DNA of 64,000 bases from Amoebophrya sp. A120 (taxonomy: Eukaryota; Protista; Dinoflagellata), in contig CAJINV010000007.1 of NCBI GenBank assembly GCA_905178155.1, positions 686,859 to 750,858 on the forward strand, read 5' to 3'. The notes under the pieces are model-generated. The model was not told the origin of the DNA. It did not search any database and worked only from the letters and a program-made list of their open reading frames with translations. Shown here one piece after another: positions 1 through 64,000 of the stretch. The position numbers and the translations under genes are program-made. Positions within the stretch are counted from its first letter, which is position 1, and every line of letters starts with the position of its first letter.

Positions 1-1808
1 TCTTTCTTTCTTTCCTTTTCTTAGTTTTGGCCAGGTTCTTTTTGGTCTCGTATGGTAAGTTATTCGCGTAGAATCTTCCCGTTTTCGTCCTAGTAGTCGT
101 TCGAAACAAACGTGCATTTCAAGCGACCAGATTCACCACAACACAGTAGGAAACGCGACTTGTGTATGAGAATCGCCGCTCAAAGAAGCTCACGGTAGAG
201 CGAAATGATGTGACATGCATCATTACTGAACCGTTTTCGACAGCTGCAGCTCTCAGTTTCTCAACACAAAACACGACAATTTTCGGAAAATGGAAAAGAC
301 GATGTGAATTTGTGATGCAAATCCGGCGGCCTGGTGAACAAACGAAGGGGTTCGGCCGACCGGGAAATGTCCTTCGTCTTCACTTCTTCTTCTTCGTTCT
401 TCTTCGTTCTTCTCCGGAATTCGCCATGTGAGTGAATTTGCGATACAATTGGGAAAATAAATGCATTGTCGACTGTAGAGATAGTCTTACAACTACAAAA
501 GCATAAGCAACACTATCTGCATGTCCCGTTCACCTTCACTTCATTTCTCGAAGCCCAATTGCTTCCGTGAACAAGAAAATAGGTATAGACAAAAAAATAC
601 GCAAGAACGACAACATTTCGCATCACCATCAGCAATACAAATAAGTACTAGCTTTGAATATCTTGCCAGAAAGTCCCCTCTTGAGTAGTACCTCATCATC
701 AACAAAAATACAACATCCGTAACCCGTCTGATAGTCTGACCTCATCAGCACAAACAAGCGTAGCCCGTGGATTTTATTCCAGAATCGATCATCGTAAGGG
801 AGTTGTAGCCCGCTCCTGATGAAGAAGAAACTCCCAAGAAGTACTGCATTCCATTTCCAATGACTTGCAACTGCTACCCATACGACAAACAGAGGGCAGA
901 AAGCTGCACTTTCGTAAAAATCTTTATCGCCGCATGAATCAAAAGTACACTTCGGAGGAAGTATGTAGAGTTTATTTTGACTGTCCCCCAAATATATAAG
1001 GGCTACTGGGCGACTCTCATCTGTATTCACCCGAATACAAGTCGCGCTTGTGGTCTGAAAAATTTGGATCAGAAAAAAAAACACATACTTGCGCGAATTC
1101 TTTCTCGGCTTTGAGTCTGAGACCACCGAGAAGTATACTTATTGTCTGCACTCTGTTACGTCGGACGCTAACGCTTCATTTACATGTACTTCTTTTGGTA
1201 AATTCCAAACCCGTCGAACCGAAAGGCTGCTTCTAGCAGCCTCGGTGAAGTATGTGGCGGTTATTTTTACGCTGCATAACGGCCGTACGACTACGACCTC
1301 GAAGGCCTTCGCATGTGTTCGTTATTTCCTTGATCCTTTCGATTTCGTGCAAAACTCTCGACGGAGTTCTTTCGGTGCCTCTCAACATCTCAGAGACAGC
1401 AATCTTCTGCTTCCAGATCATCTAATGCCATTTACTTCCAGGTCTCCGTTTCTTTTAGGTGTCTTTCAGTTTTCCATCCACCTTTGCGAAAGGCTAAGTA
1501 AGCCGGTTGTTTCGTCGTGTCCTGCTTGTTGTGTGAAGATGGTCGGACAGCAGCTCTCTTCGTCGTTCTTTTCGTGTAGAACAAAAAAGCCAAAAGTTAG
1601 GCCGAGAGGATGATCCGGACAAGTGCTAATATGCGGCCAGTACTTCTACCATAGAATGTTGTGGACGACTTCTAAGTTTATGTGGACTATCATTTACGAA
1701 AAGCACATAGAAAATTTTAGAATATCACCGACTACATCGAAGTAGACAATCTATTCCATTTTCAATTTGAATCGCGATCAAAACTAAGAGTAAGCCAACA
1801 AGTAGTCA

Positions 1809-4204
1809 ATGGAGCCAGACCCCGAGCCTTCCTTCACGGGACCACCGGGGCCAGCGGCAGCTTCCAGGTCCACGTCGCTCGACCACGGAACCAATAGTAC
1901 AAATGGCGAGAAGAGTACAAAGAGCGTCAACCAGCAAATCCTAAAATACTCAAGCGGAGCATACAAGGAAGCAAAGAAAATCAGCAGCAAGCAGGATCTA
2001 CGCATTGCAAATATAAAAATGCCCTCGGGGTCTCGAACAAAGGTTGAACCTCTATTGCGTGTAGTTTCGCATTCGTGTAAATAAGTCTTGATCTGTTTTG
2101 CATGGGCAACACAAGCGCGACCGCTTTTGTCATGCAAAAACGCAAGCTCTAATGCGCACCAAGTGTGAGGATGGCGAAGCGTCCAAAAAACTGCACTGAC
2201 ACTGAGAAGTGCCTATGCTGAATCATCAACACACAGCATGACAGGTTTCCAGACCCAGACATATAATTCCTAATGGATAGGACCAGCTCCAGCTTTCGCT
2301 CGAGCGGCTGTCGCGGGCCTTATGAACTGCAAAAGTATCTTACTCGTCTAAATGCATGACAAATTCCCTCAGCATGAGAAATGAAATTTGTAATGCGGAT
2401 TTACCTTGACCTTGAGAAAAAAAGAAAAACTTGTAATGCATGAATGGGATTACTACGAGTACGATACTTTTGCACAGGATAGGCCTTTCAGTTTTACGAT
2501 GCGGAGCGGTGCATATCAAAACGAAAAATCCCCCCTCCCCATATCAAAGTGGAAATCTGTGATGCGGGATTTCTGTACACAAATCGGGTTTGTCTTGCAG
2601 TAGAGGACTGCAGGCAGATACAAAGCCGGAGCAGGGGCGTTTTGGTGTAGGCGCCTAGCAAGGCAGGCGTGTCCTCTGTAGGCCCCGCAGCGTTACAAAT
2701 TGCCTGCAAAACGAGGCGGAGGCTCTGGATTTGCGTTCCAGCAATACAGAGACGATTTGTGGCGACGAATCAGCATCACAAATTTGCAGAAGTATCCTTT
2801 TTTGGTATGGGGAGGGGAGATTTTTCCTCGCAATAGTGCACTGCTTCGTTTCTGAACGGGAGCAGCGAGCCGATCTGGGTATGGATTGCAAAAATGTCTG
2901 GGTCTGGGAGGATTCGAATTTGTGATGCGAAGTCTACATCCTGAGAAATTCTGTCATGCGTGGCTAGCAAAAGGCCTTTCCGAGAGAGGGGATTTGTCAT
3001 GCGGATTAGGCATTGGGATACCCGCTCAAGATCTGTGATGCTAGAGCTTACATGCCAGACGATCTGGTTCATGCAAAAACTGCATGACAGATCTCGCATT
3101 CTTCCAGACCCAGACACTTTTGCAGTTGATACTGGGTCTACAGCTACAACCGCGCGGTCGGTACTTCTGCCCCCGGATCGACAACAACGGATAACGAGCC
3201 GCATTCAAAAATGCTCTTGCATCCGAGGTATCAAATGCAAATATGTCTGGGTCTGGAAAGGTTGAACCTGTATTGCGTGTTTAGCACTGCTGAAAAATTT
3301 GTATTGCATGAGCAGCAAATAAAGCACCAGACTTTCGTCATGCAAAAACGCAGTTTGTAATGCGTCCTGCGCATGACAGAGCATGCTTTGTCATTTGTCA
3401 TGCTGCACTGCACTTAAAGGCGCGCTCAATCATGGCCGTTCAGCATTACAAGTTTCCAGACCCAGACATATTTGCATTTGATACGAGGGAAAAGTCGAAA
3501 ATATCTGCCTTTGATGGGGAGTCGAAGACGTGTGAAAGCTTCCGGGTGTGGCTATCAAACGCAAATATGTCTGGGTCTGGAAGAATTCGAATTTGTGATG
3601 CGAATTCTACATCATGTCAACATATGTCATGGTTGGCTCGCAAAAGGCTCCACTTCTTGTCACAGAAAGAAGTGATTTGTCATGCGGATTAGGCATTGGG
3701 ATACCCGTTCGAAACCTGTGCTGCTAGGGCTTCCATGCGAGCCCTTCTGTGTCATGCAAAAACAGCATGACTTCTTCCAGACCCAGACATATTTGCAATG
3801 CATAGTGGCTCAAAAACGACAAATCCTGGCTGACGAGGAACAGTGCTTGGCATTTTATATCAAATGTAAAAATGCCTGGGTCTGGAAGGTTGGAACTTGT
3901 GATGCTAACTTTGGATTCTAAAAAAATCTGTATTGCATGACCAGCAATAGGAGCCCAGTTTGTGCTACGCGGGGAGGCCATTTGTCATGCGGGATAGGCA
4001 TCAGGAAGGCCTCTAAAAATATGTGATGTCAGATCATGCATTACAGACATCCTGAGTCATGTAGAATATGCATGACAAACCTGGCAACCTTCCAGACCCA
4101 GACATTTTTGCATTTGATATTTTAACATCCTGAACCAAAAGGAATACGTCGTTTCCGCGCCAGACAAGATCGGACTAGCGGGGCAGGCACAGTCGTACTT
4201 GTAA
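1809..4204 (+). CDS. Hypothetical protein (~190 aa), 8 exons split by 7 introners
   Basis: ATG 1809. Removing each element plus one 5-bp DR gives a continuous frame (..KQDQLQLSLERLSRAFQFYDAERCTASF..WVYSYN..WLKNDKSW..FNILNQKEY..SYL*). TAA at 4202-4204. No family recognised. Confidence 0.75.
1999..2279. mobile_element. Introner, family A (degenerate)
   Basis: DR GGATC/GGACC; right TIR TTCCAGACCCAGACAT. Confidence 0.7.
2321..2481. mobile_element. Introner, family C
   Basis: TIR TATGAACTGCAAAAGTATC / GATACTTTTGCACAGGATA; DR GGCCT. Confidence 0.9.
2514..2835. mobile_element. Introner, family B
   Basis: TIR TAT..GAAAAATCCCCCCTCCCCATA; DR GTGCA. Confidence 0.9.
2880..3131. mobile_element. Introner, family A
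   Basis: TIR ..TGCAAAAATGTCTGGGTCTGG; DR CTGGG. Confidence 0.9.
3229..3483. mobile_element. Introner, family A
   Basis: Perfect TIR TATCAAATGCAAATATGTCTGGGTCTGGAAA; DR CGAGG. Confidence 0.93.
3553..3804. mobile_element. Introner, family A
   Basis: TIR; DR GTGGC. Confidence 0.9.
3858..4119. mobile_element. Introner, family A
   Basis: TIR; DR TTTTA. Confidence 0.9.
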
Positions 4205-5359
4205 TCTTCAAGGATGAGGATCTAGTTTTTGGGAAATATTACGCATTTATAAAAGATAAAGAGGAACAAGCCGCAGGTCGATAGATGATGGCTTGTGGAC
4301 GTTATCTTCGAAGTAGTGTAGAAAGCGAATGATAAATAGCACGTCTTCTCGACAAGGTGCTGCTGAAGAGGCGCGAGTGTCGTCGTCGTAATTCGTTCAA
4401 TGATTGTTCTTTCCTCCCCCCATTACCCGCACCGTCGGTCTTCGGCCTTTTTGTTGTCTACAGAAATAATGATCAGATTACGGAAGAATTCTTGCGGACT
4501 TTTGAATGCTTGGAAGTACAGGTCCGACATCAAATAGACGTGCAAAATCGCGAGATACTCGTGCTCGGCTGAAAGGAGATCCTAAAATCTAATCTGCGAA
4601 GATCACTTTTTACACCTGGGTTCTTACCGCTCGTCTTTCCGCGGAGTCTCGGCACAAAAATGTTCGAAAAATTATTAGCAATCACAGTTCACGAGTTTTT
4701 CTGTAAATGTGGTTCACGGATGCAACACAAGAGTTTGCTTCCGAAACTTCTTCGATCGCCAAGAAATAATTGGCCAAACGGTCGTAGTGGTCACAATCAC
4801 AAAATCGCCCAGATTTCATTACAAACCCTGAATTTCCGACAAGAAATTGTGATCCTGGTGTCCCCGATTCGTATTCTTCTCGACCCATTTGTCAAAACGA
4901 ACTAACTCCTTAAAAACAGAGGCGCAAATAACATTAGGATTGGGAGGATATCTTAAATAGATAGAACCCGTAACCGTGTAAATAGTGCCTTTAGAAGTTT
5001 TTATCTACCTGTGTTTGTACGTAGTGGCTTTGCTTGTTCTGAACATCATATGTAGTAGCTCGTAGTGTTGTGTTTCACTTTCACTTTTCTCCAGATCTAT
5101 CTGTTGTACAACGTGTATTTATCTGAAAAAAAAATTCGCTCTAACTTGCATTTTCATGATATCTATTGTTCGTTTTAGACAACGTCCTCGCACGACCTTT
5201 GATATGAGCACGGTCGTAGATAGCACCCAACATTGTATACGTATTCGAAATCGTGTCCTTCAGGTAGTTTGAATGTCGTCTAATGTGCTTTGTAATCTAG
5301 AAGCTCTTTGATTTTCAAACTTTACATCTGCACTGTCTCCAAGAATAAATTGCGAGAAA

Positions 5360-8178
5360 ATGGCGATCTTTGGGAAATGCCTGAAGTTGTTGCACGGTGC
5401 CTGCACTGCCGGTTACCGGGGTGGCAGCCAAGCCGTCGTCGTCGATCCAGCAGCCATGACGGGAAAAATTTCAGCCACGTCTGAGCCTGTGCTGGTGGAG
5501 CCGAATGCAAATGATAAAAACGACGCCCGCGATGATGACCGTATCTCCATCTGCTCCACGCACTGTGGAAGCGACGATGACCGCTCGAGTGTGGCAGGAT
5601 CGTGGTCTCCTACTTCTTTATCGGAGGACCTCCAGGAGGGACCACAAGAACTACGGGAGCTGCACGATGTCGAGTTCATCTCGCACGGTTTTTCGGAACT
5701 CGGGGACGAGAAGGTCGGGTGTTGCGCAGCAGCGCCAAGACACAAGGTGGATGATGTAGTTCTCAGGGAGCACGAGCACGAAGATGCCACAGAGCAAGAC
5801 TCTGTCCATCACGAGGGTGTTGCCCGACCGGCTTTCTTCGCGAATCAAGATCCTTTGGAAGAAGTAGGCCAAGGTCTTGAAGAGGGCAATATCAAGAGTC
5901 CTGTCAAGACGGTTGACTTCGTCGAAGAGGCGATTCATGCGAGTAATTCGACCTCGGCCTCGCCGTGCAGTTCGCATGAAGACCAGGAAAAGACTTCGCT
6001 CTGCTGCCAAGACGAAGGGGGTCTTGCGCGTGTTGGTATTGATAACAACAACCCAGATGAAGAAACCGCATCAACATTGCAGCGCAATATCAACAACGAG
6101 TGGCACGTCACTTTATCCGCCCCGATTGTCAACCCGGCGGACAAGATTGAGGGGAGGAGGACGACTCCTCGTCCTGGGACAGCTGTTGACAAGGAAGAGA
6201 AAGACCAGAAATCTTCTGTTGCCGGAAATCTTCTGTCGCTTGGAACAACTGCCGCTCCGTGCTGTGGTCCCCTCCTCTGGTACTTCGATTTGGCCACGCA
6301 GATTGAGAAGGCCAGGGACAAATTGTCCGTTGACTACAAGGAGCTAACTATGCTGAGTAAAAACGGGGCCCACACACCAGAGTCAAGATGGGAAACCTGC
6401 TAGACAAATCACACAGCTTTGGTTGTTTGGCATGACAAGTTTGCCATCGTAGTGTGGTCCTGTTTAGGTAGCTCAGAAGGAGCATCACAGACCTAGCATA
6501 GCACGTTGATCCTAGCATCACAAATCCCAAAACACGAATAGAAAATGCTTCTCATGGGGCTCCCCAGGAGAAACTTTTTTGGCATGCAGAATTGCATGGC
6601 AAGGGCAACTCTGGGGTGGGGACGTTTTTACACAGGATACTGACGCCCAAACTGCGAAAATCCTGCTGCTCCCGCAAGTCTATCGAGGAGCTGATATTGG
6701 AAGCGCAGAGAGAACAAGAGGAGGAAATGGAAAGTCTGCTGGACCACGACAGCACGGGGCTTCTTTCTTTCGAAAAGAAATCTCCTTGTTGTCGCGCGAG
6801 GACCACCAGGTCTCCTGTCGGGAAGATGAAGAAGAAGACCGCTGCGAAGAAGAAAATCGAGGTGGTTGTCGAGGAGTTTGACACCAGTGTCTTGCGTGCG
6901 CTGGAGGAGGCCTCAGCCTCACATCAAGAACCTGTTCTTGTGGCGCTAACAAAACAAGAGACGAAAGTGGACGAGAGCTCCTTTGAGAAGGAGCCTACTG
7001 CCGAGCAGAGAGATCACGACATTCCCGTAAACCCGCTTGAAGAGATTTGGAAAAAGATCACTTCAAAGATGAGAATGACGATTCTCCCGGATATGCTGCA
7101 GACGAATCAAGCGTACTGTTCGAGGATCACGCTAGGCGGCAATAATAGTGAAGATCTTCCCCCTGCTCCGTCTACAACGTCTACTGATCCCCTTACAACT
7201 CCGTCTACAACTTCGCTAACATCCGATAACTTTACGGAACTTTTGAAGGCCACACGAGGATCATTTCAGGGGTCCTTGGCATCGCCTCGTCGCACAGCGG
7301 TGCAGAAGGATATGCGGAGAGGGAGTGTTCGTCGTGCTGGAAGTTGTAGTAGTATCCTGAATAAAGGCAGCAAGTGCAAAAATGCGACTACAGCGCAGCG
7401 ACCACTTCGCTCGGCGCTGAAAAAGGCCAACTCGCTGGACAGCTTTTTTTTGGATATAAAGGAAAGCGATGAAGATGGTAGGAGCCCAGCGGAAAATAGA
7501 AGTCTGGAAAACAAATCTTGCAGATTCGGGTCGCCGGACGAACAATTCTTCGGCGGGTGGGAAGAAAAAAGTCCTCTTCACACGTCCTCGTCGGAAAGTT
7601 GCAGTACACCTGGGCCTCGAACTCCAAAAGTCGCGCGATTCGCCTCGGAAATCCAGCACGTCCACGACGAGCTGGCGCCCTTTGCCAGCGGAGAGCTCGA
7701 GTTTTCGGTGAAGCTCCCGTGGAAAAAGTTCGGGGAAAGCCTGTTCGCGGAGCTTGTGGAGTACAAGGTTTATCGCATTCCGGTTTTCATGCAAAGCGGG
7801 TTGGAGAACGAGAAGGACGACGAGCGGGGCCGCGAGGGAAATTCCGATGTTGACCCCCTCGAGGAGGAGGAAAATAAAACGGAGTTCCTGGTCAGCTTGC
7901 ATGTGCCGGAGCTGGATGAAGTTGAAGGTGAAGGTCGACAACATGATCTTGCTCTTGGAGCTGCTACTGATAAACGCACGACCCGGCACGACGGCAACAA
8001 AATCCCCTCCGTGAAACGCACCCGCAAGCATTGGATTCGGGTGACCAGGGAGGTGGGGCAGGAAGACATTACTGACATCAAGAGCGACATGATGAAACGA
8101 CGCCCGAATGGAAGACGAATCGTGAAGATGACCCCGTATTTCACGAGTTTGAAAACGGAAACGCCGATAGTTCAATGA
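5360..8178 (+). CDS. Hypothetical low-complexity protein (~840 aa), 1 introner; C-terminal motifs shared with the gene at 11658
   Basis: ORFs 5360-6403 and 6592-8178 join in frame (..YKELTPKLRK..) once 6349-6644 is removed. Confidence 0.75.
6349..6639. mobile_element. Introner, family D
   Basis: Right end GGGGTGGGGACGTTTTTACACAGGATA; DR CTAAC/CTGAC. Confidence 0.85.
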
Positions 8179-11100
8179 CCACAATCTTCGGGGGAACTTC
8201 TGTCTAGGACGCATAATGTGAATTCGAAGACTGCATCAAGTTCTTTGCCGAGGAGGTCATGTTGTGGAAGCGGGGAGACATACTAGACGGGATGTGACGT
8301 TTGTGCCCGCAACAGGCTATTTCGAAAGATCTTACTTACTGTCCCGACCGCCCCAGGCCGGTGCTGCTGATCTTTTCTAATTAGTTTATCGAAATTCCGC
8401 TCGTACACAGATTGCTAAAACCAAAAAGAAGATCCATGATGATAAAGCACTACCCCGCTCTTTCAGATGTCGCACAACTCCGAAAATATTCGAATGGCTG
8501 TATAATTTTACAGTTTGCAGGAATAGCAGCAAAACCGCGAGCAAGGACCCAGTCCTGTTCGCCCACAGTAGAGCAGACTAACTCTGCACGACTTTCTATT
8601 GGCCTGCTCTATCGTAAATCGATAGAAGAAGAAGTCACCGTATGGCTTTGTCTTCTTCAACAACCGGAACCGAAACAAAACCAAGTTAACCTCTTTAGAA
8701 ATCCGAAACTAGTACGCGCAGAAGTAATTATGGGAAAAAGGAAATCGACACAAAGAGATGAAACGTTTCAAAAATTAGTATGGCAAGAAGTCTCCCCGAG
8801 AAAAAGAAGTACAGAGTGGTTTGTTGTTTTCTGTAGAATTGGATTGAGTTGTCAGAAATAATGTTGAGCTCTGGATGAAGATATTCACCTTTCACCGTGT
8901 TTCTGTTTAATCTGAAGCAGTATCCTGTTATGACGTTTTAACTATACTAGAACTTCACTTGTTGTAAAAATAGAAAAGCACGAGGATGAAGATAGATACA
9001 GCGCAAGAACTTGTAGAACTTTGGCACGCCATCGCCATTGCACGTAGCAGAAAAAATAGAACTACTCTATAAAACTAAAAAAAAAGCACTGAAAGAACAC
9101 TAAGTAGCGTGAAGCTATTTTTCTCGATCCGAACTAGGATCTGCTTTACTCGGATCTGACAAATTATCAGGATATTTCCGCTTGGATAGACAGTTCCTCA
9201 ATGTGGCAAGTGTCACCGAAGAAAAAGTTATTTCGAAAATCCTATGGATATGCACTAGTAATATGTATCAGCGACAATGTGTATAATAGTAGTTTGTCAA
9301 CATCATAACGACATCCTTTTCTGTGCACCAGCAGAGCAAGACAGCCGCACCGGATTTGGAAGCGACTTGGCGCTGCCTGAGCTGTTGGCACAGAGTGCAT
9401 GGCAAGAGGCGCACGCGCTGATGCAGTACTGCGTCAGCAACCAGTAGCATAGCCGAGAAGCAGAAGACTGCTCCTGTAGAATCATGCTAGAAGAGTATAG
9501 TAAAAAAAATAAAAAAGTCGCCGCGGCGGCCCAGGGCCACTGCCGAGGCATTTGCGCATGTGCAAGATTGCAGCAGCATCGTTCTTGTTTCCGACTGCAC
9601 AGGATGTGGAACAAGGCGGTGTGAATTTAATTTGTCAGAAGCATTGAAGATTTTTTTTTCCGCAAAAGAACAAATTCCCATAGAGTGGTGAAAGACGCAG
9701 CAGTAAGTAACACAGCATATTAGTGTACAAATAGAGCCAGGACGGGGGCTGTTAGAAGATTTGAACATTGAGTGCCACATGACATTCATCGGCGATTTTA
9801 TTTTGCCAGTAGTATACATAGAGATAGAAATCAACATCATAGAACTAGATGAAGTAGATGTGTCTTGTCCGTACGAACAAAGCCCGCACTGAAGACCGTG
9901 AAAACAACAAGGAGGAATACGCTATAACAGGAGCCACAGCAAATTCTTGAGGATGAATTTCTTCGGCGCATGATGAGAGAGAAGGAAAAGTCCTGTACGT
10001 ATGCTGTAATTACTACAAGTAAAAAAAAAGAAAATATCTCCCGATCATAAGTCGCTTCCTATTGAATAGGAACAGGATGATCGCGGTTCTGGTTAGATTT
10101 TTTTACAAAGTAGAGGAGGACGAGGACGAGGAGGTCCTGGTCCAACTCCGAGTGCAAGTTGGCACAGAACAGAAAGACCGTCCACGTGGTTTACATCAGG
10201 GTCTTTTCAGTAGTGCCATTGCTCCAGCATCAGCAATAGACTAAGAAGACTACTACAGCGACACTCCAAAAAAAGGGCAAAAATCAGAAGACAGTCATCT
10301 TGAATTCATGATTTTTTTCCATGTATGATGTTGTAAAAGAACTTGGGGGTGAAGCTGCTGCTGCAGCAGCCTGCTCTTACCAAGAACTGAAAGATCCCGA
10401 CAAAAATCATGTCACCACAACCGGCAACCACACCCAGCACCGTTGGTGCCTGCCGTGTGTGAAACTTCTACGCAGGAGTACAACCCCTTGTACGGGTGCT
10501 GCGGCCTCGGGATTTGGTTTCTGTGGCTACCGAAATAAAGTGTTCATCGCGCACTATGGGCCGAGCTTCAGAAATGAACCCTCCTCTTGGCAACTGTACA
10601 AGTTGTAAGATATGCGAGCGATGGTTCGATGTCCATGCAATGCGAGTACCACTCTTCTAGAAATTTGGAGAGTTGGATGAGAAAATGCTAATGTCGAAGA
10701 TCCTATCAAGAATCTGAAAGTCACTCTTGATCTACTTCTTCACAGTACTACTTTCACTGAAAACAGATAAACAGATCGCCTAAAAAGTTTCCCTTGATCC
10801 TTCTCGAAGGGTTTTGGTTCCTGTCGCATTTACGAAAATGTTTTTTCCTGATCTACAAAGAGGACCTAAAGTGTTGAAAATCACCCAGATCTGACGACCA
10901 GACCGAGATCCTGTTTGTTCCTGCCTGTTCCGCACGATCATTTTTTCTGCACGATCGAGCGGCTTGTTGTCTTTCTTGCTGTATTTTTTTTTCAATGCAT
11001 TTGCGGTCTTTTCCTTTTCAAAAATTTTTTTTACAGTGACAACCTGCTCCATGGCTTTTGGTCTATGAATAGATCATATTGGAACAACAAAAAGTGACTC

Positions 11101-11657
11101 GACTCTTCGTATTCAGTATCTTCTATGACGTACCAGTATCTTCATTGTAGTAACAACTTATTCATACTCGTAGTATCAAGATCTCCCTGCAAAACAACCA
11201 GTTTATACCAGGGTGCTGCTACTGAGTATTTTCTTCATGATCTGAGTATTCTCTTCATATCTAGTCCGTACTAAGCATATCGACGACCGCAGTCTCGACT
11301 GCACAAACTAACAACCCGGAGCGCTTGAAGTGCTTTCGGTATAAAAATTGTAGCGTTGCCTTATCTTCTACTTCTTCAAAAGAGGAATTATACCTACAAC
11401 AACTTCACTTCTAAGTACAGTAAAAACGATATCGGACCAAATAGCGGGTTTCGAATTCGAACAAGAACGCCAACGTCTTAGCTCCTGCAAGAGCAAGAAG
11501 AAATCTGTCATCACACACGGCGCAGCAAAGTAGCGAGCACATCAGGGGTAGTTCAAAGTATACCAATCTCTGCTCTCCGCGGAAGGGCGGCGTTTTTCGA
11601 TACTTTGCGATTGCTTTGCCTCGCAACAAGTCGTGACCAAACGGTAGTGCGAGAATC

Positions 11658-14600
11658 ATGAGCGGTTTTATAATTCCCACACTCCTTTCCCTGCTGGTCC
11701 AGCTTCAGCTTGCCGGATTGCAGAAGGAATCATGGGGCTTACAAATGGAATTGACTACATCCTGCCGCACCACCTTTTTCTGCGGTGCTGGAGGTGATGC
11801 AGCGATGAAGCCGGGAGACGATGACGATCAAGCTATTTTCACAGCCGCATTAGGGCAGGGCGATATATTTCGAGAAGACCCCGAAGCTGAAGAAGCGGTG
11901 GTCGAGATTAATAAGAGTCCGGCGGTCCAGCTCATGATGGCAGGAGGAGCTAGAGTAGTGAAGAAGCCCATCACTCGTCCACCCGAACAAACTCGAGGTG
12001 GAGCTGCCCACCGTGAACCAGTGGGAGATTCTTGTGCTAGTATTCTTGCAAAAACTACATCCATCGAGCTGAGTCTCCCCGTGGACAGACAGGCCGGGAT
12101 GGACGCTGCGAGAATTGTCGAAAGCCGAGCAGTATCAAATGCAAAAATGTCTGGGTCTGGAAGATTGCTAGCTTTGTCATGCAGTTTCTCCAAGCTCCGC
12201 CAAGTCTGGAATGCAGAACCTAGCATCACAGGTTCTGCAGCCCCTTGGTGATGCCTGTCCTGCATGAGAAATGCCCTCTCAGCGTGACCAGAAGTGGGCA
12301 GCTTTTCCGAGTCACGCAATACAGATTTGTGTATGATCTGCAACATGCATCACAAGTTCGCATCCTTCCAGACCCAGACACTTTTGCATTTGATAAGCAG
12401 ATGCTCAGAGCCGGGCCTGGAGGATCCGTGCTATGAAGAGGAACACTAAAATGAAACAAATTCGGGTAGTACGGCGACATGGTCAGCAGCAGCGAGGGCC
12501 GCGAGATGATGGTGGTGGTGCCTCTTGCGATGAGATTATCTGGGACGATAGAGACGCTGCTGCCGCGACTTCGTTCTGCTTTGGACCTACACGAGTGGTA
12601 GGTTCTCTGACCCGTCGTGGTGCCCACGCGGTCGCAAAGAGGCTTGTAGTTCCGATAGGTAAACTTCGAAAGAGGTCGACCCCGGGTGGTGCTAAAAAGC
12701 AAGCTTCTAGTGAAACCTCCTTCCAAGTGATTCAGCCAACCACTCGTGGGAAACCACAAGGACAAGCCGCGATGTCCATGTCATCTTGTGCGGCGGGCAC
12801 TGGAGACGGTCCTAGTGGCAAACAAGCTGAAGGTGAAGCAGCAACACCGGAGCTGTCGACATCTGGTTCTTGTTCCCCGACCACCTCTGCCGGCGCGGAT
12901 TTCACAGTACAGCAAGCTGTAGAGTTTTACAAGAACTTGGTGAGCAAGGTCGAGGAGATGGCGTCGCGAACAAAGATCGAGGACGGAAATAGTGCGGGAC
13001 AACAGGTTGGCGAAGGACCACCTTTTCCGTCCGCTCATGTGAATGCTACACCAGTACATTTTCACGCGCCCTCGCCCGCAACCAGGCCGGCGGAAGGTTT
13101 GTTGGGACAGCCGCGCCTCCAGGGCCTGATGAATGATCGGAGGTTGTTCAGCAAGGGTTTGATTCCCACCAAGGAAGATGAAGATAATAGCTCCATACTC
13201 TACTTCGAAACCTTTGACCACAGGGAAGAGGCAGGAACGGCAACTGCAGACGACGACGACCAGGTTCGAGGACCACATCAACAAACGGACACTCATGTGC
13301 TGTTCGATACAAGCCCGGCGCAGAGTTCATTATCCACCGACACGCATCCGAATCTGTATGAAAACTTGTTCCAAAACGGGAAATCCACTTTGGTTGTGGA
13401 AAAGCTGTGGGAAGTGATTCAGCATGAGGAAAGAAAATTGGAATTATCGGAGAGGGAAAGAACAAAGAGAAATACTAAAAAACTCCTTTCGCAGGAGCTC
13501 CCGGCAACGACCGTTGTGACGGCTGCAGCTGCTGTTCCTGCTCCTTTCCCGCCCCGCCCGTCGCAGCTCAGTCAGCAGTCGACCGCGTCGTCGAGTGGAG
13601 CGGGTGGCAAAGAACGGGCGCAGACGGATCTTGAAACGGGAGCCGCGTCAGGAGTGTCCTCTTCCGCACGATCGTCGAGATGCTTTTCTTCCGAAGAAGA
13701 TGGCAGTGTTATTAACGCGCCGCTCCCTACTTACGCGCCGGCTACTTCCACTCGTGTGCCGCTGCCTCCTGCGCAACTGCGGCAGGATTTGCTTTTTGCG
13801 GCTCCTTCGGCGCGGGGGACCCAGCATGTTGACTCAAAGCGAGAGCATCCACACGGAGTGGTCAGCGCACAGTTGCACGGAGGTATCGGAACAAACTTTT
13901 CCGCTTTCGATGGAGAGGAACCGTACCCGGATGATGTTTTCGCCGCCCCGGTGGGGACGAGGTCTCAGCACGGTCGATTGTCGTTCCCGAAAAGAAATGA
14001 ACAGAAGGATTTGCAAGCAGCCAAAAGCCGAACGCCGAGTTGTAGCCACGGCCGCCGCCGTGCCCGGTTTTCCCCGACCGTGACACAGCGGGAAGACAAA
14101 ATCATCGCAGGTACTACTACGGTTGTAGAGGACTCTTCATACGTGATGCCGGAAGTGTTTCGCCCGGAGGGGAGTCATCTGAAGGAATTACTCACGCCGA
14201 GAATCACTGTCGCTGTCAAGTACGCACACGACCTGCAAAGGGTAGATGTGGAGGAAGGACTGGAGCGGCAATTGGCGTTCGCTCTCAACTCGAAGCTGCA
14301 GATGCCAAAAAAGGCTTTATCCACTTCTACGGGAGGTCGTGCTGATGAAAACTACGAAAAAGTACTTCTAAAAGATGATGAACAGCAAGCACAACCACTC
14401 CCTGCTTGGCTCCGACCGGGGATGATGATCGGAGACGGAAAGAAGAACGAAAAGGCCGGCGAACTGTACTCGGCTTACGTGGTTCACGAAGACATTTATC
14501 AACCACAACAGGACTCTGCCGCTGTTCCACCGCCTTTTATTTTCCAAGATCTGCTCAACAAGATCGAAAGTGACGAACAACCAGCACAGACGAGCTCCAG

Positions 14601-16054
14601 AAAATTCCTGGACGTGCAAGTCTTTCGGATTCCGGTGAAAAAGTTTCTCCGGGTGCCGGAGTTTTTGAGCACTGGAACAAGTCCGGGCGAGGAGGAGGAC
14701 ATCACAAGCAGTGAGGACAAGGTCGAAGAAGGCGGAGGTGAACGACAATGTCAAGGTACGGCGCAACCATTCCAATTCCAATATTCATCCGAGCAATCGG
14801 AATCGTCGGGATCCACATATAGTACTTCTGACGATGACAGTGACACAGATGGTGTCAGGAAGAGAACATCACGTCTTGTTCAGCCGAGAAGAAAGTCCTC
14901 ACGAAGCCGGCGCTCTGCTGGTGCGCAGGAGGACCGAGAGCGAGGGACGACAGCTTCCCGTCAAAGAAGTACAACTACGCGCGGGGGTCGTTCTAGTCTC
15001 AGAAGCGCCTCTTCTGCCGCCTCCGGAAAGGGAACAAGTACAAGAACGAACACGCGGCGCAGAATAAAAGACGACAGAGTCGAGTATTTGATTAGCATTT
15101 CATCTGTCGTGGACGATAAAATAAATCGAGACGGAGATGAGGACTCGTCCAGTGAAGACGCGTCCGGTTGTTCGGGGACGTCGGCTTCTTCCGGTGCTGG
15201 AACGCCGCCGCGATGCAGCGCTATTGTATCGCCACAACAAAAAATCTTGGTGCAGCAAACAAGAAAGAGCTGGCTGCGGGCGGAGGTGTTCTTTCAGAAG
15301 CACAATTTTTATGCCTCGGACGGAGAAGATACAGCGGCCCAGTCTTCCCAGATGATGAGGCAGTGCAGATTCTATATCAAATGCAAAAATGTGGTTTTCA
15401 CCCCGTTGTTCACGTCTGTTCTATATCAAATGCAAAAATCCCTGGATGTCTGGAAGAATCCAACTTGTCATGCTGATTTTGGATTCTAAAAAAATCTGTA
15501 TTGCGTGAGCAGTAAAGAGAGTCCAAGGATGCTACACGGAAAGAGCACTTGTCATGCGGTATAGGCATCAGGAAGCCCTCACAAAATCTGTGATGCTAGG
15601 GCATGCATCACAGACATCAGGAGTCATGCAAAATGTGCATGACAAACCTGGCAATCTTCCAGACCCAGACATTTTTGCATTTGATATTCTGGAAACCACC
15701 CAACCGAGACAGAAGACCGGAAGATCTTCCTCCTCCTCGTCAAGCGGATCTTTATCCAGGAAAAAAGTGTGTAAGTGTAACTTTGTTGAAGGAATAGCAT
15801 CACAAGTTTGCTCATCTGCATGACACAGAAAACCTGTCATGCGTAGCTAGTACGTGAAAACACGTACGAAAAGAGCCTCTGGCGCATGTCCAGCATGACA
15901 AGTGTAGGCGTTTTGCATCCTCTGCAACACAAATTTACACTTACACAGTTTTTTTCTTGCATAATCTTCAGGTTCAAGTTACTCTTCCACGGATCCAGCA
16001 GCTGGATCCTGTTCTAGTGGGAGTGATGAAAGTCAAAGTGGGTCGGATGATTGA
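11658..16054 (+). CDS. Hypothetical Ser-rich protein (~1200 aa), 3 introners; paralogue-like C-terminus to the gene at 5360
   Basis: ORFs 11658 and 12433 join in frame (..SRADAQSRAWRIRAMKR..). The frame continues past elements 15424 and 15753 to TGA 16052-16054. Start codon uncertain. Confidence 0.75.
12133..12395. mobile_element. Introner, family A
   Basis: TIR; DR AGCAG. Confidence 0.92.
15424..15686. mobile_element. Introner, family A
   Basis: TIR; DR TTCTA/TTCTG. Confidence 0.88.
15753..15963. mobile_element. Introner, family G
   Basis: TIR TATCCAGGAAAAAAGTGTGTAAGTGTAA; DR ATCTT. Confidence 0.9.
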
Positions 16055-18797
16055 ACATCAAGGCGACGAAGTAACAATGAGGAAGTTCCTTTCGGCACGT
16101 CGATGTAAGTAGAGACAGCGACATGCCAAATCATCATTTTTATCACACTTTGTGCAGAAGCAGGCCCGACGAGGAACGGAAGTTCGCTCTCCTTTAGGCA
16201 AATACTTTATAGTATTTTCCAAAAGGTAAAAACAAACACGAAAAGACGGTAATTTTCTACAAGCTACCAGTGAGACCACAAAAGCTAGATACCAGAAGTA
16301 CCAAACAAGTGTAAGATTGTGCATCCCAATTAGCACTAGAAATTTGAAAACGGTATATGAGTATGGTACTACAGGCACTGCTTGCTCCTATGCTTTTCCA
16401 TTCACGACACTAATTTCGAATACAAAGAACAAAGCCTCCGACCGTTTTTTTTGTCTTCGACGGTACTACTACTTTGGGAAACAAGCAAAAGTCGACGTGC
16501 TTCTTGTTGATTAATCATCTCTAGCATGAACGACGATTTTTGTTTCCCAAGTATACCATTTTCGAGGCCGATTTTCCGTTTTTTTCCAAACGATAAAGGC
16601 AAGCTGCATTCCGATGCGGCTTGGCGTCTTTGAGACTGTACTTTTTACTATATAGCACTTTGGTTCTTGTAGTAGTTCTTTCCAAGTTATTTTTTCTACG
16701 ATCTTCATTTTCCACGTCCAGCGCAAAGACAAGGGAGCAAAGCCAGTATACTATAGTATTCAACAGAAAGAGAAATAGAACCGGCGCTACGAGTACGGAG
16801 ATTTTTTCCGGCTTACAGCCAGAAGCATGATGGTGTAAACACTATCGCTATCTGCTACTTTGCTTTGGTGCGGAGTAGGTAGAGCAGTAAGTACAGGAAA
16901 AACTACAACTGTCACTGGCCGACGACGCCGAGGTAAACAAAGGACCATGAAAAGGTTCGCGTGCACAGCACCTCTCTACTGTCGGGCGCTTGTTTTTGTT
17001 TTTACTATTCTTCTACCAGCTCTTCACTTTGTTTCTCCTGACTTTTGCTTCCCATCGCATAGCACTGCCGAATTTCTACTAGAATTTCCAATTTTGGCGC
17101 GTTTACTACGTCGATTTGGCCTTGCAGCACTTGACTTGAAAGAAAACTATGCATAATATGGGTAATAGCTAATAAGCACTGTCAGAGGCAAAGCTGCGCA
17201 GGACATTCATTTCACGCATGGTGCTACTTACAACGACTTACATACGTGACTTTTACTAAAGAAAAAGATGTCAGAGCAAAGGACTGCTTGCTCCTGCTAT
17301 CAGTAGATACTTGTCAGTATTCATCAGTACGCAACATGGCACAAATCGCGCAGACTGTACTTACACCTCGCCAGGAGGAGAAGTGTCAGTCCATTGCAAG
17401 AACAGCCGCGGAAGATACTCTCAAGAGCTACAAGCAGTTATGCAGGAGCTGTTTCCCAATCCTAAGATAGTACTTTCAAGAACTACGTCGAAGCAGTTTA
17501 ATGCAGAAGCTGTTTCCTAATCCTTTTGCAAGACCAAGAAAATGAATGCAATCAAACCGCATTATCGAAATCAATCTTTCATCTTCACACTAGTAGCTCC
17601 AAGTAGAGTCTACTTAAAAACCCACTACTAAACCAACGTTACGGCGAAACAAGAAATAGCGGAACCTTTTACGTACTACTCTTTCACAACAGCAGTTCTA
17701 CTGCGTCGCGCAGCTGCACTTATTTTGGAACCATCTAGCTTTCTGTCAAAACGAGAGAAAGTAGCAGTGGGTGCAGCTCGGGGTCAGGGCAGTCTGTCCC
17801 TGCTTGTACTAGCGCATGACCACGACCATGAGTTGGTTTGACATCCGCCACATGTTGAAGCGGTCCGGTTGTATTCAGGTCTTCAAGTAGATCTGTCACA
17901 ATACAGAGCAGGGCCGAAATGAGTAAAAAATGCAAGGATCTTCATCGGCTGAGTATGAATAGATTTTGGTGCGGCTCGAGCCTTGCAGTTACGTTGACAA
18001 ACCGTTTCGCTTTTTTTTTTACCTCAGAGCACTTTTTTATAGACATTCAGGCGGTGGTGCGACGTGGCACGAGAACGGGAAAAAGTTGTAGATGCGCAGT
18101 AGTTGTTTTGCAGTGGTACGCAAAAATAGCCGCTGAAAAAGAAACTAGTGAATCAAAATGTACTTCCTCGTCAAGTTGAGCTGAAACAAATTTTCCGACC
18201 ACATCAAGTTGCCGTGCGTAAACTTTGCGATAAGTACGTCTTACACGATTCGCATGCAGTGCCGTAGGACAACTTTTGTGTTCAAAAAACACGTCGGCTA
18301 ATATAATTTCAGCAACCAGTCAGAAGGATCTTCACGAGCGACTGATAGCTATCTCGCAGGTAAAGATCTCACAGTTCCTAGGTGCATGATCACAGTACAA
18401 CTTCTAGCGAACTATTTACTGTTAGAAGCAAGATCAATGGATGCCTACATACTCGCAAGTAGCAGGTAAAACCATGGTTGTTATTGTAAATGCGGGAGGT
18501 CGTGTCTCAGTCCCTGCCGCACGATGGCGATCCATTTTCAAGAAAACGGGATCTAGTTGAGCAGTGTGTTTTGTTTCGGATTTCGGGATCCGAAATCGTA
18601 TACTAATGGAAACTCTTGTTGTAGTTGTCTTCCTCTTCTGTATCTTCAAAAATAGACGGTCATCCTTGATGTGGTCCCTTCCGGTGCTAAATACAGTAAA
18701 AACTTGTCGTTCGAATCGAATGCGAATCGAAAATAACTCTGTGAGCTGGGAAAGTTTTACAAAAACACAGCTCAAATAAAACCTGGAAAAGAACAGA

Positions 18798-21700
18798 ATG
18801 AAGGATTTATCCACAGTACTTGTTTCCCCGCACACGACAAGAAAAAAATGTGGTTTCTGCATGACAAAACTTGCTTTCAATCCTGCTTAGCATGACGGGT
18901 AGCGCACGCGTCCACGAAAGCGAGATTTGTCTATGCATGTTGTAGTAGGCACGTGTACGTGCGTGGGAGATTTGTATTGCATAGGATTGGGTAGTTGGTC
19001 CGCACGGTTGGAACGACAACCGGCTGTGGGACGCGCTGTATGAAAACGGGAACATTGTAAAGCTCGACCCCAATGTATCCCAGTGCACAACTCCCCCTCG
19101 TTCTCATTTCTCATGCAAAATACCAATTCCACGCTTTCCCTCCTGTCACTATTGTGCATGACAAATTCTGGTAGCCCAAACAGAACTACTACACTCCAGT
19201 GCAAATTTGTCATGCAAAACCCGCAGTCTTGCTGATCCTGATGCTTCTATTTTTGCCGTGCATGCTACACGAATGGGGGGGAGGGGGAGTTGGGCACTAT
19301 CATACAATGGCCTGCCGGACGAGGATGGAAAGCCGATCGGTCACATATTGCGAGGAAAAATCCCCCCTCCCCATATAATTGAAAACGCAACGCCTGAAAA
19401 TTTGTGATGCAGATTTGTGACCACAAATCCTGTCCGTCTTGCAAGAAGACAAACGCAGAGAGTCCGTCCCATGATGCTGGCAGTTTGTGATGCTGTTGCG
19501 CTTACAGCGTAGACGGTTTTCATGCTAGGCGCCTACGGCAAATCCTCTCGACTCAGGCTTAGCATATAGCTGCAGTCCCCCACTGCAAGACAAGTCTGAT
19601 TTGTGTACTGAGATCCAGCGTCAGCAGTTTCGTTTGGATATTGGTCGGGGACGTTTTTACATAGGATAGCACACGACGCACAACATGTTTGTCAAGTGCA
19701 AAAAAACGAAGGAAATGTACCTGATTACCGTTCGCCAGAAATCAAAAATCGATCTGAAGAGCTTCGTATCAAATGCAAATAAGTATGTGAAGATGTAGGT
19801 CCGGATCAGTGCTGGAACCGTTTGTTATGCTGATTTTCCATGCCTTTGGGTTTGGCTTTGCCTGCTCGCGATGGATCGCGAACAAATCTCTGATGCAGGG
19901 TAAACGTAAGTAGTTCCTGTAAGGCCTTCGCAATGTGGCTAGAAGTTGCCTTTCGTGCATGAGAAACAGCCTCTCTGTGTGATCAAAAGCGGCGCGCTTT
20001 TTTTGGTACGTGGTATGCAACACAAATTTTATTTGTGTGACTTGCACCAGCATGCAATTGCATCATCACAAGTGTGCAAGAACCTTGATGACTTTCCAGA
20101 CACAGACATACCTATAATTTGCATTTCATACTGCGCGGTGGCGCTGGGTGCGAAGGAACTCCGGCTCTGCAAAGATAGGGAGGTACAGCGTAATTATATG
20201 ACTATAATACGGCTTTTTTTCTCGCAAATACGATTCGGATTTGTACTATTTGATTCAATTTCAATTCATTTCTTGTTGTGTGTGGAACAAGAACAGGAAG
20301 GATGTGATCAAAATAGTACAACCCAAGTGAAGAACGCAAATGACACACAGGACTACTTGGGCTCAACCCGCGGATGCATTACAGCGTTGGCACTGTTTTA
20401 CTATCGCAAGAAAAATGAACTGCCTGTTCATTGTAGTGACAGACCTTGTGATGCAGAAACTACCGCACACGCACACACACACAAGTCTTTGATGTCCTGT
20501 TTTTAGAAAGCTGCCAAGATAACCGGTGGGATCTTTAAGTAGTACAGCCGTGTCTTCATCCCATGGAAAGCACGCATGGCAGGTTCGTTAATATTTCGCT
20601 GTCATGGTAAAGTAACAAACAACTTGTGATGCAGATCCTGCATCAAAATCGTCACAGTGTTGAGCAAACAGTTTTCTCATGGGATATCTACGACGAGGGC
20701 TGGAATGTGAAATGGGTATCGCAAGAAAAAAACTGTGTAAGTAAGTATAAATCTGCAATGCAGAACACGCAACAGAGTTATGCCTGTCATGCCAGACAGC
20801 CACGAAGTTCTCTTTTCCTGTGTAATTTCCCTTACAAGCCACGCATGACAGGTTTTCTCTGTCATGTAGAGCAAATTTGTGATGCTGTTAGCCAAACATA
20901 GTTACACTAACACAGTTTTTTTCTTGCATAATGGGTGGTAGAGACCGAATATCCAGTGCAAACATGTCTATGGGTCTGGAAAGTTGTCATGCTAAAGATC
21001 GTTCTTTATGTTGGTCAACAAACATGACAAACATGCATCCTTCAACACCCAGACAACAGATTTGCAATTCATACCGAACTGATGGCCATGCCGGAATGGG
21101 TTTTGTGTGCCGGCTGTCAGGTATGAGAGTGCACAACTCCCCCTCATTTGTATGGCATGAGCAGCAATACAAACAGCAGCAAACGCGGAGCCCATGCATG
21201 ACAAATTTATGTGCCTGATATAGTACTGTTTGGGCTTCCGGATGAATTTGTCATGCAAACAGTGCCACAGGGCAGCGACTGGATTTGGGGTTTTGCATGA
21301 CAAATGACGGGGGGGAGTTGTGCGCTGTCATATCAGGACCCGCTCCAGCACGACCAGCACAATCTAACCACGGTCCGTACGGTGTTCTCAAATGTGACAT
21401 TCTCAACTGTATAGTAGTAGTAGTAGTGATTCCCAGCAAGGGGAGAGAAGGGGGCGCCATCTCTCACCTCACTAGCTTTTCACCACTTTTTTCATTGCGC
21501 GTTTGGGTTTGGGCTGGTGATTTGCTCTCTTCTCCTTCGGTTTGCATGCTCCCTCATGCGCAGCCATCTTGCTAATTCGCAAGGACTCACTATGGTCATG
21601 GGGACGCTCCACCCGATTGTCGTGATTGAACAGAATCTTGTACGTTTTGCATTTCCTGCATCGTAAAAACTCGCAGCCCGCTCGGTTCGTGAAAAGTGCA

Positions 21701-24700
21701 TCGCGAGGTAGAACGTTACGCCAACCCTTCGCATCAGATCCAAAGTAATACCGACCCGTCCAGTGGTTCCATAGGTGTTGCTCCGGTCGGTAGTCTCCTG
21801 TTGCTCTGCCCTGTGCGTCTTTTTTCCTGCCTGTCCTGATGTATCCATTCTGCCTGTGGACCTGCGCGTGCTTTTCCATGGCCCCCGCAGTGGAGGCGTA
21901 CATAAGTTCGCACGATTTACAGAAAATTTTTTTGATATGCGCCGCCGGCCCCCTAGCCATTTTGTCGCGTAGGATGTCGCTGTTTCTCTCGATGATCTCA
22001 CACCGTATCTCCTGGTCTTGCTCATTACTTATTTGCTCTGCCTTTTTCATAACTAACGCCTTGACATCCGTGTTGGTCGACTTTTTCACCGGATGCTCTT
22101 GCTGCATGTGAGCTATCATTTCCACCGATGGCCCGCCGTCCGTTGTTCCCCACGAAGCCGCCTGCGGATAGTTCTGCGCGCACCACATGCACTGGCGCTG
22201 GGCGTCAAAATGCTCAAGGGCCGACGGCTGTCCTGTCGGGAGCGCGTGCACTACATCGCCCTCACGTACGTCCGGGTCTTGTTCCTGCGCGGCCTTGATT
22301 GCTTCTGCACGCGTTGGCGTCTGCCCTGGGTTGCCGAAATACTTGATGGCCAGATCATCCGTTATCTTCTGTCGTAGGTCCGCGTCCCCATTGCTCCAGT
22401 CTTCAGCTGTTTCCCGGATAAAACACTGCCGCGTCATTGCATGGAAAAGTCGCTTGTTGGCCGCATAGAGCGCGGAGCCACTCGGTAACTCTTCAGGCTG
22501 CCGCGCTTGTGTTGCCTCCAGGTCCTCGGTGAGAAGCTGCACCATTTCCAGCGGCATTTTGCATTTTTTTGTCAAATGTTCTAGGGCGTCCTGGAGGAAG
22601 GACTCTACCCGCCGCTCTTTTGCGTCGACTTCTTTGAGCTCCTTGACTGATCGCAGAACTTCTGCTCTGGCCCGAAGACCGTCTTCCAGCGCGTTGCCCG
22701 CACTAGCGCCCCGGTATAAAATCGGCACAAACTTGCCCACGAGTGCGCGTCTGGCTAAATCGGTCGGCTTCCGTCGTAATACGTGTCCCACAAATCGCAT
22801 CTGTAGATACTTCAAGTGCACTCCGAACGGCGGGACTTTCAACTTGCGCCGAAGATCGGCCGCGCTTTTCTTCTGCAGCACACGCTCCCACCAAGGAATG
22901 TCTTGAATCCTCTGCATCATCGCAATCTCCTCCCGCTCGAGGGCTCGAACTTCGTCTGGACTCACGTACCTTGCCGCCAGGCCGTACAAGAATATGCTTC
23001 GGATCATAATGATGATTAGCTCGCCACGCCGCTCTGCAAAAAGATTCGAAACGCCGCTCATCTTCGCCCGTAACTTGTTGTAGGCAGTCCAAGCCTTTCG
23101 CTTTTTTTGTCGAATGTCTTCTCGGGGGTCCGTGTAGCTTCCAAGATTTCTTACCGACATGTCACAGATGTTGCCGCTAAAACGCTTCGCGTCGTTTTCC
23201 CGACACCCTGACTCCCGCAGTGCCTTTGTCAGTAGCTTCATGGCCTTCGACTCAGATGGAGCAAGCTTTTTCCCGATTAGCTCCGCATTGATTTTCAAGA
23301 ACTGCTGCAACTCCTCCTCGGTCATGTGTTCCAGCAGCGTCGTGTCATCAGCAAACAACAGGTCCATCACGTGGTCGATACTCAGCTCCGGCTCGCCTTC
23401 TTCTGGCTTCTCGCCCCCGGTTATCTCATGCAGCTGATCGGTTCTCTTCATGTGTCCCAAGTCGGCACGAGAGTACAACCGCACCCCTTTCAGGGATTCT
23501 GAGCCCTCCTGCCTGCGTAGTAGTCTGTGATATTTCATTACTGCCGTGCAACTAATCAAGAAGACGAGGGGGCTGCTCACACATCCTTCCTTCGTTCCAT
23601 TTTCCAGCGTGAATCGGTTTCCCGGCTTCTTGGTTTCTGGGTCGTAGAACTCGTGCTTGGCATGCCTATGGCTACTGTTTATCACACTCCAGCACGTTGC
23701 TTCTCCTATTCCCAAGGTGTCCATTACCGCCGTCACTAATCTCCAGTCCAGACTTGGGAACGCTTTTTTCAGGTCCACCAACGTCGCCAGCAGTCTGCTT
23801 GATTTGTGTCGCGAATAATGAGACAGGTCTTCCTTCATTCGGTTCCAAATCATAATGCTTTCGAGCGTGCCGCGATTTGCCCGAAACCCAAACTGGGTCT
23901 CGCAAAAGTATTGCTTGTCCTCCAGAACCTTGTAGAGCCGATCGCTGTAAATTTTTGTACATAATTTCAACAAGCACGGCGACACTACGAGAATACATGA
24001 ATTTGTAATGCAAGAATGGCAAGATGAGAAGAGTGAAAGGGGGACGAAGGTTGATGCGCCTTTTGCATTACAGGTTTGGAGCAGATTAAAGTGCTATCTA
24101 GCGCGTCGAGAACTTGTCATGCGGAGAAGGTTTGAAATTGTGAGAAGTGATTGCGTTTTTGCATGACAAATCATGTAACAGTTGAGAATGTAACGTTTGA
24201 GAGCCCCATAGTCCGCACCCTTGTCCCGGGGGATAAGGGGAAGTTGAAAAGTATCATCCCCTGGCATTGGGAACACAGGATTGAAGTGGAGGGATGGTAC
24301 GATTTCACCTTGATCAGATTTTCTTTTATTCGTTTTCGTGTTGATCTCGATCTTGATTTTGAAGCTCTGTATGTTTCCGTAGTTTTGTGTCCTCACAATA
24401 TATTTATAAATTCAAGTGTCAAGAAGAACAAGGACAAGCCACATCCGACCATCAACCGACCGCAGATCATGTCACGATACTGCAACCATAGCAAACTCAT
24501 CACGACAGCAATACCGGCGGGATTTTGGCAATAAAGTTCGATGGTACCAAGGCGAAAAAGGACTCTCCTGTACACAATATTAAAGTTGTGGCGTCGAAAA
24601 AGGTGGACGAACAAATGCCCGGCCAACAGAACAAAGAGGAGTTGTCAACATCAACGACTAGTAGGAAAGGCACGACACAAGCAGTGGAACAACCCGGGAA

Positions 24701-25350
24701 CAACAAGCCAGCGGCTCAAGCGAATATCAAATGCAAAAGTGTCTGGGTCTGGAAAGTTGGAACTTGTGATGCTAACTTTGGACTCTAAAAAGATCTGTAT
24801 TGCATGAGTAGCAAAGGGAATGTAATTTTTGCTACGCGGATAGAGCATTTCTCATGCGAAATAGGCATCAAGAACCCCTCGAAAAATCTGGGATGCTACG
24901 ACATGCATCACAGACATCATGGCTCGTGCAAAACGTGCATGACAAGTCTCAGAATCTCCCAGACCCAGACATTTTTGCATTTGATAGCCAAGAAACAGCA
25001 GCAATTTGCCGAGGACCATTTGTTCACTCGCCGCGATTATGAACTGAAGAAGTATCGTCGCACTAGTAGTAGTTCGTTGTACTTGCAATACAAATTAGCT
25101 TAGCATGGCGAATGAAGCTTGTCATGGTGATTCAACTCGGGAAGAAATTTTGTTTTGCATGACTGCAATTAGAAGTACGAGCAAGTCGAAGATACTTTTT
25201 CAATGCATAGCGATAGTAGCGAAACGATTTACGCGAGTGCATTTGAGCGGTACGAGCAGCGGCAGGGCGGGGTGGTAAACTCGGCGCTGAAGGGGGCGTA
25301 GGGGAGGTCCTGCAAATTTGCTGAGGAACAGGAACACATATAGTGGTTGA
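18798..25350 (+). CDS. YbaK/ProX/PrdX-like aminoacyl-tRNA editing domain protein; 11 introners plus GT-AG introns 20183-20350 and probably 24297-24508
   Basis: Rebuilt peptide MKDWVVG..HTTHNMFVKCKKTKEMYLITVRQKSKIDLKSFAVALGAKELRLCKDREDYLGSTRGCITALALFYD..VKWVVE resembles PrdX motifs (KNLFLKDKK..VDLK..LG..LRFA..LG..G.VT). Invisible in the ORF track because the exons are tiny. Confidence 0.7.
18808..18983. mobile_element. Introner, family H
   Basis: TATCCACAGTA..TTGTATTGCATA; DR GGATT. Confidence 0.8.
19076..19304. mobile_element. Introner, family E
   Basis: TIR ..AGTGCACAACTCCCCCTC; DR CAATG. Confidence 0.88.
19346..19668. mobile_element. Introner, family B body with D-like right end
   Basis: DR TCACA/GCACA. 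Confidence 0.82.
19767..20130. mobile_element. Introner, family A (degenerate)
   Basis: TATCAAATGCAAAT..ATTTGCATTTCATA; DR CTTCG/CTGCG. Confidence 0.8.
20402..20686. mobile_element. Introner, G-like (degenerate)
   Basis: DR TTTAC/TCTAC; frame restored. Confidence 0.65.
20717..20930. mobile_element. Introner, family G
   Basis: TIR; DR ATGGG. Confidence 0.9.
20950..21073. mobile_element. Introner, family A (short)
   Basis: Degenerate TIR; DR CCGAA. Confidence 0.82.
21122..21332. mobile_element. Introner, family E
   Basis: TIR; DR TCAGG. Confidence 0.9.
21412..23993 (-). mobile_element. 5'-truncated non-LTR retrotransposon (LINE) nested inside a family F introner
   Basis: The RT ORF starts abruptly in RT motif 1. 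A (CTA)5 tail lies at 21412-21426. The flanks rejoin as family F sequence (ctcaactgt|tacatg), matching the reverse complement of the 31038 element. Confidence 0.85.
21472..23985 (-). CDS. Reverse transcriptase (non-LTR type, N-terminally truncated) with C-terminal Cys/His fingers
   Basis: KLCTKIYSDRL, QFGFR, VDLKKAFPSL, GTKEGCVSSP, LFADD, NLGS. CxxC..H motifs follow (CMWC, CKSC, CRKC). 837 codons with no stop and no introners. Confidence 0.92.
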   Translation of the reverse strand: MSPCLLKLCTKIYSDRLYKVLEDKQYFCETQFGFRANRGTLESIMIWNRMKEDLSHYSRHKSSRLLATLVDLKKAFPSLDWRLVTAVMDTLGIGEATCWSVINSSHRHAKHEFYDPETKKPGNRFTLENGTKEGCVSSPLVFLISCTAVMKYHRLLRRQEGSESLKGVRLYSRADLGHMKRTDQLHEITGGEKPEEGEPELSIDHVMDLLFADDTTLLEHMTEEELQQFLKINAELIGKKLAPSESKAMKLLTKALRESGCRENDAKRFSGNICDMSVRNLGSYTDPREDIRQKKRKAWTAYNKLRAKMSGVSNLFAERRGELIIIMIRSIFLYGLAARYVSPDEVRALEREEIAMMQRIQDIPWWERVLQKKSAADLRRKLKVPPFGVHLKYLQMRFVGHVLRRKPTDLARRALVGKFVPILYRGASAGNALEDGLRARAEVLRSVKELKEVDAKERRVESFLQDALEHLTKKCKMPLEMVQLLTEDLEATQARQPEELPSGSALYAANKRLFHAMTRQCFIRETAEDWSNGDADLRQKITDDLAIKYFGNPGQTPTRAEAIKAAQEQDPDVREGDVVHALPTGQPSALEHFDAQRQCMWCAQNYPQAASWGTTDGGPSVEMIAHMQQEHPVKKSTNTDVKALVMKKAEQISNEQDQEIRCEIIERNSDILRDKMARGPAAHIKKIFCKSCELMYASTAGAMEKHAQVHRQNGYIRTGRKKDAQGRATGDYRPEQHLWNHWTGRYYFGSDAKGWRNVLPRDALFTNRAGCEFLRCRKCKTYKILFNHDNRVERPHDHSESLRISKMAAHEGACKPKEKRANHQPKPKRAMKKVVKS
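24725..24986. mobile_element. Introner, family A
   Basis: TIR; DR GCGAA/GCCAA. Confidence 0.9.
25038..25209. mobile_element. Introner, family C
   Basis: TIR; DR GCGAT. Confidence 0.85.
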
Positions 25351-27014
25351 CAGCGTGGCGCAATTATCTCAACAACCGATTTAGCTATTGCAGTTTTATT
25401 TCCAAGAATAAAGCAGCAAAATCCTTTACGCGCAGCATAAGCAATCTGGCCTTTCTAGTTGTCGCTTTGCACTTGAAAGTACCACGTAGCTACTATGGAG
25501 TTTTGCTTTCGTGCTGCTATTTTTCGCACTGAAGTACTTACTTATTTTCCTTTTCGTACCAAACAGAAACACTTCTTTGCTGACGCAGTCGGTCATTCAC
25601 ATTCTGGCGGCTTCGCAGGCAGTTCTTGTTCCGCAGATTTTGGTACTAATTCTAGCGCATGAAGTGCCACATCAAGATGAATCTCCTTATCAAGAACTTG
25701 AACTTTGAAATAAATAGCTTGGTCACAGTCACATTTAGACAAAACAACAGAACGCAGACATGCAGCAACCTCATTTTTTTTGCCGAGATGTATCTACTTC
25801 GTGTGCTACTTCTGTCTCTGTGTCAACATCGTGTGTTCCACCCTCGGACCACAGAGCTTGTTGATGTTGCTGAGCGAGAAAGCAGAAAATCTTTGAGAAG
25901 TAGTCGCACTATTGAAGCACAACGCAAACGCCAGACCCAGAAAAACTGACTGAGAGTCTTGCTTTCTCTACTTGGGATCTTCGAGATGGATATTTTGCAA
26001 AATCGCATTAGTTACACACGATGAAGATGAACCCGATGGACGGGCCCATCGATCTTCCACTTATTTGTCACTCAATCTCTTGCCACCTGCTTGTGATTTT
26101 GCTAAAGGTAGTACAGGACAGTTGTCAAGAACCCGATGGATCATCATCATATGTAGCGACGCCACAGCTGATCTCAATTTATTAACTTAGCCGTGATATG
26201 AATTATCGTGGCAGAAACGAAATAAACGATGGAAATCATACTTCTGAAAAATGCAGGATGGCCAGGCAGTGGCTGCACCCACTAGCTACTGAGAATCGAA
26301 GAAGCTCCTGCGGTATCTTCGTCTTCCCTGCCACACTGCTGCATCTGCCCGCTAGCCTGGGTGCTTAGAAGACTTTGCAGGTGAGACTACTCAGGTGGTC
26401 GTAGAAGTGTCGACAGCCTGCGAAAATCCACGAAGATCCAACCACGTTCGTTGTTTTCGTCTTTTTCTCTCAGCAACGCGTAAGAGGAGACACTACAACT
26501 TGGCCAGCTATGGCGACTGTTGCAGGTATTGTCACACTTGATGATCAATTGCTTGCCTGTATGGAGCGGCCCATGTTGTCATGCAAAAAGAACTGTATGA
26601 AGATGAACAAGCCTTATAGTTATATATACGAAGCCCATTCTTGATTTGTCCGACACCCAATTTGAATTTTCTTGTTCAGGCACTACGTGTCGAGTTTTTA
26701 GTCCTCTGCGTTTTTACTCTAGTTAGAAAGATTCACAGTAGAAATTAGTTTTTTTTAGTTGTACGCACGCATTTATTTCGCTTGTATACCTCATTCTGAT
26801 GGCGTTGTCACCTCGCTCAAAGCAACGAGGGCTTTGCTCCGCCCGGATGAAGAGGCGTACAAATTGTCAAACAAATATTTATTCGCCATCTGTACTGATC
26901 TGTTTTTTTTGATACAGTTCTACCCTCGCGTTGGTCCTCGCCGACGCATACTAAGATAGTTCTGCTGTACCCATCTCTAGTACTTGTACCCGCATTTATT
27001 TTGCGGCAGACAAG

Positions 27015-30000
27015 ATGACAGTCCTCTCCCCGGAAATCTACCTAGACAGCGACAACGACCTTGTTCTCCCCTACAACAATAGCGACAAAAACAACAACAA
27101 CCCAGCGCAACAACCACAACCCGGCGCGGCTTCCAAAGCCCCGAGAGGTCTCCAGAAGGTGAAGCCGAAAGAGGGCGCGCCGAAGGATGACTTATCAACT
27201 GCAAACATGTCTGGGTCTGGAAGAATGGAACTTGTGATGCTGTCTTTGGATTCTGAAAAAATTTGTATTGCATGACCAGCAACAGCAGTCCACTTTGTGC
27301 TACTTACACAGAGAGGGCGTTTCCCATGCGGAAAAGGCATCAGAAAGGGTTCTAAAAATCTGAGATGGTAGGGCATGCATCACAGACAATCGTGGGTCGT
27401 GCCAAATATGCATGACAAACCTGGCAATCAATCTTCCAGACCCAGACATATTTGCATTTGATATGACTGGCAGAAGTACCAGAAGCTGTCTCTGCACGAG
27501 CACATTTTACTCCGGGGCGACAGTTATCAAATGCAAATATTCCTGGATGTCTGGAAGATTGCGAGACTTGTCATGCCAGTCTGGCATGTCTCTGCACTCT
27601 GTATTGCGTGGCCACCAAGAGGTCCTGCTCTTGCCTGTCATGCAAAAGCGCAGTTCCTCATGCGGAATGCGCTTCACAGAATCACGAAAAAACTTGTCAT
27701 GCTTGGCGGCGCCGCATTACAGAGCACTTATTGTTCACGGAGTTGCGTCACAAGTTTCCAGATCCAGACATATTTGCATTTGATAACAGTTACGTCGGGA
27801 GTTGCGAGCCGGAAGATGGGGACTTCTGGGTCGTTTCGGAAACCGACGCGACCAAGATGGAGAAGCGAACGCTGAAGTACGCCCCGGGTCTGTTTTATCA
27901 AATGCAAATATGCCTGGGTCTGGAAGACAGGAGTAACTTGTGATGCTAAGTCTACACCCTGTGAAAATCTGTGTTGCATGACTGCCAACAGTTGTCCACT
28001 TTTGACCAAGTTGCGAGGGAGTTTCTCATGCAGGACAGGCATGATAGAGATCTCACAGAATCTGTCGCGCCAGGTCCTGCATTTCAGACCTCATGGGTCA
28101 TGGAAAATCTGCATGACAAGCTTCCACGCTTCCAGACCCAGACATATTTGCATTTGATATGTTCAAGATCTTCGACGAGATTCTGGTCAACGCCGCGGAT
28201 AACTTGCAGCGGGATGATAGTATGAGCACTATCCGGGTAAAGATCTCTTCCCAAGAGATCTCCGTCGAGAACGACGGTCAGGTATCAAAGTGAAAAATCC
28301 CCCCTCCCCATATTGAAGCGGAAACTTCTGTTGCTGGATTTGGGTACACAAATCAGCCCTGTCTTGCAGTGAGGCACTACACCAGGCAAAGCCGCAGCCT
28401 GCGTGGGGGTGTTTTGCTGTAGGCGCTTAGCATAACAGAGGCCTGCCATGTAGGTGAAACAGCATTACAAAGCGCCTCCATAAGGCGGCGGATTCTCTGG
28501 GGTTGCCTTCTTGCAAGAGAGACAGGATTTGTGGTCACAAATCAGCATCACAAACGTAACGTTTCAATATTTATGGTGAGGGAGGATTTTTCTTCGCAAT
28601 ATCAGGGGGTGAGGATAGCTCCGCACCAGAAGGAAACCGAAAAAACTGCCGACGGGAAGCACGAACAAAAAATCATGATCCCAACGATGATTTTCGGTTC
28701 CTTGCTATGCAGTGCAAAAGTATCGTACTCGTATAAAATGCATTACAAATTTCCGCAGCATGAGAAATTAAATTTGTAATGCGGACGATTTACCTTGTAA
28801 TACAATACGAGTGCGATACTTTTGCACAGGATACTTGCTCGCCGGTGACAACTTCAACGACAACAAGAAGCGGTGCGCGGGGGGACGGAACGGATACGGG
28901 GCGAAGCTAGCGAACGTGTACTCGATATCCTCTGCAAAAACATCACCACCCCAGAGTTTTCATGCGGATTTGCAATTGTAGGAACATTTGTAATGCGCAT
29001 CCCCATGAGAGGCATTTCCAGTCGTGTTTCGGAATTTCTGATGCTGTAAACAGGATAAGCAGATGGCCCTGTGATGCGGCTGCACTTTCCAGACTGCACT
29101 ACAATGCAGAGAGGAACTTGTCATGCGTGACTCCCAAAGCTTCTGGATTTGTGTTGCGAGATCCCCATGATCTTGACTCCGGGGTGGGGACGTTTTTACA
29201 CAGAATACTCGACCATGTTCCGAGTGGAAACGGTGGATAAGAAGGGACAGGATCGGCTCGGAAAACCGGTGAAATACTTCTCCCAAGAGTGGACCCGGAA
29301 CATGTTTGATAAACAGGAACCAATCCTGTTGCCCGAAGTCCCGGAGGCGGCGTCAAAAAATTCCGGGCTGAAGCAATTCACCCGGGTGACGTTCCGGCCC
29401 GATATGAGTAAGTTCCAGTCTAAAGCGAAAAGTGCAAATGCGAGTAACCCGTTGGAGTTGAAGAAGGAACAACTTCTTCTAGAGGACAACAAACAGCTCG
29501 AAATGGACGCCGACATCCTCGCCCTGATGACGAGAAGAGTCTACGACTTGGCCGCCTGCACCCCACCGCACGTCGCGGTTTTTTTGAACGACAAGGAGTT
29601 GCCGATTAGAACTTTCAAGGACTACGTCGGGATGTTCGACGCGCAATTTTATGACAATGCACAACTCTCTCTCTCCCTCAGCATTTGTATGGGATGAACA
29701 GCAGTACAAACACCAGCACACGTAGAGCCTATGCATGCCAAATTTGTGCACCTGATCATGTAGTACTGTTTGGGCTTGAGCTTGTTTCGCATTTGTCATG
29801 CAAACAGTGCCACAAGGCAGCGACTGGATTTGGGATTTTGCATGACAACATTGACAAATGAGGGGGAGTGGGAGTTGTGCACTGTCATAAATTTTCCACC
29901 AGCACCAAAACACAACTCAGCAATGTGAAGAAGGAAGAGGTGGAAAAAATAGATGAAAGCGGTGGAATGAATAACGCAAACAACAAAATCATCTCCGACG

Positions 30001-33000
30001 AAGATGATTCTCAAAATAACTCTAGAGAAGATTCTCTCTCCGAGCAGCACAAGAACCTGATCAAGGCCACCATTGTCGACCCAGAGGAGTGCGATCACGA
30101 TCCAACCAAGGTTCGCCCCTCGAAAAGATGGGAGGTGTACATCGGGATGAGTGAAAAAACGCAGTTTCAGCACGTTTCCTTTGCGAATTGCATCGCGACC
30201 ACGAAGGGCGGAACCCACGTGTCGCACGTGGAAGCGCCGTTGGTGGAACGGATTTGGGAGAAAGCTAGGGATAGTTACGACGGGAAGTTTAAGATCACGA
30301 GGCCGCACATCAAAAACCACTTGTTTCTGTTCATCAACGCGTATGTGGAAAATCCTACCTTTAACTCGCAAACGAAAGAAGACATGACGAGCTTGCCGAA
30401 GGACTTCGGGTCGAAATGTGTCTTGTCGGAAGAAACGGTCCAAGCGGTTTTGAACTGCGGGATTGTAGACACGATTGTGAAGTGGGCGAATGCGAAGCAA
30501 CAGGCGGAATTGGCGAAAAGGTACAACTTCGATACCAGTTGGACTTACCTAGTAGAGTGTTGTTCATGCAAATGAAATGCATTTCCACAAATCGCCAACT
30601 GTGACCGTAATCCAATCGAATTCTGCACACGAAAGAACCATACATAAAGATGAAAAACCATTACTTAAATTTCTATCAGGGCCAAGATCTCCAGCAAGTC
30701 TTTAACGAAGCTGATCATCCCGAAGCTCGTATGAAATGTAAAAATGTCTTGGTCTGGAAGACTGCATGTTTGTCATGCTTGTCTGGCATGACTCTTAAAT
30801 CTGTCATGCACGTTACCCAAGAGCTCCATTTTTCTGTGATCCAGAAACGCAGTTTGTCATGCAGAATAGGCAAGAACACCTAGAAGCTCAGAAACTTGCC
30901 ATGCTGAGCCAGCACTTGTGGCCTCATCATGAGACGCCACCCAGCATCACAAGTTTCCAGACCCAGACATTTTTACATTTGATAGCTCGAGGACGCGAAC
31001 CATGCGGGAACCGCCGCTGCAATGGACTGCACGTTGATATGGCGTTCTCAAATCGGTTACCTTCTTAACTGTTAGTACACGATTTCTCTTCATGCAAACT
31101 TACAACCAGAATCGACGCGATCAAGCTGCATCGCATGACAAATGCTCGAAAAGGAGCGAAACAGGCTAAGAATCTGCGCCAAGTCTGTCATGCAAGACGC
31201 GCAAGGTCACCCATTTCACTTTTGCCATTCTTGCATCACAAATCCATGTAACAGGTGAGAATGTAACAGTTGAGAGCGCCATAGTCGATCCTAACAGAGG
31301 GAGATTCCGCGAAAGCCACCGCAATGGCGGGTCTCGGCGTGGTCGGCCGGGACTACTACGGTGTGTTCCCCCTCCGCGGAAAAGTCTTAAACGTCCGGAA
31401 CGCGAACCCGGCGCAGGTGACGAACAACAAGGAAATCGTGAATTTGTGTAAAATTCTCGGGCTGGAGATCCCGTCCACCGCGTTATCCGGGAAGAACTTG
31501 GCCTTGGAGGACAGGATAAAGGAAGAGGAGCTCATGGAGTCCCAAGTCGAGGTGCTGAAGAAAAAGATGCGGTACGGCTCGGTCACCATCATGACGGATC
31601 AGGATTACGATGGCTCGCACATCAAGGGGCTGCTATTGAATTTACTGCAGTACTACTGGCCAAGTTTAATTCGTCACGAGCCGCAGTTCGTTCGGGAATT
31701 CGTGACGCCGATCGTGAAAGTCACGAAAAAGAAGGAAACGATCGTGTTTTTCACCGTAGCGGAGTACGAAGCTTGGAAGGAGAACACGCCGGCGGAGGAA
31801 CGGAAAAGGTGGAAGGCCAAATACTACAAAGGTACAGACGTTTCTTTTGACTGACTTTTTCATGCGCTCAGAGTGTCGCTTCTTGTGGTTGTGCCTGTTA
31901 TGGACAGAAGCAGAACTGCATGTTGACGAGTACTTACTAGTAGAGAAAAACTACAAAAAGGCTAAGCCACAAAATCTTCTATATTTATTATCCCCCAGGT
32001 CTCGGAACCTCCACCGGAAAAGAAGCAAAGCAGTACTTCGAAAAGTTGGATCGTCACTCCCTGGCTTTCAAGTACGAGAACGATCATGATGACGACAATC
32101 TCTCGATGGCGTTCGACCAAAAACGCGCGGACGACCGGAAAGAATGGATCCGGAATTTGAATGCGGATGAGTACATCGATCACAACGAATCGGAACTCAC
32201 GATCACGGAATTTATCAAGAAGGAGCTCGTCTTCATGGCCGAATACGACGTGATGCGGTCCATTCCGAACGTGATGGACGGGTTTAAGCCCACGCAGAGG
32301 AAAATTCTCTACTGTGCCTTCAAGAAGAAACTGAAGAGCGACATCAAGGTACAGTATTTTTACCCGTACAGCAACTCCAACTCCTTTGGCGGCATGCTTC
32401 ATTTTGTCGTGTTTTGTCATGCACAATCTCAAAGAGGTACGTTGCTTGTCATGCTGCAAGGCGAGGACGACGAACAAATCGATCAGGTCGCGCAACTCGC
32501 GGGGTATGTTTCCGAGAAGGCAGCTTACCATCATGGTGAAGTCTCCTTAGAAGGCGCGATCGTCGGCATGGCGCAGGACTTCGTCGGCTCGAATAACGTG
32601 AAATTACTCGTCCCCAGCGGGCAATTCGGAACGCGAATTGAAGGTGGAAAGGATCACGCTGCGAGCAGGTACGGGAAATCTGTATTGGAATTTCGAAACA
32701 GTAGTAAGTACTATGCGTAGGTACTGAAGAAGCGACAAGAGGCACGTTGACAAATCTAGATCTGAGTATAGAATTTTCGCATGAGATGAAACTAGAACTA
32801 TTACAACATCCAGAGAAACAAGTAAAGCACTCTCTGCTCGTAATATTCAATCTTCAGGTACATCTACACCCGGCTGAACAACCCCCTGACCCGCGCGATT
32901 TTTCTATGAAATGTAAAAATGTCTGGGTCTGGAAACTTGTAATGCTGCGTTGGGAATGGTGAATGCTCTGTAATGCACAGGCAAGCATGAGAAATATCTG

Positions 33001-36000
33001 CGCTTCTTTGTGTTGCGTTTTTCGCATGACAAACTGCGTTTTTGCATGACAGGCAAAAGGGTCTCTTCTTGGACACGCATCACAAACTTTCTGGTCATGC
33101 CAGAAAAGCATGACAAATCTCAAAATCTTCCAGACCCAGACATTTTTGCATTTGATATTTTCACCCCGATGACGACAAAATTCTCGAGTACAACCAGGAG
33201 GAGGGAAAGTATCAAATGCACATACGTCTGGGTCTGGAAACTTGTGATACTGGGTGGCGATCATGATTGAACATACTCCTGAGTGCGACCAAGCATGACA
33301 AATTTTGCGGAAACTTTCTCATGCGTAGTGTGCATGAGAAACTGCGCTTCTGCATGACAAAGGAAGGCTCCTTTTCCTGGTCATGCAATACAGATTTTAC
33401 AGGAATCCAAGTCACGCAATACAGGTTCCACTCTTCCAGGCCCAGAAACTTTTGCATTTGATAGGAAGTGGATTGAACCCAAACTTTTCTGCCCGGTCAT
33501 CCCGATGGTGCTAGTCAACGGCGCGGAGGGTATCGGGACCGGTTGGTCGACCTCCATCCCGAATTACGACCCCAGAGACGTGGTGGAGAACTGCCGCATC
33601 TTCATCAAGCGACACTTATTGAACACGAAGCACAAACGATCGAAATCGAAGCAGCAGAGTGTCGTGGAAAACGAGAACGGGGACGTGATAATGGTGGATG
33701 ACGATGATGATGATAAGGATGCTATCCTAAGTAAAAACGTCTCCACCCCATAGTCAAGTTGGGAACTTTGCAACACAAATCCACCAGTTTTGCGACTCAC
33801 GCATGACAAACTTTCCCCTGTATTGTAGAGCGGGTTAGCAAGGAAAGCTGCATCACAAATCCATCTCTTGATCTTGTTTACAGCATTACAAATGCCAAAA
33901 CACGACCGAAAGTGCCTCTTATGGGGTTGCGCATGGCAATTGTTTCTGTTATTGCGAATCTGCATGACAACTCTGGGGTGGGGAGGGTTTTAAACAGGAT
34001 AGATGCCGAGCAACAGAATGCGAATCTTCCGAATTACATCGAGATGAAGCCGTGGTTCCGGAATTTTCGCGGGGAAGTGCGGGGGAAGTCGGGCGCGAAG
34101 AATTTCACTACGGAAGGGTGCGTGTCGGTCACAGTCCACGAAGATGGATCGAGCACGGTGGAGATCACGGAACTTCCGATCAGAGTGTGGTATGCATTGC
34201 AAAAGAATCGTACAACTTTACTACGTGGTAATTGCATTTACAAATTAGCCCAGCATGACGACAAGTCAGTGGAATTTGTCATGCAGATTCACCTTGGGAA
34301 GGGGGTTTGTAATGCGTGACTGCGATTACATTTAATTTACTACCAGTGCGATACTTTTACAATCCATATGTGGACGCAGGCTTACAAGGAGAAGTTGCTG
34401 AAAATGATCAGCGACGACAAGCATGGAATCCGGGATTTTAGAGAGTATCGAAAAATGTCTGAATTTTTGGTGATGTAGTTTCCTGTCACGCATAATTATA
34501 TTGGAGAAAAACTATCTCTATCGCGATGAAGTTGATTCGAAAAACCATCGCGAGTGCCGCAGCCGAGCATCCTTGGTTTCAGGGTTTTAGGATTTAGGGT
34601 CTCTGCTCCCGACTTCGCTGTGCCGCATCGAGCTGCACCACGGAGTAAGTAAGTAGTTGTTTCGCAATGAAAAGACAAATAAAAGCCTCGTCCTAAATCA
34701 CAGGCACCACACCGATGTCACCGTCCACTTCTCCATCGACTTGACCGAGCCGGGGCAAGTGCAGGCCGAGGCTGCGGGTTACATGAAGTACTTCGGTCTG
34801 TCCTCCTCACTCGCTACCAGCAACATGATGGGTTTCAACAAGGAGCACAAGATCTACAAGTACGACAGCCCCCTCGACATCGTGAAGGAATTCTGCGGAT
34901 TCCGGGTGGAATTTTATCAAAAACGGAAGAAATACTTGCTCGACAAATTAAAACAGTCCGAATGCGAACTGGAAAACCAGCGCAGGTTCGTGTTAGCCGT
35001 GGTGAAACGGGAGCTGATTGTCCGGAAGCGGAAAATTGCGGACATTTTACAAGACTTGCGAGCCATGAACTTCGTGACAAAGTCGGTTTTGAACTCTATG
35101 GCGGCGAGATCCGAGCGGGAGGAGGAGGAAAACGCGGAAAAGGATGAAGAAAACGAAGATAACGACAACGACGGCGACAATAACGACCCTGGTTCCGACG
35201 ACGAGGCGAATGAGGACGATGAAAATAATCGGGCCAGTAACAACGCGGCAAACAATGCGAGGAAAGAGTACGACTACTTGCTCGGCATGCCGCTGTCCTC
35301 CCTGACCACCGATAAGGTGAAGGAACTCGAGCAGACGTACAAGGGAAAAGTAGCGGAAAGGGAAATCCTCGAGAAGAAATCCGTCGCGGATCTGTGGCTC
35401 GCGGATTTGGACGATATGCATTGCACAAAATATATCTGGGTCTGGAAGATTGCCAGATTTGTCATGCTTGTCTGACATAGCTCGGAACTCTGTCATGCGT
35501 AGGTGCAAAAAGATCGCTTTGTCTGTGATGCAAAAGCGCAGTCTGCCATACGGAATACGCTACACGTAGCAGGAGCCCAAAAACTTGTCATGCTTGGCCA
35601 CGTATGACAGTGTGCCCAGTATCTATTCCCTGGCTTGCATCACAAGTTTCCAGACCCAGACATACTTGCAATGCATAGACGAGATCATGGTGCAATTGGA
35701 CGCCGAAGACGCTTTTTACGACGCGGAATTGGCGGAAGCGCGGAAACAGCAAGAAAAGGCAATGGGGTTCAAAATCGGCGGTGCGGCTGGGGATAATAAA
35801 TCGAAGATGGCCAAGAAATTGAAGAAGAACAAAGAAGGAGGTGGAACATTAAATAATGCAGGAGATCATGACGACAACAACGACGCTCCCGGTGAGGACA
35901 AGAAGCCGAAGGCGCCGAAGATGAAAAGGAAAATTAAGGAAGAAGGTGCGGAAGGTGCTGCAAACGACCAGGACCCGGACCTAGCTGGTGCTGGCCCCGC

Positions 36001-38251
36001 ATCCCAACTGGATGATCGAGCCGTTTCAGGAGATCTTCAAGCCGCGGAAGACCCAGCTGCGGGTGGTGCTGTGGACAAGCCGCCGAAAAAGAGAAAAATG
36101 AAGAAGGAAAGATTACTGCCGGCGGAGGACGAGGAAAATGATGAGACGAACGAGGAAATAAATGCTGGTCCATCTTCAAAGCCGCCTGTTGCTGTTCCTC
36201 CTCCTGCTGCTGCTGATCAGGATGTGAAAATGGAAGTAGATCCTCCTGCTCCGGCGACGTCAAATGCGATAAACTACGACGACGGCGTTCTGAGGAACGA
36301 AGACGGGACGGTGAAATTGAACAAAAACGGCAAACCCGCCATGAAACGCGGGCCAGCACCGAAGAACAAGCAGATGAGAGATATCAAATGTAAAAATGTC
36401 TGGGTCTGGATGTGGAAGAGTGCATGTTTGTCGTGCTTGTCTGGCATGACTCTCAAATCTGTCACGCACGTTACCCAAGAGCGCCACTTTTCTGTCATAC
36501 AGAAACGCAGTTTGTCATGCAGAATAGGCAACACCTAGAAGCTCAGAAACTTGTCATGCTGAGCCAGCAATTGTGGCTTCCTCATGATACGCCACACAGC
36601 ATCAGAAGTTTCCAGACCCAGACATATTTGCAGTTGATAAAAGAAGATTCCAAGCAAGTATCTGCCTCGGTCGAAGCGAGTCTAGAAGGGAGTAAGAAGC
36701 CAAGTAAAGAGGCATCAAGTAAAGCTCCTACTTCTTCCCAGCAGGACAACATAGAGCTGACGAAGAACGGTGTGCCGAAGAAGAAGCCAGGCCGGAAGCC
36801 GAAGCAGGATCACAATGTCGAAACGAGTAAAAATGCAGAGGAGAAGACCTCTTCCATCCAACCCTCGCCCGCAGCGGGAGGCGAGCAACAAGAAGCTGTT
36901 AAGAAAAAGCGCGGCCGGCCGTCGAAGGACGAGTTACTGGCCAAGACGAGGCAGGGGAGTAAGGAAAAAGAAAACAGTGGCGAGAACGAGGAAAATCACC
37001 GAGCGAAATCTTCAAAATCCAGCAAGGCGCCGGTACAAAACGACGACGACGAAGAGGATCACCCCCCGGCTAAGAAGCAGAAGGTAAAGAAGGAGAAGAA
37101 GAAACTGTCGAAGGAAGAAGTACCTGTAGTACTACCTCCTGGTATGCAGATGAAAGAGTACACGTACGAAGATTACAAAAAGTTGGAAGACGAGGAAAAC
37201 TCGCTGAAAGGGCAGCCCCGACAGACCCGGATCACGAAAAATCGACTGCATGAAATCGAGAAAGAGAAAAAGCGAATCATCTCCTCCGGCTGGAAATTAC
37301 CAGTTGCGGTTGTTTCAACGACTGCTGGTGGTGGTGGTGCAGCAGCTCCAGCAGCTGCGCTAGGCGCTGGTGGTCCTGCTGCTTCCTCTTCTTCTTCCTC
37401 CTCTGCGGCCATTTCAAATCCAAATCCGGTGATGCTTTTAAACCCGGACGTCCTCGGTGGCGGCGCACCTACAATTTTTTCAACGTCTTCCGGTCCTGGT
37501 GCAGCAGCAGCCCCAGCCACTGAAGGCCCCGGACGAGCAGGTGTCGTGGGCAGTAGTGGTAGTTCCTCCTCGTCTTCCTCCGCCGCGGGAGGTGGACAAC
37601 TACCACCACCGCCAGCTGCTTTTGTACCCGACGGGGGCGCAGCAAAGCCAGTGTCCATCCCGATGAAGATTTTACGGAAGGAAGATGGGAGGAAGAAGAA
37701 GGATATCAACTGCAAAAATGTCTGGGTCTGGAAGATTGGAACTTGTGATGCTAACTCTGGACTTTAAAAAAATCTGTAATTGCATGACCAGCAATAGGAG
37801 CCCGGTTTGTGCTACGCGGGGAGGGCATTTGTCATGCGGGATAGGCATCAGGAAGACCTCTAGAAATATGTGATGCCAGACCATGCATTACAAACGTCGT
37901 GGCTCATGGAAAATATGCATGACAAATCTAGAAATCTTCCAGACCCAGACATTTTTACATTTGATAAAGGAAAACAATAAACCTGCGGGCGGGCTGAACA
38001 TTCCCGGGAAGGGGGCGGTGCCAAAGCTAACCGGACCGAAGGCGAAAAAGAAGAAAAATGAGGGCGGTGTGGCAGGCGGGGATTTGTTGCAGGAAGGAGG
38101 GCGGGCTGGTGCTGGGCAGATGAAAGAGGAAAAGCAGGAAGATGGTGCCGGCAATGATAAACAGCCGGAACAAACTTCTTCGAGCAAGGAACCGGTGAAA
38201 GAGGAGGCTGCAGGTGATCCGGCTCCGGAAGCGGCTGCGAAAGAAGAGTAA
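27015..38251 (+). CDS. TOP2: DNA topoisomerase II (type IIA); 16 introners plus 5 GT-AG introns (30521-30679, 31832-31998, 32349-32486, 32669-32857, 34445-34703)
   Basis: Rebuilt motifs: YQKLSLHEHILLRGDSYVGS, PGLFKIFDEILVNAADN, GGRNGYGAKLANVYS, IPKLEDAN, TLILTEGDSAK, PLRGKVLNVR, IMTDQDYDGSHIKGLL, YYKGLGTS, DGFKPTQRKI, AYHHGE, catalytic ASRYIYT, VLVNGAEGIGTGWST, ITELP. Long K/E-rich C-terminal tail. Confidence 0.97.
27193..27463. mobile_element. Introner, family A (TOP2)
   Basis: TIR; DR TGACT. Confidence 0.92.
27525..27785. mobile_element. Introner, family A (TOP2)
   Basis: TIR; DR ACAGT; restores DSYVGS. Confidence 0.92.
27896..28159. mobile_element. Introner, family A (TOP2)
   Basis: DR TGTTT/TGTTC; restores PGLFKIFDE. 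Confidence 0.92.
28283..28601. mobile_element. Introner, family B (TOP2)
   Basis: DR TCAGG; restores NDGQG. Confidence 0.9.
28706..28833. mobile_element. Introner, family C (TOP2)
   Basis: DR CTTGC; restores FGSLLAGDNF. Confidence 0.92.
28926..29207. mobile_element. Introner, family D (TOP2)
   Basis: DR CTCGA; restores NVYSTMF. Confidence 0.9.
29650..29889. mobile_element. Introner, family E (TOP2)
   Basis: TIR TATGACAATGCACAACTC; DR AATTT. Confidence 0.9.
30730..30984. mobile_element. Introner, family A (TOP2)
   Basis: DR GCTCG; restores PKLEDAN. Confidence 0.92.
31038..31283. mobile_element. Introner, family F (TOP2)
   Basis: TATGGCGTTCTCAA / TTGAGAGCGCCATA; DR GTTGA/GTCGA; restores TLILTEGDSAK. 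Confidence 0.9.
32905..33157. mobile_element. Introner, family A (TOP2)
   Basis: DR TTTTC. Confidence 0.92.
33210..33463. mobile_element. Introner, family A (TOP2)
   Basis: DR GAAAG/GGAAG; restores GKWIEP. Confidence 0.9.
33723..34001. mobile_element. Introner, family D (TOP2)
   Basis: DR GATGC; opposite orientation to the 28926 copy. Confidence 0.9.
34191..34368. mobile_element. Introner, family C (TOP2)
   Basis: DR TGTGG; restores ELPIRVWTQAYK. Confidence 0.88.
35415..35677. mobile_element. Introner, family A (TOP2)
   Basis: DR GACGA. Confidence 0.9.
36382..36639. mobile_element. Introner, family A (TOP2)
   Basis: DR AGAGA/AAAGA; close sister of the 30730 copy. Confidence 0.88.
37704..37966. 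mobile_element. Introner, family A (TOP2)
   Basis: DR AAGGA; close sister of the 3858 copy. Confidence 0.92.
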
Positions 38252-41200
38252 ACAAGAGGGAAAAGAGATAGAGGGGAGTATGTACTATTCTTTTATTTTT
38301 TTCGGAAAAAATCTTTACAGACGACGACGACGACTTTGAATTTTACTCTTCATTTGGGTCGTTTAACTGGTGGCGGTCCTGCTTACTTTTTAACGTGAAA
38401 GATTTTTTGGGGAGGACTCTGTCTTTCATGTCGAGCCTCAAGCCGGGATATGAAAGAGACAGAGAGACTCAGCAACAAGATTTCGTTTCCAGGGAGAAGG
38501 CAAAAAGCTTTCAAGAGGTTCCACGTGACCATCCACAACAAGCAAAAAACTGTTTTAAGTATTTCACTGGTACAAACAAGAGTCAACTTTTTTGATGAGT
38601 TTTTTTACGCTAATAGTTACAATGGTAAACAACGCAAGAGAGTGTATGGGGAGCAGGAGAAATAGTAACATTCGAAAACTCCATCTCCACCGGGAAAAAT
38701 AGGATTACTTACCTATAGTTTTTCAGACCAAATTCAATAAATTTAGCACAACTCTTTATTACAGCGACTTGAAATTCAAATTGCCGCACTGGTTAAGAGG
38801 ATAAAATGCATCTCTGGGGAAACTTTTTTGGGCCGAATTGGAGGCCTGCAATCGACAACTTCAATTGCTTCATTGCGCAGCATGGAAAATGAACTTGTTT
38901 AAATTGCTGACGAATGAAATAACGAACGTGATGAGGCCCCTTTATTCTTCAAACTGCTGACTACGCAGTTCAAAACAAACTCGATGGGCCGTGCTTGGTC
39001 GGGTATTTTCTTTTTTCTGTGTGATGTGTTCTGATGTGACCTATCGAGTAGGCTCGTTGCGCCATGATCTATCTTGCAGCGGTGCAGCAGGCTGTTTCAT
39101 TGGGGGCTGTTCTTGTTTGGTCCGGGACGTATTCTTCGTGTTGGGCCGTTCTTAGAAGGAGCAATGCGACCACACACCTTCGAGCCGAGCGGGCTGCCGC
39201 TGCTTCACCGCGGCCCGTTATTGCGGCGCGGGTGATGGGCGGGCAGGTGGTTAGTCCTGGCGCGCCAAGGGGCCGCGCACACCAATGCCATCGGCTTCGC
39301 CGCCAACTACCAGCCACCCGCCGGCGGCCGGCCACCGCGCAAAGCAACAGCCGAAACGGCCAGCCCAGACCACAGGCACTATGGCGGTGGAACCGATTCG
39401 CGAGCTGTGCAAGGCGGCCGCGTGACGATCGCCATTTTTCCCAAGGAGACCGCCCGAGGCAGCGCCTTACGTGCGTAGCGAGGGCGCGACCCTGATCGAA
39501 CTCAGCGCGCAGCTGAGTAAAAGGGAAAGCGCCGGGACGCAAAACCGACCAAACCCGGGCCACCCGCGTCAGCGAAGTGGAAAAGAATCGGCGGCGGCGT
39601 GGGCCGCGGTAAGCATCCGCCGAATGAGCAGGGGCAGTAGAATTTGCCAAGGAATGCCATGGCCTAATGATGATGTCGCGCCCAGACTTGGCCCGCTTGT
39701 ATGTCCGACACGTCAGAAAGCTGCGAACGCAACTCAAGACGGGGCGGCAGGGCTCCACGCTGCTCCTGGTAGAACTCCAGGAGGAGCCGGAGCTCTGCCG
39801 GGCTTTGTCGTCGGAGCTCGAACAGGGGACGACAATTAAGGGTGCACAAAATACATACTCAAGAACATACTTAAAAACTTCATATGCACTAGCGCAAGCG
39901 CGGAAAAAAAATCATAGATATGCAGTGCTGTGTGATAACATGGCTGCTCTGGATTTTATATGTGAGCAATTCCTGAAAAAAATAAGCGCCAGCTTTATAT
40001 GTGGTTGACTGTAGACGTAAATGAGAGCGATGGCATAAGTTACCATCTGGAACTTGCAGTGGCGTAGTGCTAGCGAAAATGATTCCAGAGGTTGATATGT
40101 AGACGCGGCGTGTGAGTTCGAGGTGGCAAAAAGGTGGCAAAGAGAGTTTGGCTTTTGCAGAGCCTCTCTTTGAAAAAAAGGCGGCTTCGGCAACGCCTCA
40201 AGTCGGGAACATTTTAGGGTTTTCAAACGCTTCCGCTTTTGGTAGTTATTTGCTGCTAGATCAATCTCCGCGCTTGCGCATCACGTCAAAGCGCAGCGAC
40301 TGCTCTTCTCGCGAGAGCGCGGAGATGCAGCATAATTTTCAGCATAAAAAAGAGCAGAAAAACAAGCAGAAAAAGGAGCATAATTTTGAGCACATAAACT
40401 TAAACGCAGAGCAATAGGCGCAGTCTAAGAAATTTTTGGGTACTCAAAAACGGAGCCACTTTTTCAGCATAAAAAAAAGCATACTTTTAAGCATAAAACA
40501 GAGCACATTTTTGCACGTCGTAGCGCCACGAGTATGCTCCAAGTTGGAGCCCCGCGCCCGAGCCCCACGCCCGAACTCCTCGCTCGAGCTCGACGCTCGA
40601 GCGCGACGCCATTACTTCGCGCTTTGTTTAGCGTTGTGAGTGCAGGCAGCGCGGCGGCATATTGCTGGCGCGTCATGGCTGCGCATGATAGTGATATATC
40701 CAAAATTGCGCAAGAAAGCTAGCGCGCGCGCGTTGTTCGCGTTTGGGTTGGTTGTTGTCGATTTGCGCATCTTTTTCTCTTTCCGGTCGTGAAAAAATAA
40801 GAACAGGCTCGGCACCTGATCAATGAGAAGGTCAAAACCGCACCAAATACCGCTCTAATCGTTTCAATAATAATAAATCCGTACAACATATCGGCCACTT
40901 GTGTCTATTTCTGATCGTGATAATATATATAATTTCCGCGCATATAAAGTTTTTAACTATGAAGAAAAATATGTATTTTGTGTACCTCTAAGACAAAGGA
41001 GCAGCAGCCGCGGACCCTGCGCCAAGGAAAGCAATTTCAAGACCGGGGAAGACACGCAGCGGGCAAAGGGCGCCATCGCTTTGCTTGCGCGCATCAATTG
41101 AGTAGCCCGCTCCGCGGCGGGGGCGGGGGGGGCGTGGTGGGCCGGCCGGGAGGTGGGGCGAGCGTCCGTGCGAGAGGCCGCGCCCAGCTGCCCGCTGGCA

Positions 41201-41883
41201 AAGCGTGCCCGCCCCGCGTTCGGCGGGGCGCGTTGGGCTACTCAGCCGCCGGGCCGACGGGCGCCCCCGCGCGGCGCGCGCCCGCGTCGGTGCTTTGGCA
41301 AGTGGCGCCGGGTGGTTGGTGTTTCATTCCTTCGCCCCGATGTCTGTGTGGTTGTGGGCGAAACCGCCGCCCACTCTGGCCGTGCCGTGCAGCTAGCTTT
41401 TCACGTCGCTGCCCGGCCCATATTGCTAATGGCCTACCTCCGTCCCTGTGGTGCCTGGGCCGCCATGTCCTACCTTCCTTCGGCGACTGCCATGCGACGT
41501 GTTTTTCCTTCGCGCCGCGGCCGCGCCCTTTTTATTTCGGCTTCGCTGCGGACAGCCTGGAAGCATGGCCGCCCTGTCTGGGGCGGCCACCCGTATCGTA
41601 TTAGTTTGTGTGTAAGTGTATGTAGCGCTGGCGTGGGGTTACTTATTGCGGATGCTTCATTCATCTCTTCATACGGCCGCACTGAGGAGGTGATTGCCAC
41701 TGTTCGGCTCCGGCGAGGGTCGATTAGCCCCGCTTCAAGCCTCCGCTGCTGCTTCGTTTCTCGTTCTAGCTGTCTGCGCAACATGGTTTTTCATACAGAT
41801 AGCCTCCCGCTTGTACTTCGTTCAACACTTATTTCGAGTTCGTTCATCTCTGTCTCGTCATTCCCAATCTTATCGTCGTCGCT

Positions 41884-41959
41884 AGTTGTTTTCGTTCACG
41901 GCAGTTGTTTTCGTTCATGGCAGTTGTTTTCGTTCACGGCAGTTGCTTTCGTTCACGAC
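41884..41959. repeat. 19-bp tandem repeat AGTTGTTTTCGTTCACGGC x4
   Basis: Units at 41884, 41903, 41922 and 41941; no spacers. Confidence 0.9.
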
Positions 41960-42463
41960 ACCGGCAGTCCTTATTTTCGCAGCGTACGAAAAACGGCATG
42001 GCATGTCGTTCAGGAAGTTCCACTCGCTGCGTGTAGGATGTTGATGGCCCTGTTTTATTCCGATGTGACATACTTCTTTCCGTTAGGTATCGCACAGTAC
42101 GTCTTCAGCCTACCCAAGCTGTACCCTTCTGAGAAGATATGACTTCATCCGAAGACGATGCAAATGTTGCAATGCGTAAATAAAAAACTCTTTGCGCTTG
42201 TTGCGTGAGGCCCATTCAGATTGGCTAGAATATGATTTTGGATGAAGGAGTAGACTTTTGCTCGTTCCTCGCCTAGCAGTGGTAGAATTTTCTCCAGAAA
42301 TGCTCTGCGTCGTCGGTCGGCGCTTAATATCCACGAAAGTGACATGATATCGACCCCCTACCCCTAGTTGTCGCCGCGGCGTGTCTCTGCACACAAAAAT
42401 CTGAATTTAGATTTACAGTTTATCCTAGGACGAGACAATTCCTTTAATACCAAGAAGATAAAA

Positions 42464-45400
42464 ATGCTGCTCGCCATTTGGCTGAGGCTATTCCTGCGTG
42501 GTCCTGGTTCTCTGCTTCTTGCATCAGTGCAGTTGCAGTTGCTCTCGTCGTCGTCCATCCTAGCCGGAGTTTTGCTATATCATGTTCATCCCATTTCTAA
42601 TTTCGCCTTCGCAGTCCACCTCGTGCCTCCAGCCAGCGAGGGAACAACTGGTGGAAGTACTACCGCTGGTAAAAACGGTTCATCAGCAACAGCAGCGTCA
42701 ACATCTTCTACTCCTGCCGGAGATGAAGTAGATCAAGATGTTGACGATAGGGATAGCCACGCCGTCGGGGCCCGGTCTTCCACAGAACAAACCACGCTGC
42801 TGCAGCAGGGACGACCGCGACCAGATGATGAACGAAGGGACTACACCAGAGCTGGGAATCATGTTGGTACAGGCGTTGCAGCCCCATCTACTGTCGCGGA
42901 ACAAGCAGTCCTGGACTACGAGTCGGGAGGGGAGATTATTTCCTCGTCTTCTTTCAGACGGGAGGAAGATGGAGCATTCGAATCTTCTTCTTCACGAGGC
43001 CGGCGCTCCTCTGTTGCTAGTGCAGCTCCTCGCCGCGCACCAGCGTGGTCGTCCACCTCTTTTACATTGATGAGCATGATACCGGTCGGCGGTGCTGGGG
43101 AAACAACGAATCAGAATTCTAGCTCTGAAGACGAGGAAAATCACAACGAGGATGGCGACGATGTTGTTGTTGATGTTGTTGAGCACGACCACATGGATGA
43201 TGAAAACATGCTGGCTACAACTAGAAGCACTTCTGTAGATGACGCCGGAGAACTTGTACATGAAACAACGCCAGATGTAGTCGCAGTTGTGCCGAGCAGC
43301 CCTGGGACCGTGAGCCACGAACTCGTCACAGCAGATCATGCAGAAGATGAAGATGAAGCTGGTGTCACGACGACAATCGTCTCGCCGGATGATGATGATG
43401 ATGATGCGTCTGCTCGCTTTCCGTTTGATTTCACAACCGATGTTCACGAGCCTGAGCAAATGGAGGACAAACCTCCCGGGGGTGGATTCCTGCAAAAAGC
43501 TACAGCACCCCAAGAACAACTACACCAACGGCGACAGAAGAAGATCGAAAGGAAGGCATCAGCGTATGCCAGCGAAGCAGGTCCACGACCATGGATAAAA
43601 CAGACGAAGCTTGGACGGTCGAAAATGAGCGCAGAACAACAGGTACAAGTAAAAGCTCAGGTGTTACACAACCCTGCTTTGACGATGGCACCCGAGGTGA
43701 AGGACTACAAACTAGTACAACCAGAGGGTACAACTTCTGGAGCACCACATCAGGAGGGACCACGCACCGGTACTAGCGCCTCCTCGTCTTGTTGCGATGA
43801 GGATGATGGCATCAACGATGCGAGAGTGAACGCCACGGACGGAGGTCGGGGAGTCGCCAGGCTGCAGCAAACAGAACGGAAACTCGTGCGCAAGGTCCGC
43901 ACCACTCCGACACTACTTTTTTACAAGCGGCTTCGCGACAGCGCCGATGATCGAGATCACGAGAAACACGGATTGAATCGGACGAGAATAGATCCGATCT
44001 ATCTTCTATCCTATGGAAAAACGTCCCCACCCCAGAGTCATCAAGATAGGGCTTTTGCTACACATCAAATCAGCAAGCTTTGCCTGTTGCGCATGGCAAG
44101 CTCGGGTCTCTAGTGTAGTTGTGTTTATTGGCTAGTGATGCCGCATCACAAATCCTGCTCCCTATCCTGAGTAGAGCATGACAAAGTACTAGAAAGCATG
44201 AGAAAGCGCTGCTCAACATGGTGTTGCGCATGAGAAACAATTTAGGCTTGCAGGTTATTTGCATGACAACGAACTCTGGGGGCGGTGGGGACGTTTTTAC
44301 TTAGGATATCTTTATAAGGCTAGCACGCACGTTCTAAAGGATCTAGACACAATGGGGCTCGACAGAAAAATCCAGGCCGCTCTGGACGAGACGCCGACCT
44401 TGGCGCTCTCGGATGTGGTATTCGATTTGCGGATGAGCGACACGCTGAGAGCGGTGTACGAAGCCCGGGAAAAGGAAGATTTGCACAAGTACCGCAACGT
44501 GCGGGACCCCGCTTTAAAAAGGGAGAAGGTGAGGCCGTGGAAATGTGTCCAGTTTTTGCACTATCAAATGCAAAAATGTCTCGGTCTGGAGGGTTCTAAA
44601 CTTGTAATGCTGTCTCTGGATTCTGAAAAAATTTGTATTGCGTGACCAGCAAGAGAGCTCCAGTTTGTGCTACGCGGAGAGGGCATTTCTCATGCGGCAG
44701 AGGCGTCAAAAAGTCCTCTAAAAATCTGTGATGCTAGGGTATACATCACAGACATCATGGGTCATTCAAAATATGCATGACAAAGACAAACCTGGTAGTC
44801 TTCCAGACCCAGACACTTTTGCATTTGATATGCAGCAGGTGTCCACGCGGGATGCCACGCTGAGCAAGAAGGAACACCACAACGAAGTGGTGCACATTCG
44901 GGGTGAAGATCTCTCGTATCCTAAGCTGTGGAAAGGAAAGCAACTGCCGTGGGAGATGCGCCTGTACCGCGGGAAGGACGTGCGCATGGGGAGTTGCGAA
45001 GAGTGCGGCATTGTGTGGGACCCGCCAGTATCCACAGTAAATTTCCCGTACACGTACAAATGCGGTCTCTGCATGACAAAAATTGGCTTTGATCCTAGTT
45101 TAGCATGACAAGTTTTACTCTCCAAATTGGTGAAGTTTGTGATGCATCCTGTACATGTACGGGAAATTTGTATTGCATAGCCAGACGACAAGATGTCTTG
45201 CGTGGAAACCTACAAAGTCGGGCTGCGGGGAGAAGAAACGCTGCTAGAGTACTCCACCTACTACCTCATCAACGAAGAGACGAGGGCAGCGGACTGGTTC
45301 AACGTGAAACTATGCATTTTTGCAAATGTGTCATCTGGGTCCGAATCATGCAAAAATCTGTGTTGCATGATTAAGTACCAATAATGCTGTCCACTTTTGA

Positions 45401-46875
45401 GCAAAGCCGAGAGGCAGTTTCTCATGCGGAAAAGGCATGGTAAAGATCTCACAGAATCTGTGAAGATGCCAGGAGATGCATCTTCACAGACCTCATGCGT
45501 CATGCAAAACGTGTATGACAAATGTTGCACTTCTTTTCTAGACCCAGATCGATATTTGTATTTGATAGAAACTGCTAAAAGACGACGAGCAGCTCCGTCT
45601 GGACGTAATTCAACTCGCCGACCAAGATATGCACTGCAAAAGTATCGTACTAGTACAAATCGCAATACAAATTGGCTCAGCATTACAAATTAAATTTGTA
45701 ATGCGGATTTACCTAACCAACTAGATTTCGATTTGTGATGTATAACTGCGATTACTATGAGTACGATATTTTTGCACAGGATACAAGAGAGCGGAGGCTG
45801 CAGCACGTGCTGTTGTGTCGTGGTCACCTTGGTGGTGCTCCTCGTGGTGCTCATTCTCGCGATAGCCGCCTACCTTTACTTCTACCGTTGGGGGGATGGG
45901 GATGCCTGGGAGCACGAAATGGACAACGAAGATTTAGACAAGGCTAATACGGATGACGAGAACATCAATACAGAGGCAGATACTAGCCTGAGAAGTCTTC
46001 ACGGTCAGGACCCTGAGGAGGCCGAGCAGCTTGGGAACAATTTTGACAGTGAAATAAACGACCGCAGTGGACAGGATCATCGGGGTCGTGGTTTATTCCA
46101 GAACAAAATGCCCCTGCCCTCCCCGCCGCCGGGATTTTCTTTGGCCCCCGAAAACGGCAGGAATTTGATTTTCTCCCCACCGGTCAGCAGTTACGAACAG
46201 ATACAGAAACTGCAACGAGAACAGGGCGTGGGTACGACGAAAGTGGACGAGGATGCGAAACAAAAAATCATACCGCAAGTCGTCCACGTCCAGTCCGCGG
46301 CGGAGAATGTGTTTTACGCGCCAACCACAATCGAGCCCAGCATGAACACAGAACCGAGCTTGACAAGCTTCGTGCCGCCTTCCGGCCTTGCAGGAGTCCC
46401 TGGGTCTATCTTCGCCGCCGGCGCGCCACTGTCAGGTCGTGGGGGATATGAAGAAGAAGAAGAAGCGCCAGGAGTAGCAGCTCTAGCGCTAGGTGGGCAG
46501 CCTGTTGAAGAAGAAGTAGACCATGGGTCAAAAAAAACTCCACTGTCGATGAAACAGGCGTACGAGCGGACGCGACGAGGGAAGATCGGGTTTGCCTGGG
46601 AGGGGGAGCAGCTGCCGTACTATGATGGCGGAGATTTGAATTATTTTAACCACGACGGGAGTCGTGCAGTTCTTGACAGCACCTCCTCCTCCTCCTCCTC
46701 CCGTGCGAGGCAGGGTGTGCACAAAAACCTGCGGGGGGATGAAGAAATTCTGCAAGAGCCATCATCTGGTGCGGGGACGAGGGTGAAAATATTAAACACC
46801 CGAGATGAAGAAGAACCATCAACAGGGCAGGCTAGAAGGAGCAGCGGGAATAGACGGAGTAAAGGCACTGCGTAA
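42464..46875 (+). CDS. Putative type I membrane/surface protein (hydrophobic N-terminus, one TM helix), 5 introners
   Basis: ATG 42464 (MLLAIWLRLF..). The frame is continuous after removing 5 elements. TM segment CCCVVVTLVVLLVVLILAIAAYLYFY. TAA ends at 46875. Confidence 0.7.
44007..44308. mobile_element. Introner, family D
   Basis: TIR TATCCTA..AAAAACGTCCCCACC; DR TCTTC/TCTTT. Confidence 0.88.
44562..44830. mobile_element. Introner, family A
   Basis: DR TGCAC/TGCAG. Confidence 0.9.
45029..45179. mobile_element. Introner, family H
   Basis: AAATTTCCCGTACA.GTACA inverted repeat; DR GCCAG. Confidence 0.88.
45311..45567. mobile_element. Introner, family A (degenerate)
   Basis: DR GAAAC. Confidence 0.82.
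45628..45783. mobile_element. Introner, family C
   Basis: DR CAAGA. Confidence 0.9.
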
Positions 46876-47779
46876 AGATAGTAAGTACCAAAAGTAACCA
46901 TAGCTGCAGAGGACGTATAGAACGAGTCGTAAAACTCGACGATTGAATAAAAAATCGGATAAACTCAAAGTTAGTAATCGCATTATACAGTATGAAATAA
47001 TTCTATCTTGTGTTGAAAGTCCAAACTTTTTATCCTTCCGAGCAGGGGAATAACGTTCGAAAGAAAACAAGCCAAGTCCTCTTCTACAGACGAACCGTAC
47101 TCCTGCGGCCTCCAGTTGTCGCTCGTTCTGTGGTGAAACGTCCGGGAAAGATGTTCTTTTCAGTGGTCATTACTCTTACTTTTGTTAACACCATCGCTTT
47201 ATTCCCATCGTTCGTTTTTTCTTTATCGGCTGACACGGCCATGATTTGGTATGCAAGTAGCCACGAGGACGACCTGTCTTTTCATAAGTACTTAACCTGC
47301 TTCGGTTTCTTCTTCTGAGAGCTATTGTAGGGAGAATCTTCTTCTTGTTCAAAAATAAAAGTACTTAAAAAAATCTTGTCTTGTTGTACGTTCGTGCACA
47401 CCTTCCTCCTTTTTATTCGAGAGCGTAGATCTTGGCTTGGAAGAACTGCACGTGAGTGGATAGTCAATCATGTCGAGTAGGCGTTTGAAGTGCTTATTTC
47501 CATACGTCTGGCCACTGTGGAGGTACTTCTTAGTCCTGCAAAGGGTTTATCGTGTTGACTAGTGACTGTCGTGTTTGTTTTGATCATATTGGCTTGTCCT
47601 GAAGTAAGAGTAGACGCAGTCCAGTCCTGCAGGTGGACCACATGCAAGGCAAAATGTTAACAAGGACTATTCACCTGCTCTGTGCAGCCTGAGGACCCCC
47701 TGGGCTTGGCGGCAAGAAGCTTGTTGTTTCGTCTTCCGCTGATCACATTTGACAACACGAGGCTACTACATCAAGGAGG

Positions 47780-50700
47780 ATGGCCTGTTTTGGTGGAGGC
47801 AAGCTGAAAAAGGAGCGCGATGCCTTGGCGCAGCAAAAGCAGGACCTCGAGGCCAAGGTCGCGCAGCAGCAGGCCGAGGCACAGCAACTGAGGCAGAAGC
47901 TGCAGCAGGTTCTTATTTACATTCTTGTTTCACGAATGATTTTATGAACTGCAAAAGTATCGTACTCCTACTCGTATAAATGCATTACAAATTTCCTCAG
48001 CATGAGAAATCAAATTTGCAATGCGGATTTACCGTAAAAAAAAGATTTGTAATGCAAGACTTGCATTTAATTATCCAAAAGGCGGAGACCCAAGCCAAAA
48101 CCGCGAAGACAACCGCTGACGAAGAGAAGGGGCAGCGGGAAAACGTTATGCATTGCAAATATATCTGGGTCTGGAAACTTGTAATGCTGAATGGCCATGA
48201 TTCACCGTGCCTTTCAGTGCAGTGCAGCATGACAAATTTTTCAAACGCTCTGTCCTGCGCAGGACGCATTACAAAGTGCGTTTTTGCAACATGAGGAAAG
48301 CGTGGTGCTTCATTTGCTGCTATATGCAATACAGATTTTTTAGGAATGCGAAACACGCAATACAGGCGCAATCATTCCAGACCCAGACATATTTGCATTT
48401 GATAAACGTGCAGAATCAACTGAATAAGGAGTTGACGAAGCTGCAAAAAGACAAAGACAAGGTGGACAAGAGGATGAAGATTCTCCAGCAGGAATTCACG
48501 ATCCTGCAAATATCAAATGCAAAAGTGTCTGGGTCTGGGAGATTCTGAGACTTGTCATGCACGTTTTGCATGAGCCATGATTTCTGTAATGCATGCCGTA
48601 GCATCACAGATTTTTCGAGGGGTTCCTGATGCCTACTTCGCATGACAAATGCCCTATCCGCGTAGCAAAAATTACATTCCCTTTGCTACTCATGCAATGC
48701 AAATTTTTTTGGAATCCAAATGCAGCATCACAGGTTGCATTCTTCCAGACCCAGACATTTTTGCATTTGATAGCAAACCGAGGCGGACAAAACCATCCAG
48801 CAATACGCGATAGGGGATTTGTATGCTCTGCAAGAAAAGTATCGTAGTACTAATCGCATTCATGCATTACAAATCTGGTTCCATATTAGGCAAATCAGCA
48901 TGACAAATTCCATTTGTCATGCTGAGCGAATTTGTATTGCAATCACTACTAGCGCGATACTGTTCCAGTTCATAATTTGCGGAAGAAACCCTTTCTGCTC
49001 CTTTTCGAAGCCTACGACGGCGACAACGGGACCTTCCTGGGGGAGCAGCTTCTCATCGGAACGGGCGAGTTCGCGCTAATGGACCGCGCGGTGCACTCTC
49101 GCTACGACGTATGCAAGAAGAAAACTGTGGAAGTGTAACTCTGTAATGCAGAATATGGAAGAGAGTTACATCTGTCATGCCAGACAGCCATGAAGTCCTC
49201 GTTCCATGTCAGTGTTTTCCCTTACAAGCCGCGCATGACAGGTTTTTTCTATGATCATGTAGAGCAAATCTGTGATGCTGTCAGCCACAGAAAGTTACAC
49301 TAACACAGTTTTTTTCTTGGATACGACGCGAGTAAGGAACAAGCTTCCGCCAGCAAAAATCCGACGCGAAGGATACACGTGGTGTGTGAAGAGAGCAACG
49401 ACCATATCCAGGAGAAAAACTGTGTTAGCGTAGGTGCTTTGGTGGAGTGATAGCATGACAAATTGGCTCTGCGTGACTTCTGATCGAGCCTGTCATGTTG
49501 CACAACTAGTACGTGAAAAGGAAAACGCACATGGAAACAAGTGGACTGCATGGCTGTCTGGCATGACAAGTGTAGCTGTGTTGGTTTTTGCTGCATTACA
49601 GAATTACAATTCTTAGGCAGTTTCTTTCTTGCATAGACCAGCTCGCGGTCAGATCCCTGTACCAAGAAGGCGGATCCAGTAGCTCCACCGCGTTTTCGCC
49701 CCCCTTGGCCGGCGGGACGTCTGCGAGCAGTCCACCGCCCGGGACGAACAGCAACAAAGTCGACTACCATTCCGTGCTCTACAAGGTTTGGCTGAAGCGG
49801 GGCAAGATGACAGCAAAGAGTGGAGCAGCAGCGGGAGGTTCTGCTGGCACGGAGCAGCCATTAGATTCGGAGCAGGAGCAAGACGAGGGGAAAGAAAAGC
49901 CCGCTGTATGGGAGCAAGTGGCGATGGAGCACAGCGAGATATTAAATGCAAAAGTAACTATGACTGGGTTGGGAAATTCAAATTTGTGTTGTTGAAGCTG
50001 CTTTATTTACAGAGTGGCAACTTGTACAGCATAGCAGCATCAGGCTGTACTACTTTTGCAGATTCTTTCGTAATGAAACACACGACAGATCATGGCTGAG
50101 TTTCAACACAGGAGCATGACAAAACACCTTGCCAGTCGTATTTTATGCATCACAAAATCAAATACAAATCCTTCTTGTGCTTCTTCAGATATCATCTCAT
50201 TTTCGCAAATCCAGACCAAGATCAAAAATATTTGCAAAACAATGCATACGAGATCATACCAGGCGACTTGTTAGAAGATCCGAACCAATACGGCTGGGTA
50301 GCGGGGTATGGATGTGTCAGAATCGAAATCAACAAAATCGAAATCGCTTGTGATGCATAAAATCGATACCAGTTGGAGCCTCAGTTTCCAATTGGCGCAT
50401 GACAAATTTCGGCAGCACGAAAATCCAGTCTCTCATGCTGTTTGGGCAAAGAACGCTGCTCCTGTCGTGCTACTCTGGCAGCACATCGCCTCCCCCTAAA
50501 CAGGCTCGCAATCGGTCTTATTTGCCTCCTCCCCAACACAGGCCATACGTGCCCTACATTTTATGCATTGCAAATTTTTCGATTTTGTCGATTTCGATCC
50601 TGACACTCCCATACGGGGTTCAGCAATGGTCTGAGCACGGAGGAACCACTCATCTTAGACTACGAAGCGCTGAATCTCCACGGGTATAACACCGTGGAGC

Positions 50701-53700
50701 TGCACAGAAAGGACCACGAGTTTCTGATATCCAAGAAAAAAAGACTGTAGGTGTAACTTTTTTGGCTGATCAGCATTACAAAGCTGTCTGGCATGACAGC
50801 AGAAACCTGTCATGCGGAGATAGCATGTCAAAACGCGCTTGAATTTGCCTTGCAATGCATGTCCAGCATGACAGACGCAATCGTCTTAAGTGTTGCGCAT
50901 CACACACTTACACTAACAATGTTTTTTTCCGGCATCTTTGACCACCCGGGTGCAGTATTTGGAGTCCGAGAAGATGGAGAGGGACAGGATGGAGACTGAT
51001 TTGGGAAAACTGCGAATGGTTCTCGAAGAAAAAGACCGGGAGCTGGAAGTACTTTAATTGTTTCCTCCTTAGTCTGGTTTAGGCACTATCCACCTTGGTC
51101 TGGTGACCTGTTCTAGCACAGCACCGATTGTTGATTCTTGCACGACAGACTCCTGTACCAACGGCTTTTTCTTTTTGCATCCATTCTTGGTCCCTCTGCT
51201 GCCCATTTCACCGCATGGAGTAGTTGTAGACTGCAGGACTATACTAATACTTCTGTAATCCAATGAAATTAAAAATCAAAATTAATACAACGACCTGTAT
51301 CACAGCTTAAGCTCACCGAAGCCAAGAAGCTGCTGGACATCGGTCCCGGTGGAAACCTGTCCGCTAAAAACCTCTCCGGTCTAGATCGAAATGCTGCTGG
51401 TAAGATCGACAACGAGCAGCTGAAACTGTTGGAAAAACTTCAGCCCGTCAACGTGCACTTACCGGGGAAGAATTTGGATCTGTCTTCGGAAAACAAACTG
51501 CGGTTCTTCCGGCTACTGTGCGCAACTGTGGACGAGGAGACTTCCAATACCGTCGGCGCTGGGGCCTCAACTGCTGGGGACCACAACTTACTCTTCCAAA
51601 ACGAGGAACTAGAAGTCTACTGGCTCCAATCTTTCCCCTACAACAACGATGACTTCTACCACCACGCGGAGAGAGGTTTACTCGCCGGAAGGATCGATCT
51701 TAAACTAGTTTCCCGCGGGTTCGAGTCCATTCATTTGAAGTTATCAACTGCAAATATGTCGGGAAGAGGACAAGTTTGTCATGCACATTTTCCATGATCC
51801 ATGAAGATGTCTGTAATGTATTCCCTAGCATCACAGATTTTTTGAGCGTTTACCGATGCGCAACCCGCATGACAAATGCTCTTTTCGCGTAGCCAAATTT
51901 ATTGACTCCTCTTGCTGGGCATGCAGTGCAGATTTTTTTATAGAATCCAAAGGCAGCATCACAAGTTCCAGACCCAGACATATTTGCAATGCATAGAAGT
52001 GCACCAACAACGACGTGAAGGGGCTGAAGGTAAGTAAAAGTACATTTGACATGGACTGCCGATGAGAGATTGCATGTTCTTGTGCTCTTTCTTGTCATGC
52101 CTACTAAATATAGTCGCATGAAATTATAATTGAAAACGCTCTCCATCTCCACAGGTGGTTCCCCTCCCCATTTCCGCGGCCGCAAACACGTCCACCGCTG
52201 AAAACGGGCCCCCGCAAGTGATCATCCAAACTATCTGTGTAGAGTTGCTAGAGCTGGTCGAGGCGCATCCTTTTGTGAAGTGCGATATCACGGTATTGGA
52301 CTCAGCGACAACGGCAACCTCGAAACCGGTATGACAGTGCGCAGCTCCCCCTCCCCCTCATTTGTCATGCAAAAACCCAAATCCAGTCGCATCGCTGCCT
52401 TGTGGCACTGTTTGCATGAGAGACTCCGGAAGCCCAAACAGGACCACACCAGGCACGCAAATTTGTCATGTGTTCGCTGCACGTGTACTGGTGTTTGTAA
52501 TGCTGTTAATGCCATACAAATGAGGGGGAGGGGGGGTTCTTGTGCACTCTCATAACGGGATCGGGCACAACACGAGTGCACGTTCGCGCTGCCCATTATC
52601 CTGTTGAAATTCGTTCTACCCTGGGAATTATGCACTGCAAACATATGTTGTACATCTTTCTGGGTTTCTGCGTTCAGGAAAGCTGCACCAGGTGCATATA
52701 TCTTTTTGATGCTCATCTCAACTATCAGTCACACAAAAATCTTCTGTTGATGCGCGTGAGAAGCAAAGCTGTCCATTTTAGGCCGCCTCGGGACGACAGG
52801 ACGTCTCATGCTACAGAGCACTAGGCATTGCAAAGCTCATCCTCATGTCAGCATAAAACTTGTGATAGTACTTCTCTTGTACTTCTACTTGTTCGCCGTA
52901 TTTTTCGAGACCTTCTGATCTGAGCCATGCCAGCAAGCCTGTCTGACATTCCACTCCACTTGTCAGACGGACCCAGATGATCGATATCGTTTGCAGTGGA
53001 TAGGAATGCTTGCCGCAGGAACTAAGCCGGCACATGGCAAGTTGCGTGCGAGAAGACTCGGGAAACATGGTTTCTGGGATGAGTAGCGGAGTGCAAACGA
53101 AGTTTAAATTTATTTCTGGCAGCTAGTAATACACGTGACCCAATTTGTTCTTCAGTAAGTCGTTGCCTCGAAGTGGTCGTTTGCATTTTTTTCTTTGGCA
53201 AGTCGTGCTTCTCTCATAGTCCTAGGGAGGACGAGGATTCGACGAGTTGTGTTGGAACTTGTGATGCTAATGCTAGATTTTTAAATTTCAGAGGCATAGT
53301 GCAGCAGGGAACTAGGTCGTGCAGAGTATGATTACTAGCTACGCTGAAAATAAGTATCTTTCTCTCCATACTCTTGGATCTGAGCTCCGTGCCGGATAAC
53401 AAGGCGAGAACGGCGTCGAAGGTAAAGTGCAACAAATTCATATTTGTCATTATGTATGAATCAGAAAAACTAGATCGTGATTTTTTCCCATGCACCAGCG
53501 CGACCGATTACTTTCTTATCTATGTTTGTAAAAGCAGTAAAAGCGTGAAACAAATCAACCGAAAATAACCCGCAGGCCCCGCCGCCCGGCGACCTGATTA
53601 CTGGCGAAACGTTTCCAACCAAATTCCTCACACTGTATCCTGAGAAAAAACGTCCCCACCCCACAGTCAAGATGGGAAATCTGCTAGACAAAGCAACAAG

Positions 53701-54161
53701 CTTTGGCACTTGCGCATGACAAATTTGGCGCTGTAGTGTAGTCGTGTTTAGCTAGTGCACCAGCATCACAGGTGTATTCTATCAGTCTGATTGAAGCATC
53801 ACAAATCTCCAAACACGACTAGAAATTGCTTCTCATGGGGCTCCGCTTCAGAAAGATCTTCAGCATGCCGATTTGCATGGCAGCTATGGGCGAGGACGTT
53901 TTTGCATAGGATATGCTGGGGGGACTCTTCTGCGAGATCGAACGGAAGCGAAGTGCGAATGGGAACACGGAGGTTTGCCTCGGGAGTTCGTTAGTCAAGC
54001 ACGGCAGCTTGACTGAGCAGGATTTGCACATCGGGGTGAAGATTTCCTCGAAGGGCAATTTGATCGAGGTTTACTCCTACAACCGGAAACTGTCGAACAT
54101 CGTGCTGGCTTTGCTGCTGGACTTCTACTCCTATTGCTGCGTTCATCTGCACGAGATGTGA
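47780..54161 (+). CDS. Coiled-coil protein with a C2-like segment and an alpha-adaptin appendage-like C-terminus; 12 introners plus several GT-AG introns (47909-48081, 51049-51305, 52030-52154, 53422-53575)
   Basis: MACFGGGKLKKERDALAQQ.. coiled coil; FEAYDGD..LLIG; RFFRLLC..LLFQNEELEV..GRIDL; FALPIILLKFVLPWE (compare alpha-adaptin LKLPVTINKFFQP). The junction at ~53118-53373 could not be resolved. Confidence 0.6.
47943..48066. mobile_element. Family C introner remnant lacking its right TIR, inside a GT-AG intron
   Basis: Left TIR TATGAACTGCAAAAGTATCGTACTC plus a family C body; no right TIR or DR. Confidence 0.75.
48147..48404. mobile_element. Introner, family A
   Basis: DR AACGT. Confidence 0.92.
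48511..48772. mobile_element. Introner, family A
   Basis: DR GCAAA; reverse-orientation sister of the 24725 copy. Confidence 0.92.
48822..48974. mobile_element. Introner, family C
   Basis: DR ATTTG. Confidence 0.85.
49110..49323. mobile_element. Introner, family G
   Basis: DR CGACG. Confidence 0.9.
49405..49635. mobile_element. Introner, family G
   Basis: DR GACCA. Confidence 0.86.
49940..50248. mobile_element. Introner, A-like (degenerate)
   Basis: DR CGAGA. Confidence 0.78.
50307..50613. mobile_element. Introner, family I (single copy in this window)
   Basis: TIR TATGGATGTGTCAGAATCGAAATCAACAAAATCG / CGATTTTGTCGATTTCGATCCTGACACTCCCATA; DR CGGGG. Confidence 0.88.
50728..50936. mobile_element. 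Introner, family G
   Basis: Ends in ATC; DR TCTGA/TTTGA. Confidence 0.8.
51742..51995. mobile_element. Introner, family A
   Basis: DR GAAGT. Confidence 0.88.
52330..52554. mobile_element. Introner, family E
   Basis: DR ACCGG/ACGGG; opposite orientation to the 29650 copy. Confidence 0.88.
52629..53002. mobile_element. Introner, A-like (degenerate)
   Basis: TATGCACTGCAAAC / GTTTGCAGTGGATA; DR GGAAT. Confidence 0.82.
53636..53913. mobile_element. Introner, family D
   Basis: DR CACTG/TGCTG. Confidence 0.82.
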
Positions 54162-54967
54162 TAGATTATTACATACTGTTGAACTCTTCCGCGAGGCTAT
54201 TTTCTAGTGCCTTGACATTTCGGCTGCAGCGAGTTAAAGGAAAGGCGGCACTGCGATAGGATGAAGCGCTTTCACTTGTTTAGTGCCGTCTACTTGCAGC
54301 CTAAGCCTTCCACAACGCCGCCGGGATCTTTTCTCAAGTTGTATCATGCTGTTTAATATATTACGCAAAGAACAAATACTAAATAGTAAACGCCATCTCT
54401 AGGTGCTGCTCCAGGCGGTAAGTATCTTCCCATTTGTTTGAAATAAAGTACACGCTAGCTGTCGCTGTGCAAGAAGTTCTACTATGCTGGTGTAAGGAAC
54501 TGCAGGAGACCAACAACATGACCAGGTTCTTTTTTCAAAGTACGTATCGCGCTTTACTTTTCATTATTTGCAAACAAAAAAAGGAAAGTGTAAACAACGT
54601 GAAAACACAATTACAGAAAGAAGTACTACACTTGCAGCCATCGCTTCGTAAAACAAGCGAGCAGTGAGTTGTCAAAGCCAGTGGCAACGATCAAAATGGC
54701 AAATCAAAATCAAGAATTGTGAAGTACTTACTTTCACAAAAAGAATTCGAATTCCAGAAGCACAAAGAAGTAGTTTTTCTTCTCCTACTACATCTGCGTT
54801 TGATTGTTCCGCGGTATCTACACACGTCGAAATTATAACGAGCGAAGAGGGGCACGGGCAGTAGAGTGATCTGCGTACAACTACAAACTTATACTCACCT
54901 TCCCGTCCTGAAGAGATAGAGAACAAAAATAAACGAGCTATTTCTCTATCAGAACAATAAAAAGAAA

Positions 54968-57900
54968 ATGTCGCACGGCAAAAACGAATCGTCAACTCGC
55001 TTTCGCGGACGACTACTGGTTGTTTGTTGCGCGTGGAGGCTCTTACGGCTGTTTGTTTCTGCTACTGGTGCCACAGCACCGCTTGTTGATGACCGAGCGG
55101 CTTCAGCTTCGGGCAACAAGTACTACATCGAGGAGTCACGACTTGTACATACGCCCGGTGGTCGTACCCGAAATCTGCTTGAGGTGTTGGAGAACTGCCC
55201 AGATCGACGAGTTTCTGCTCCTGAGGTCGTCGTGAAAGATGTTGCGACTCTGAAAGATGGAGAAGGTGGAGGCGCGGACGGCGATCCTCATCGCATGAGA
55301 GGAGATGCCGAACCACAAAAAAAGAAACCCCAGCCTGGCCACGACACGCGCCCTGATAATCACAATATTCACTTGATGTTCGAAGAGCGAGAAGAGGAAG
55401 ACTCAGACTCTCCGAATAATTTTTCCACGCCACCACCACAGAAGGTAATCCACGGCGCCATGAGGAAGCTGATGAGGTCCCTAGACTGGGCGCGGGCGGA
55501 TTCTGTTTCTGCTCCTGAAACAACGGGAGAAGTAGGTAGTTCTGACAGAACGTCACACGAAGAGCGCCAAATCCTCCTGAATCGTGAAGTTCTGCTGAAA
55601 CACTTCGTGATGGGAAATCCTTCAGGCGGTGAAGGTGGTGGTGGTCTAACCTCTTCCGCTGCCGTTGACACCAGGACATCACTGCCGGAAGACCATGAAG
55701 ATCATGCGGCCGTCCGCGAGTTGTCCGCTCTCGAAAAAGCCGTGGAATTCATTATCGAAACAAACCTGCCGCAAGTCTGTTCCCCTCCCTGCACCAGCTC
55801 GGCGCACCTGGCTGACTGGAGTGCGGTGTTGCAAGTTTTTGACGACCACTGTCCGACAAATGCACGGAGGAATCTGGACCGGTATGTGCTGCCGTTTTAC
55901 GGGTTTTATGAGGGAACAAAGAGCATCAAGACGAGCCCTACTGAACAAGAGCATCTTCACGACGGGGGGGAAAAGAAGTGTGGAGCTGGTGGGGAAGGTT
56001 CGCAAGGAGTTGTTCCAGATGAGAACACGACGACAAATTGTGTTGATCTAGAGGACGACGAAAGGGAAGAACCAGGACGAGTTCTATCAACAAGAAGCCC
56101 CAATACTAAAAGCTCTTTCTGCCTCCGCGGACTCATCGACGCCTTGCTGATGGACTCGATTTTGAAATGGCAAACGTCCTTCCAGTTCGCGTTTCGCTCA
56201 TTGTACTTGGCGTTTTTACTCCACGGGTACGCCAATGTGTTCACGGTGGCGGTGGATCATGTTTTTAACATGAAAACTCTGGGACGACGACGACGAGAAC
56301 AAAAAACGAAGTCCCGCATTCATTTCTCCGACATCATCCGCAACCTCAATAGCCCCGCGGCGGATGGCTTCGTGCTGTATCACAACCCAGGTGGAACCAG
56401 AACCAGCGCCGGGGGCCAATCAGCTGGAACTACATCGATAGGAATCGGAAACGCGTTCGCGTCCTCTGGGATGGAGAGTTCCAACAACTTGTGATGCTAA
56501 AAATCCCTGGAGGAGCGAGACAAAAAATTCTATTGCCTGATTGCCAAACCGCAATGCCCACTTGTTCCTACACAAGTAGCGAGTTTTCTTTCATGCAGGC
56601 AGAACCTGTAATTGTAGTAAATGAAAATGAATGCTTGGCGTGCGTTTCAGACCATCTGATTTATCTGCTCCTGCAGATCATGCATGCTGAAGAAAAAGTG
56701 TGCTCTACAACTTCCAGACCCAACAGACGTAGTTGCATTTGATAATCAACCTTGCCGGAAGAAAATGCGGGAAAAAAATCGGATTCCTCACTACGCCTGT
56801 TCTTGTCGCCGGAAGGGGGGCACCAACATGCAAGCGCATTGGAGTACTACTGGCGGCGGTTAGTCAGTCAGCTTGGCCTAGCTGACGGGGGGGACGATGA
56901 TCTCCGGCTCCTGCTTCCGGAAGTAGATTTTGATGAACACGAAGTTCTTGCAAAGAATGATATCATCATCTCCACGAGCAACATGGCTCCACCCTTTGAC
57001 CTCCCGATGTACGCGCGGGGGCTCCTGCTCGTGGGCTCGTCGAATAACTTCTTTTCTGCACCACATGGTAGTACAGGTAGTACTTCATCTGCTGCTTCTG
57101 CCAAACAAGGCAGCGACGTCCTCTCCGCCTTTTTCCACCGACGTGAACAAGAATTCTCGGCGCGGCTTTTCGATGAAAAAGCTGCAACAGCGGCTCGTTC
57201 TACTTCTGCGACGCACGTCATCGAAATTTTTCAAATCGACACCCACACGGCTTGCGCCGGGGAGTTCAAGCGGATGCTGTCCGAGTTTGAAGATGAAGAG
57301 TTCAGTAGTGCACCAGTTCTGCACGAGGACCAGCATGACAAGAAACGCACCCCGTTACCTGCTGGAAGTAGTACAACCCCCACCACCACACATCAACATG
57401 TTGAGAAAAAGATCCGATTCCGCTGGCACGGATACTCCCTGGCTAAAAACATCTGTCACAACTTCGGTTTGTGCAACGGCAAGGCAGAAATCCGAGACCA
57501 GTTTCGGGAAATTTTCGAGGCCATATGAACTGCAAAAGTATCGTACTCGTATAAATGCATTACAAATTTCCTCAGCATGAGAAAGAAAATATGCGGATTT
57601 GACTTAGCAAAAGGATTTGTAATGCATGACTGCAATTATACCTGTACGATCCGTTTGCACAGGATAGGCCAACCGGCGAAACGAACTGGATTTTTTGGCG
57701 GCAAAGAAAATGGTGATAGAACTTTTCCACGAGAAGATCGTGGAAGATGGAACAACGGAAACAAGACGCCAAATTGATTTCGTTCTCTGCACCCAGCCAA
57801 TTTCCTTCTGCAGGTTCTTTTTGGATCTTGAGGGAAAAAATACCAAAGTAGTGCACAACCAGTACCAGCTGGATGAAAGGGAAAATTTCAAAACCGGCGA

Positions 57901-60492
57901 GGACCTCCACGTCGAGGCTGCGGCGCTAGCGGCAAATGGAGGTGTCGGCCGCGGGAAAAACATGTGGACACCAACCGGACGAACTACACGAATCATGATT
58001 TACATCGGCTTGCCGCTGATGTGGATGCTGCCAACGGAGCCGAGCTGTATTTTTCAGATCGAAACTGGTGCAACTGAGAGCGTTCCTACTAGCGAACCCG
58101 AAATGGGACAAGGCGTCGAAACTCAGCCACTGACGGGCAAAGATGCGTGGGGCGCCGCGTTTCGGAGACTCCTGCTGGTGCCTGAGGCACCAGCTGCACG
58201 ACGAGAAGATGCTGGTGGTCCGGACGAGAGCACGTCAAAAATCACTCGATCCAGCCTATGAACTGCAAAAGTATCGTACTCGTATAAATGCATGACAAAT
58301 TTCCTCAGCATGAGAAATAAAATTTGTAATGCGGATTGACCTTAAGAAAAGGATTTGTAATGCATGATAGCAATACGAGTACGATACTTTTGCACAGGAT
58401 ACAGCCTTGTCTTCGCCAATTCTCTGTTTGCACAGGAAATATCAAATGTAAAAATGTCTGGGTCTGGAAGGTTGCAACTTGTCATGCTAAATCTGAAGCA
58501 TGCAAAAATCTGTGCTGCGTGATTACCAAAAGTCGTCCAGTTTTCACCAAGTCGGAAGGGAGTTTCTCCTCCGGGATAGGCATGAGAGAGATCGCACAGA
58601 ATCTGTCATGCTAGGTCCTGCATTCCAAACCTCATGGGTCATGGAAAAGCAGCATGGCAAGTCGCGCATTCTTCCAGACCCAGATATTTTTGCATTTGAT
58701 AGGAAACTTTTGGCTACCAGTTCGGTTTCCGGCCGGGTGCTCTTGGGGTCGAGACCAAGAATATACGTCGTCCAACCTATCCGGTAATTCCGCTCGTGCC
58801 AATGCTTGGGCTGCATGTTCTGGATCACATAAAAATCGCAGGAGATCAAGATCATGTAGTAGACAGCACTACGACAAACGACGCCCCTGTTCATCTTCGA
58901 GGCGACATCAAGAGAACCGGCAAGAAGAACCAGCCTCGAGGTGGAGAGCTTCTCATCGGTCGCTCTGGCATGAACGGATACCTGGTGGAGTGTCTACTCG
59001 GCTCTGCTTTGAGGCTCCTGGCCGATATTAACGAAGCTCCTCGCCGAGTAGAAAATAAAGCAGAAGGGACGATGGACAAGAGGACGATGGTGCAGCAGAG
59101 TAGATCTACGACTTCTGCTGTTGTAACTACAGGAGAACGGGAAATCGGAAGCGACGACGGTCTCCCGTCCCCTTGGTCTCTGCAACTCCTAGAGGATTTC
59201 CTGGCGGAGCAAAGTAGGGAGCAGGAGAAGAGCGCTGTTTTTAACGCAAGTCATGTATCATCTTCTTCAACCAGCGAAGCGACACCTCCAAATTCGTCGG
59301 CTGGTTCATCATCGTCCAAAAAATGGACCGAAATCCGCACGCCGCAGTTCCCGTACGAAAAGCTAGCAGAGAAGTTTCACGCCGCGGTGCTTTTTCCCTA
59401 CGACGCGGCGATTTTTCTGTTCCACGAACTCTACCTGCTCTGCGTGCCGATCCTGCTGCCGGTAGACGTGTGGCGGTACATGCAGGGACCGCTGACGCAC
59501 CCAGACATGGAGTGGCAGGCCGCGGCAAGATATGCAAGAAAAAAATTGTGTAGGTGTAGCTTTGTAATGCAGAACATGCAACAGAGTATACACCTGTCAT
59601 GCCAGACAACCATGAAGTCCTGGGCTCATGTGTGTTTTCCCTGGCAAGCCACGCATGACAGGTTTTGTTGTTCTCTGTCACGTACATGCAAATTTGTGAT
59701 GCTGTCAGCCAAAGAAAGTTAGAGTTACACTAACACAGTTTTTTTCTTCGATACAAGACTGGTTTTCTTCACTAGAAGTCCAGAACTTGGTGGAGACGAT
59801 GATGAAATAAACCTCCCTACAACTTCGCCTCACGTCGAAGGCTCCGTGAAAAGCAGTAAAGCAACGCTAGAACAACATGAACAACAGAAACAAGTACTAG
59901 AGGCAGAGGAACAGGAACACGACGAGGCACAAGAGCTACGATTTTCTCCGTTCCAATCGAGCAAGATCGAGCTGCACCGACCGCTGGAATACGATCGGGC
60001 GAATATGAACTGCAAAAGTATCGTACTCGTATAAATGCATGACAAATTGTTCCCTCAGCATGAGAAAAAAAAATTGCAATGCGTATTTACCGTGAGAAAA
60101 AAATTTGTAATGCATGATTGAGTGGGATACTCTTGCACAGGATAGCGAAGTATTGGGAACGTTTTTCGAACTTCTACTTCTTTCCGCACGTCCTGTATTT
60201 CAAGTCCGTGGCCGAAATCGCACACGAGATCTTACCGAACCTCTATAGCCCTCCCGCAAATCCAGGACCTTATCAAGGTCGTGGTCGTGGGGAAGTAGAT
60301 GACCAGCTGGGGGAACCTGGTCCTGGTAGTGAAGCCGCACAAGAAGTAGAAGAACCCGGACAACGACGTCCCGGCGTCGCTGCGGACTCTTTGCGGCAGA
60401 AAATGGCGGAATTCAACAAGAAACACGTCCGAGCTGTACGGCAAGTGTGGCGCGCCATCGTGTTTCAAAGAATCGTAGGGTCTGCAGCATGA
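54968..60492 (+). CDS. Large secreted/membrane-anchored protein, possibly glycosyltransferase-like; 6 introners
   Basis: N-terminal hydrophobic stretch. ORFs 54968, 56752, 57695, 58796, 59846 and 60118 join in frame. Motifs FHAAVLFPYD..FHELY..VPILLP and YWERFSNFYFFPHVLYF. The function is inference only. Confidence 0.6.
56439..56744. mobile_element. Introner, family A (degenerate left end)
   Basis: DR ATCGA/ATCAA; frame restored. Confidence 0.7.
57524..57666. mobile_element. Introner, family C
   Basis: DR GGCCA. Confidence 0.9.
58257..58401. mobile_element. Introner, family C
   Basis: DR CAGCC. Confidence 0.92.
58440..58701. mobile_element. Introner, family A
   Basis: DR GGAAA. Confidence 0.92.
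59531..59753. mobile_element. Introner, family G
   Basis: DR CAAGA. Confidence 0.9.
60004..60144. mobile_element. Introner, family C
   Basis: DR GCGAA. Confidence 0.9.
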
Positions 60493-62353
60493 ATGATCAT
60501 CATATAATTTGGGAACTACAACAAGTTTATAGATGCGCCTTGCCGGTGCCAGGCCTACTGCTTTCACCAGCAGATATTATTCGATCGATGACAAGACGAG
60601 CTTCACACGCGGTGTTGAACATGCTCTTGCGGTATTACTGGCTGTTTTTGGGGCACAGATAAAACGTTTCTACTTGGGCCGCAGGTGCAGTGAAAGGAGC
60701 CACGAGCCAAGCAAGATGAGGACTTAGAATCATCGTTATTGTTTTCTTTGTCCTCTTCTTCTCTATTTACAATTCCGCTAGTAGAGTGCAACATCTCATT
60801 CGTTGCGTTCAGTCGTCGAGAATGTTGTCTCTCATCTTCAAGAAAGAAATGACAATTTATTTTGTACGATTGGAGAAAGTTCTTCGACTTTCAGCAATGG
60901 AGAACCTGAAGGAGCTGCGTCAGTGTGTTTAGATGAACATGAACTACGGAAATAGAACACGAGACCGCTCTTCGTAGAAGGGTTAAAAGTTTTCCGGTCC
61001 ACAAATAATAAATTCGTGGTCAGGTTGTTCTTGTAGTTCCGGTCCAGCTCTAAGCTGTGAGCTCAGCTGCCAGAGCAAAGTGGAAAAAACATAATTCTCG
61101 CACAGCCACTACGACTACGCGGTATGATTGGTAGTTGAAAACTACGAGAACAAAGTAGATCATGAGTGCCACAACTTGCTATCAAACTATAGCTCTCCTG
61201 CACCTCCTTGTTATCAAAAATGCCGCTCCAGAGGTGGCGGTCGTATTTACTTGTAGTACCTCCAGCTGATCGGTTGTCATTCTATGGTTGGAGTGCGACG
61301 TTTCAAATATCAATTTCACTCCCCCCTAGGGTTAACTGTAACTTCCACCTCGGTGGTGATTGAGAGTTTTTCGGTTCCTGCACCTGGTCCTGCCACTGCC
61401 TCCACAGAAGTCGTCACTTAATATCTTGCTCGTCACGAAGATTTTTGCACCATCTTCGGTCGTCGTGTTAGTTCGTGGTATCTGCAGATCGGAGCTGCGT
61501 GCGCCCGCCTTTCGGTCTGCATCTGCTCCGACAAGCAGCGTCATCGGTCTACTACGCGTATGCATGGTGCGCACTTCGTTCCCGGCGTGAAATAAATCCT
61601 ATGCTACAACATACTCGGTTCTATCAATCTCTTTTCGTGGTAGCGGCCGCTTTGTGGTAGTGTAAGTTGTGAGGTATGCCACGTTTGATATCCAGCACAA
61701 TGATGACATGAAGGAGCAGCTGCAGCAGATGATCGCTTGCGCATGCAGTCATGACACTGTTGTATTAATAAAAAAACAAAATTTTTATGTCTTCCCGACA
61801 CCTGCAGGAGATTTCAAAAATACGCAAAAACTTTGTTTAAGAAACGAATACACCCACTAAAACCGAAATCCAAATCTAAGCACTACCCTCAAGCATTACT
61901 AAAGTACTTTCAAAAACTACTTCCTCGACTATACTTGTTCAAAACTCGAATTCTCGCACTAAAAACATCCCTGATAACAACTAATTCTCGCACTATCACT
62001 AAACTCGAATAAGTTTCGCACTAACACCCCTGACAACAACAAAACCAACAATTTTCACGTCTCGCTCGGGCGCTGGAGGACACTACCGCAGCTTGAAATC
62101 GAACCTGCATCTTCGCACGAGGAGTACTGTCGCGCTTGCGCAGGAGTAAGAGTCAAAAACTGACCGCAAACAAGGAGTACACATCTTCGCACTTGAAGAA
62201 ACGAGGAAACGTTGCAAGCAGTGCTCGTCTACTCCCCCGCATCTCGTCCCGAGAGGAGGCACAACGAGATCGCACTTGTAGTACAACTACATCAACAAGA
62301 AGCGCAGCCGCCGGCGACAAGAACGACTCCTCGTCTTTGTCCCCGGCAAGAAA

Positions 62354-62861
62354 ATGACGAAGGCGAAGATGAAAAGCAACATCTTCGCCGCTTGTGGGCT
62401 TTGGCTTGCTTCCAGCAGCGACAACTTGTTGCTCACGACCTCCACGATCTTTGTGGGAGCGACGCGTTTGGAGACGACCGAAGAAAAATTTCTGAAGCGG
62501 CGGGACGAAGGGGAAGCGGAAGCAGCTATCGCAAGAAAAAAGTGTATACGGGATACACATTGTGTTGCAGGAGCCGCAAGACAGACAACCTTTGCCATGC
62601 CAGAAATGCTTGCGAGTGCGAACTTCATTTCGTACTAGTACGTGTTTTCATCCCTTGGGATCTCTGCATTGCAAGTTTTCCCTGCCACACAGATGAGAAA
62701 ATTTGTGTTCGGTGAAGTTCCAGCAAATGTGTAACTGGAGCACTTTTTTCTTGTGATAGCAGCTGGTGGCTCTCTGCCAGGGGAAGCAAGCGACCAGCAC
62801 GAGCAGCAGACCAACGTGCAGCACGACCACGGAAAGCATCCTGCGGGACAAGGCGAAGACA
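62354..62861 (+). CDS. 5' exons of a hypothetical protein; 3' part unresolved or disrupted
   Basis: MTKAKMKSNIF..EAEAAAGGSLPGE..GED is in frame across element 62527. The next element is interrupted by an insert. Confidence 0.5.
62527..62758. mobile_element. Introner, family G
   Basis: TATCGCAAGAAAAAAGTG / CACTTTTTTCTTGTGATA; DR GCAGC. Confidence 0.88.
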
Positions 62862-63145
62862 TATCGAATGCAAAAGTGTCTGGGTCTGGAATGTTGCCAG
62901 GTTTGTCATGCATATTTTGCATGACTCCTGACGTCTGTGATTGATGCCCTAGCATCACAGATTTTGTGAGGGCTTTCTGATGCCTATGCCGCATGAGAAA
63001 TGCCCTCTCGCCGGGGCAAAAACTGGACCGCTTTATTTGCTGTTCATGCAATACAGATTTTTGTAGCATCCAAATGCAGCATCACAAATTATTTGCTGTT
63101 CATGCAACACAGTTTTTCTCCTGATTCAGATTTAGCATGACAAGT

Positions 63146-63192
63146 CGTAAAGAAAGAACTTCGTAAAGAAAGAACTTCGTAAAGAAAGAAAG
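63146..63192. repeat. 16-bp tandem repeat CGTAAAGAAAGAACTT, ~3 copies
   Basis: Read directly. Confidence 0.85.
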
Positions 63193-63501
63193 AAGCAAGC
63201 ACTTCGTATTTTGAAAGCGTCGCGCTTCGTAAAAGCACTTCGTTTGTTGGAGTCGCTACGTGATGAGGCAGATAGCTCATGTAGAAATAAGCAGCAGATA
63301 CTTCAACGCGTGCGCAGCTTGCGGGGGGGTGACTCCTGTGGTCCCCCCCCACTCGTTGCGCCTTTTTCCAAAACTGCAGGGACTTGCTTCCTTTTTTTTC
63401 CAGCAGTGGCTGGCGGGGTAAGATCAAGGCCGGGGCTAGTGACATTGTTGCAAAGTCATAGGGCGCAGAGTCTGATAGCAGTAGCACACGGTATCCGGGT
63501 A

Positions 63502-63624
63502 GACCAGGGCCCCTGCTCAGACCAGGGCCCCTGGGACCAGGGCCCCCAGGACCAGGGCCCCTAGGACCAGGGCCCCTAGGACCAGGGCCCCTAGGACCAG
63601 GGCCCCTACGGATTGGGGCCCCTG
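63502..63624. repeat. 15-bp tandem repeat GACCAGGGCCCCTAG, ~7-8 copies
   Basis: Units at 63502, 63520, 63535, 63550, 63565, 63580 and 63595, plus a degenerate last copy. Confidence 0.92.
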
Positions 63625-64000
63625 CGGACTGAACGGCATCCCGGAATCTGGTACACGGCGCGGCGCGGCCGGAAGCGGAGATGTCTACCAGCGGATCTTC
63701 CAGTCGAAATAATCTGGGCCACCAAGTAAGTATGCATGTCATGGGACTCCTAGTATCTGGCCAGGAGGTAGAAGAAGGTAGGCCACAAGTAATATGGGAC
63801 GCAGTCGGCTGACTACCCAGAGCATTTCTCTCACTTTCTAGATTCCTCGACGCGCGTCGGCGTCACAAGTTCTCAGTTGTGCAGACCCAGATCTATTTAC
63901 AATGCAACGGGCATCGTTTTTTTTTGTAGTCAGCCACGTACTTGAGCTTCTCCGTCTGTCTTTTTTGGGTGGTGTCGTTGAGGAATCTTGTGCATTTTTT

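Follow-up and report, generated by a model that had tools for sequence, protein, structure and literature searches.

Structure of the enlarged introner

The window analysed here, a 64,000-nt stretch of the Amoebophrya sp. A120 genome, carries a ProXp-ala/PrdX-like gene that, from position 19670 on, is interrupted by eight introners with terminal inverted repeats (TIRs) and two GT-AG introns (20183-20350 and 24297-24508). One introner of this gene spans 21378-24210 (2,833 nt) between perfect GTCCG repeats and encloses part of a non-LTR retrotransposon (LINE). The features are:

18985..25298, + strand: host gene, ProXp-ala/PrdX-like (matched coding span), 291 aa (P0158)
21338..21377, + strand: host exon before the element, 40 nt; splice model equal to P0158
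21373..21377, + strand: left 5-nt direct repeat GTCCG, the introner target duplication; one copy is kept in the mRNA
21378..21410, + strand: outer 33 nt of the introner left inverted repeat; 28/33 complementary to 24178-24210, duplex -41.4 kcal/mol
21411..23993, - strand: 5'-truncated LINE copy, 2,583 nt, 53% GC
21412..21426, - strand: (CTA)5 3' tail of the LINE, seen in the sequence; resembles the tail and 3' UTR of a second copy, L001
21472..23991, - strand: LINE ORF remnant, 839 codons plus stop; reverse transcriptase (RT) from inside motif 1, FADD intact
23994..24210, + strand: remaining part of a 250-nt family-F introner, made up of the inner piece of its left inverted repeat, the body, and the right inverted repeat at 24178-24210
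24211..24215, + strand: right direct repeat GTCCG
24216..24296, + strand: host exon after the element, 81 nt; record 25 of run X5 covers 24211-24295; splice model equal to P0158
31038..31283, strand not given: uninterrupted 246-nt family-F copy among topoisomerase II-like exons, used for comparison

These ends bear out the family-F TIRs and perfect GTCCG repeat described in an earlier note on this DNA. Pairs with at least 26 of 33 positions complementary and a perfect 5-nt direct repeat number 20 at spacings of 80-500 nt and two at 0.5-6 kb in the real window, and zero in each of five base-shuffled windows. Two other candidates for long elements were rejected: 30933-33261 arises from the ends of two unrelated introners that by chance pair inside out across exons, and 47943-48974 pairs separate introners across exons.

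When 21411-23993 is taken out, the introner ends match at 34 of 39 positions, the two introner halves around the LINE fit to the base, and the duplex of the 55-nt ends reaches -66.7 kcal/mol, compared with -43.5 kcal/mol when the LINE is present. The insertion point of the LINE lies within the inverted repeat, directly behind its nt 33, which agrees with the earlier estimate of ~34 nt inside the left end. Family F is repeated: besides the copy at 31038, 79 contigs of DNA run X1 extend past 24210 into unlike flanks (agreement 0.37). The introner body at 23994-24210 and the copy at 31038-31283 have opposite orientations: their global alignment scores 170 with one of them reversed and 82 in the same orientation, and the reversed alignment has 175 identities, 57 mismatches and 30 gaps. 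Its right end reads TAT-N9-AAA and its left end begins TAC; the other families in the window fit N7.

The LINE fragment and its relatives

The minus-strand ORF is 873 aa long from stop to stop and matches Pfam RVT_1 at E=9e-14. The antisense RT ORF reported earlier is thus real, and its length needs adjusting: the 837 codons given then count from a GTG at 23985, whereas 839 are LINE-derived. The frame has its first Met at codon 47, and 61 nt separate the ORF stop from the end of the LINE. The C-terminal region has three putative zinc-binding Cys/His clusters, and an ESM Atlas search with the C-terminal 252 aa returned weak C2H2-like leads only, below the recognition threshold. The RT aligns with APE-RT proteins, and its best PDB matches are weak ones to LINE-1 ORF2p (E 0.03-0.08). 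Relatives extend N-terminally by 150-1,440 residues more than this copy, whose ORF starts inside RT motif 1, the point of truncation proposed before. They appear to carry an APE-like region, as our own profile matches P0008 at E=7e-12 among 15 proteins; P0001, in the same search, was unmatched, and Pfam called no endonuclease in any of the eight close relatives scanned. The remnant itself has no endonuclease, start of its own or transposase-like domain, and we predict that this open frame is a dead, non-functional passenger, unable to move the unit. Self-comparison found no terminal direct repeat, hence no LTRs.

Introns are known to harbour 5'-truncated APE-type non-LTR retrotransposons in antisense orientation, with a microsatellite 3' tail and little or no target duplication. 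The present copy is likewise antisense and truncated, ends in the (CTA)5 tail noted earlier, and is associated with a target duplication of 0-2 nt, the same as in L001. The previous upper limit of 2-3 bp therefore narrows, and a 3-nt 'ATA' duplication is disfavoured because the X1 unitig stops at 24023. Unlike ordinary intronic insertions, the host intron is here itself a transposon with non-spliceosomal-looking ends.

A second, independent copy (L001) shares 86% identity with this one over 581 nt and has the same 3' UTR and tail. Its 5' truncation falls at a different point, and its flanks are unrelated, matching the window nowhere and containing no TIR element with direct repeats. Both copies therefore combine a common 3' end bearing a simple-repeat tail with variable 5' truncation, and dN/dS between them is 0.05 over 160 codons. 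None of 56 candidate stretches in genome_contigs and one of 62 in metagenome_contigs were relatives of the LINE, and its 3' end was unmatched in viral_contigs. In a quick RT tree (66 of 157 proteins, those whose rows cover profile positions <=40 to >=380), this RT falls among Amoebophrya proteins in a set of nine rows (SH-aLRT 100), six of the other eight being labelled Amoebophrya; this tree contains no named clade references, and the RT is placed in no named clade.

How old might the insertion be? With an indel ratio of 0.05, simulated neutral decay leaves an 839-codon ORF open in 14% of cases at 1% divergence and in 2% at 2%, and the intact frame suggests that the LINE arrived recently. No near-identical source copy showed in X1, which counts against a very recent insertion, since such an insertion would usually have one.

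Host reading frame and transcript contigs

The host protein matches PF04073, and all four of its PDB matches at E<=0.01 are Atu3699, PRORSD1 and ProXp-ala-type proteins; its NCBIfam matches (P0158) all fall far under the cut-offs. It is homologous to the ProXp-ala/PrdX/PRORSD1 trans-editing proteins through the common INS/tRNA_edit domain and differs from them in being divergent, with a long C-terminal extension. Judged from its sequence, Ala-tRNA(Pro) deacylase activity is putative.

Retention of the element meets stops at once, whereas removal of 2,838 nt restores the host frame, as the note had proposed for the PrdX-like gene. The 248 aa of the splice model are the exact C-terminus of the public A120 protein P0158. 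Of the six equivalent 2,838-nt cuts none is GT-AG, and the nearest GT-AG cut, of 2,839 nt, shifts the frame. The minimum free energy fold of 21363-24225 pairs 21381-21410 with 24178-24207. The splice model also takes out several nearby introners whose ends pair weakly (-15 to -18 kcal/mol), so a need for strong pairing does not follow.

Transcript data come from X5, a set of contigs from sample S2 that are probably RNA, a nature we guessed. Its record 25, at depth 19 and with 0 differences in the four pieces listed, has 217 nt between 19764 and 24211 and a total of 1,225 nt, both equal to the splice model. The joint 21377>24216 was deduced from the coordinates of this record; X5 and P0158 may derive from the same RNA data, and we count them as non-independent. 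Together these observations make it likely that the enlarged 2,838-nt intron is removed from the mRNA in one piece.

The genomic arrangement can be followed in X1 (sample S1), for which k=31 was taken from the tool text. A contig at 23731-24023 has 0 differences and a depth of 22.5, near single-copy, compared with 28-36 for the flanking contigs. It ends at 24023, as expected of a 31-mer unitig if the junction is 23993|23994, and reaches 30 letters into the introner, one fewer than the bridging rule asks for. Interior contigs of the element have depths of 17-25, and paralogous LINE contigs, at 20-33, differ from it (23 in 284 nt). The left LINE/introner junction is absent among the X1 pieces listed, as is a contig spanning the entire element, and X3 and X4 (low-depth contigs from the same sample) and X5 leave most of the LINE interior uncovered. 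In one X1 contig, LINE coordinate 21662 is joined to the introner end of another family with 8 letters between, perhaps by chance.

Interpretation and alternatives

We consider it likely that a 5'-truncated antisense LINE is nested in a 250-nt introner and that the intron is excised whole since its outer 33-nt ends still pair. The family-F introner would have entered the coding exon with its 5-nt duplication, an order read from the nesting. A full-length APE-type LINE elsewhere would then have been copied into it by target-primed reverse transcription, and copying would have stopped inside RT motif 1, leaving a duplication of 0-2 nt. With the outer 33 bp of the hairpin spared, the LINE would form a 2.6-kb bulge on the 5' arm, so that in-frame mRNA would still be made and the insertion tolerated. 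The paired outer ends may bring the two GTCCG repeats together for excision and so drive the cut. Of the earlier idea of a recent LINE in an introner, the truncation and the nesting in a pre-existing introner stand; recency and removal are likely.

So, does the transcript come from the allele that bears the LINE? It presumably does. The LINE could instead be real and its allele poorly or never spliced, the transcript coming from cells with an empty 250-nt introner; X5 and X1 are different samples, interior depth is below that of the flanks, and an empty allele would yield identical mRNA. We find this doubtful: the junction contig is near single-copy depth, paralogous LINE contigs spread over a similar range, and the X5 pieces show no differences from the window. 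The empty-introner joint 21410>23994 is also absent among 15 joints listed of 255, a weak point. Removal in two steps, with GT-AG sites inside the LINE cut before the shortened hairpin is removed non-canonically, is somewhat less probable again. The two GT-AG introns show that canonical splicing is available to this gene, and 2.6 kb of antisense LINE may well offer many chance sites, but a new insertion would need efficient ones by luck and the one-step fold already closes the ends. We regard an assembly chimera, in which repeats joined the LINE to the introner, as very improbable. The LINE and the introner are each repetitive, the listed contigs include none that spans the element, and X3 and X4 cover almost none of its interior, but an independent unitig set contains the right junction without differences and ends where expected, and the introner halves fit exactly.

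Intact inverted ends and a perfect direct repeat around an open ORF also recall a composite, RT-bearing introner that moves as a single unit, the alternative raised in the earlier note, and an A120 TIR introner with retroelement-like ORFs has been described (family 38; PMC12130899). That reading is now disfavoured and highly unlikely: the inverted repeat is broken by the LINE, the X1 contigs at the junction and in the interior are single-copy without identical siblings, L001 has another truncation point and lacks introner flanks, and the ORF lacks the parts needed to move the unit. What the locus holds is an ordinary LINE insertion rather than a composite element that moves. Targeting of introner inverted repeats, in the form of hairpin or cruciform DNA, by a LINE lineage that finds a safe haven there is unlikely, a little more so than an unspliced allele. 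This copy did land in an inverted repeat, the contig with 21662 beside another family's introner end may be a further case, and the short A120 TIR families 2, 6, 9 and 16 are tabulated with LINE-peptide or PF00078 matches in very long alignments (PMC12130899). Against it, one of two LINE copies lies in an introner, L001 being outside any such element, and purging of exonic insertions gives apparent enrichment without targeting. Introners make up 17% of the A120 assembly (Farhat et al. 2021, PMC7789003), so a chance insertion that survived selection suffices, and the safe-haven strategy proposed earlier is unsupported. The wider proposal that excision reads only the outer ~30-bp paired ends and the direct repeat, making every introner a cassette removed in one step independently of its length and contents, and that an Amoebophrya-specific LINE lineage exploits this by preferring introner inverted repeats, is equally speculative and improbable; if true, nested LINE copies would define the minimal signal of the splicing machinery.

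Relation to known introns

As described in the text of Farhat et al. 2021 (PMC7789003), whose analysis was limited to introns of 40-1000 bp, A120 introner elements share with ours the inverted ends, a 5-nt direct repeat at the exon boundary, a non-canonical cut, a ~250-nt body and many copies; the host protein is also identical to an A120 protein. Ours differs in its 2.8-kb length, the LINE inside it, and ends that begin TAC/TAT with 9 rather than 7 nt before the A run, the A120 motif being given there, descriptively, as TAT-N7-AAA. That text also reports U1 snRNA as undetected in Amoebophrya. Supplementary file 8 of Gozashti et al. 2025 (PMC12130899) tabulates A120 TIR families at 0.8, 1.2 and 1.6 kb; families 38, 103 and 86, in this 0.8-1.6 kb range, resemble our element in being long with mostly non-canonical ends. 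Unlike family 38, which is multi-copy with Copia/Gypsy-like ORFs, it holds a single-copy nested non-LTR fragment. The earlier claim of a length over ten times the usual stands numerically, at 11.2 times the window median of 252 nt, and is less surprising beside these published families. The matches in families 2, 6, 9 and 16 are probably nested insertions too, a term absent from the main text and supplementary file 1 of that paper. In the open-access literature searched, with the article text of Farhat et al. 2021 included, we found no account of a LINE nested in an Amoebophrya introner.

Nonconventional introns of euglenids offer a likeness in the parts of that literature consulted (PMC11282704, PMC12501133): end pairing joins non-canonical borders at junctions resembling direct repeats, and in Euglena the pairing is shown as necessary. 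They belong to an unrelated lineage and have CAG/CTG motifs, unlike the present element. Their lengths reach several thousand nt, a precedent for long hairpin-defined introns.

Significance

This locus bears on how Amoebophrya removes introns without GT-AG ends. It is a natural deletion-scan: the LINE insertion shortened the left arm to 33 nt, detached the inner hairpin and lengthened the intron 11 times, apparently with no change to the mRNA. Splicing likely depends on the paired ends of the introner, not on its length. If confirmed on one allele, this would confine the required signal to the outer ends and speak against a length-measuring mechanism. The locus also shows that an RT match within a TIR introner can come from a passenger nested there, a caution for introner families that have been classed as retrotransposon-derived.

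Structure of the nested insertion

The introner (a hairpin-ended intron) at 21378-24210 has a GTCCG direct repeat (DR) on either side, and its outer 33 nt are complementary at 28 of 33 positions, in agreement with the family F terminal inverted repeats (TIRs) and perfect DR described in the earlier note; base-shuffled windows (n = 5) gave no TIR and DR pair like it. Its right part, 23994-24210, aligns reversed to the uninterrupted 246-nt copy at 31038 (score 170, against 82 in the same orientation). Taking out the LINE fragment at 21411-23993 leaves a 250-nt element with ends matching at 34/39 positions, and therefore the insert lies within the left inverted repeat, 33 nt from its outer end, close to the ~34 nt given in the earlier note. 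A split inverted repeat is the signature of later insertion into a pre-existing introner. The target duplication is as short as was claimed (at most 2-3 bp), at 0-2 nt.

The two family F copies, 23994-24210 and 31038-31283, have ends in common and interiors only ~65-70% alike. Loose ends of X1 (DNA run contigs) and of X3 and X4 (low-depth contigs, same sample) look more like the copy at 31038, and the one that carries the LINE may therefore belong to a minor subfamily. The DR at 31038 is imperfect; this copy is one of several introners interrupting a type II topoisomerase gene (29862-35475; gyraseB, Toprim and topoisoIV domains). The window holds 37 TA...TA elements with inverted ends and a perfect 5-nt DR, from 124 to 374 nt long with a median of 252 nt; the majority of end motifs follow TAT-N7-AAA, the A120 introner pattern of PMC7789003. 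The commonest family has, at 15375-15686, two copies of its left end 49 nt apart (15375, 15424) that pair with a single right end, a possible tandem or partial duplication.

Host transcript and splicing

P0158, a public protein of 291 aa that carries the label Amoebophrya sp. A120, is matched by one host exon at 100% identity, and its four PDB matches are ProXp-ala/PRORSD1-type editing proteins. At 19670-19690 the host has THNMF against TKNLF in solved ProXp-ala-type proteins, the Lys of which may matter for editing activity. Removing eight introners (one DR each) and two GT-AG introns from 19670-25779 leaves 1,225 nt with a frame of 248 aa, the exact P0158 C-terminus, bearing out the proposal that whole-element removal rejoins the PrdX-like frame. 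In X5 (probable RNA), record 25 has a contig depth of 19 and contains the following pieces; its 217 nt left over for the small exons are the model's exact figure.

Pieces of X5 record 25 in window coordinates
19670-19764, record 1131-1225
24211-24295, record 829-913
24508-24722, record 614-828
25210-25779, record 1-570

Both the transcript length and P0158 take in a 14-nt micro-exon (20936-20949), even though one of the two introners flanking it is degenerate, with an end duplex of about -18 kcal/mol. A120 gene models rest on transcript alignments (PMC7789003), so P0158 may depend on the same data as X5.

None of six equivalent cuts of the 2,838-nt intron is GT-AG; a frameshift results from the closest cut that is, and retaining the intron brings stops at once. 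In the fold of 21363-24225 the two outer arms pair, with a duplex of -41.4 kcal/mol (neighbouring introners, -15 to -49). X5 and X1 are different samples, so the mRNA may stem from an empty allele without the LINE; the intron may also be removed in two steps.

The LINE and its relatives

The minus strand of the insert carries 839 open codons (837 had been claimed) matching RVT_1 (Pfam), followed by a stop codon and, after a short 3' UTR, the expected (CTA)5 tail. As previously recognised, the copy begins within RT motif 1 (LVVSP, against YRFLVVSP or YRYLVISP in relatives); no Met occurs before codon 47. An A120 protein is the best relative (69%), and a cluster-representative search gave 739 matches at E<=0.001, of which 33 reach E<=1e-30. 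Among the close relatives, the longest align only from their own residue 599, 762 or 1443, which shows that the ORF of the family extends much further N-terminally. Our endonuclease profile, made from eight distant APE-RT matches, detects an N-terminal endonuclease-like region in relatives (P0008, E=7e-12; 15 proteins scanned) and none in the insert; a Pfam scan called no endonuclease in that region of the relatives. A quick tree of 66 rows, the phylogeny suggested earlier, places the insert in a 9-row group (SH-aLRT 100; 6/8 other rows labelled Amoebophrya) and reaches no named clade. The C-terminal ~250 aa (21475-22230, minus) contain, besides three Cys/His clusters, an RPEQH...GRY..GSDA block that is conserved in relatives; no Pfam family matched, and an Atlas search gave weak C2H2 leads only.

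A second copy, on metagenome contig L001, matches over 581 nt at 86% identity, with the same 3' UTR and tail type. The dN/dS between the two is 0.05, in keeping with descent from master elements under selection. Neutral simulations kept an ORF of this length open in 14% of cases when divergence was 1% and in 2% of cases when it was 2%. A young insertion is therefore likely, though a close source copy did not turn up. Past the L001 tail, bases 2626-2644 loosely resemble the window's post-tail bases (the BLAST alignment runs through), a stretch too short for a target-motif claim. In one X1 contig (depth 45.8), LINE coordinate 21662 is connected across 8 letters to an end from another introner family (20903); this is either a further short copy of the LINE within an introner end or an introner-like motif matched by chance.

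Alternative explanations

That the introner and RT move as one composite unit is very improbable given the later-insertion anatomy. Copy-number evidence, drawn from contigs of public runs, points the same way: summed X1 depth along the LINE interior is 17-69 with paralogous contigs ~92% identical, which indicates a small number of diverged copies without any identical sibling, and the L001 copy is truncated elsewhere, near residue 673. Its flanks have no window match and no TIR+DR element, which makes it unlikely that the LINE targets introners; of the safe-haven idea, the nesting and likely youth stand, and a preference for introners has no more than faint hints behind it. An assembly chimera is as improbable as a composite unit. 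An X1 contig spans 23731-24023 with 0 differences (depth 22.5; flanking contigs 28-36) and ends 30 nt inside the introner body, as expected of a 31-mer unitig for junction 23993|23994, those 30 nt being one letter below the bridging rule; the left junction was not among the X1 pieces listed.

Implications

The element is probably a family F introner that holds a LINE, truncated at its 5' end and now dead; both would be removed as one non-canonical 2,838-nt intron. The introner would have existed first, the LINE would then have inserted into its left inverted repeat, and the two would leave together. Transposons within introns are ordinary, and we found no description in the literature of a LINE nested in an Amoebophrya introner. 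The element lies beyond the introns of 40-1000 bp to which the founding A120 study was confined (PMC7789003); a later table lists A120 TIR families between 0.8 and 1.6 kb long, along with short families that have LINE or RT matches (PMC12130899). Precedent for kilobase-scale length comes from euglenid hairpin introns, described as reaching several thousand nt (PMC11282704, PMC12501133). The locus is useful as a natural test case for a splicing route that lacks an explanation.

What the first reader, a model, noticed from the sequence alone, without database searches (positions are those of the whole stretch)
24725..48772. Introners work in either orientation
Seen: sister copies lie in opposite orientations inside + strand genes: A 24725 vs 48511 (near reverse complements), D 28926 vs 33723, E 29650 vs 52330, F 21378 vs 31038, B 2514 vs 19346. 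Known: spliceosomal signals (donor, branch point, acceptor) are strand-specific. Inference: recognition relies on symmetric features such as the TIR hairpin and two-way motifs. That points to structure-based RNA splicing or DNA-level excision.
Basis: partly seen in the sequence, partly recalled or inferred. Interest (0 to 1): 0.8.

Follow-up and report, generated by a model that had tools for sequence, protein, structure and literature searches.

The report
Two-way hairpin introns in Amoebophrya
These are the already-described transposon-derived hairpin introns of the marine parasite Amoebophrya A120: sister copies sit both ways round inside genes and both are cut out of the RNA, likely because their mirror-image ends fix the cut one base before and four bases after the element without needing the usual GT-AG signals.

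Summary
Observation confirmed. All five pairs are reverse complements, and all ten copies lie in + strand reading frames. The window is Amoebophrya sp. A120, whose TAT...ATA introners were described in 2021. One topoisomerase II gene carries 16 elements, with families A and D in both orientations; removing each element plus 5 nt gives a 2,076-aa ORF, and keeping any one truncates it. Spliced contigs lack family A copies of both orientations (4 and 5), while DNA-type contigs keep elements: removal is at RNA level and DNA excision is not supported. Only 5 of 61 elements can be read as GT/GC-AG in any register. I did not find the following in print: nine informative junctions all fit one cut, 1 nt before TAT and 4 nt after ATA. 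The TIR then supplies donor positions +2 to +4 in either orientation. Only one junction fixes this exactly, and the machinery is untested. Two-way introners are known from Aureococcus and Polarella, where they use G-starting donors and AG acceptors.

The parts
24725..24986 (+). Family A introner, majority orientation, in the YbaK/tRNA_edit-domain gene; TSD imperfect at position 3
   Evidence: absent from annotated A120 protein P0123; not shown directly in RNA
48511..48772 (-). Family A introner, reverse orientation; removed with 5 nt in spliced contigs
   Evidence: joint 48505>48773 in X2 and X4; 238/262 reverse identity to 24725
28926..29207 (-). Family D introner in Top2, opposite to 33723
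   Evidence: removal required for the ORF and colinear with homologues; not shown in RNA
33723..34001 (+). Family D introner in Top2
   Evidence: removal shown by exact length arithmetic on X1 record 3
29650..29889 (-). Family E introner in Top2, opposite to 52330
   Evidence: not shown in RNA
52330..52554 (+). Family E introner; RNA keeps the left TSD copy at position 3
   Evidence: joint 52327>52558
21378..24210 (-). Family F introner (21378 to about 21411, plus 23994-24210) split by a LINE; perfect 5-nt TSD
   Evidence: absent from P0123; terminal duplex z -10.6
21412..23993 (-). 5'-truncated non-LTR retrotransposon (RVT_1 match, short trinucleotide tail) nested in the F element
   Evidence: (E 9e-14); class is my reading of the RT motifs and tail
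31038..31283 (+). Family F introner in Top2; left TSD copy kept at position 3 (gives the conserved Leu of the TOPRIM motif)
2514..2835 (+). Family B introner
   Evidence: + frame open across seven elements; no homologue or RNA check
19346..19668 (-). Family B introner, reverse orientation, with a mismatched (D-like) 3' end and weak terminal pairing
27015..38251 (+). DNA topoisomerase II gene: 16 introners plus 5 GT-AG introns, 2,076 aa after removal; family A in both orientations (27193, 27525, 27896, 30730, 35415, 36382, 37704 versus 32905, 33210)
   Evidence: 11 of 11 offsets match X1 record 3
53083..53374 (+). Non-canonical GT..CT intron with no direct repeat, likely a decayed introner; the only junction that fixes the register exactly (1 nt before TA, 4 nt after ATA)
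   Evidence: joint 53082>53375, both=0, in X1, X2, X4; folds end to end; no family match inside
44007..44830 (+). Two introners (44007-44308, 44562-44830) whose TSDs differ at position 5; the right copy is the one kept
   Evidence: annotated A120 protein P0122 matches with 0 mismatches over 1,083 aa; X1 record 2 stops at 44560

Best explanation
The elements are Amoebophrya A120 introners, short transposon-like inserts with inverted ends and a 5-nt target duplication, that are removed from the RNA in both orientations, likely at a fixed cut 1 nt before the opening TAT and 4 nt after the closing ATA, and likely by a relaxed spliceosome guided by those ends. Shown: both orientations occur in the same genes; removal of element plus 5 nt is needed for the protein; spliced contigs lack them and DNA-type contigs keep them; GT/AG is not required. 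Inferred: (1) they spread as MITE-like DNA transposons and insert either way round; (2) because the ends are mirror images, either orientation presents N-TAT at the 5' side, matching positions +2 to +4 of this organism's ordinary donors (GTAC/GTAT), and a T-run plus ATA at the 3' side; (3) pairing of +2 with -5 brings the ends together and the 3' cut is set by distance from the helix base or from the ATA motif rather than by AG; (4) since the cut falls at equivalent positions of the two TSD copies, the original exon is restored whatever the target sequence.
For: Top2: 16 of 16 retentions truncate the ORF, as does cutting the element without the 5 nt; 11 of 11 contig offsets match. RNA removal of 22 elements: 15 direct (11 joints; adjacent pieces at 35415, 36382, 37704 and 45628) and 7 by exact length arithmetic; family A 4 plus and 5 minus, C 2 and 1, G 2 and 1. 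The same contigs skip GT-AG introns, so they are spliced RNA. X5 contigs run through elements and GT-AG introns unspliced (table 8). Termini: TAT 57, TAC 2, TAG 1 and ATA 59, ATC 1 of 60; exact 5-nt TSD in 44 of 61, none at 3, 4, 6, 7, 8 nt. Register: left TSD copy kept at positions 1-3 at 31038, 36382, 52330, 53636, 50728 (RNA) and 19767 (annotation); right copy kept at position 5 at 44562 (annotation, weak RNA) and 44007 (annotation); exact at 53083-53374. I wrote the register down in note 2 knowing only 31038 and 36382; the other 7 of 7 fitted (p 0.013 under a uniform random register; 0.077 without the exact one). Ordinary donors in the window: GTAC 7, GTAT 1, GTAA 2, GTTC 1 of 11. AG at the predicted 3' end in 9 of 61 against 7% background (p 0.025, one-sided). 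Farhat et al. found nearly all spliceosome proteins and U2, U4, U5, U6 in A120 but not U1 snRNA or snRNP27; loss of SNRNP27K goes with a +4 U preference in yeasts (abstract).
Against: Nothing here tests which machinery cuts: no lariat, circle or knock-down data. G at +1 is not enriched (19 of 61, p 0.78), which a standard spliceosome would want. Registers 3 and 4 are separated by one junction only, whose identity as an introner rests on its ends and folding (terminal duplex z 0.1, no family match). All RNA comes from one sample, one contig per run; three of the nine sites rest mainly on the published annotation. No informative site is in the minority orientation of family A, so register invariance under inversion is inferred from symmetry. 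A strong terminal helix is not always present: 48822 (3.5 expected end pairs) is removed in RNA, and 19346 (1.1) is absent from the annotated protein. A mild orientation bias may exist (majority orientation 37 of 52, p 0.046). 10 of the 17 single-base TSD mismatches (leaving out 53083) are synonymous, more than I would expect if the intronic copy were free. Farhat et al. describe the splice sites as variable relative to the hairpin.
Confidence: 0.55

Rival explanations
1. Same RNA-level, orientation-free, fixed-register removal, but by a separate non-spliceosomal endonuclease and ligase that measure from the hairpin base, as proposed for Euglena nonconventional introns.
For: 36 of 61 elements have neither G at +1 nor AG at the predicted 3' end. 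Euglena nonconventional introns also have offset terminal pairing with a longer 3' overhang and are reported to leave as circles. U1 snRNA was not detected in A120.
Against: N-TAT lines up with the ordinary GTAY donor only at this register; AG is mildly enriched at the predicted 3' end; hybrid ends occur (GT..CT at 53083; GT..AG in 3 of 61), whereas hybrids are described as rare in Euglena; weakly paired copies are still removed.
Confidence: 0.3
2. The cut slides within the 5-nt duplication (several registers in use), and the apparent fixed register is a small-sample effect.
For: 44 of 61 TSDs are perfect, so the register cannot be seen there; synonymous mismatches are common (10 of 17); Farhat et al. 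report inverted repeats 1-5 nt from annotated splice sites; p is 0.077 without the single exact junction.
Against: All nine informative sites fit one register; registers 0-2 are excluded at three sites and register 5 at three; annotated boundaries at perfect repeats are arbitrary, so the published spread is expected under any register.
Confidence: 0.12
3. The elements are excised from DNA (transposase-like or programmed elimination) in the expressed template.
For: They look like DNA transposons; only the 15 best-supported joints were shown (2,170 more were not), so rare excised DNA forms are not excluded; life stages were not compared.
Against: The assembly and X5 contigs keep the elements; contigs lacking elements also lack GT-AG introns; the kept halves of the TSD follow transcription direction; 53083-53374 is removed with no direct repeat.
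Confidence: 0.02
4. The junctions are reverse-transcriptase template-switch artefacts across hairpins with direct repeats (a known artefact class, recalled).
For: A hairpin plus a short direct repeat is the signature of such artefacts; all RNA evidence here is from assembled contigs, presumably of cDNA.
Against: Top2 cannot be made unless all 16 are removed; junctions fall in conserved colinear blocks at 12 of 16 sites; one junction has no repeat to switch on.
Confidence: 0.01

Closest known systems
Amoebophrya A120 introner elements (Farhat et al. 2021, PMC7789003; 58 families in Gozashti et al. 2025, PMC12130899)
   Same: Same organism and the same elements: inverted repeats starting TAT, seven looser bases, then an A-run; 3-5 nt direct repeats; about 240 nt; hairpin model; RNA-seq-supported removal.
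   Different: In the sections, passages and supplement parts I read there is no statement on element orientation, and the boundary is called unknown or variable; here both orientations are shown removed and one register is proposed.
Two-way introners of Polarella glacialis and Aureococcus anophagefferens (Roy et al. preprint 10.1101/2020.10.14.339549; the Aureococcus case as cited there)
   Same: TSD-flanked DNA-transposon introners that create introns in either orientation, usually with a bias to one.
   Different: They use GT/GC/GA donors and AG acceptors carried by the element or recruited from a constrained TSD; here the TSD is unconstrained and 56 of 61 elements have no GT/GC-AG register.
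Euglena nonconventional introns (PMC12501133)
   Same: No GT-AG, terminal base pairing offset from the splice sites with a longer 3' overhang, direct repeats that hide the boundary, suspected MITE origin.
   Different: The signature is N3CDG...CH'GN5-6 with a purine after the cut, against N-TAY...RTA-N4 here; unrelated lineage; orientation is not mentioned in that paper's main text (0 hits).
IS3EU/GingerRoot DNA transposons (PMC10045372)
   Same: TA..TA termini.
   Different: Their TSDs are usually 6 bp; here 5 nt; no transposase was found in the window.

Membership tests
Amoebophrya A120 introner elements | Organism is A120 | tested here: met
   two exons match named A120 proteins at 100%; spliced model equals P0122 over 1,083 aa
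Amoebophrya A120 introner elements | Inverted repeat begins TAT, seven looser bases, then at least three A | tested here: met
   against the text
Amoebophrya A120 introner elements | 3-5 nt direct repeats at the boundaries | tested here: met
   exact 5-nt repeat in 44 of 61
Amoebophrya A120 introner elements | Repeated family members removed from RNA with non-GT-AG ends | tested here: met
Aureococcus/Polarella-type two-way spliceosomal introners | Intron creation in either orientation | tested here: met
Aureococcus/Polarella-type two-way spliceosomal introners | G-starting donor and AG acceptor from element or TSD | tested here: not met
   GT/GC..AG possible in 5 of 61 in any register; GA donors were not counted
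Spliceosomal (U2-type) introns | Lariat formation at a branch adenosine; dependence on U2/U6 | not testable with these tools
   no raw reads of this strain; contigs only
Euglena-type nonconventional introns | Terminal base pairing that joins the two ends | tested here: inconclusive
   predicted for 51 of 59, weak for 48822 and 19346; prediction only
Euglena-type nonconventional introns | N3CDG...CH'GN5-6|R signature | tested here: not met
   terminal consensus is TAT...ATA; judged from the consensus, not by a dedicated scan
Euglena-type nonconventional introns | Release as circular RNA without lariat | not testable with these tools
   needs RNase R or lariat sequencing
IS3EU/GingerRoot transposons | TA..TA termini | tested here: met
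IS3EU/GingerRoot transposons | 6-bp TSD | tested here: not met
   0 of 61 at 6 nt, 44 of 61 at 5 nt
IS3EU/GingerRoot transposons | Cognate DDE transposase | not testable with these tools
   no whole genome held; none among 15 window ORFs scanned

The most novel reading that the evidence does not exclude
Amoebophrya A120 runs a splicing route that needs neither G at +1 nor AG: it reads the transposon's own mirror-image ends (N-TAY ... RTA-N4) and cuts at a fixed offset that exactly cancels a 5-nt target duplication. Any insertion, at any sequence, in either orientation, even one swollen to 2.8 kb by a retrotransposon, is then silent at the protein level.
Probability: 0.55. Interest if true: 0.75.

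Novelty: already known. Interest (0 to 1): 0.5.

Why it matters
The elements are published, but how A120 removes tens of thousands of non-GT-AG introns is an open question, and the boundary was left undefined. A single boundary rule that holds in both orientations would turn 'no splice signature' into a definite one (NT at the 5' end, any dinucleotide 4 nt past the inverted repeat). It could be tested at once on existing A120 RNA-seq through imperfect target duplications, would tell where to look for branch points or circles, and would explain why these transposons could invade essential genes such as Top2 sixteen times. It would be either an unusually relaxed spliceosome or a second, independent case of Euglena-like structure-guided splicing.

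Tried and rejected
No whole genome is held, so all counts are from this window. No listed holder is on record as RNA; I treat X1-X4 as RNA because they skip GT-AG introns. X1 and X3 barely covered 42300-54200, and 6 of 21 joints were not shown. The 873-codon ORF inside the F element was checked as a possible cognate transposase and is a reverse transcriptase. A metagenome scan with a Top2 exon returned no relative above 53% among 80 loci, so there are no empty-site comparisons. P0124 (82% relative) is colinear across 12133, 15424 and 15753, but its TSD mismatch is synonymous, so it says nothing on register. Rfam: 0 matches. Farhat Table S4 lists nine predominant A120 non-canonical ends, all NT at the 5' side, and large families in Gozashti's dataset have about 26-30% GT starts; both fit the register, but I do not count them, because spliced aligners favour GT, CT, AT and AG, AC at slidable junctions (my knowledge). 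I looked by eye for a shared branch-point motif and found none that holds across families. Earlier findings of this scan: none returned. Dropped before counting: 6 of 59 scan candidates (10704, 16651, 16977, 46790 as likely chance; 31058 internal to 31038; 15375 replaced by 15424); 8 were added by hand (1999, 15424, 18808, 19346, 21378, 45311, 50728, 53084), giving 61; the truncated copy at 62862 was used only in clustering. Searches used wrong ends for two elements (2000, 45312), corrected. Huff et al. 2016 is not held.
Full report
What the window is. Two exons match proteins named Amoebophrya sp. A120 at 100%, and the closest named Top2 homologue listed is from strain A25 (73%). The window is dense in short elements that begin TAT and end ATA. 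A scan for inverted ends plus flanking direct repeats found 40 at a score that 10 shuffles never reached; after dropping 6 of 59 candidates and adding 8 by hand the list has 61. Termini are TAT 57, TAC 2, TAG 1 and ATA 59, ATC 1 of the 60 counted; 44 of 61 have an exact 5-nt duplication and none an exact one of 3, 4, 6, 7 or 8 nt. This is the description of A120 introner elements in Farhat et al. 2021 (PMC7789003, section 11).

The observation. Pairs A, D, E and B align far better as reverse complements, also with the inverted repeats trimmed away. Pair F does too, once it is seen that the copy at 21378 runs to 24210 and is split by a retrotransposon fragment. All six multi-copy families hold both orientations, with no inconsistent edge among 218. 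After removal, all 60 elements tested lie in an open + strand frame. There may be a slight bias to one orientation (37 of 52, p 0.046).

Both orientations must be, and are, removed. The gene at 27015-38251 is topoisomerase II. Removing 16 elements, each with 5 nt, and five GT-AG introns gives 2,076 codons without a stop; keeping any one element, or cutting it without the 5 nt, truncates the frame in 16 of 16 cases. It holds family A seven times one way and twice the other, and family D once each way. Twelve of the 16 junctions fall in blocks colinear with homologues, four in variable linkers. A 5,704-nt contig of run X1 matches the model at 11 of 11 offsets. In 42300-54200, contigs of X2 and X4 (one sample) show 15 joints of 21: 11 remove elements, among them 48511 and 52330, and 4 remove GT-AG introns. 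In all, 22 elements are shown removed, 15 directly and 7 by exact length arithmetic: family A 4 and 5, C 2 and 1, G 2 and 1 in the two orientations. Contigs of X5 run through elements and through GT-AG introns unspliced, so the DNA keeps them; its joint table was cut to the best 15 rows, so rare excision is not excluded.

Why orientation does not matter. An inverted repeat presents the same ends to the transcript either way; for family A the commonest first and last eight bases are the same in both orientations. End-to-end pairing is predicted for 51 of 59 elements as they lie and 53 of 59 when inverted in silico. An internal 8-mer occurs 96 times forward and 94 times reverse in 59 elements, against once in 12.8 kb of coding sequence; whether it serves a transposase or splicing is unknown. 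GT/GC-AG can be read in only 5 of 61 elements in any of the six possible registers.

Where the cut falls. With a perfect duplication the boundary slides, but mismatched copies show which half is kept. The left copy is kept at positions 1-3 at 31038, 36382, 52330, 53636 and 50728 (RNA; at 31038 also the conserved leucine) and at 19767 (annotation). The right copy is kept at position 5 at 44007 and 44562 (annotation; a depth-2.3 contig end agrees at 44562). One intron, 53083-53374, has no direct repeat: it starts one base before TA, ends four bases after ATA, on CT, and folds end to end. All nine fit intron = N + element + 4 nt. I noted this register after the first two sites; the next 7 of 7 fitted, p 0.013 under a uniform register, 0.077 without the exact junction. 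In that register the element's TAT sits at +2 to +4, where the window's ordinary donors read TAC in 7, TAT in 1, TAA in 2 and TTC in 1 of 11; AG at the 3' end is mildly enriched (9 of 61, p 0.025), G at +1 is not (19 of 61, p 0.78), and 36 of 61 have neither.

Mechanism. I favour a relaxed spliceosome (0.55): the donor likeness, the residual AG, the hybrid ends, and Farhat's finding of nearly all spliceosome proteins with U1 snRNA and snRNP27 undetected. Loss of SNRNP27K is linked to +4 U donors in yeasts (PMC10581693, abstract only); applying that here is my inference. A Euglena-like endonuclease-ligase route is the main rival (0.3; PMC12501133). Against a purely structural rule, 48822 and 19346 have weak predicted end pairing yet are removed or absent from the annotated protein, which suggests that the terminal sequence is read as well. 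A sliding register (0.12), DNA excision (0.02) and cDNA artefact (0.01) are set out as rivals. No step about the machinery was tested.

What is known. The elements and a hairpin-based splicing idea are in Farhat et al. (seen: abstract, passages, sections 10, 11, 12, 16, supplement parts 2 and 3 of 5; figures not held; Fig. 3 and Figs S19-S25 may bear on the register). Gozashti et al. 2025 (PMC12130899; passages, and rows 1-21 of 58 for A120 in one supplementary table; two files not searched) class most of those rows as TIR DNA elements. Two-way introners are in print for Polarella and, as cited there, Aureococcus (10.1101/2020.10.14.339549, passages; its supplements not seen). Passages only were seen of PMC9860276, PMC11282704, PMC11453091, PMC8469720 and PMC10045372; of PMC12501133 passages and section 5. 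Searches, and word look-ups for 'orientation', found no statement on the orientation of A120 elements or on this register; subscription papers are outside the library.

Verdict. The feature is real and the system is already known. The added value is a specific boundary rule, supported by nine sites from one window and one RNA sample plus annotation, that makes the open question of A120 splicing directly testable. Interest 0.5.

Noticed in passing
window 21378-24210: An introner swollen to 2.8 kb by a 5'-truncated non-LTR retrotransposon lying antisense inside it; the host protein is annotated without it and X1 depth over 21556-22219 is 0. Its removal was not shown directly.
   Followed up: partly
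window 47909-48081: A GT-AG intron, spliced in RNA, contains a decayed family C element starting at 47943; other GT-AG introns carry the introner 8-mer motif (4 hits in 1,448 nt of 8 introns), so some ordinary introns may be aged introners.
   Followed up: partly
window 15375-15424: The first part of the family A element at 15424 is duplicated 49 nt upstream with the same 5-nt flank; the relative P0124 differs from the model just there, so the copy seems to have become coding or offers a second 5' end.
   Followed up: partly
window 19346-19668: Element with a family B start and a family D-like end: a likely chimera with poorly paired termini that is still absent from the annotated protein.
   Followed up: partly
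window 62862-63170: Family A copy in reverse orientation whose far end is lost in short tandem duplications; no TSD found.
   Followed up: no
whole window: 10 of 17 single-base TSD mismatches are synonymous in the host frame, more than expected if one copy were unconstrained; could be chance or a sign of some sliding.
   Followed up: partly
whole window: All host frames found are on the + strand, in line with the long co-oriented gene blocks described for Amoebophrya; ordinary donors are mostly GTAC.
   Followed up: partly
window 37702-37759 and 21412-21445: Raw reads of runs X9 and X10, which cover no exon here, match a family A end (90-95% alike) and the retrotransposon tail: related elements exist in another strain or sample.
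   Followed up: no
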